From: an uncultured virus (IMG/VR IMGVR_UViG_3300031787_000080)
Lineage: Duplodnaviria > Heunggongvirae > Uroviricota > Caudoviricetes
Reading direction: 5' to 3' (one strand)
Virus record (IMG/VR): IMGVR_UViG_3300031787_000080
DNA: 20,000 bases
Part shown: piece after piece, positions 1 through 20,000 of the stretch
Numbering within the stretch: position 1 is the first letter of the stretch
Layout: each line of letters opens with the position of its first letter
The notes under the pieces: model-generated
What the model was told of the DNA's origin: nothing
What the model saw: only the letters and a program-made list of their open reading frames with translations
Databases searched by the model: none
Position numbers and translations under genes: made by a program

Positions 1-2
1 GC

Positions 3-179
3 CGCGATGAAGAATTCGATGTTGATGACCGTGTGCAAGTTCCCGCGCCCGTAGAGGGCGATTTGCACAATCATGAATTTGTTGGTACAATTGTGGGTTT
101 TCGTGAAGATTATGCCCAGGTCGAAGATATGGAAGGTAATGTTTTCGATATTGAACCATGCAGACTCGAAAAGATTTAG
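3..179 (+). CDS. 3' part of a hypothetical protein (5' end outside window)
   Basis: Open frame RDEEFDVDDRVQVPAPVEGDLHNHEFVGTIVGFREDYAQVEDMEGNVFDIEPCRLEKI ends in TAG at 177-179, just before a motif A copy. Confidence 0.7.
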   Translation, partial: RDEEFDVDDRVQVPAPVEGDLHNHEFVGTIVGFREDYAQVEDMEGNVFDIEPCRLEKI

Positions 180-224
180 TCAAAAAATCCCCTTAGTTCA
201 TGGTGCAAAAATCATATATTAAGG

Positions 225-536
225 GTGGACAAGCGAGAACCCAGTAACCTTTTTGACGCTTTTAGCATTTGTGCAGAAATTATTAAGCAAATGCTAGCAG
301 GACGTTCGACTGCCGAAATCATCGACAGCATTGACGTGAATGAAGAACATCTTGCCAACATTGCCGCCGACATGATTGTTGTTTGTGGGTTGAATAATGA
401 TTTGGCGATGGTTCTTAATGATGGAGAAACTTACACAAACATCTCAGGGTGTTCTATTCGGCAAATGACCGAAGAGTTTGACGAAGATGGGGAGTTCGTT
501 GAAGATACGTTCGGTGACCCTATCATCGTAATGTGA
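225..536 (+). CDS. hypothetical acidic protein (103 aa)
   Basis: GTG directly after motif A; terminator hairpin follows. Confidence 0.8.
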   Translation: MDKREPSNLFDAFSICAEIIKQMLAGRSTAEIIDSIDVNEEHLANIAADMIVVCGLNNDLAMVLNDGETYTNISGCSIRQMTEEFDEDGEFVEDTFGDPIIVM

Positions 537-554
537 GTAAATTGACAGGAAACT

Positions 555-582
555 AATCGGGGCAATGAAGCCCTGATTTTTT
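555..582 (+). terminator. intrinsic terminator
   Basis: AATCGGGGC-AATGAA-GCCCTGATT then a T-run that is also the start of motif B. Confidence 0.7.
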
Positions 583-659
583 ATAACTTTCTACGATTGT
601 GCGGCACGATCATTATAAAAATCCCCCTTATTAATCGGCTCAATTTACTATAATGATAT

Positions 660-998
660 ATGTACCACGTAGACGATTGCGTTATCGGAAAAGAAATTGC
701 AAGTCAGGCTGAATATCATATCAATGTTTATGACTATGACGTTCGGTTATGTTCCGATGGCTGTTGCATTGAGGCGCGGACGGCAGCTGAACTTTGGAGC
801 AACGACTGTAAAACTTTTCTAACCGAAGATGTGGATGGGTTTTGCAATAGTGGCGAGGCCGCTCAGAAGGTAATCAATTTGGCCAAGGCGCGTGGCCTCA
901 ATGTTCATCGAGGTAATACGGCGATCTATGTGGACGGCGATAGAGATTGTTCTAACGAATTGATTTACGGATTGAAAAAATTTCCCCTAGATTACTGA
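660..998 (+). CDS. hypothetical protein (112 aa)
   Basis: ATG just after motif B plus motif A. Confidence 0.8.
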   Translation: MYHVDDCVIGKEIASQAEYHINVYDYDVRLCSDGCCIEARTAAELWSNDCKTFLTEDVDGFCNSGEAAQKVINLAKARGLNVHRGNTAIYVDGDRDCSNELIYGLKKFPLDY

Positions 999-1022
999 GA
1001 CAAGAGGCATATATAAACTACC

Positions 1023-1763
1023 ATGACAATCGAACACGATAACATCGAAGAGCGAGTTGGAAAGGGAACTTTAATTCGTATTTCCAAGCTGCTTACCATG
1101 GCGAAGGATAAGCGCACGAACGAGAATGAAGCCCATAGCGCTATGCAATCGGCTCTTGCGCTTTTGTCTCGGTATAACATTACGGCTTCTGATGTTGAGA
1201 ATTCGGGCATTTTCGAGGAAGCAGTGGGTTCTGAATCTTTTAATCCAACTGAAAATCGAAATCACTCCACATGGCGATCCCAGCTAATCAATTCCATCGC
1301 AAGCACTCACTTCTGTCATGTCTATCGACGAAACGGGGGCGAGTTTATTCTGACTGGTAAGGAAACTAATCGTGCCGCCGCGATGATGCTTTTTCAGTAT
1401 CTTTCCGTCGTGATTGAAGAAAATGCCCTTCAGGCTGTCCGCGAATACGACGGATGGGAATCGAAAAAGACTTATGGCAATGCCTATCGGCTTGGAATGG
1501 TGACTCGAATTAATGAACGACTTATTGACCAAAAGCGCCAAATTATTCAAGAGGCTTCATCCAATAACACTGAAATTGTTGCTGTCAATCCTTATGAACA
1601 GGCCGAAAAAGAAAATCAAGCCTATGTCAAATCGAAGGGCGTAAAACTGTCGTCACACGCCTCAAGCAGTAATCTTGGAAGTGGCGCGGGTTGGCATCGA
1701 GGGCGCAAAGATGGCGAGCGCGTTGGGCTTACCGCTGGGCGAGCACTAGGATATAAAAAGTGA
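1023..1763 (+). CDS. DUF2786-domain protein
   Basis: N-terminal RISKLLTMAKD..TNENEAHSAMQSALALLSRYNI matches the DUF2786 pattern; C-terminal AYRLGMVTRINERL and GWHRGRKDG are typical of the family (recognised from memory). Confidence 0.8.
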   Translation: MTIEHDNIEERVGKGTLIRISKLLTMAKDKRTNENEAHSAMQSALALLSRYNITASDVENSGIFEEAVGSESFNPTENRNHSTWRSQLINSIASTHFCHVYRRNGGEFILTGKETNRAAAMMLFQYLSVVIEENALQAVREYDGWESKKTYGNAYRLGMVTRINERLIDQKRQIIQEASSNNTEIVAVNPYEQAEKENQAYVKSKGVKLSSHASSSNLGSGAGWHRGRKDGERVGLTAGRALGYKK

Positions 1764-2188
1764 GAGATACGCAAAAAGCCAAATTTTACAAATTCGAGGA
1801 CTATATCATCAAGCGATTCCTCCAAAAAGAACTACATGATGGACTTGAATTTCGAGAAATCGAAGGGCTTGTTGGAAGAATCTGCCATTCTTATAATGTC
1901 CGCCCGCCAAAGATAAAGGTCGGTCGGCAGAATTCGAGCAAAGCCTACTACAAAACGATTGACCATAGTATCACGCTTCCGCCATGGGCTCAGAGAACAT
2001 GGACGGTAGTCCATGAAACAGCTCATGCAATTACTTATGGGAAAGGATATAAGGACCCTGGGCACGATGGTGATTTTGTTGGAGTATGGGTAGAGCTTTT
2101 TTCAAGAATGTATGACATCCCCAAGGAAACTCTTGAGTCGGAAGTTAAGCTGGCGGGATTGAGATATGTCAAATTTTCCCCCAAATAA
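1760..2188 (+). CDS. zincin-type (HEXXH) metallohydrolase, SprT/TIGR04338-like
   Basis: ITLPPWA..WTVVHETAHAIT...PGHDGDFV motif; GTGA overlap with the DUF2786 gene. Confidence 0.8.
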   Translation: MRDTQKAKFYKFEDYIIKRFLQKELHDGLEFREIEGLVGRICHSYNVRPPKIKVGRQNSSKAYYKTIDHSITLPPWAQRTWTVVHETAHAITYGKGYKDPGHDGDFVGVWVELFSRMYDIPKETLESEVKLAGLRYVKFSPK

Positions 2189-2213
2189 ATCAGAAAGAAA
2201 TCATATATAAGAC

Positions 2214-2429
2214 ATGAACACCAAGCAAAATCAGGTCGCAGATGACATTTATAATCGGCTTTCCAGTTCCGCGCCTGGGTTTTATCGATATTGGTCTGAT
2301 ACGGTTGACCGATCAGTGGCCCAAGCACTAATCAAAAAGGGACCATTTTTCAGTTACGGCAATTCTTGGCGATTCAAGGCCGAAAGTCTCGGGGCTGGAA
2401 TGTATCGTGTCAAGATCATTGAAGCCTAG
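2214..2429 (+). CDS. hypothetical protein (71 aa)
   Basis: ATG 3 nt after a degenerate motif A. Confidence 0.75.
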   Translation: MNTKQNQVADDIYNRLSSSAPGFYRYWSDTVDRSVAQALIKKGPFFSYGNSWRFKAESLGAGMYRVKIIEA

Positions 2430-2500
2430 TCCCGATCAGGCCATCTTCATAAAAATCCCTTATTTTTATCGTTTCGATTCGATATAAAAAGGGAGGCTAA

Positions 2501-2953
2501 ATGATTACCCTTTTCAAGTTCGAGACCGAAGATGACGGCACGATTATCATTCCGATGGAGAAAATCGGAGTCACTATCAAGGACCTACAAGATGCCTTCA
2601 AGGAGGCAAAAGAACACGCCCAAGACGAATATGATGTAGAGCTGACCAAAGACACGATTTTCACAGTCGAAGAAGTCCACGGCCTGAAAGATTTTCTTGA
2701 GAAATACACTCTAATCGAGCGTCCGACGGCGAAGGCTGGCAAACCGTTCTCTAAAGCCGTTTTTGACCCTGATTTGCATACCCTTCCCGAAGTTGCAGAC
2801 CAGAACCAAGTCTGGACCTGGACCGATTGTGATGATGGCGGAAGTTATCTGATTCAAGGATACCATCATGCCAATCGCTTGGGCTATATCTTTACTGAAA
2901 ACAAAGATGGAGAACCAGTGCCGATTGATGGAAACTCCTACTTTGTAGACTAG
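2501..2953 (+). CDS. hypothetical acidic protein (150 aa)
   Basis: Motif A, then SD GGGAGG, then ATG; terminator follows. Confidence 0.85.
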   Translation: MITLFKFETEDDGTIIIPMEKIGVTIKDLQDAFKEAKEHAQDEYDVELTKDTIFTVEEVHGLKDFLEKYTLIERPTAKAGKPFSKAVFDPDLHTLPEVADQNQVWTWTDCDDGGSYLIQGYHHANRLGYIFTENKDGEPVPIDGNSYFVD

Positions 2954-2965
2954 GTGACTGGGAAC

Positions 2966-2996
2966 AAGAAAGGGGGAAGTAACTCCCTCTTTCTTT
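2966..2996 (+). terminator. intrinsic terminator
   Basis: AAGAAAGGGGGA-AGTAAC-TCCCTCTTTCTT hairpin running into motif B. Confidence 0.7.
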
Positions 2997-3073
2997 ATGA
3001 CTTTCCGTGATTATGCGCCACGATCATTAAAAATCCCCTATATCTTATATTCCAATCGGATATATAAGATATA

Positions 3074-3244
3074 ATGAAAACCAAACATGTTTTTCGAGTT
3101 TACCCCAAGAATGCAACATCTTCCGAGGATGCTTTGGTAATTGAGAAAACCATAAGCCCGAAATCTGTCCTTCGAGTAATGGGAAACCTTCTTGGCAAGT
3201 ATAATGCTTCAGAAGTGGCTTTATTGAAATCCGAGGACAAATAA
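3074..3244 (+). CDS. small hypothetical protein (56 aa, not in ORF track)
   Basis: MKTKHVFRVYPKNATSSEDALVIEKTISPKSVLRVMGNLLGKYNASEVALLKSEDK; ATG 6 nt after motif A. Confidence 0.7.
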   Translation: MKTKHVFRVYPKNATSSEDALVIEKTISPKSVLRVMGNLLGKYNASEVALLKSEDK

Positions 3245-3321
3245 GACTTTTTTAACAAAAAGTCCCAAAATCATAGGACGATTTTGTTTTTTGATCGTAT
3301 AATAGATAAGGACACTTTATT

Positions 3322-3414
3322 ATGAAGACCCACACCACATCAAATACGAATATGGTCTTCACCCGACGCAATTCCGCGACGGGCGTCCAACAACGCTGTC
3401 GGCGTTCCGCTTAA
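3322..3414 (+). CDS. putative leader peptide of the tRNA operon (30 aa)
   Basis: TATAAT at 3298-3303, SD AAGGA at 3308-3312; MKTHTTSNTNMVFTRRNSATGVQQRCRRSA lies within alternative hairpins. Confidence 0.55.
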   Translation: MKTHTTSNTNMVFTRRNSATGVQQRCRRSA

Positions 3415-3503
3415 GTCGGGCTGACACGTTACCACCTGCAAGTAACTTCTTTTTCGAAGAATTAGCCCGCTCTCTGAGCGAGACGTCGATTATCATCTCG
3501 TGC

Positions 3504-3577
3504 TCGGGGATCGTCTAGAGGCAGGACTCTGGTCTCTGGAACCAGAAGCGGTGGTTCGAATCCATCTCTCCGAGCCA
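3504..3577 (+). tRNA. tRNA-Gln(CTG)
   Basis: Acceptor TCGGGGA/TCTCCGA, anticodon arm CTGGT-CT-CTG-GA-ACCAG, T-loop TTCGAAT, G73, encoded CCA. Confidence 0.93.
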
Positions 3578-3584
3578 GCTTCAC

Positions 3585-3670
3585 TGGGTCTTAGGCGAAT
3601 TGGTAGAGCCGCCTGTCTTTGGAACAGGACTCCTGAAAAGGTGGAGGTTCGAATCCTCCCGACCCAGCCA
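3585..3670 (+). tRNA. tRNA-Gln(TTG) with atypical long variable arm
   Basis: Acceptor TGGGTC/GACCCA, anticodon arm CCTGT-CT-TTG-GA-ACAGG, variable region ACTCCTGAAAAGGT, T-arm GGAGG-TTCGAAT-CCTCC, GCCA end. Confidence 0.85.
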
Positions 3671-3742
3671 ATTAAAGGCTTTATGCATTTTGAAAAAATA
3701 ATTAAAAAAGGCTTTCTTAACAGAAGTACATAATTAAAACGA

Positions 3743-4528
3743 GTGATTCAAACTTCCAATAAGAAAACAAGAGTAAAGCGCAGTCGAATTTGGACGATGC
3801 CTAAAGACGAGTTCGCTCAACTAGTGGCCTCAAGTCAAACTTATGTCGAAATTCTCCGAGCCATTAACTACACCATACGAGGAGGAGCTTTTCGAATTTT
3901 AAAAGAACGAATTGCGACAGAAATGATCGACGATTCACATATATTAAAGAATGGAAGGCAAACCATTTATGCCCATAGATTCAATACTCGGTCAGATGAC
4001 GATATATTTTGCGAAAATTCTACATACAATAGTGGCCCTGCCCTGAAAAAGAGAATGATTAAGCTAGGCTTACCTGAAGAATGCACAAAATGTGGGCTTG
4101 GTGCAACATGGAATGATGAACCTCTATCTCTGCAAGTAGACCATATCAATGGGGTGCGCAACGATAACAGATTAGAGAATTTGAGGCTTCTGTGCCCAAA
4201 TTGTCATTCTCAAACCGAAAATTTTGCTGGCAGAAAGTTGAACGCAAAAAACAAATCATGTCCAGAATGCTGCGCTAAGATCAGTGGATACCGTAAAGAT
4301 CAGAGATGCCAATCTTGTGCCAATAAGATCAGGTCTAGAGAAATGCAACTAATATCAAAACCATCAAAAGACGAGCTTCAAGATATGTTGTGGAAAATGC
4401 CCGCGACTAGGATTGCTAAGATATACAATGTGTCCGATAAAACAGTTGGTAATTGGGCTAAATCCTACAAAATTGACAAACCGAGCCGTGGACACTGGGT
4501 CAAAAAAAATACTCCCCCCCCCTTGTAG
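3743..4528 (+). CDS. HNH homing endonuclease with C-terminal Zn-finger and HTH-like region
   Basis: CTKC...LQVDHINGVRNDNRLENLRLLCPNCHSQT HNH motif, CPEC..CQSC, ATRIAKIYNVSDKTVGNWAK; inserted between tRNA genes. Confidence 0.92.
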   Translation: MIQTSNKKTRVKRSRIWTMPKDEFAQLVASSQTYVEILRAINYTIRGGAFRILKERIATEMIDDSHILKNGRQTIYAHRFNTRSDDDIFCENSTYNSGPALKKRMIKLGLPEECTKCGLGATWNDEPLSLQVDHINGVRNDNRLENLRLLCPNCHSQTENFAGRKLNAKNKSCPECCAKISGYRKDQRCQSCANKIRSREMQLISKPSKDELQDMLWKMPATRIAKIYNVSDKTVGNWAKSYKIDKPSRGHWVKKNTPPPL

Positions 4529-4594
4529 CTTAATGGATAGAGCGCAGCACTTCGGATGCTGATGTTATGGGTTCGAGTCCTATCGAGGGGGCCA
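4519..4594 (+). tRNA. tRNA-Arg(TCG)
   Basis: CCCCTTG/CGAGGGG acceptor, CAGCA-CT-TCG-GA-TGCTG, TTCGAGT T-loop, GCCA; overlaps the HNH stop codon. Confidence 0.92.
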
Positions 4595-4605
4595 AAATTT
4601 AAAAC

Positions 4606-4681
4606 ACGCCTGTAGCTCAGTGGATAGAGCATCAGCTTGCGGAGCTGAGGGTCGGAGGTTCGAACCCTCTCAGGCGTGCCA
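4606..4681 (+). tRNA. tRNA-Arg(GCG)
   Basis: ACGCCTG/CAGGCGT acceptor, TCAGC-TT-GCG-GA-GCTGA, TTCGAAC T-loop, GCCA. Confidence 0.93.
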
Positions 4682-4687
4682 ATATAC

Positions 4688-4762
4688 GGCCACGTACCCA
4701 AATGGTTAAGGGCTCCCTCTGCAAAAGGGATGTTGCGAGTTCGATTCTCGCCGTGGCCTCCA
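4688..4762 (+). tRNA. tRNA-Cys(GCA)
   Basis: GGCCACG/CGTGGCC acceptor, TCCCT-CT-GCA-AA-AGGGA, U73, CCA. Confidence 0.93.
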
Positions 4763-4806
4763 AAAATCCCCTATATTTTTGTCACAATCGGATATATAGT
4801 TAGAGA

Positions 4807-5373
4807 ATGACCCAGATTCAAATCGAAGCCGCGAAGCAAATGAAAAAGGCCTGCTATCGGAGTCGCGGGACCTTAATCAAAGCAATTCTGGCTTATGTCG
4901 AATACCTGATGCGATGTTCGGATTGCCCGCGCAATTGGCCCAAGCACAATCAAGTGAACGTTTCTGCCGAAACTCTAAAGTCTCTTGCGTGGCTTTACGG
5001 CAATTATCATACTGCGGTTTTAGGACAGAAGTTAAACAACCTTCAGTTTTGGATTGAAGAAAGTGGTCGTCAAATCCCGAGCGAATCTATCGAAGACTAT
5101 CATGTAAACTCTCTTGACAATAGGATGCTTACCCGAAGAGAGATTTGGGCTGGTGAGATTTTGAGTCACTTGGTTTTTGCGATTGTCTTTCCCGAAGAAA
5201 TGGCTCAGACGGGGCTGACTGCTGATGGAATGAATCAAAGATTCGCGGAACTTGATTATGATTTTAACTTGGTGCTTGAAGATGCTTCAGAAGGCTACGG
5301 GACGATTTGCGCATGGATGTCTAAATCAACATCGGTTGAAGTCTTGCGAGACATCTGGCACTTAAACAAGTAA
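4807..5373 (+). CDS. hypothetical protein (188 aa)
   Basis: Long ORF between motif A and a terminator. Confidence 0.85.
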   Translation: MTQIQIEAAKQMKKACYRSRGTLIKAILAYVEYLMRCSDCPRNWPKHNQVNVSAETLKSLAWLYGNYHTAVLGQKLNNLQFWIEESGRQIPSESIEDYHVNSLDNRMLTRREIWAGEILSHLVFAIVFPEEMAQTGLTADGMNQRFAELDYDFNLVLEDASEGYGTICAWMSKSTSVEVLRDIWHLNK

Positions 5374-5379
5374 GTTGAT

Positions 5380-5412
5380 AAAAATACCCCTGTCCACCAA
5401 GGGGTATTTTTT
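5380..5412 (+). terminator. intrinsic terminator
   Basis: AAAAATACCCCT-loop-AGGGGTATTTTT. Confidence 0.75.
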
Positions 5413-5492
5413 ATTACTTTCTACGATTATGGTTCACGATCATTATAAAAAATCCCCTGTTTTCGAGAAATCAAAACAATATATAAAATAGA

Positions 5493-5732
5493 ATGTTGAT
5501 TCAAGTGTATGACAGTCTTGACGGCAATTATGTCGGCGGCATCTACAAAGTCACTCGCAATGATGGCGGAGACCAATCGCAACACCAATTCATTGATGCT
5601 TGGGCTCGTGCTGTGGAACAAGCGAAAAGCATTGGAGAGGATTGGGGAGAAGATGACATTTTCGAGGCTCTGAAAGAGTTTGGTTGGGAAGTCGTGCTTC
5701 CAGCCATTGACATTTTGCCAGTACAATACTAA
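5493..5732 (+). CDS. hypothetical protein (79 aa)
   Basis: ATG 6 nt after motif A. Confidence 0.8.
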   Translation: MLIQVYDSLDGNYVGGIYKVTRNDGGDQSQHQFIDAWARAVEQAKSIGEDWGEDDIFEALKEFGWEVVLPAIDILPVQY

Positions 5733-5733
5733 A

Positions 5734-6063
5734 ATGACCGCAAAACAAGCAAAAGAAATTCAACAAGAAGTCATTGTGAAGCAAAACAATGATAACGCAA
5801 GCATCATCGACAATCTTCTTGAAAAGGGTATTTTTAAGAAGATTGAAGACGCGGCTAGGGATGGTAGAAATTCAACTCGTATTGGGCGTCCTTACCACGA
5901 TACTGGTTTTGAAACTCCAGAATTCCGTTGTGGCGACTTTAGCCTAAATTATGTTTTGGGCTTCATTGACAACAATGCGATGCGCGAGATTATCATTCAA
6001 AAACTCAAAAACCTGGGATATACTGTGTCTGTTGAGGCCTCTAGTTTGATAATTGAGTGGTAA
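5734..6063 (+). CDS. hypothetical protein (109 aa, start revised to ATG 5734)
   Basis: MTAKQAKEIQ... begins 1 nt after the upstream stop; its TAA is the start of the next motif A. Confidence 0.75.
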   Translation: MTAKQAKEIQQEVIVKQNNDNASIIDNLLEKGIFKKIEDAARDGRNSTRIGRPYHDTGFETPEFRCGDFSLNYVLGFIDNNAMREIIIQKLKNLGYTVSVEASSLIIEW

Positions 6064-6111
6064 AAATCCTTTCTTTTCATTGATGCAATCGGATATATGA
6101 TTTAGGTCACG

Positions 6112-6396
6112 ATGAGAAACGAAGACGCCTCTAGCATTAATTTTGACATTGATAAGCCCTTTCATGTATTTATTTGCGATGGATGTCGGGAGGCTGGCCC
6201 GTATACTCAATATGGCATAAGTCATCTTGACGCTGCTGGTCGCTTTGCAGAACGATGGAACAAGAATCTTATGTCATGCTCTAAATCGCATTATGGCTAT
6301 GGGAAACAATGGGAGGAAGCCCCCCGTAAACCTGAACAGTACGCAAACCATCACTATTTCCAAGACGAGCGAGGCAACAAACTCTTGATTATCTAA
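6112..6396 (+). CDS. hypothetical protein with CxxC (94 aa)
   Basis: After motif A; FICDGCREAGP...AAGRFAERWN loosely resembles Lar-like restriction-alleviation Zn-ribbon C-termini (weak). Confidence 0.7.
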   Translation: MRNEDASSINFDIDKPFHVFICDGCREAGPYTQYGISHLDAAGRFAERWNKNLMSCSKSHYGYGKQWEEAPRKPEQYANHHYFQDERGNKLLII

Positions 6397-6466
6397 CCAA
6401 GAGTTTGTTGCAATATAATTATTTTTCACGACAAAATGATCGTGCCGCATAACCATAGAAAGTTAT

Positions 6467-6492
6467 AAAAAAGAAGGGGGCAGTGCCCCCTT
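6467..6492 (-). terminator. intrinsic terminator
   Basis: AAGGGGGCA/TGCCCCCTT stem; minus-strand U-tract merges with motif B. Confidence 0.65.
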
Positions 6493-7177
6493 AGTGTTTG
6501 AGAAAAGCAATATCTTTCTTATGCTTGGGATTGAAGCACAGACGACAGGCCGCGCAATTTGTTTTCTTATCACTTCCTTTATGAAGTGCCAAGTCATAAG
6601 GGCAAAGAGTCGTATTATCGTCCTGGTCTGCAATCGTATCAATGACTTGCGCGGTTCGGAATCCGTTATCCTTCGCAATCTTGCGCTCAATCGGAGACTC
6701 TACAGAGGCCACAATATGTAGGTTTTCGGGGAAACTTCCCTTGGCATAACTGAAGCCCGCCGCAATCATACAACGCACGTCATGAGTATACGTCCATACC
6801 GTCACGTCGGGATTCTGCTTGCACCATTCAATAACTTCCGTTAGATACGGCACGTCTAGCGCATGAACACCGTTCCCGTCAGAAGTAAAGAAGTCGCCAG
6901 AAGTATGCAAACGAACCAATCTGGCACCTTTTGAAGTCAGGCGGTCAAGGTCATCATGCCGCGCCGCAGACTTTTTTTGTTGCTGATTTACAAGAAACTT
7001 CCGAGTGTAACACCCTCCGCCCTTACTCGGCAAGTGAGGACAGGTGCCAGGACAGGTGCCTTCACCCTTGCCAGCATCCCCGACAGGGCGATAAGTCGTC
7101 GCCACCTTATTGAGTTTATCCTTGGGGTCGCTCAGTTTGGAGTTCTGCGACCAAGGAGAAATCAAAGTCGTGTTCAT
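6491..7177 (-). CDS. GP88-like phage protein (CxxxC...CY and RLHxSGDF motifs; possible Fe-S or radical-SAM-related)
   Basis: NSKL, TCPGTCP...GCY, VRLHTSGDFF, WTYTH and C-terminal CP...CAACRLC; ATG 3 nt after motif A. Confidence 0.7.
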   Translation of the reverse strand: MNTTLISPWSQNSKLSDPKDKLNKVATTYRPVGDAGKGEGTCPGTCPHLPSKGGGCYTRKFLVNQQQKKSAARHDDLDRLTSKGARLVRLHTSGDFFTSDGNGVHALDVPYLTEVIEWCKQNPDVTVWTYTHDVRCMIAAGFSYAKGSFPENLHIVASVESPIERKIAKDNGFRTAQVIDTIADQDDNTTLCPYDLALHKGSDKKTNCAACRLCFNPKHKKDIAFLKH

Positions 7178-7294
7178 GCTTTATATATCCGATTGTGCTA
7201 CGGCAGAAAGGGGATTTTTTATGACTTTCTAAGGTTATGTGCCACGATCATAAAAAATCCCTTGCTTTTTGTGTTTCAAGCGGATATATAAGAT

Positions 7295-7771
7295 ATGTTG
7301 ATTTTGCCTAAGTTTCACAGCCGATTTGGTGATAAGGGTTTTGCACGCACGCTAGGCAGGCTTATCAGATTTTATTTTTGGCCTGTTGCCTTTTTTGTCA
7401 TTTCTCTTGTCTGCCGATTTCAGACTAACCATCATGCAGCGTTTATCTTTAGTGTAGCCACACTGGGAGTGGTAATCGTTCTGTGCGTTTTATCGGGGTT
7501 CGTTGCAAAACTTTCTGAGTCAAGCAATGAACAAGTAGATGCTTTTTGGGCTTTTCTTTCGCATACGGCAAAGGGCATTTCTGTTGGGTTTTCGCTTTCT
7601 GTTTTGAGTTTCATCTTGTGCGTGGCAAGCGTTGTAATTTATAACACCCAAGTCAATGACTTGGTGTCTATAACTCTATCGTCTCTTATCGTGGCAAATC
7701 TTGTGGTAATGGGCTCTATCGTAAAAGAAACCTTTGAAGACATCGTGCTTGCTTTTAGGGAGCAAAAATAA
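7295..7771 (+). CDS. hypothetical membrane protein (about 4 TM)
   Basis: Four hydrophobic stretches; ATG 3 nt after motif A. Confidence 0.8.
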   Translation: MLILPKFHSRFGDKGFARTLGRLIRFYFWPVAFFVISLVCRFQTNHHAAFIFSVATLGVVIVLCVLSGFVAKLSESSNEQVDAFWAFLSHTAKGISVGFSLSVLSFILCVASVVIYNTQVNDLVSITLSSLIVANLVVMGSIVKETFEDIVLAFREQK

Positions 7772-7865
7772 TGCGACACTATATCATTTTTATGACTTTC
7801 TACGATTGTGTGGCACGATCATAAAAAATCCCCCTAATAAAGCTGAGTAATCGGATATATAATGT

Positions 7866-7945
7866 GGGGCAAATAGCTCAGTAAAGACATATGGGAATGT
7901 AACAGTAGAGGTTTCCGCGTATGTTCAAATCCTGTTGCTCCACCA
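7866..7945 (+). ncRNA. tRNA-like element or pseudo-tRNA
   Basis: GGGGCAA/TTGCTCC acceptor plus ACCA, TAGCTCAGT D-like start, GTTCAAATC T-loop-like; no recognisable anticodon arm. Sole content between two motif A copies. Confidence 0.6.
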
Positions 7946-7986
7946 AAAATCCCCTATATTTTCCGCGTTCATGCCATATATAAACT

Positions 7987-8169
7987 ATGGCAAAATACAC
8001 TGTCACCTGCTACAATCCTCACTGCGGCCAAAATGGTCAAGTCATCAATAAAATTGACGTTGACGAGGCTAACGAAAATCTACTCGTAGAAAACTTTGGT
8101 CAAGGAGGAGAAGATGAAGAAGATTTTTGTGAAGAGTGCGGAATGTTAGGGGTTTTGGAAGAAGCCTAA
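7987..8169 (+). CDS. small Cys-containing (Zn-ribbon-like) protein (60 aa)
   Basis: CYNPHC...CEEC; ATG 3 nt after motif A. Confidence 0.75.
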   Translation: MAKYTVTCYNPHCGQNGQVINKIDVDEANENLLVENFGQGGEDEEDFCEECGMLGVLEEA

Positions 8170-8208
8170 AACCATTTTTTGAGGAAAAAATCGAAGGAGA
8201 AAATCGAA

Positions 8209-8526
8209 GTGAACAACCAAACCGTAACAATCCCGCAGGTGGGCATGGGAGCCACTCAATGCGTCGGCTCTGACCGACGAGCGTATACAGTCGTTGAAAT
8301 TATCAATGACCGAAAAATTGTCCTCCAGCGAGACAAGGTAAAGCGCATCGACTCGAACGGTTTTAGCACAGAACAAAAGTACTCTTATGAACCAAACCCC
8401 AATGGTCACGAAGTTGTTGTGACTTTACGCAAGAATGGACGATGGTGCGAGGTTGGAGAGGCCATCGACAACGGAGTTCAATATGTAGTTGGGCATCGAA
8501 AAGAATACGACGACCCGCACTTCTAA
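8209..8526 (+). CDS. phage hypothetical protein (start revised to GTG 8209)
   Basis: SD AGGAG at 8195-8199; PQVGMGAT..GSDRRAYTV...RKEYDDPHF. Confidence 0.75.
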   Translation: MNNQTVTIPQVGMGATQCVGSDRRAYTVVEIINDRKIVLQRDKVKRIDSNGFSTEQKYSYEPNPNGHEVVVTLRKNGRWCEVGEAIDNGVQYVVGHRKEYDDPHF

Positions 8527-8533
8527 AACAAAA

Positions 8534-8578
8534 GCAAAAGACAATGGTATCTAAGAAAATGATGCCATTGTCTTTTGC
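8534..8578. terminator. long hairpin or terminator
   Basis: GCAAAAGACAATGGTATC / GATGCCATTGTCTTTTGC inverted repeat. Confidence 0.6.
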
Positions 8579-8663
8579 GAAAAAATCGAAAAATCGTGGC
8601 ACACAATCGCAGAAAGTCATAAAAAATCCCTTATCTTTGAGATTCTAATCGGATATATAAATT

Positions 8664-8876
8664 ATGAAGAAGTTTCTCCTTTTCGCTGGCGAATATACTC
8701 CCGAGGGAGGAATGAAAGATTTTCAGGCCTCTGATGACAATGTCGATGCTCTTTACAGAATTTTGTCTTACGAAATGGTCAAGCATGATTGGCGATGGTG
8801 GCATATTGTTGATAGAGACACTATGAACATTGTTTCAGACAGCAAGTTCCCCGAAGATGGTCCGACCCGAGTGTAA
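8664..8876 (+). CDS. hypothetical protein, paralog 1 (MKKFLLFAG...WWHIV)
   Basis: ATG 3 nt after motif A; paralog immediately downstream. Confidence 0.85.
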   Translation: MKKFLLFAGEYTPEGGMKDFQASDDNVDALYRILSYEMVKHDWRWWHIVDRDTMNIVSDSKFPEDGPTRV

Positions 8877-8877
8877 A

Positions 8878-9075
8878 ATGAAGAAGTTTCTCCTTTTCGC
8901 TGGCTCTTTCCCAAATGAGGGGCAAGGCTGGCGAGATTATAAGTTCACAGCAGATACGATAGGGGAGGTTCACGCCTTCCTTGCCAACTACATGGTAAAC
9001 GAAATGGTGGGCTGGTGGCATATTGTATCTGCGGAAACGATGGAAATTGTAGATAATAACAAGCCGATTCATTGA
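8878..9075 (+). CDS. hypothetical protein, paralog 2 (start revised to ATG 8878)
   Basis: First 27 nt identical to paralog 1; shared DF/DY, WWHIV and TMxIV motifs. Confidence 0.85.
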   Translation: MKKFLLFAGSFPNEGQGWRDYKFTADTIGEVHAFLANYMVNEMVGWWHIVSAETMEIVDNNKPIH

Positions 9076-9152
9076 TAAGGGCAATTCGTTGAAAAGCGAA
9101 AAGTCCTTTTTTCACGCCTTAATGATCGTGCCGCACAATCGTAGAAAGTCAT

Positions 9153-9182
9153 AAAAAATGGGGGCCAATCCCCCATTTTTTA
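9153..9182. terminator. bidirectional-looking terminator
   Basis: AAAAAATGGGG-loop-CCCCATTTTTT between convergent genes. Confidence 0.7.
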
Positions 9183-9194
9183 TCTTAGTCCTTT

Positions 9195-10070
9195 TTAGGC
9201 CGTCGCCAGTTCTTTCTTTGCTTCCAGGCTCTTGGCCTTGCCTCGGCCCATAATGAAGTTTGCGGCTTTCCCCGCAAGTCCTGCGGCCTGCACGACCATT
9301 TTGGGGTCGTCATTCAGAACCTTGAGCCAGCCCTGAATATAGGCCTGGGTGTTCTCGGTGTCATTGTCGATGCCGATTTCTTGGCAGAGAAAGGCGGCTG
9401 TGAGTTCTGCTACCAGTTCCTCGCGGCTGTAACCTTCCTTGTCAAGCGTTGAGATTTGCATGACTTCGGGTCGAGCCAATCGGGATTCGTGGCCCGTCGC
9501 GTGACCAAGTTCATGGAATAAGGTCGCGTAATAGGCTTCGGAACTGACAAAAGATTCGATAATAGGCATTTGGACCCAATCGCCATAAGGCGAATAACAG
9601 GCACGATTTCCACCGTGACGAATCTCAGGCACCAGCGGCATTTCTTGGACCACTTCCTCACAACGTTCGATGCGGCGATTGTCTTTCAGTTCCTCAATCG
9701 GCGGCAGGTCGAGCCCTTCGGTTTGCTCCACATTGAAAACATAAAATTGCTTCAATACGGGGTAGGAACCTGTCTTGCCAGTCTTATCATCCTCATAACT
9801 CACCTGCTTCCAGAACACAATCGGTGTGCCCTTCTCGCCCTTCTTGATTCGCCCGCCCATCTTGTTGATTTGATTGCAAGTCATCCAGCGCGGGTCGGCA
9901 AAGGTAGACATTGACAAAAGCAGAAGGTTGAGCCCGCTATACTTGGTTCCGCTACTGGGGTTGCAGGGTCGAATCACCGACCAGGGTCGCTTCCAAGCAA
10001 CGTTTCCGCTCTTTAGGCCCTCGATGATGGTGTTGGTTACGATTTCGTAGACTTCGGACTTCTTCTTCAT
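9195..10070 (-). CDS. ardC: ArdC-family ssDNA-binding antirestriction protein (DUF1738 plus zincin-like domain)
   Basis: VYEIVTNTII..L..G..AWKRPW, YSGLNLLLL, RWMT..Q..KMGGRIKKGEKG, VFNVEQTEGL, YYATLFHELGHATGHESRLAR, YSREELVAEL, AYIQGWLKVL. Confidence 0.93.
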   Translation of the reverse strand: MKKKSEVYEIVTNTIIEGLKSGNVAWKRPWSVIRPCNPSSGTKYSGLNLLLLSMSTFADPRWMTCNQINKMGGRIKKGEKGTPIVFWKQVSYEDDKTGKTGSYPVLKQFYVFNVEQTEGLDLPPIEELKDNRRIERCEEVVQEMPLVPEIRHGGNRACYSPYGDWVQMPIIESFVSSEAYYATLFHELGHATGHESRLARPEVMQISTLDKEGYSREELVAELTAAFLCQEIGIDNDTENTQAYIQGWLKVLNDDPKMVVQAAGLAGKAANFIMGRGKAKSLEAKKELATA

Positions 10071-10247
10071 TAGTCTGCCTCTCTTTATATATCCGATTAG
10101 ACTACGATAGAAAGGGGATTTTTTATGGCTTTCTGAGATTATGGGCCACGATCATTAAAAATCCCCTTTTCAAGTAAATTCATATAATATAATAGAAAGA
10201 AAGGCAAAATTCGCCCGAATTAAATATCGGATTAATGAAGCGAACAC

Positions 10248-10412
10248 ATGAATAAATCATGTGGTGACATTGAAAATAAAGAGGCCGTAAAGATAAGACT
10301 TGGCATCCAAGTCAATGCCGTGAAGCCAAGGGCCAACGACATCTGGTGGAGCCTTACCACCACCGAGGCGAAAAATTACTTGACAATCGGAAAAATCCCC
10401 CTTTTCCACTAA
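10248..10412 (+). CDS. possible small protein (54 aa)
   Basis: MNKSCGDIENKEAVKIRLGIQVNAVKPRANDIWWSLTTTEAKNYLTIGKIPLFH lies between two motif A copies; no clear SD. Confidence 0.4.
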   Translation: MNKSCGDIENKEAVKIRLGIQVNAVKPRANDIWWSLTTTEAKNYLTIGKIPLFH

Positions 10413-10432
10413 CACAATCGGATATATAAGCA

Positions 10433-10534
10433 GGTGTCCAGGGGGCGGTGAAAGTCCGCAAGGCGGCTGCAGAGTCATGAATCTGCAGTGCGGCTGGTTT
10501 CCTCTGCGCTTGCGCAAGACCACCCTGGCGAGCC
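10433..10534 (+). ncRNA. candidate four-way-junction RNA or structured 5' leader
   Basis: CCAGGG/CCCTGG closing stem; GCGG-TGAAAGT-CCGC; CTGCAGA/TCTGCAG; TGGTTT/AGACCA with TGCG-CTTG-CGCA. Begins at the inferred motif A start site. Confidence 0.55.
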
Positions 10535-10550
10535 TTCACAAGAGAGAAAT

Positions 10551-10763
10551 ATGCACGAGTTTGGTATAACTTTCCAAAACATCCATGGCGAAACATATGA
10601 CAGCCCCGAATATGTTGGTCTTACGCTGCCGTTTCGCCCAAATGTTGGTGATGAAATCCTGATTGTGGGGGCAGGAGGAAAATCCTACAGAGTCTTGAAA
10701 GTTGAATATTGCGCTGGGCCATCGTTTGGTGACTTTCTTCTCACCGTCGAACCCGTGGTGTAA
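10551..10763 (+). CDS. hypothetical protein (70 aa, start revised to ATG 10551)
   Basis: MHEFGITFQNIHG...LPFRPNVGDEI; purine-rich upstream; stop overlaps the next motif A. Confidence 0.7.
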   Translation: MHEFGITFQNIHGETYDSPEYVGLTLPFRPNVGDEILIVGAGGKSYRVLKVEYCAGPSFGDFLLTVEPVV

Positions 10764-10804
10764 AAAATCCCCTATATCTTTTCATCACAAAAGATATAAC
10801 AAGT

Positions 10805-11041
10805 ATGCTGGAACAGCTGACTCTTGAACATCACGGCGACTTTCATTGCGTGCGTGAGTTTTGGGATTGTGAATGTGATGATGATTACATTCGGGGCAAT
10901 GATGACCACAAGTGCGAAAAGTGCGGCATTGAACGCGATGATGCGCCAAACTCTCGACTGACCGAAGTGATTGAACGCTATCCCGATTTGGAGAACGTTC
11001 CCTGGGTCATTGACCAAGCGTCCAAGAGCTTCATTCACTAA
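10805..11041 (+). CDS. small Cys-rich protein (78 aa)
   Basis: FWDCECDDDYI...CEKCG...DAPNSR; after motif A. Confidence 0.8.
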   Translation: MLEQLTLEHHGDFHCVREFWDCECDDDYIRGNDDHKCEKCGIERDDAPNSRLTEVIERYPDLENVPWVIDQASKSFIH

Positions 11042-11051
11042 AGGTTCAAAC

Positions 11052-11078
11052 AAAAAAGAGGGCATTGCCCTCTTTTTT
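11052..11078 (+). terminator. intrinsic terminator
   Basis: AAAAAAGAGGGCA-T-TGCCCTCTTTTTT. Confidence 0.75.
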
Positions 11079-11136
11079 ATAACTTTCCATGATTATGGGC
11101 CACGATCATTAAAAATGGAAACAAAAAAATGAGACC

Positions 11137-11319
11137 CTATAAGGGCCTCTCGGAGATTTCTTTCTTCCATTCGGTAATGGTTCGATACCATCCTGGGTAC
11201 GTATCGGTTTTCCATCCGCCTTGGTATCTAAAGATATTACAAACCGCCACCCAGCCGTGACCATTGTGATAGCCAATTTGCTTCGAGCCGTCTGACAAAA
11301 CCGTGGTTTGGATTCTCAT
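11137..11319 (-). CDS. hypothetical protein (60 aa)
   Basis: ATGA overlap with the upstream gene. Confidence 0.7.
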   Translation of the reverse strand: MRIQTTVLSDGSKQIGYHNGHGWVAVCNIFRYQGGWKTDTYPGWYRTITEWKKEISERPL

Positions 11320-11528
11320 TGCGACTTTGCATTGCTGCGAACTTGGCAGCAGTGACAGGGAAAAAACATGTTATTCACCAAAATCATAAGAATGGCGACA
11401 TTAAGCCAATCTTGAGTATCAAGTGGAATGCCCAGCGAGAAAACAGAATTACACAGCACAAGAAGAGCCAACGGGATGAGAGTGATTGTGTTATTGATGA
11501 TATTGTTCTTGATGGTCGAAAAACTCAC
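11316..11528 (-). CDS. small membrane protein (2 TM)
   Basis: GTG 3 nt after motif A; two hydrophobic segments. Confidence 0.7.
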   Translation of the reverse strand: MSFSTIKNNIINNTITLIPLALLVLCNSVFSLGIPLDTQDWLNVAILMILVNNMFFPCHCCQVRSNAKSQ

Positions 11529-11617
11529 ACTTTATATATCCGATTAGACCACGAAAAACAAGGGATTTTTCAATAATCGTGACACATAATCTCAGAAAGT
11601 TATAAAAAATCCGCTTC

Positions 11618-12058
11618 CTAAAAGGAAACGGATTTGAGTGTGTCTAGTATGGCTTCGTTCGATTTGATTTCGGCTTCCATTTCTTTAAGTCTTTGTTTAG
11701 CCCGAGGTATCGAATCCGATAAACGCCTAATTCTATCCTTTCTCCACTTTTCAAGATTCCCCCGCAAAATGTCATTGTCCAAAATCGCTTTCACCACCAA
11801 GTCCTGAAGTTCTTGAGGCACTTGAAACGACTGGCGTCCAGGTCCATGTTTATTGGGCTCCCATCCTTTGAAACGCCATTCACCGTTATCAAAAGTTGCG
11901 CTAATAACATGGCTCATTTGCCTAAAGTGAATAATAGGGGCATTTGAAAGAAGAGTTCCATAACCGACTTCAAACTGATTGTTATAGTGTCCTTCACCCA
12001 TGAAACACACCCCATATTTGCCCAAATCACCTTGGTGGTTATAACATCTTGTGTTCAC
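11618..12058 (-). CDS. hypothetical protein with C-terminal coiled-coil-like region
   Basis: GTG 3 nt after motif A. Confidence 0.8.
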   Translation of the reverse strand: MNTRCYNHQGDLGKYGVCFMGEGHYNNQFEVGYGTLLSNAPIIHFRQMSHVISATFDNGEWRFKGWEPNKHGPGRQSFQVPQELQDLVVKAILDNDILRGNLEKWRKDRIRRLSDSIPRAKQRLKEMEAEIKSNEAILDTLKSVSF

Positions 12059-12098
12059 ACTTTATATATCCGATTAGGCCATGAAAAACAAGGGATTT

Positions 12099-12443
12099 TT
12101 ATCGAACCCAGTGAATTGCCACGGTTCGCTCACCCTGTTGAAGCCCCAGCCCGTGAACACTTGGCTTGCTTACAGCAATTTCACGCGCTTCCTCGAAAGT
12201 CTTAGTTACTAGGTCGCCAGTCAAATCATAAATGGCACTCCACGCTTCTGCATCTTGCTCAGACGCGAAAGTAGCCAAAAGACCAACCGTCATAGGGTCT
12301 GGCGCAGGAGTCGTTGCATTTACAGCCGCAAAACGACCACTACCAAGTGAAATCATCACTACAGCATCGGGGAAAGATTCATCCCCGCCAAGAACATCAT
12401 TGACTTCAATGTCCAAATCACTCAGAATATCTTCGAGGGGCAC
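12099..12443 (-). CDS. hypothetical acidic protein (114 aa)
   Basis: GTG 3 nt after motif A; stop TAA is the start of the next motif A. Confidence 0.8.
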   Translation of the reverse strand: MPLEDILSDLDIEVNDVLGGDESFPDAVVMISLGSGRFAAVNATTPAPDPMTVGLLATFASEQDAEAWSAIYDLTGDLVTKTFEEAREIAVSKPSVHGLGLQQGERTVAIHWVR

Positions 12444-12525
12444 CCTTTATATATCCGATTAGAACAAGAAAAACAAGGGATTTTTATGACTTTCTACAAT
12501 CATGTGCCACACCCAAAGAACACAC

Positions 12526-12692
12526 CAAAATCTCGGATGGAGCGAACACACTTTTGTGCGCCGCTCAAGCCGAGAAACATACAGAAAACAGAAAATGCCA
12601 GAATACTTAGATGCTACATGGTTTTGTTCTCCTCGATGGTGTTTCGCATATTGATTTGATTTTCCTTCGAGTTTAGAGCTGTTGCCAACTCT
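12526..12692 (-). ncRNA. candidate structured RNA (ORF-poor motif A unit)
   Basis: Starts with hairpin AGAGTTG-GCAA-CAGCTCT; also CTCGA/TCGAG and TCTCGG..GAGCG..GCAC-AAAA-GTGT..CGCTC..CCGAGA; only very short ORFs. Confidence 0.4.
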
Positions 12693-12811
12693 TCTTTATA
12701 TATCCGATTAGAGCCATGCAAAAAGGGGATTTTTTATATAATGATCGTATCACATAATCTCGGAAAGTCATAAAGAAAGGCCCCATTTTAGGGGCCTTGT
12801 TTTCTTAGACG

Positions 12812-12982
12812 CTAGTCGTCATAATCGTCATTCCGACGTTCTTTTCCTCGGCGGCGAGACCAATTTAGGTCCTCACGAGCATGCTTCCCCGCCTTTTCTT
12901 TCTTTCTCTTGTTTTTGATGTCTTTGGGCACTAGCCCCCAGTGTTTTTCTGGCCAATCCGAGTTTCGGTTGGGATTCATCAT
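12812..12982 (-). CDS. small basic protein (56 aa, start revised to ATG 12982)
   Basis: Motif A, SD GGAGG, MMNPNRNSDWPEKHW...; terminator at about 12772-12798. Confidence 0.7.
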   Translation of the reverse strand: MMNPNRNSDWPEKHWGLVPKDIKNKRKKEKAGKHAREDLNWSRRRGKERRNDDYDD

Positions 12983-13117
12983 TACCCTCCTTTTTATATA
13001 TCCGATTGAAACCATTCAAAAAGGGGATTTTTATAATGATCGTGGCGCATAATCGCAGAAAGTTATAAAGAAAGGGGCATTAGCCCCTAGTCTTTACTTA
13101 TGCCCCAGAAGGCAACT

Positions 13118-13312
13118 TCACTTAGCCGTCGGCTTGAGATAAAACATTCCGTCAGTGGCGTCCACACGTTCAAGAGGTAATTGTTCAGTCACCCCAAGTG
13201 ACTCCGCAAAACCAAGAAGCGAATAATACGCACTTTCCACCACGCCCATGTCGTTGTCAAGAAGCTCATTGAAGAGTAGAAGGAATTGCTTTTGTATGAG
13301 TCCCTTATTCAC
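13118..13312 (-). CDS. hypothetical protein (64 aa)
   Basis: GTG 3 nt after motif A; terminator at about 13067-13088. Confidence 0.75.
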   Translation of the reverse strand: MNKGLIQKQFLLLFNELLDNDMGVVESAYYSLLGFAESLGVTEQLPLERVDATDGMFYLKPTAK

Positions 13313-13352
13313 TCTTTATATATCCGATTAGAACACGAAAGAAAAGGGATTT

Positions 13353-13748
13353 TTATGAAGCCCACTCGAAGCGATTCCGCTCAATATGATTCTGAAACAC
13401 GCGGACAACGGCATCAATGTCCGTGAGTTTTTCATACTCCATATGAGTGTTGAGGCCACCACGGTAGTCCTTTTGCCCCTTAACGCATCGATAGTAGAAC
13501 TCAGGTCGCGGAATGCTTCCACCCAGGTGAACATAAAGATTGTCCGAGTGCAAAATCACTTCACCAAGACAAGCCACGCCAGCCTTGTTTGAGCGAATAG
13601 AATACTGCCCGTCTCTCAGGCCAAGACCGTGAGCAATTTCTTCAAGATACTGCTTTGCAAGACGATGAAAAGTTCGCTTAGCCCTATCATTATAGCCACT
13701 ATGGGTGGAAGCGATATGAGCCATCATCCTAATGTCTTTAACGTCCAT
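13353..13748 (-). CDS. conserved-looking hypothetical protein (131 aa)
   Basis: KRTFH..AK..L...GLGL..GQYSIRSNKAG...GEVILH.D.LYV...YR...GQKDY.GG.N; motif A plus SD. Confidence 0.85.
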   Translation of the reverse strand: MDVKDIRMMAHIASTHSGYNDRAKRTFHRLAKQYLEEIAHGLGLRDGQYSIRSNKAGVACLGEVILHSDNLYVHLGGSIPRPEFYYRCVKGQKDYRGGLNTHMEYEKLTDIDAVVRVFQNHIERNRFEWAS

Positions 13749-13879
13749 GGTTTGTTCCTACATTATATATCTGATTGAAATACAAAAGAAAAGGGATTTT
13801 TTATAATGATCGTGGCGCATAATCTCAGAAAGTTATAAAGAAAGCCCCGTTTTCAGGGGCATTTCTTTGAAGTCAGTTA

Positions 13880-14341
13880 TTAGAACCCAAAAGACGGGGT
13901 TTTCAGCAAGGTGGGCAGTTCTTGAATCGGCACCAACTTCACCTTCCCGTTGGTCTTTTGGTGGACCAAATCCGCCCACTTTTCATCCAAGTGCGTGTTA
14001 GCGTTGTAAACGATGAGCCCGCCGTCGTAATTCCCGATAATGCTCATCAATCGGGCCACATTGTTCTTCACCATAGACCCGATGTAAAGTTGCTGGGTGG
14101 CGAAGATTTCAACGGCAATTTTCTTGCCGTTAGTCACCACTTCAAGGTCAATGGTGTGTTCAAATCCAGGCCGCTCAACGACCGCTTGCGGAACAACCAT
14201 ACCCTTTCCAACGACGGCCTCGAAGGCCTGTTGGACAACAAGTTCGAGCTGAGAGTGCTCGTTGCTGGTGGAGCGGAAAAGCTTTAGGGGCCAATTGTCG
14301 GGGATTTGAAGAAGGGCGACGATGGTTGCAATCTCAGTCAT
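13880..14341 (-). CDS. putative PD-(D/E)XK restriction-endonuclease-like fold protein
   Basis: E..V...F, IDLEV....KKIAVEIF, then GGLIVY; the catalytic Lys of ExK is absent (EIF). Motif A plus strong SD; terminator at about 13837-13860. Confidence 0.55.
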   Translation of the reverse strand: MTEIATIVALLQIPDNWPLKLFRSTSNEHSQLELVVQQAFEAVVGKGMVVPQAVVERPGFEHTIDLEVVTNGKKIAVEIFATQQLYIGSMVKNNVARLMSIIGNYDGGLIVYNANTHLDEKWADLVHQKTNGKVKLVPIQELPTLLKTPSFGF

Positions 14342-14444
14342 GATTGTTTTCCTCTCCTTATATATCAGATTGGGCTACGAAAGAAAGAGGATTTTTTATG
14401 ACTTTCTGCGATTGTGTGACACAATTCAATGCAAGCCAAATATA

Positions 14445-14658
14445 AACAAAATCCCTGGCCACGGAGCCTCATGCTCATGCGCGACCAGGGTGCCGTCAGT
14501 TTTTGGATAATCTCTATACTGTTTGCAACCAATATAGAACCACGTAATCGCGTCCTGAGACTGACCGTTGCATTTTCACGCTCTGCAACTAGAGGGGAAG
14601 CGGATACTCTTTGGTGTGCAGTCCACTTCTCAGCACTAGCGAGGTTGAGGCCTCGTTC
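14445..14658 (-). ncRNA. candidate multi-hairpin RNA (motif A unit with no start-bearing long ORF)
   Basis: Stems CGAGG/CCTCG, GAAGTGGA/TCCGCTTC, GTTGCA/TGCAAC, CTATATTG/CAGTATAG, TCAGT/ACTGA and CCCTGGTCGCG/CGTGGCCAGGG followed by ATTTTGTTT. Confidence 0.5.
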
Positions 14659-14746
14659 TTCTTATATATCCGATTAGGCCAATGTAAAAAGGGGATTGTT
14701 TATAAAAAAACCCCCGCATTTTCAAACACAATCGGATATATAAAAT

Positions 14747-15145
14747 ATGACCGAAGTCTTTGGACAGACCACAGTCGCCGAGGCACTGCACTCGTCAGTT
14801 CACGAAGTCGCAAATCTCATTCTTGACAAAGGTTACCAAATCTTTACAGCTGACTGCCGCCCCGACATTCACTTCGCATGGCCCAATCGTGACTTTTACT
14901 TCACTGACGGGAAGCGCGTTGGATATTGCCAGTATGACAATCTCAATGGACTTGTATTTTGTCAAGTGTTGAAGGGTCATGGGTTTGGGAATGTCTACGA
15001 TTATAAAAGCCCCCTGAGCGATTTAGTAGAAAAGACCCTAAACGAAATGCATGAACGACAATATCAAGACTTTGCAGAGTTTTTGGAATACAGAAAGCAA
15101 ATTGGTGTACTGTATGAAGTGAAGTCTTTTGAAGTGAAGTTGTAA
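14747..15145 (+). CDS. hypothetical protein (132 aa)
   Basis: ATG 3 nt after motif A; terminator at about 15142-15182. Confidence 0.8.
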   Translation: MTEVFGQTTVAEALHSSVHEVANLILDKGYQIFTADCRPDIHFAWPNRDFYFTDGKRVGYCQYDNLNGLVFCQVLKGHGFGNVYDYKSPLSDLVEKTLNEMHERQYQDFAEFLEYRKQIGVLYEVKSFEVKL

Positions 15146-15242
15146 ATCTCAGGGGCAAAATAAGCCCTTGATATTTACTTTTATAACCAAAATGATCGTG
15201 CCACACAATCGTAGAAAGTTATAAAAAAGACTAGGGCAAGCC

Positions 15243-15431
15243 CTAGTCCAAATCCTCAAGAAGTTCAGCGTCGCCTTCATCCATCTCGTTGTCAGAATAC
15301 CATCGAGAAAATGGGATACTGGCTTTGAAATCTTCCCATGCTTGCCCCAATTCATCTGCTGAATTTACAGAGAATGATGCCGTATAAGCGGCACTACTGT
15401 CTTTATCACAAGCCCGAAAGATTCCAGTCAT
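15243..15431 (-). CDS. small acidic protein (62 aa)
   Basis: ATG 3 nt after motif A; terminator GACTAGGGC-AA-GCCCTAGTC at 15229-15248. Confidence 0.75.
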   Translation of the reverse strand: MTGIFRACDKDSSAAYTASFSVNSADELGQAWEDFKASIPFSRWYSDNEMDEGDAELLEDLD

Positions 15432-15471
15432 GCCTTATATATCCGATTGGGACAAAACAAACGGGGGATTT

Positions 15472-15867
15472 TTAGATTTGACTCTCTCGAACAGGAATCC
15501 AGTTCTTTTGACGTTCAACTCTTTGGCCAAACTTACCAACCGTGGAAATCAACTCACGAAGTGAAGCGTATCCCTTCTCTCGCTCATTGCCCTCGACAAT
15601 CCCGTAAAACAGGAAGTCATGAGCCTCGGACTGGCGGGCAGTCGAATCTTCGGGGTGAATCATCACACCATTTTCGTCCACGGGGCTGCCCTCGATTATA
15701 AACCATCGCCAAGTAGGAGCAACAAAGAACAGTTTCAAAACCACCATCGGATTCGGATTCGAGTCTTGAGAGTAGAGCGGAGGAAGAATGTCCAAAATCT
15801 CATCGGGGAGCAAGTGAGAAGCCTGCTTCATGAGTTCAGAGTAGGAAAGTTCAGCGGTGGTGGACAT
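15472..15867 (-). CDS. DUF2958-family protein
   Basis: LPPLYSQD...VVLKLF....WRWFIIE...FYGIVEG.ERE.GY.SL.EL.......VER...W.P pattern. Confidence 0.75.
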   Translation of the reverse strand: MSTTAELSYSELMKQASHLLPDEILDILPPLYSQDSNPNPMVVLKLFFVAPTWRWFIIEGSPVDENGVMIHPEDSTARQSEAHDFLFYGIVEGNEREKGYASLRELISTVGKFGQRVERQKNWIPVRESQI

Positions 15868-15922
15868 TTTCTGTTAACCTCTGTCTTATATATCCGATTA
15901 GAATACGAAAGAAAGGGGTTTT

Positions 15923-16147
15923 TTATAATGAGCTTGGCCTATACTCACGGACCACAGGTGCATCATAGACATCGTTGGAAATGTCACTCTGAAGGTCACC
16001 ACAATCCATTATTTTGCTGCACTTATCAAAAAAAGATTTATCAATGCTTTCACCAAGAAGTTCAGCACACAAAGCCGCGACCTGAAAGTTGTATTCGCTC
16101 GGAACACCAGATTCAGCCATGAGCTTTAGGTTTCGCATTTTATCCAT
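15923..16147 (-). CDS. hypothetical protein (74 aa)
   Basis: ATG 4 nt after motif A; stop overlaps the next motif A. Confidence 0.75.
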   Translation of the reverse strand: MDKMRNLKLMAESGVPSEYNFQVAALCAELLGESIDKSFFDKCSKIMDCGDLQSDISNDVYDAPVVREYRPSSL

Positions 16148-16307
16148 ATTTTCATATATCCGATTAGAACACGAAAAACAAGGGTTTTTTTATAATGATC
16201 GTGTCACACAATCGTAGAAAGCCATAAAGAAAAAGACCCGTCCATCCATGACGGGCCTTTCTTCCTCTTCTTTTTGTACTTGTATTTTTTTATTCTGGAT
16301 TTTTGAT

Positions 16308-16515
16308 AGAGTGTGACTTGGGAAACCCAAACAAGATACAAATGAAAATGGTTAATTACTCCATCCTCATAATCTCTTGCATCTGATATACGCCCATCGT
16401 ATACTTCGACACCGCTAAGTTTCAAGACAACGCGCCCGCCTTGCAAGGGACTCGAACCCAAGCTTCGATGTTAAACGTTTCTCAGATTGTGAAACTTAAT
16501 TCACTATCACACTCT
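16308..16515 (-). ncRNA. candidate ~208-nt structured RNA with T-loop arm
   Basis: 10-bp closing stem AGAGTGTGAT/GTCACACTCT; TAAGTTTCA/TGAAACTTA encloses GGG-TTCGAGT-CCC; TATACG/CGTATA; AGATGCAA/TTGTATCT with inner ATGAGGATGG/CCATTTTCAT; TTGGG/CCCAA. Terminator at about 16226-16262. Confidence 0.6.
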
Positions 16516-16623
16516 TCTTTATATATCCGATTAGAGCCATGCAAAAAGGGGATTTTTTAATGATCGTGGCGCACAATCGTAGAAAGTCATAAAAAAGACG
16601 GATGCTCATATTGAGCATCCAAT

Positions 16624-16824
16624 TTAGAGTCTGCGGTATACCGTTACCCCATTGCGATTATGAGACTTCATATAGCCTAGATTTTCCAGTTTTTCAAGTC
16701 TCTCAGCCAAAATCACATCATCAAAAGACACTTTAAGGGACAATTGATAGAGCGTTTTTCGCTCGTTGGTGCCACCGAATTGTCTCAGAATGGCATGGTC
16801 GTATGCGGTCAGATTCTTATCCAT
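16624..16824 (-). CDS. small winged-helix-like protein (66 aa)
   Basis: LTAYDHAILRQF....TLYQLSLKV....LAERLEKLENLGYMKS......VYR resembles a wHTH; terminator at about 16591-16620. Confidence 0.6.
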   Translation of the reverse strand: MDKNLTAYDHAILRQFGGTNERKTLYQLSLKVSFDDVILAERLEKLENLGYMKSHNRNGVTVYRRL

Positions 16825-17042
16825 TAGGACACTCGCTCAAGCCGAATCACACCCGCATCATCGAGTTGCATAAGTGCTGGGCAAACGACGTAAGACCTAT
16901 TGCAGTAATAGCCGTCAGCAGGAAATGCAACACAATCCCCATGAACATCATGGTTTTGTTCGCGCCAAGGCATCATATCCATGCCTTTCAGAAGTTCCTT
17001 GATGGCTTGCTTGAGAATGTCATTTTCTTCTTGAACCGTCAT
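16824..17042 (-). CDS. hypothetical protein (72 aa)
   Basis: ATG 3 nt after motif A; TAATG overlap with the next gene. Confidence 0.75.
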   Translation of the reverse strand: MTVQEENDILKQAIKELLKGMDMMPWREQNHDVHGDCVAFPADGYYCNRSYVVCPALMQLDDAGVIRLERVS

Positions 17043-17100
17043 ATCTTATATATCCGATTAGACCACGAAAGAAAGGGGATTTTTAATCAACGGCGTAAAC

Positions 17101-17138
17101 AGAAAAGTTTAGCCCCAACAAATAATTGTTGGGGCTAA
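17101..17138 (-). terminator. strong intrinsic terminator
   Basis: TTAGCCCCAACAA/TTGTTGGGGCTAA perfect stem; minus-strand ACTTTTCT tail. Confidence 0.75.
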
Positions 17139-17394
17139 CGACATGCCTATCTTGTCTTGGTTTTTGAGTTTTCAGTTACACTTTCTTTCTCATGCTGGTA
17201 AGGTTCGTCCAGCTACTATAAGGGCTACAGGGCCTGGTCATCGAGCACAATCTGAGTCTCGCGCTTTCCTCAGTCTTGTTACTTTATATATCCGATTAGA
17301 GCCATGCAAAAAGGGGATTTTTTAATGATCGTGCCACATGATCACGGAAAGTCATAAAGAAAGACAGATAACTTGTATCTGCCTTTCCAAGTTT

Positions 17395-17799
17395 TCAATC
17401 CCCGATGGAGTAGTATTGTTTGAACACCACTACTTGAATGTTCGCCATTATGCAGTGAACAGAAATGTCCCCGCCCTGCCATGCATTGCCAATGTCATAA
17501 AGAACATTTGCAAGTTCGGAGTTTTCAAGCCCAGCCGTGGTGAAGAGATTGTATCTGACCGCACTGTAAGACGCATTGCCCCAGGCCTCTTCAACATTTT
17601 GGATTCGATTGAACGCATTGTCGCTTGAAATGTCAATCCAAAGCCGCTCTCCATTTGACAAATCGGCGATATAGTATTCTCCCCGATTGGTTACAACCTT
17701 GCGAATGGCATGATTCAGAAAGTGTTCGCCCGACCGCGTGGGAAGGATTTTTTCAGGCTGAGTAGGATACTCGGCTGTGATTGTGGGGACTTTGATCAT
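17395..17799 (-). CDS. hypothetical protein (134 aa)
   Basis: Motif A, SD-like AGGTGG, ATG; terminator at about 17356-17386. Confidence 0.8.
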   Translation of the reverse strand: MIKVPTITAEYPTQPEKILPTRSGEHFLNHAIRKVVTNRGEYYIADLSNGERLWIDISSDNAFNRIQNVEEAWGNASYSAVRYNLFTTAGLENSELANVLYDIGNAWQGGDISVHCIMANIQVVVFKQYYSIGD

Positions 17800-17941
17800 C
17801 TTGACTTTCCACCTAGTTTATATATCCGATTAGAATACAAAAGACAAGGGATTTTTTTAATGATCGTGCCACATAAAAACAGAAAGCCATAAAAAATCCC
17901 CTTTCTGCATGGCTCCAATCGAATATATAAAGAGAGGAACA

Positions 17942-18424
17942 ATGACTACTGAACAAGTCGCCGCCGCCCTCGCCACCAAGCGCAAGGGAACAATATTCAC
18001 CCTTCGCGTTGCACGTCCCGCCAAACTTCGCGCTGGTTCGCGAGATATGGATATTGTCAAGGCTTCCGTTATGCAAGGCATGGCGAACACTGACTATGCC
18101 AGCCGTGGCCCCGTTCGCGAAGCCGTGGCCCTGGGAGAACGTGATGCCCCTGCCCTGCCCAAGCATATTGAAAAGACATTCACGGAAAACGACGTGAAGT
18201 TTTGGAAAGGCCACAATGGCGAAATCTACTTGCCCGTTTGCCTTACGGGGAATCATGCCGAAGTCACCTGGCTTCAGGATGGCGAGGAAGTCAGCCTGGA
18301 CGAAATCAAGGACCATCTGCTTGCTTCCGAATATGCAAGCCGCACCGATAAGGATGACCTTGCAGAACGCGGCCAAGTGCCCTTTATCGGCGTAAATGTC
18401 AAGCACATCGAATCGGTAAACTAA
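17942..18424 (+). CDS. hypothetical protein (160 aa, start revised to ATG 17942)
   Basis: Motif A, SD GAGAGG, MTTEQVAAALATKRKG...; terminator at about 18442-18463. Confidence 0.85.
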   Translation: MTTEQVAAALATKRKGTIFTLRVARPAKLRAGSRDMDIVKASVMQGMANTDYASRGPVREAVALGERDAPALPKHIEKTFTENDVKFWKGHNGEIYLPVCLTGNHAEVTWLQDGEEVSLDEIKDHLLASEYASRTDKDDLAERGQVPFIGVNVKHIESVN

Positions 18425-18539
18425 GCCAGACCATAAAGACTAGGGGCGCAAGCCCCTTTCTTTATAACTTTCTATGATTGTGTGCCACGATCATTATAAA
18501 AATCCCCTTTCTTTTGTGTTCTAATCGGATATATAAAAC

Positions 18540-18647
18540 ATGAACAAAGGATTTACGCTCCCAGAACTTGTTTTCCTCATGCTTGGAGTTATTATCTTTG
18601 TCATCTTGACCCTTGCTGCTATTTACATCGGGATGCGAGTCTTTTGA
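18540..18647 (+). CDS. 35-aa prepilin-type N-terminal cleavage/methylation peptide (minimal pilin-like; not in ORF track)
   Basis: MNKG^FTLPELVFLMLGVIIFVILTLAAIYIGMRVF; ATG 3 nt after a consensus motif A; TGATG overlap with the next gene. Confidence 0.75.
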   Translation: MNKGFTLPELVFLMLGVIIFVILTLAAIYIGMRVF

Positions 18648-18973
18648 TGCCAGAAGTTATCAATGCAGAAAAATGGCTAAAGGCACCCAATAGACAGGGT
18701 AAATGGCTTTGCCTGACCGTGGGCTTCCAAAATTACGACCCACAAACAATCCGAGATTACGATGTCAATAATGAACGTGATGGCGCAAGGGTGGTCAAAG
18801 CCGATTTCATCTACGTCCATTGGGCATATGACCAAAAGACCAAATCAAAGATTTTGCTCCAGGTGTATGCACCGTTCACTTCCCGATGCCCGTCTATGCC
18901 ACTGCCCGAAGATACCGATGCGGTAAAGTATTTCTATATCGGGCCTTTTGAACTTCCTTTTGACCAGCGATAA
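18647..18973 (+). CDS. hypothetical protein (108 aa)
   Basis: Coupled to the upstream peptide; stop overlaps the next motif A. Confidence 0.75.
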   Translation: MPEVINAEKWLKAPNRQGKWLCLTVGFQNYDPQTIRDYDVNNERDGARVVKADFIYVHWAYDQKTKSKILLQVYAPFTSRCPSMPLPEDTDAVKYFYIGPFELPFDQR

Positions 18974-19013
18974 AAATCCCCTGTATTTTCAAACACAATC
19001 GGATATATAAGAT

Positions 19014-19184
19014 ATGCAGAACGTAGAAGGAACAAACACCTGGGTGGGCGAGACTGTGCCAATGCAGTTCGGACGCATGGCTGATGAATGTGGCGAACCG
19101 ATTGACCATACCGCTGTCACTATCGTTGTCCCCGATTGCCTTGAACACAAAAATGTTCGCATCACCATTGAAGTCATTGAATGA
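19014..19184 (+). CDS. small acidic protein (56 aa, not in ORF track)
   Basis: MQNVEGTNTWVGETVPMQFGRMADECGEPIDHTAVTIVVPDCLEHKNVRITIEVIE; ATG 3 nt after motif A. Confidence 0.75.
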   Translation: MQNVEGTNTWVGETVPMQFGRMADECGEPIDHTAVTIVVPDCLEHKNVRITIEVIE

Positions 19185-19440
19185 TGGGCAGGCAGTGACC
19201 ACAATAAAAATCCCCCGTTTCTTATAAGGCAAAACCATATATAAGAGGAGGGGGCAAAAACCCCTACCCACATCCGACCACCAAGACCCTGTACCACGAT
19301 CAACAACGATGATGATTATGATCGGGCACCCATGTGTCATGATCGCTGCTATAGTAGAGGGGGGGGTACTAAAACTTTTAGGTACCATAAGGAAGCGGTA
19401 CGCCACCCCGTCATTTTTTCGATCATGCCAAAAAAATGGC

Positions 19441-19538
19441 CCCGATAGTTTCCCCGATCATAACTAATATTGTAGTTTACCCGATAGTTTTCTCGATCAT
19501 AACCGATCAGAATCCACCCCGATAGTTTTCCCGATCAT
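19441..19538 (+). repeat. three iteron-like direct repeats CCCGATAGTTTYCYCGATCAT
   Basis: Copies at 19441, 19480 and 19518 (spacing 39 and 38 bp); partial copy at about 19676-19691. Confidence 0.75.
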
Positions 19539-20000
19539 CTCGCCAGAGTAAGAAAAATAATTTGCGCTTACTTTGCCCCCTATGATTATTTTTGTGATAG
19601 CAGGGGGGGTGGTAAAATTTTCGAGTAAGGTATCCCCCACCATTTCGGGAATCTTTCTATATATGTATATAATTCTTTTCCCCGATCATAATTCTGATAG
19701 TGTATGGGGGGTATTGAAATTTTTCTTAAGGTATCCCTGGTGGGGCCTTGAGTATACGTGAGGAGATTAGAGTGTTTATTCTCCTCATTTTTTGATGCGA
19801 ATAACTACGCTATTCGCATCAAGATATTTTGGGCTTTTAAAATGGCTTGTCCATTTTAAAATTTGTTTGCGATAAAAATGGTTTTCTTTTCGTAGTATTG
19901 TTTGTAGTTATGTTTAAAATAGAAAGTCATTTATCTAAGTTGGCCGAGCATTTTTCTCGGCGCGTTCACAGTGAGACGGGCTGCACTTATGATGGTGTTG

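What the first reader, a model, noticed from the sequence alone, without database searches (positions are those of the whole stretch)
182..19244. A 19-kb array of self-contained single-gene cassettes delimited by two conserved repeats (candidate shuffling or capture system)
Seen: nearly every unit has the layout [motif A]-[one or two unrelated small genes or an RNA]-[hairpin terminator]-[motif B]. There are 39 A copies and 22 B copies, and unit orientation flips repeatedly. Cargo is heterogeneous while the flanks are near-identical. Established analogies are integron cassette arrays and the promoter/stem-loop (PeSL) cassettes implicated in modular shuffling in T4-type phages, but these motifs are neither attC sites nor sigma70-consensus early promoters. 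Inference: this is an exchangeable library of early or anti-defence genes whose units are gained, lost or inverted by recombination at the repeats. No recombinase is visible in the window.
Basis: partly seen in the sequence, partly recalled or inferred. Interest (0 to 1): 0.88.

Follow-up and report, generated by a model that had tools for sequence, protein, structure and literature searches.

The report
Leaderless promoter-terminator cassettes, giant phage
The two repeats are most likely the start and stop signals of about forty tiny one-gene transcription units in the early-gene region of a giant uncultured phage, built so that each message begins at its own start codon; there is no sign of a dedicated gene-shuffling machine.

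Summary
The window has 39 motif A copies (33 strong, 6 variants), 22 motif B copies and three times the chance number of terminator hairpins.

Motif A (A5-TCCCC, 15 variable nt, AATCGGATATATAA) behaves as a promoter:
- 67 of 69 genome-wide hits lie in the first 60 kb of a 379-kb phage contig, against 0 hits in a reversed-sequence control.
- Every hit points at the next gene or RNA.
- In 38 of 69 hits an ATG or GTG sits exactly 4 nt after the motif, on an always-purine position. This predicts leaderless mRNAs and explains why nearly every gene has its own promoter.
- A distant relative (terminase 53% identical) has a different upstream box but the same design.

Motif B is an imperfect dyad fixed to the terminator T-run, 54-64 nt upstream of the predicted starts. 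It is not a conserved hairpin. I read it as a binding site for an unknown regulator.

No tyrosine or serine recombinase was found. Three near-identical sister contigs are collinear. The region is still very plastic compared with the distant relative, and the 80-nt B+A module has sharp homology edges.

Closest known kind: PeSL promoter/stem-loop cassettes of T4-type phages. This is a leaderless, non-sigma70-consensus variant. This scan has noted similar arrays in other phage DNA.

The parts
183..221 (+). motif A (21.8 bits); GTG at 225 on predicted +1
583..613 (+). motif B after hairpin 555-578
617..656 (+). motif A variant (A5-TCCCCC ... TACTATAAT); ATG at 660
   Evidence: read
979..1016 (+). 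motif A variant; ATG at 1023 (DUF2786/DUF7168 gene 1023-1763)
2171..2210 (+). motif A variant overlapping the end of ORF 1760-2188; ATG at 2214
   Evidence: read
2451..2489 (+). motif A (35.2 bits); short leader that begins with GAGG; ATG at 2501
2997..3027 (+). motif B after hairpin 2971-2988
3029..3067 (+). motif A (50.7 bits); ATG at 3074
3504..4762 (+). five tRNA genes (Gln x2, Arg x2, Cys) around an HNH endonuclease gene (3743-4528)
4763..4799 (+). motif A variant (span one nt shorter), directly after tRNA-Cys; ATG at 4807
5413..5443 (+). motif B after hairpin 5380-5411
5448..5486 (+). motif A (34.9 bits); ATG at 5493
6062..6100 (+). motif A (32.2 bits); ATG at 6112
6436..6466 (-). motif B without A, after hairpin 6474-6492, at a convergent junction
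7181..7219 (-). motif A (52.1 bits); ATG of GP88-like gene 6491-7177 on predicted +1
7221..7251 (+). motif B between divergent A copies
7253..7291 (+). motif A (45.8 bits); ATG at 7295 on +1
7792..7822 (+). motif B
7824..7862 (+). motif A (31.7 bits) in front of a non-coding stretch 7866-7944 with tRNA-like ends
7945..7983 (+). motif A (31.6 bits); ATG at 7987 on +1
8590..8620 (-). motif B in reverse orientation between a + strand terminator and the next A(+)
8622..8660 (+). motif A (51.0 bits); ATG at 8664 on +1; tandem paralogues 8664-8876 and 8878-9075
9122..9152 (-). motif B without A, next to two-way hairpin 9160-9173, at a convergent junction
9195..10070 (-). ArdC-like anti-restriction / zincin gene, SD-led from A at 10085-10123
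10085..10123 (-). motif A (54.2 bits)
10125..10155 (+). motif B between divergent promoters
10157..10193 (+). motif A variant in front of a non-coding element with a paralogue at contig 26,415-26,700
10391..10429 (+). motif A (47.7 bits) with a leader of about 120 nt before ATG 10551
10764..10801 (+). motif A variant; ATG at 10805
11079..11109 (+). motif B without A, after hairpin 11057-11075, at a convergent junction
11532..11570 (-). motif A (55.5 bits); GTG at 11528 on +1
11573..11603 (-). motif B
12062..12100 (-). motif A (54.3 bits); GTG at 12058 on +1
12447..12485 (-). motif A (54.7 bits); GTG at 12443 on +1
12486..12516 (+). motif B, degenerate right half, reverse to A(-)
12696..12734 (-). 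motif A (53.9 bits) in front of a non-coding stretch 12500-12692
12741..12771 (-). motif B after hairpin 12777-12798
12994..13032 (-). motif A (50.2 bits); leader begins with GGAGGG; ATG at 12982
13036..13066 (-). motif B after hairpin 13073-13088
13316..13354 (-). motif A (55.4 bits); GTG at 13312 on +1
13763..13801 (-). motif A (44.8 bits); SD-led
13806..13836 (-). motif B after hairpin 13844-13860
14358..14396 (-). motif A (47.4 bits); SD-led
14398..14428 (+). motif B variant, reverse to A(-)
14662..14700 (-). motif A (47.7 bits) in front of a non-coding stretch 14430-14658
14705..14743 (+). motif A (39.7 bits); ATG at 14747 on +1
15192..15222 (-). motif B without A, after hairpin 15228-15249, at a convergent junction
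15435..15473 (-). motif A (53.6 bits); ATG at 15431 on +1
15886..15924 (-). motif A (52.7 bits); SD-led
16152..16190 (-). motif A (46.8 bits); ATG 1 nt after +1
16195..16225 (-). motif B after hairpin 16237-16255
16519..16557 (-). motif A (53.9 bits) in front of a mostly non-coding stretch 16230-16515
16560..16590 (-). motif B after hairpin 16599-16621
17046..17084 (-). motif A (57.4 bits); ATG at 17042 on +1; two coupled genes 16824-17042 and 16624-16824
17284..17322 (-). motif A (53.9 bits) in front of a non-coding stretch that ends at hairpin 17109-17138
17325..17355 (-). motif B
17818..17856 (-). motif A (54.9 bits)
17860..17890 (-). motif B between divergent A copies
17892..17930 (+). motif A (49.5 bits); leader begins with GAGG; ATG at 17942
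18464..18494 (+). motif B after hairpin 18442-18457
18498..18536 (+). motif A (58.0 bits, best in the contig); ATG at 18540 on +1
18972..19010 (+). motif A (48.2 bits); ATG at 19014 on +1
19206..19244 (+). last motif A of the array (34.7 bits), pointing into a non-coding repeat block
19300..19760 (.). non-coding block with three 24-nt direct repeats and about seven CGATCAT words (the right half of motif B) plus G-run elements; it marks the end of the array
   Evidence: (D13)

Best explanation
The window is the distal third of the early or host-takeover region of a giant uncultured phage. The region is more than 60 kb long.

Motif A is a phage promoter. It has an A-tract plus TCCCC box about 33-42 nt upstream of the start, a 15-nt variable stretch of fixed length, and an extended -10-like block AATCGGATATATAA. 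Transcription is predicted to start at the invariant purine 4 nt after the motif. In more than half of the units that purine is the A or G of the start codon, so the mRNA is leaderless. In about ten others a Shine-Dalgarno sequence begins at the very 5' end.

A leaderless gene can only be translated from the 5' end of its own transcript. Each gene, or each translationally coupled pair, therefore needs its own promoter. In the window each unit is also closed by an intrinsic terminator. This produces the look of self-contained cassettes.

Motif B is a second DNA-level signal. It is fixed to the terminator T-run and lies 54-64 nt upstream of the start sites on one or both sides. Most likely it is the operator of an unknown dimeric regulator that co-controls this subset of promoters.

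The 80-nt B+A modules are long and similar enough for general homologous recombination (the phage has a UvsX-like recombinase). They probably help gene turnover as a by-product, as PeSLs do.

Shown by sequence: motif statistics, orientation, spacing, terminators, module edges, and the same design in a relative. Inferred: the start site, early timing, which polymerase or sigma factor reads A, the B-binding protein, and any recombination.
For: 1. Distribution. 69 weight-matrix hits against 0 in the reversed-sequence control. 67 of 69 lie at contig 1,974-59,777. All hits up to 47.7 kb but one (12,261, on the - strand) are on the + strand, matching the gene strand there.

2. Spacing. The position 4 nt after the motif is A or G in 49 of 49 seeds. 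In 38 of 69 hits an ATG (31) or GTG (7) opening at least 30 codons sits exactly there. Seven more lie within 1-3 nt. Ten have a short leader with an SD-like word. Six have no ORF, or lead into a tRNA or a non-coding stretch.

3. Packing. In the compact 2-40 kb part the A-tract commonly holds the previous gene's TAA stop, so the motif fills the whole intergenic gap.

4. Terminators are enriched threefold.

5. The relative G001 (terminase 53% identical) lacks motif A. It has 97 copies of TTCCAGGTTTAAC (control 14), 91 on one strand and 77 in its first 70 kb. In 56 of 97 a start codon lies exactly 20 nt after the box, that is 4 nt after TATAAT.

6. Three sigma-70-family proteins are found, and no match to the RNA polymerase beta-subunit family PF00562. 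The search for T7-type polymerase was uninformative.

7. Gene content. rIIA, rIIB, ArdC-like, Macro, HNH and tRNA genes lie in the array.

8. Motif B. It has 86% column identity. Its dyad centre lies 54-59 nt upstream of the start in 13 same-orientation cases and 63-64 nt in 6 opposite-orientation cases. There are no compensatory changes, and its fold energies are at shuffle level.

9. Module identity is 0.80 in both B and A, falling to 0.50-0.54 (random 0.51) on both sides.
Against: - No transcript data could be laid on the sequence, so the start site, the timing and leaderless translation are all untested.
- The -10-like block does not fit TATAAT or TANNNT well. If the start is the start-codon purine, the gap after TATATA is only 4 nt, which is short for sigma70-type enzymes.
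- The TCCCC box lies 2-5 nt further upstream than a canonical -35. The reading enzyme or factor is therefore unknown.
- Four B copies stand without any A at convergent junctions. This fits an upstream operator poorly and suggests that B belongs with the terminator.
- The spacing between B and A varies by up to 5 nt in the same-orientation cases.
- The host is unknown.
Confidence: 0.72

Rival explanations
1. PeSL-type mobile regulatory cassettes. The repeats are promoters and terminators, and in addition homologous recombination between them is a main driver of gain, loss, duplication and inversion of the one-gene units, including excised mini-circles. This does not exclude the best explanation.
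For: - The composite hairpin, A/T-tract and promoter layout matches the PeSL description (passages of PMC2839356; abstract of PMC4122927).
- The B+A module is 80% identical, with repeats up to 105 nt at 86%, in both orientations.
- Homology stops sharply at the start site and at the T-run.
- Promoter subfamilies cut across cargo: 63 pairs share at least 14 of 16 positions, against 17.2 (maximum 29) in column shuffles. The 16-nt slice starts at the T of TCCCC.
- Three copies (12696, 16519, 17284) share an identical variable stretch but have unrelated downstream sequence.
- Eight paralogue pairs occur within the early region, five of them between neighbouring genes.
- Only 8 of 113 early-region ORFs have a G001 homologue, against 96 of 301 elsewhere. 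Their order is scrambled and two genes are inverted.
- A UvsX-like recombinase and a RusA-like resolvase are present.
Against: - Two sister contigs are collinear with the contig over 61-64 kb. Their only differences are point changes and four 1-nt gaps at contig 100-1,255 and 39,134-39,158, away from the motifs. A third sister contig (10.6 kb) was compared only at its two ends, which match at 100%.
- No relative at a useful distance was found, so no breakpoint could be mapped.
- Similarity of the variable stretch correlates only weakly with distance (Spearman -0.06, permutation p 0.065).
- Subfamilies could also be functional classes.
Confidence: 0.4
2. A dedicated capture or shuffling system in the integron sense. 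A and B would be sites for a site-specific recombinase that excises, inserts or inverts cassettes.
For: Flanks are near-identical around unrelated cargo, orientation flips repeatedly, and B has dyad symmetry.
Against: - No match to Phage_integrase (PF00589) or Resolvase (PF00239) in six frames of the contig. Controls ring in 14 of 14 and 12 of 14 genomes.
- Pfam and PHROG scans of 341 further ORFs found no recombinase apart from two TnpB-type transposase-like genes far from the array. Twenty-three large ORFs and ten that span locus borders were not scanned as proteins.
- B does not fold better than shuffles and shows 0 compensatory pairs.
- A is always co-oriented with the next gene, with fixed spacing to the start codon.
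- Each unit carries its own promoter, unlike integron cassettes.
Confidence: 0.04
3. Motif B is itself a promoter of a second time class, read by one of the phage's ECF-like sigma factors. GACTTT would be the -35 and CGATCA the -10, 16 nt apart. The same genes would then get a leadered transcript later in infection.
For: - The two most conserved blocks of B (ACTTTC and CACGATCAT) are separated by a fixed 15-16 nt.
- The phage encodes three sigma-70-family proteins, two with region 4 matches of ECF type.
- The T-run just upstream could act as an upstream element.
- The match to ECF-type promoters is recalled, not tested.
Against: - B works in both orientations relative to A (13 same, 6 opposite).
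- Four copies point into convergent terminators or the antisense of neighbouring genes.
- The stretch between the two blocks is also conserved as a dyad.
- Almost no B-like sites lie outside the early region (27 of 29 filtered hits below 61 kb), so B is not a general middle or late promoter.
Confidence: 0.12
4. Motif B acts as RNA or single-stranded DNA, as a hairpin for processing, termination support or attC-like folding.
For: An imperfect 9-3-9 inverted repeat sits next to terminators.
Against: - 0 of 9 pairs show a change on both sides.
- 13 of 22 copies have an A.C clash mid-stem and 16 of 22 a clash at the second pair.
- The paired fraction equals that of the shuffles (81.3% against 81.7%).
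- DNA folds reach only -1.7 to -2.7 kcal/mol, with z-scores 0 to -1.0.
Confidence: 0.04

Closest known systems
PeSLs (promoter-early stem-loops) of T4-type phages (Arbiol et al. 2010, PMC2839356, passages read; Comeau et al. 2014, PMC4122927, abstract and outline read)
   Same: Both are small composite units of a terminator stem-loop, an A/T-rich tract and an early promoter. Both are repeated between single orphan genes in hyperplastic regions. In both, the repeats are long enough for homologous exchange.
   Different: - The promoter is not the sigma70 consensus (TCCCC box; GATATATAA).
- The start codon sits on the predicted start site, so the units are leaderless. PeSL crossovers were mapped between a Shine-Dalgarno box and the -10 box, so PeSL genes are leadered.
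- An extra conserved 31-nt dyad (B) lies between stem-loop and promoter.
- The scale is larger: at least 67 copies over about 58 kb in one block, with at least 8 more in a sister contig.
- The phage is about 380 kb with a DnaE-type polymerase.
- Recombination at the repeats is not shown here.
Leaderless transcription units, such as lambda cI from PRM and many actinobacterial genes (review PMC9031893, passages read)
   Same: The start codon is at or within 3 nt of the predicted 5' end, there is no Shine-Dalgarno sequence, and the spacing to the -10-like element is fixed.
   Different: Here it is a whole regulon of about 45 phage genes behind one repeated promoter, conserved as a design in a distant relative. 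It is untested by RNA data. phiKZ showed no leaderless transcript (PMC8244752, passage read), and AR9 5' UTRs are 26-491 nt (PMC5312081, passage read).
Integron cassette arrays (attC, IntI, Pc)
   Same: Rows of unrelated single genes separated by a recurring element with inverted-repeat character.
   Different: There is no integrase. The repeats do not fold. Each unit has its own promoter and terminator. Orientation is mixed. The repeat is tied to the start codon.
Stoperators of cluster A mycobacteriophages
   Same: Many copies of one protein-binding site lie at gene ends throughout a block of phage genes, next to points where transcription stops.
   Different: Stoperators are short asymmetric sites for the immunity repressor of temperate phages. 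B is a 31-nt dyad in an apparently lytic giant phage, and no binding protein is known.

Membership tests
PeSL cassettes of T4-type phages | Composite intergenic unit: stem-loop terminator, A/T-rich tract, early promoter | tested here: met
   Hairpin, T-run, B, A-tract and promoter appear in that order in 13 same-orientation units. Terminators number 60 against 20.5 expected.
PeSL cassettes of T4-type phages | Promoter matches the host sigma70 consensus | tested here: not met
   The sigma70-type scan is not enriched (38 against 36.6 +/- 5.6). The conserved upstream block is A5-TCCCC, placed further upstream than a -35. The host is unknown, so its own consensus could not be compared.
PeSL cassettes of T4-type phages | Concentrated in hyperplastic regions rich in orphan genes | tested here: met
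   5 of 43 window ORFs match Pfam. 8 of 113 early-region ORFs have a G001 homologue, against 96 of 301 elsewhere.
PeSL cassettes of T4-type phages | Indel and replacement breakpoints between close relatives fall in the repeats | tested here: inconclusive
   Two sister contigs (99.87% and 99.98% identical) are collinear. The third was seen only at its two ends, both 100% identical. The next relative is too distant and has another motif.
PeSL cassettes of T4-type phages | Mini-circles formed by exchange between neighbouring repeats | not testable with these tools
   No sequencing run was listed for this DNA.
Integron cassette array | IntI-type tyrosine recombinase next to the array | tested here: not met
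   PF00589: 0 matches in six frames of the contig, with controls ringing in 14 of 14 genomes. The contig is cut at its left end, so a gene beyond it cannot be excluded.
Integron cassette array | attC: imperfect inverted repeat that folds as single-stranded DNA | tested here: not met
   B folds at -1.7 to -2.7 kcal/mol, z 0 to -1.0. 0 compensatory pairs.
Integron cassette array | Promoterless cassettes in one orientation behind a common promoter | tested here: not met
   Each unit has its own motif A, and orientation changes eight times.
Leaderless mRNA genes | Start codon at or within a few nt of the transcript's 5' end, no Shine-Dalgarno sequence | tested here: inconclusive
   Sequence geometry fits: 38 of 69 starts are exactly on the invariant purine and 7 more lie within 3 nt. 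No RNA data were available to place the 5' end.

The most novel reading that the evidence does not exclude
One phage-specific DNA-binding factor may recognise the CGATC-type words found in three places: in motif B, beside the promoter boxes, and clustered in the repeat block that ends the array. The relative G001 uses CACAATCTG in the same three places and scattered through its whole genome.

Together with the phage's own IF3 homologue, this would give a two-level switch for a leaderless early regulon. The factor would gate or shut off some 20 promoters at once. Extra IF3, which is known to inhibit leaderless translation, would silence the remaining early messages.

The terminal repeat block would act as a boundary, either an origin of replication or an injection stop as in T5.
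Probability: 0.15. Interest if true: 0.75.

Novelty: new variant of a known kind. Interest (0 to 1): 0.5.

Why it matters
If the start sites are confirmed, this giant phage runs some 45 early genes as leaderless one-gene messages from a single non-consensus promoter type. A distant relative keeps the design, with a different upstream box. phiKZ and AR9, the giant phages whose start sites have been mapped, show no such design.

This gives a simple reason for one-promoter-per-gene arrays: a leaderless gene must sit at the 5' end of its own RNA. It also gives a ready consensus for annotating true start codons of orphan genes in this clade.

The finding offers three testable handles: an unknown factor that reads the TCCCC box, an unknown protein that binds B, and a phage IF3 that could control leaderless translation.

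For genome evolution, it extends the PeSL idea of regulatory repeats as recombination joints beyond T4-type phages. Here that remains only a possibility.

Tried and rejected
- RNA evidence: no RNA holder was listed for window 10000-19300, so no reads were laid.
- Rfam at E up to 1: only the five tRNAs and three sub-threshold chance matches. Nothing at the A-driven non-coding stretches.
- Megablast of the window against phage records: no match.
- Exact motif A and motif B patterns in IMG/VR: 0 stretches each.
- Motif A pattern in GTDB genomes: 4 single matches in unrelated bacteria, about what chance gives by my own estimate.
- Motif A pattern in metagenome contigs: only this contig, three near-identical sister contigs and five short pieces.
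- Records behind the sister contigs are not held for whole-record searches.
- ArdC-like protein in IMG/VR: no relative.
- rIIB in IMG/VR: 80 loci at 44% identity or less. None has a comparably dense repeat; the top 11-mer count is at most 11 per roughly 20 kb.
- G001 searched with motif A: 8 hits against 6 for the control.
- K-mer enrichment outside the early region of this contig: nothing stands out.
- A CGAT-type word just upstream of A copies that lack B looked enriched by eye, but my slice was offset by 5 nt. I give it little weight.
- Relaxed ARAGORN gave only noise and did not call 7866-7944.
- The attC or hairpin reading of B was rejected.
- Earlier notes of this scan by place and by relatives: nothing.
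- No structure prediction, complex prediction or large protein-database search was run, because none bears on the repeats.

Full report
**Setting.** The window is bases 40,530-60,529 of a single 378,848-bp virus contig. CheckV rates the contig complete, but it has no end repeats.

PHROG and Pfam scans of my own ORF calls (414 ORFs) show a giant tailed phage. Of the 108 ORFs of at least 300 aa, 85 were scanned. The 256 smaller ORFs that lie outside the window and within one locus were also scanned. The scans found:
- rIIA and rIIB, a DnaE-type polymerase, DnaB-like helicase and primase;
- a UvsX-like recombinase, RecJ-like and SbcC-like nucleases, and RusA;
- ribonucleotide reductase, topoisomerase II, large terminase and portal;
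- PhoH, GroEL, RtcB and a tRNA nucleotidyltransferase;
- two TnpB-type transposase-like genes;
- three sigma-70-family proteins (contig 109,410; 112,485; 302,715);
- a homologue of translation initiation factor IF3 (107,548-108,123).

There is no match to the RNA polymerase beta family PF00562. The search for T7-type polymerase was uninformative, because its control rang nowhere.

**The observation.** The repeat finder reports at least 60 direct-repeat families and 384 inverted pairs, up to 105 nt at 86%. They resolve into two motifs.

*Motif A* spans 39 nt: A5-TCCCC(T), a T-rich then variable stretch of fixed length, then AATCGGATATATAA.
- A matrix from 49 seeds gives 69 hits of at least 20 bits in the contig and none in the reversed sequence.
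- 33 hits are in the window.

*Motif B* has the core ATRACTTTC-NN-GATTRTG-NNN-CACGATCAT.
- There are 22 copies in the window and 27 in the first 61 kb.

Terminator-like hairpins number 60, against 20.5 +/- 5.3 in shuffles. Sigma70-type sites are at chance level (38 against 36.6). Cargo is mostly orphan: 5 of 43 ORFs match Pfam and 9 of 43 match a PHROG, with two named functions, HNH endonuclease and ArdC-like anti-restriction. Five tRNA genes lie in the array.

**What motif A is.**
- *Position.* 67 of 69 hits lie at contig 1,974-59,777. All hits up to 47.7 kb but one (12,261, on the - strand) are on the + strand, as are the genes there. A sister contig that reaches 38 kb further left carries eight more copies, all on the + strand, in the 7.1 kb that I hold. 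The contig therefore starts inside the array.
- *Orientation.* Every hit points at the next gene, tRNA or non-coding stretch.
- *Spacing.* The base 4 nt after the motif is a purine in 49 of 49 seeds. In 38 of 69 hits that purine is the first base of an ATG (31) or GTG (7) that opens at least 30 codons. Seven more starts lie 1-3 nt further on. About ten units have an 8-15-nt leader that begins with GAGG or GGAGG. Six units have no ORF.
- *Packing.* In the compact 2-40 kb part the A-tract commonly contains the previous gene's TAA stop.

This is the geometry of a promoter whose start site is the start codon, that is, leaderless mRNA. It also explains the cassette look. A gene without a ribosome-binding leader must be at the 5' end of its own RNA, so each gene or translationally coupled pair needs its own promoter.

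Which enzyme reads A is open. The -10-like block fits TATAAT poorly, and the TCCCC box lies a few nt further upstream than a canonical -35.

**A relative with the same design.** The large terminase finds a 347-kb IMG/VR record (G001) at 53% identity.
- 104 of 414 ORFs of this contig have a tblastn match there. The replication and structural core is syntenic.
- G001 has no motif A: 8 hits against 6 for the control.
- It carries 97 copies of TTCCAGGTTTAAC (control 14), 91 on one strand and 77 in its first 70 kb. In 56 of 97 a start codon lies exactly 20 nt after the box, that is 4 nt after TATAAT. Terminator hairpins lie just upstream.

The one-leaderless-promoter-per-gene design is therefore conserved while the upstream box differs. 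That is what one expects of a transcription signal co-evolving with its reader.

**What motif B is.**
- Its left edge is fixed to a T-run. The T-run is either a terminator tail or the reverse of a divergent A-tract.
- Its dyad centre lies 54-59 nt upstream of the predicted start in 13 same-orientation cases and 63-64 nt in 6 opposite-orientation cases.
- Four copies stand without A at convergent junctions.
- The 9-3-9 inverted repeat shows no compensatory change. 13 of 22 copies have an A.C clash mid-stem, and the paired fraction equals that of the shuffles.
- Single-stranded DNA folds are no better than shuffles.

B is therefore a duplex-DNA signal. Most likely it is an operator for a dimeric regulator of this subset of promoters. 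A second, sigma-specific promoter is a weaker alternative, because B works in both orientations.

The right-half word CGATCAT recurs about seven times in the non-coding block at 19,300-19,760, into which the last A copy points. G001 has an analogous promoter followed by a G-run and iteron block at 68.2-68.5 kb, built from its own over-represented word CACAATCTG.

**Shuffling.** Against a dedicated system:
- There is no tyrosine or serine recombinase in six frames.
- Every unit has its own promoter.
- B does not fold.

Against recent rearrangement:
- Two sister contigs match contig 1-64,539 and 3,004-64,539 at 99.87% and 99.98% without rearrangement.
- Their differences are 82 differing alignment columns (78 mismatches and four 1-nt gaps) at 100-1,255, and 10 point changes at 39,134-39,158. 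None is at a motif.
- A third sister contig (10.6 kb) was matched only at its two ends, at 100%.

For a PeSL-like by-product role:
- In 78 pairs of 13 units, identity is 0.80 in B and 0.80 in A. It falls to 0.50-0.54 on both sides, where random 40-mers give 0.51.
- Promoter subfamilies cut across cargo: 63 near-identical pairs against 17.2 expected, over a 16-nt slice that starts at the T of TCCCC.
- Eight paralogue pairs occur within the early region, five of them between neighbouring genes.
- Only 8 of 113 early-region ORFs have a G001 homologue, against 96 of 301 elsewhere. Their order is scrambled and two are inverted.
- One shared gene (window 8209-8526) is SD-led here but sits behind a leaderless promoter in G001.

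No relative at a useful distance was found, so breakpoints could not be mapped.

**Comparison with what is known.** PeSLs of T4-type phages are composite stem-loop, A/T-tract and sigma70-like early promoter units. They flank orphan genes in hyperplastic regions and have been shown to recombine and form mini-circles (PMC2839356, passages; PMC4122927, abstract). This array matches in layout and setting. It differs in four ways:
- a non-consensus promoter;
- the predicted start site on the start codon;
- the extra B dyad;
- its scale, in a phage of about 380 kb.

In phiKZ no leaderless transcript was found (PMC8244752, passage). AR9 5' UTRs are 26-491 nt (PMC5312081, passage). Two library searches for leaderless early promoters in T4-like or jumbo phages returned only those two papers.

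Earlier notes of this scan describe leaderless promoter-cassette arrays in several other uncultured phages, including a giant one. These are unchecked leads. They do mean that the scan has seen this kind before on other DNA.

**Verdict.** This is a real and very regular early-gene promoter/terminator cassette array, a new variant of a known kind. It is of moderate interest for four reasons: the predicted leaderless regulon, the unknown readers of A and B, the phage IF3, and the still-open PeSL-type plasticity. Excess IF3 inhibits leaderless translation in E. coli (PMC9031893, passages).

Noticed in passing
contig 107,548-108,123 (L006:7548-8123, +), outside the window: A phage-encoded homologue of translation initiation factor IF3 (IF3_N 1.2e-24, IF3_C 1.2e-21). 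It is also present in the distant relative G001. Excess IF3 is reported to inhibit leaderless mRNA translation, so it might switch off the early regulon.
   Followed up: partly
window 19300-19760: A non-coding block right after the last motif A copy. It has three 24-nt direct repeats (CCCGATAGTTTTCCCGATCATAAC type), about seven CGATCAT words and three G-run elements. G001 has an analogous last-promoter plus G-run and iteron block at 68.2-68.5 kb. It may be an origin or a boundary element.
   Followed up: partly
window 10190-10400 and contig 26,460-26,650 (L002:6460-6650): Two paralogous non-coding elements of about 170-200 nt behind variant A promoters. Their ends are conserved and complementary (TTCGCC ... 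GGCGAA) and their middle is variable. No Rfam match.
   Followed up: partly
window 7866-7944 (+): An A-driven 80-nt stretch with tRNA-like ends (a 7-bp acceptor-like pairing and a 3' CCA) and a GTTCAAATCC T-loop-like word. Neither ARAGORN nor the Rfam tRNA model calls it.
   Followed up: partly
window 12500-12692 (-), 14430-14658 (-), 16230-16515 (-), 17100-17280 (-): Four further A-driven stretches of 170-290 nt without a convincing ORF. One contains a GGTTCGAGTCC T-arm-like word. They are candidate phage small RNAs.
   Followed up: no
G001 (L090-L091), 14.4-33 kb: About 65 tandem mini-genes that all begin ATGATTAATACAGATTGTGTGG (MINTDCVE...) and are rich in CAGGTGTGG repeats. This is a large paralogous family in the relative's early region.
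   Followed up: no
G001, whole record: The 9-mer CAGATTGTG / CACAATCTG occurs 142 + 100 times, about 2-7 per 20 kb on each strand outside the early region and inside genes. By my base-composition estimate about 1 is expected per strand in the whole record. No comparable word stands out in this contig.
   Followed up: partly
contig 1-1,255 and the sister contig (L051, first 7,121 bases): The sister contig extends 38 kb to the left of this contig's first base. The 7.1 kb I hold has no match in this contig except a 76% identical TnpB-like gene. The first 1.25 kb of this contig is about 7% diverged from the sister and the rest is identical. The contig is probably cut at its left end despite the 100% completeness estimate.
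   Followed up: partly
contig 18,581-20,239 and 33,445-33,830: In five motif A copies the variable stretch carries GGGGGATTTT, the complement of the A5-TCCCC box. The promoter then contains a complete terminator-like hairpin.
   Followed up: no

Follow-up and report, generated by a model that had tools for sequence, protein, structure and literature searches.

The early region of a 379-kb, phage-G-like jumbo phage from a lake raises the question of what a repeated intergenic element, here called motif B, does at the junctions between small genes. In the window analysed here, a continuous stretch of 20,000 nucleotides, the initial annotation had listed 12 copies of B (577, 2991, 5407, 18460, 7215, 10119, 17859, 6435, 9121, 11073, 15191, and 8593). 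All of these carry the motif, and nhmmer brought the full count to 22 by adding ten more (7787, 11564, 12481, 12734, 13028, 13799, 14392, 16187, 16551, and 17316). The core GATTGTG-N3-CACGATC, allowing up to three mismatches, gave 40 strand-matches against 1.80 expected, a number reached in none of 200 shuffles. Copies lie a mean of 851 bp and a median of 770 bp apart, in line with the spacing of about 1 kb first estimated, and two decayed remnants are present near 17085-17108 and 15925-15945. Five more copies, all degenerate, occur outside the window at genome 4.6-35.4 kb, within the first 59 kb, while the other 320 kb of the genome contain no B and no nhmmer match better than E 0.07. B is a non-random element confined to one early block, in which the genes are small, mostly family-less, and each equipped with its own promoter and terminator; we propose that this block, 18 kb long, serves anti-defence and host takeover.

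The consensus of B, about 40 bp long, reads TTYTTTAT-RACTTTCT-NN-GATTRTG-N3-CACGATCAT, with a rigid left arm (a T-tract, then AT, then RACTTTCT) and a right part formed by the imperfect dyad GATTRTG-N3-CACGATCAT. The dyad had originally been stressed, but conservation peaks in TTTAT-RA-CTTTC, the most invariant stretch, where ten columns are identical in 22/22 copies. Likewise, the outer TTTTTAT...ATAAAAA ends first described belong to the neighbours of B, the left being the terminator's T-tract and the right, which is variable, the A-tract of promoter A. Sixteen columns are invariant, and five (13, 14, 19, 22, and 24) are free to vary; the two kinds of column alternate, and 10 bp separate the centres of the half-sites. 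A short form, TTTTTTATGACTTTCTATCACGATC, repeated perfectly in tandem 4.7 times upstream of rIIA, retains both outer blocks, set 10 bp (one helical turn) closer. These features fit the earlier suggestion of a protein-binding site, the protein being one that recognises a specific sequence and may be a dimer. Two sub-families with linked variants, CTAC-GATTGTG and CTGA-GATTATG, can be told apart.

B is an asymmetric duplex-DNA element and not the bulged hairpin first envisaged: compensatory changes were found in 0/14 pairs, an uncompensated G to A change in the left arm breaks one dyad pair in 13/22 copies, and the single-strand DNA folds are weak (only -2 to -5 kcal/mol, z 0 to -2.7, for the six of 22 copies folded). 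This bears on the proposal that B is a site for site-specific recombination, attC-like or invertase-type, in which the bulged hairpin would be cut and joined by a dedicated recombinase. The placement of B at cassette boundaries in both orientations and its partial dyad with a variable 3-bp centre would suit such a site, but hairpin covariation is absent, and all 22 copies have the left-right arrangement, with none of the left-left or right-right hybrids expected after inversion at the dyad. The ORFs scanned yielded neither an integrase nor a recombinase, the lone hint being a sub-threshold match of 97 aa to Phage_int_SAM_1 (E 0.0037), and three read runs, from 3 of the 12 studies holding the phage, showed only repeat-induced contig breaks and no joints at B. 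The recombination site is thus already largely refuted, and we give it very little credence.

The left arm of B always faces a T-tract, which belongs to a terminator in 15/22 copies, to the back of a divergent promoter A in 6/22, and to neither in 1/22, while the right arm leads into promoter A in 15/22; promoter A, start sites, and terminators are predicted here from the nucleotide sequence alone. From the dyad centre, TATATA lies at +44 to +49 in 13 of the 15 right-side A promoters (standard GGATATATA box), the outliers being 577 (variant box, +54) and 10119 (no box found), and the divergent TATATA lies at +54 in five of six cases and at +53 in the sixth. The terminator stems flanking B all differ from one another. 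The three junction classes originally distinguished, namely terminator-promoter, divergent promoters, and convergent genes without a promoter, were correctly assigned, as was the inverted copy at 8593, but the description of B as orientation-independent was overstated: 12 of the 15 copies at tandem junctions in the window point with transcription, and the right arm is degenerate in all three inverted ones (8589, 12481, and 14392). The view that B is not simply an upstream part of the promoter is borne out by the roughly 30 A promoters at genome 1.9-40 kb that have no B, and by four intact consensus copies (6433, 9118, 11073, and 15189) that are flanked by convergent terminators and have no A in their vicinity; these four argue for a boundary function and not a promoter function only. 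In sum, the motif, its junction classes, its being more than a piece of promoter A, and its fit to a protein site survive from the initial annotation, whereas orientation-independence, outer ends, hairpin, and recombination site do not.

Repeated intergenic words of 30-40 bp in phages are most often promoters, and B could accordingly be a second promoter, recognised by one of the phage's three sigma factors or by a modified host polymerase for later re-expression of the same genes, or for antisense RNA at convergent junctions. The co-orientation of intact B with the downstream gene at tandem junctions, the 16-19 bp separating the blocks ATGACT and CACGAT/GATCAT, and the three sigma-like proteins encoded in the genome would all be consistent with this. 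However, the 'spacer' is conserved too (GATTRTG, G23), unlike that of a promoter, the tandem short form drops 10 bp between the blocks, and three copies face away from the adjoining gene. Moreover, replication and structural genes have no B upstream of them, ACTTTCT and CACGATC show no enrichment beyond the first 61 kb (genome-wide 59 and 39 against 47 and 33 expected), and the window has no more sigma-70-like sites than chance would give (38 against 36.6 expected). We therefore consider a second promoter very unlikely.

The initial annotation had also remarked on the GATC in the right arm, which proved important, as the surrounding 15 kb have been purged of GATC while B retains it. With B masked, window positions 4400-19250 contain a single GATC against about 50-57 expected, located at codons 1-2 of ORF 17395-17799(-). 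The remaining 17 of the 18 GATC in this interval lie in B; the right-arm GATC is kept in 16 of the 20 copies there, and all 16 read CGATCA. Avoidance extends to synonymous codons, both for Asp before C (GAT 0, GAC 22; p 2.6e-6) and for Ile after G (ATC 2, ATT/ATA 44; p 2.3e-9). Full or partial depletion spans about 1-19.3 kb of the window, matching the extent of B, and at the right border nine GATC, all within CGATCA, fall in about 400 bp. Given that GATC is purged even at synonymous sites and that most copies of B nevertheless retain it, the right arm appears to be constrained. That B is nearly the sole holder of GATC in an otherwise cleared 15-kb stretch is a new result.

One explanation would be that GATC is itself the working part of B, marking unit boundaries for a GATC-recognising host or phage enzyme or factor (for example a restriction-type nuclease, a strand-specific nickase, or a methylase-sensing factor), and that the block has been cleared so that this activity falls only there. 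The concentration of GATC in B, the coincident extents, and the nine border sites all speak for it, and because B is asymmetric a nick could be strand-specific. Yet related phages have equally deep deserts without B or any GATC-bearing junction element: G001, whose capsid protein is 90% identical, has 2 GATC in 31 kb, and L184, whose rIIA is 38% identical, has 9 against 74.7 expected. The purge is thus older than B and does not depend on it. Four copies of B have lost GATC and kept the rest, and the single GATC per site, about 770 bp apart, is unlike SeqA/Dam clusters. The phage genome has no D12 Dam, N6_N4, T1-type Dam, MutH/Sau3AI, or DpnII family gene, nor a recognisable adenine methylase, the MT-A70 part of this search having had no positive control. 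On balance we regard this explanation as improbable.

The cassettes also resemble the promoter-early stem-loops (PeSLs) of T4-type phages, composite terminator/promoter cassettes that combine a sigma-70 consensus promoter with a stem-loop (Arbiol et al. 2010, PMC2839356; Comeau et al. 2014, PMC4122927). B might then have no binding protein and be a conserved spacer, alike between cassettes through copying or gene conversion, with its only role that of homology for recombination that adds, removes, or reorders small early genes, which is exactly what PeSLs do in those accounts. This would suit the restriction of B to self-contained small genes, its presence at every junction type, the linked variants of its sub-families, the 43-52 identical bases that run from the right arm through A in three cassettes, and the occurrence of decayed remnants and one empty divergent junction. 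B was found in 0/10 records of related phages and promoter A had no real match in five; their absence from relatives with a 73-91% identical capsid protein would mean rapid turnover. Copying alone, however, would account neither for the interleaving of invariant and free columns nor for the helical phase kept in the short tandem form, and the terminator stems beside B have not been copied. Retention of GATC against a regional purge needs either selection or very recent spread, and strains showed no gain, loss, or inversion at B, with four other assemblies 99.9-100% identical. A pure spacer therefore seems unlikely to us.

We tentatively favor a protein-binding boundary or operator module within PeSL-like cassettes, a reading that we would place just short of probable. 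B would be the middle module of a three-part cassette, in which an intrinsic terminator is followed by B and then by early promoter A, and such cassettes would separate the small early transcription units of the block. A sequence-specific protein, phage-encoded or host-encoded and perhaps a dimer with an additional left-arm contact, would sit on every unit boundary, where it could act as an operator or insulator, blocking transcription that runs on past the terminators and controlling how strongly or when the adjacent promoters fire, for this block alone. The repeated B and A module would, as a side effect, offer homology for cassette shuffling, as PeSLs do in T4-type phages. Several observations count against this operator or boundary reading. 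The B-to-A spacing varies by 6 bp, which is loose for a factor that needs contact with RNA polymerase; the terminators before B look competent alone, so that a protein roadblock may be redundant; and about 30 A promoters (genome 1.9-40 kb) stand without B. A plain operator model also does not predict the 17 GATC kept in the purged block, and the sub-families and the three cassettes with identical promoter stretches show copying, for which selection is not required.

A candidate binder is the 66-aa product of ORF 16624-16824, previously described as wHTH-like, whose predicted fold is indeed a winged helix. Its HTH_27 match is below the cut-off (E 8.9e-4), the AF2 model (pLDDT 72.9, moderate confidence) has the order helix-helix-helix-strand-strand, and the top Foldseek matches are all wHTH regulators (TMq 0.65-0.80, E > 0.03). 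Only its location ties it to B. Homologues were found in 0/5 related genomes, which likewise have no B, but most small early genes would be expected to be absent there in any case.

Copies of motif B and related features in the window (promoters and terminators as predicted)
Feature	Position	Strand	Context	Evidence
B	577..621	+	terminator-B-A-variant promoter	nhmmer E 2.6e-14
B	2991..3035	+	terminator-B-A	nhmmer E 4.1e-14
B	5407..5450	+	terminator-B-A-variant	nhmmer E 2.2e-10
B	6433..6472	-	convergent terminators either side, no promoter	nhmmer E 4.4e-11
B	7215..7260	+	divergent A promoters either side	nhmmer E 5.9e-13
B	7787..7831	+	after stop codon of ORF 7295-7771, no hairpin; then A, then tRNA-like unit	nhmmer E 4.2e-14
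B	8589..8625	-	inverted upstream of A(+); right arm CACGATT, without GATC	nhmmer E 8.6e-11
B	9118..9158	-	convergent terminators; behind ArdC-like gene 9195-10070(-)	nhmmer E 9e-14
B	10119..10164	+	divergent promoters	nhmmer E 1.1e-13
B	11073..11116	+	convergent terminators	nhmmer E 8.3e-13
B	11564..11609	-	terminator-B-A(-); right arm CACGATT	nhmmer E 9.2e-12
B, degenerate	12481..12510	+	inverted upstream of A(-); right arm gone	nhmmer E 3.2e-5
B	12734..12777	-	terminator-B-A(-)	nhmmer E 1.6e-11
B	13028..13072	-	terminator-B-A(-)	nhmmer E 2.6e-14
B	13799..13842	-	terminator-B-A(-)	nhmmer E 1.2e-13
B	14392..14427	+	inverted upstream of A(-); right arm CACAATT	nhmmer E 3.2e-10
B	15189..15228	-	convergent terminators	nhmmer E 2.6e-12
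B	16187..16231	-	terminator-B-A(-)	nhmmer E 2.1e-13
B	16551..16596	-	terminator-B-A(-), just downstream of winged-helix ORF	nhmmer E 4.8e-15
B	17316..17361	-	terminator-B-A(-); second GATC in left arm (GATCATG)	nhmmer E 2.6e-13
B	17852..17896	-	divergent promoters; left half-site degenerate (TTTTATG)	nhmmer E 3.8e-8
B	18458..18502	+	terminator-B-A(+)	nhmmer E 2.3e-13
Decayed B remnant ACTTTTCTGTTTACGCCGTTGATT	17085..17108	-	terminator to A(-) (A at 17083); GATC lost	seen in the sequence; missed by nhmmer
'Empty' divergent A(-)/A(+) junction GGGGATTGTTTATAAAAAAACCCC	14678..14712	.	no B	
GATC desert	4328..19297	.	18 GATC in total, 17 within B and 1 outside	
Desert right border	19190..19850	.	non-coding, repeat-rich; 4 copies of 24-nt unit CCCGATAGTTTYCYCGATCATAAC	
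Winged-helix protein, 66 aa (predicted)	16624..16824	-	candidate B binder	HTH_27, AF2, Foldseek

Among the closest known systems are the related lake jumbo phages L184 and G001, in whose junctions, too, a terminator is followed by a symmetric element and then by an early promoter near the start codon. Both likewise have a GATC-poor early region. Their junction sequences are unrelated to B, however, and the junction carries no GATC in either. L184 has seven cassettes that combine a terminator with a dyad-bearing bidirectional promoter, the palindromic cassette being 75 bp long (centre AAAAAATC-N3-GATTTTTT), whereas G001 has double-hairpin cassettes, the second hairpin with covarying stems, together with a TTGACA-type promoter.

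The block as a whole resembles the first-step-transfer (pre-early) DNA of T5 and BF23 (PMC10644984; bioRxiv 10.1101/866236), which has small early genes in both orientations, lacks restriction sites that are kept in the rest of the genome, ends in a non-coding, repeat-filled border, and provides anti-restriction functions, represented here by an ArdC-like gene. T5, however, is not known to have an element that brings the avoided site back at each boundary between genes.

The stoperators of Cluster A mycobacteriophages (L5 gp71-type repressor sites) are monomer-bound 13-mers that lie genome-wide in temperate phages and are orientation-dependent within short intergenic spaces (PMC9283540). Like B, they form a set of over 20 asymmetric sites, found at promoters and in short gaps between genes, with an orientation correlated with transcription, and they are proposed to let a protein block elongation as well as initiation. 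Unlike them, B is about 40 bp long, has a partial dyad, and is confined to one early block behind predicted intrinsic terminators, in a jumbo phage without a recognisable repressor or integrase.

The PeSLs share with the B cassettes a repeated intergenic arrangement in which an early promoter, preceded by an A/T-rich tract, is joined to a stem-loop terminator, in dozens of copies among small, mostly unknown, dispensable-looking early genes, each a self-contained unit. Unlike the PeSL promoter, promoter A is not sigma-70-like, and the stems here are not conserved; terminator and promoter are separated here by B, a distinct non-A/T core of 30 bp that has a partial dyad and can also occur on its own between two terminators.

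The source genome is a single contig of 378,848 bp (40.6% G+C), of which the window covers bases 40,530–60,529, and it encodes rIIA, rIIB, a DNA polymerase, a helicase, a primase, three sigma-like proteins, a terminase, a portal and a major head protein. As the closest named relative of the head protein is gp27 of Bacillus phage G (46.5% identity), we regard the genome as that of a phage-G-like jumbo phage. It has no nucleotide match among GenBank phages and occurs nearly unchanged in runs of 12 freshwater-type studies, its other assemblies being 99.9–100% identical; the record's topology is given as linear, with no repeats at the ends, and another assembly crosses its ends. The early region, which comprises the first 59.5 kb, is marked by 51 copies of motif A (AAAAATCCCC-N18-AATCGGATATATAA; genome 1.9–59.5 kb), whose position suggests that it is a promoter. 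Motif A terminates in TATATAA and in many copies is followed by ATG three bases later, so that many early messages would be leaderless; other early messages have a strong AGGAGG-type ribosome site. The element is unlike sigma-70 promoters, and a sigma-70 reading of either motif A or motif B, the conserved intergenic element considered here, was rejected because sigma-70-like sites occur in the window at the level of chance (38 versus 36.6 expected). A search of viral_contigs with a 14-mer of promoter A returned single chance matches only.

Terminator-like hairpins are enriched in the window (60 versus 20.5 expected), and 8 of 41 scanned window ORFs matched Pfam families at the thresholds used. 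Matches to known RNA families were limited to the five tRNAs, at the gathering and E 0.1 thresholds alike. A further tRNA-like sequence lies 3′ of the B copy at 7787 and its A at 7825, and is called by neither ARAGORN nor Rfam. Four units driven by promoter A contain no credible ORF and are possible sources of small RNAs. At the left edge of the nearly GATC-free stretch described below, an HNH endonuclease gene adjoins two tRNA clusters; three or more other members of its family occur elsewhere in the genome, and the four GATC that the gene itself carries are expected for a recent insertion. The positions of these and other features are collected in the table.

Motif B is a real and strongly non-random feature. 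Searching both strands for its dyad core with up to 3 mismatches gave 40 matches against 1.8 expected, and none of 200 shuffles came near 40. A profile built from the 21 best copies recovered 22 copies in the window (E 5e-15 to 3e-5), which include all 12 positions listed in the initial annotation and ten beyond them; five degenerate copies lie outside the window, and a profile search of the remaining 320 kb found no B better than E 0.07. All 22 + 5 sites are intergenic, and none lies past 59.1 kb of the 378.8-kb genome. The spacing between copies, first estimated at about 1 kb on average, has a mean of 851 bp and a median of 770 bp. Database searches with the exact B pattern gave no match in viral_contigs and two chance matches in genome_contigs. 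In metagenome_contigs, 45 of 49 matching stretches came from five contigs of the same phage (99.9–100% identical), and the other four were single chance matches in unrelated GC-rich or AT-rich contigs.

Motif B was initially described as an orientation-independent element found at every kind of junction, of which the second part holds and the first does not. Its left arm, a T-tract followed by ACTTTCT, adjoins the T-tract of an intrinsic terminator in 15/22 copies (each terminator stem being different), the back of a divergent A promoter in 6/22, and neither in the copy at 7787, while the right arm passes into the A-tract of a same-direction promoter A in 15/22. Of the 15 copies at tandem junctions in the window, 12 are co-oriented with transcription and the inverted ones are degenerate, which marks B as a polar element. 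The spacing differs between the two sides: measured from the dyad centre, the TATATA of the divergent A on the left lies at +54 in five of six cases and at +53 in the sixth, and that on the right lies at +44 to +49 in the 13/15 copies whose A has the standard GGATATATA box. The copy at 577 has a variant A box scored at +54, and that at 10119 a variant A in which no box was found. Consensus copies also stand between two convergent terminators where there is no promoter. Conversely, in genome 1.9–40 kb motif A comes directly after the stop codon before it, and no terminator or B lies between them, so A does not need B; B accompanies junctions where a terminator or a divergent promoter is present. 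One divergent A pair has no B, and decayed remnants of B remain at two junctions. Cassettes are copied, as shown by three that share 43–52 identical bases.

Features of the early region, its flanks and related genomes (window coordinates unless stated)
Feature	Position	Strand	Observation
B between convergent terminators	6433, 9118, 11073, 15189		consensus B
Inverted B	8589, 12481, 14392		left arm against A; distal right arm decayed in all three
Degenerate B copies	genome 4768, 7023, 8424, 34601, 35325		outside window
Short form of B	L001 (this genome) 4668–4785		25-bp unit TTTTTTATGACTTTCTATCACGATC, 4.7 perfect tandem copies; outside window, upstream of rIIA
Divergent A pair lacking B	~14690		GGGGATTGTTTAT/AAAAAAACCCC
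Cassettes sharing a promoter sequence	dyad centres 12751, 16570, 17335		43–52-bp identical promoter including spacer
GATC-poor stretch	4328–19297		18 GATC
Right border region	19190–19850		non-coding, repeat-rich; 24-nt unit CCCGATAGTTTYCYCGATCATAAC ×4, several long inverted repeats; 9 GATC, all in CGATCA context
End of a sister assembly's contig	19499		inside border region
Winged-helix ORF	16624–16824		
HNH endonuclease gene	3743–4528	+	four GATC
tRNA-like sequence	7866–7945	+	GGGGCAAATAGCTCAGT ... GTTCAAATCC ... TGCTCCACCA
ORF-less promoter-A units	12500–12700, 14430–14660, 16260–16520, 17140–17285	−	T-arm-like GGTTCGAGTCCC inside 16260–16520
Segment skipped in some contigs	10231–10359		127 bp
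GATC-poor stretch of related phage G001	G001 157,315–188,500		31 kb, 2 GATC
Methylase and endonuclease genes of related phage L184	L184 4781–6817		D12-class (Dam-type) adenine methylase beside UvdE-type endonuclease, within GATC-poor early stretch

Aligned in one orientation, the copies give the consensus TTYTTTAT-RACTTTCT-RN-GATTRTG-YGN-CACGATCATT. Sixteen columns are invariant, five (13, 14, 19, 22 and 24) are free, and conservation is highest in TTTAT..CTTTC and lower in the dyad. The initial annotation proposed that the element forms a bulged hairpin if single-stranded and that the two arms should be examined for covariation, and neither the alignment nor folding supports such a structure. 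The half-sites are not true complements, T18 standing opposite G28 in 19/22 copies; the left-arm variant GATTATG occurs in 13/22 and the right arm never compensates; and the pair at columns 23–31 is broken in 13/22. None of 14 pairs showed a compensatory change, the paired fraction (77.3%) lay below the mean of shuffles (78.5%), and six copies folded as single-stranded DNA reached only −2.1 to −5.1 kcal/mol (z 0.0 to −2.7). Given the lack of covariation and the weak folding we reject the hairpin, together with an attC-like site of the same kind, and consider B best treated as a duplex site; ORF scans found no tyrosine recombinase of the IntI type nearby. Resemblances to IHF sites, oriC 13-mers and P1 pac were dropped as unsupported.

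A short form of B sheds further light on how the element may be read. In a tandem array upstream of rIIA, preceded by a palindromic terminator (ATCCCCGATC..GATCGGGGAT) and followed by a fuller B and promoter, the left and right blocks are kept and GATTRTG-N3 is omitted, which brings the blocks closer by exactly 10 bp, or one helical turn. This arrangement fits one or two proteins that would read B from one helix face, and the loss of a full turn sits poorly with a promoter whose −35/−10 geometry is fixed. Nor does B show the two blocks at constant distance around a free spacer, upstream of a gene class, that mark promoters of sigma-70-family factors: its spacer columns are conserved, the short form drops 10 bp, and there are no copies upstream of non-early genes. 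After rIIB there is a separate 12-bp unit (TCACTCTCCAAG, 3.3 copies).

The second unusual property of these junctions concerns GATC. Genome-wide this word is near expectation (1443 versus 1685 expected), and 16 of the 18 occurrences in the GATC-poor stretch of the window fall in B right arms, one in the left arm of the copy at 17316 and one at codons 1–2 of ORF 17395–17799. With B masked, 13.7 kb contain a single GATC against 56.6 expected under a Markov model or 50.5 at genome density, compared with 0.85–0.91 of expectation elsewhere. The avoidance acts at the synonymous level: in the stretch, Asp before C is encoded by GAC in 22/22 cases and otherwise by GAT in 69/143 (p 2.6e-6), and Ile after a G-ending codon is ATC in 2/46 cases versus 94/193 otherwise (p 2.3e-9), based on a crude ORF set (longest non-overlapping ORFs of at least 55 aa). 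No such bias was found in genome 1–40 kb or beyond 61 kb. GTAC (0.37), TTAA (0.46), AGCT (0.48) and AATT (0.62) are also lower in the stretch than elsewhere, and are as low in the gaps between units as in the units, with no enrichment in gaps; for GATC, 17 occurrences lie in 1,534 gap bases (as part of B) versus one in 13,317 unit bases. Motif B is thus the only refuge left to GATC within the purged block, which is a truly odd property.

Word avoidance extends to the whole genome, where CCGG (0 versus 519 expected), CGATCG (0 versus 101 expected), all forms of RGATCY (AGATCT, AGATCC/GGATCT, GGATCC), ACGCGT, CGCGCG, CGGCCG, CTCGAG, GCGCGC, GGCGCC and GGGCCC are absent, and GAGCTC and GTCGAC occur twice and once. 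These absences imply that the phage is under heavy restriction pressure in general, and indicate a host range with many restriction systems. In genome 1–40 kb, 113 of 227 GATC are in CGATCA/TGATCG context, versus 27% in the rest of the genome. The stretch ends on the right at a border region that could serve as an origin, in packaging or as a signal for entry; by eye, this region also contains three G-run units (GGGGGGT..AAA..TTTT..AGGTA.CC).

Several explanations may account for the GATC retained in B. The word may be needed for binding, with the bound protein shielding it; some GATC-specific activity may act on it; or B may have spread once the pressure to purge had eased. The layout differs from that of a Dam/SeqA-type control region, which has several GATC within a few helical turns together with a Dam methylase: each B holds a single GATC (two in the copy at 17316) with a median of 770 bp between copies, and the phage has no gene of the D12, N6_N4 or T1-type Dam families. 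Searches of the phage also found no match to MutH/Sau3AI or DpnII, and none to MT-A70, although the control of the last search likewise matched nowhere. A further reading is that B is a deliberately kept, unique GATC mark, in DNA that the lineage otherwise clears of this word, and that it directs a host or phage GATC activity (a nick, a cut or methylation sensing) to each non-transcribed unit boundary and nowhere else, which we consider improbable. If it were true, strand-specific nicks would possibly insulate the units; alternatively, a host restriction enzyme would cut harmlessly between self-sufficient early units, or methylation would act as a clock separating incoming from replicated DNA.

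Related phages help to separate the traits of the lineage from those of this phage. Capsid proteins 73–98% identical to that of the phage are encoded at forty IMG/VR loci. None of 10 larger related records searched contained B with up to 3 mismatches, five related records gave no real match to promoter A, and one of five encoded an ArdC homologue. The early DNA of the next relatives is not alignable, with 22 HSPs of at least 300 bp genome-wide and none below 75 kb. The lake jumbo phage G001 (358 kb, 33.7% G+C, capsid protein 90% identical), in which CCGG is not avoided, has its own GATC-poor stretch (0/31, 2/34 and 6/41 per 10 kb), and its junctions comprise a palindromic terminator, a second hairpin with varying stems and a TTGACA-type promoter. 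A second lake phage, L184 (rIIA 38% identical), has 9 GATC versus 74.7 expected across 19.7 kb and seven cassettes of a terminator and a 75-bp palindromic promoter centred on AAAAAATC-N3-GATTTTTT. A GATC-free early block and junctions of terminator, symmetric element and promoter are therefore lineage traits, while B is specific to this phage, and the purge is independent of B.

In contigs of three runs, breaks and loose ends occur only at repeated A and B words, as branches of the assembly graph, and no structural variant was seen at B; an apparent variant at 18492/18495 was traced to a cross-placed contig of the copy at genome 34.6 kb. Raw-read run X21 contained no reads of the phage. Contig depth in run X10 differs between the left and right of ~18.6–19.5 kb (79.5 versus 48.5), a difference that strain mixtures make unusable as evidence of a terminal repeat. 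Contigs of three runs from three studies skip a short segment with a supporting side of just 26 letters, which may reflect either variation between strains or an artefact of a short repeat.

Taken together, the position-specific conservation, the polarity, the rigid left geometry, the phase-preserving short form, the promoter-less convergent copies and the kept GATC argue for duplex recognition, and the most likely reading of B is duplex DNA that a sequence-specific protein recognises and that works as a boundary or an operator. One small winged-helix protein is encoded in the block; its Pfam HTH_27 match is below cut-off and its AF2 model (pLDDT 72.9) has top Foldseek matches that are all wHTH regulators, with weak E-values. 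The protein is a candidate B binder and no more. None of five B-less relatives had a homologue in a search run without a positive control, and no relatives were found in viral_contigs. The 73%-identical winged-helix proteins P0002 and P0003 are encoded on other contigs.

In giant uncultured phages, small early genes, of which many are anti-defence genes, form long arrays whose control and reshuffling are poorly known. The window offers a very clean example of a three-part junction of terminator, boundary element and promoter, in which the boundary element is separable from the promoter. Moreover, the lineage has kept GATC out of its early block even though the restriction pressures of its hosts differ considerably, and in one member the word has returned, at exactly one place for each gene boundary. 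If the re-introduced GATC is functional, it would tie the avoidance of restriction to the architecture of gene units and to their regulation, a link not described for T5 or T4; if not, it sets an upper limit on the strength of present-day purging selection. The A and B words are also ready-made parts (a promoter and an insulator candidate) and markers for a widespread freshwater phage present in the runs of 12 studies.

Three known systems resemble parts of this arrangement. In T5-like phages, the pre-early DNA that enters first has to be free of restriction sites, the remainder being protected, and its border is a non-coding stretch rich in repeats (PMC10644984, bioRxiv 10.1101/866236). The early block here likewise lacks restriction sites that are kept elsewhere (GATC 1 versus 50–57 outside B), ends at a 0.6-kb non-coding, repeat-rich region and carries an ArdC-like anti-restriction gene. 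By analogy, the nearest functional model for B would be the stoperator, where a protein bound in a short intergenic space forms a block whose action depends on orientation (PMC9283540). Motif B similarly comprises at least 20 asymmetric intergenic sites, those at tandem junctions being mostly oriented with transcription (12/15). However, stoperators are found genome-wide, whereas B is confined to the early end. Stoperators are also bound by a known repressor in a temperate phage; among ~340 ORFs scanned here with PHROGs or Pfam there were no repressor or integrase families, and one small winged-helix protein was found. The overall layout of terminator, B and promoter can be likened to the PeSL cassettes of T4-type phages, which join a terminator and a promoter in blocks of small genes (PMC2839356, PMC4122927), with an operator-like linker added. 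Like those cassettes, the one containing B is a repeated intergenic terminator and early promoter (terminator before B in 15/22, A after it in 15/22), concentrated among small genes, mostly of no known family, within the first 59 kb. PeSL cassettes use a host sigma-70 promoter, whereas A is not sigma-70-like, and B stands apart from the PeSL design as an extra, separable module between terminator and promoter.
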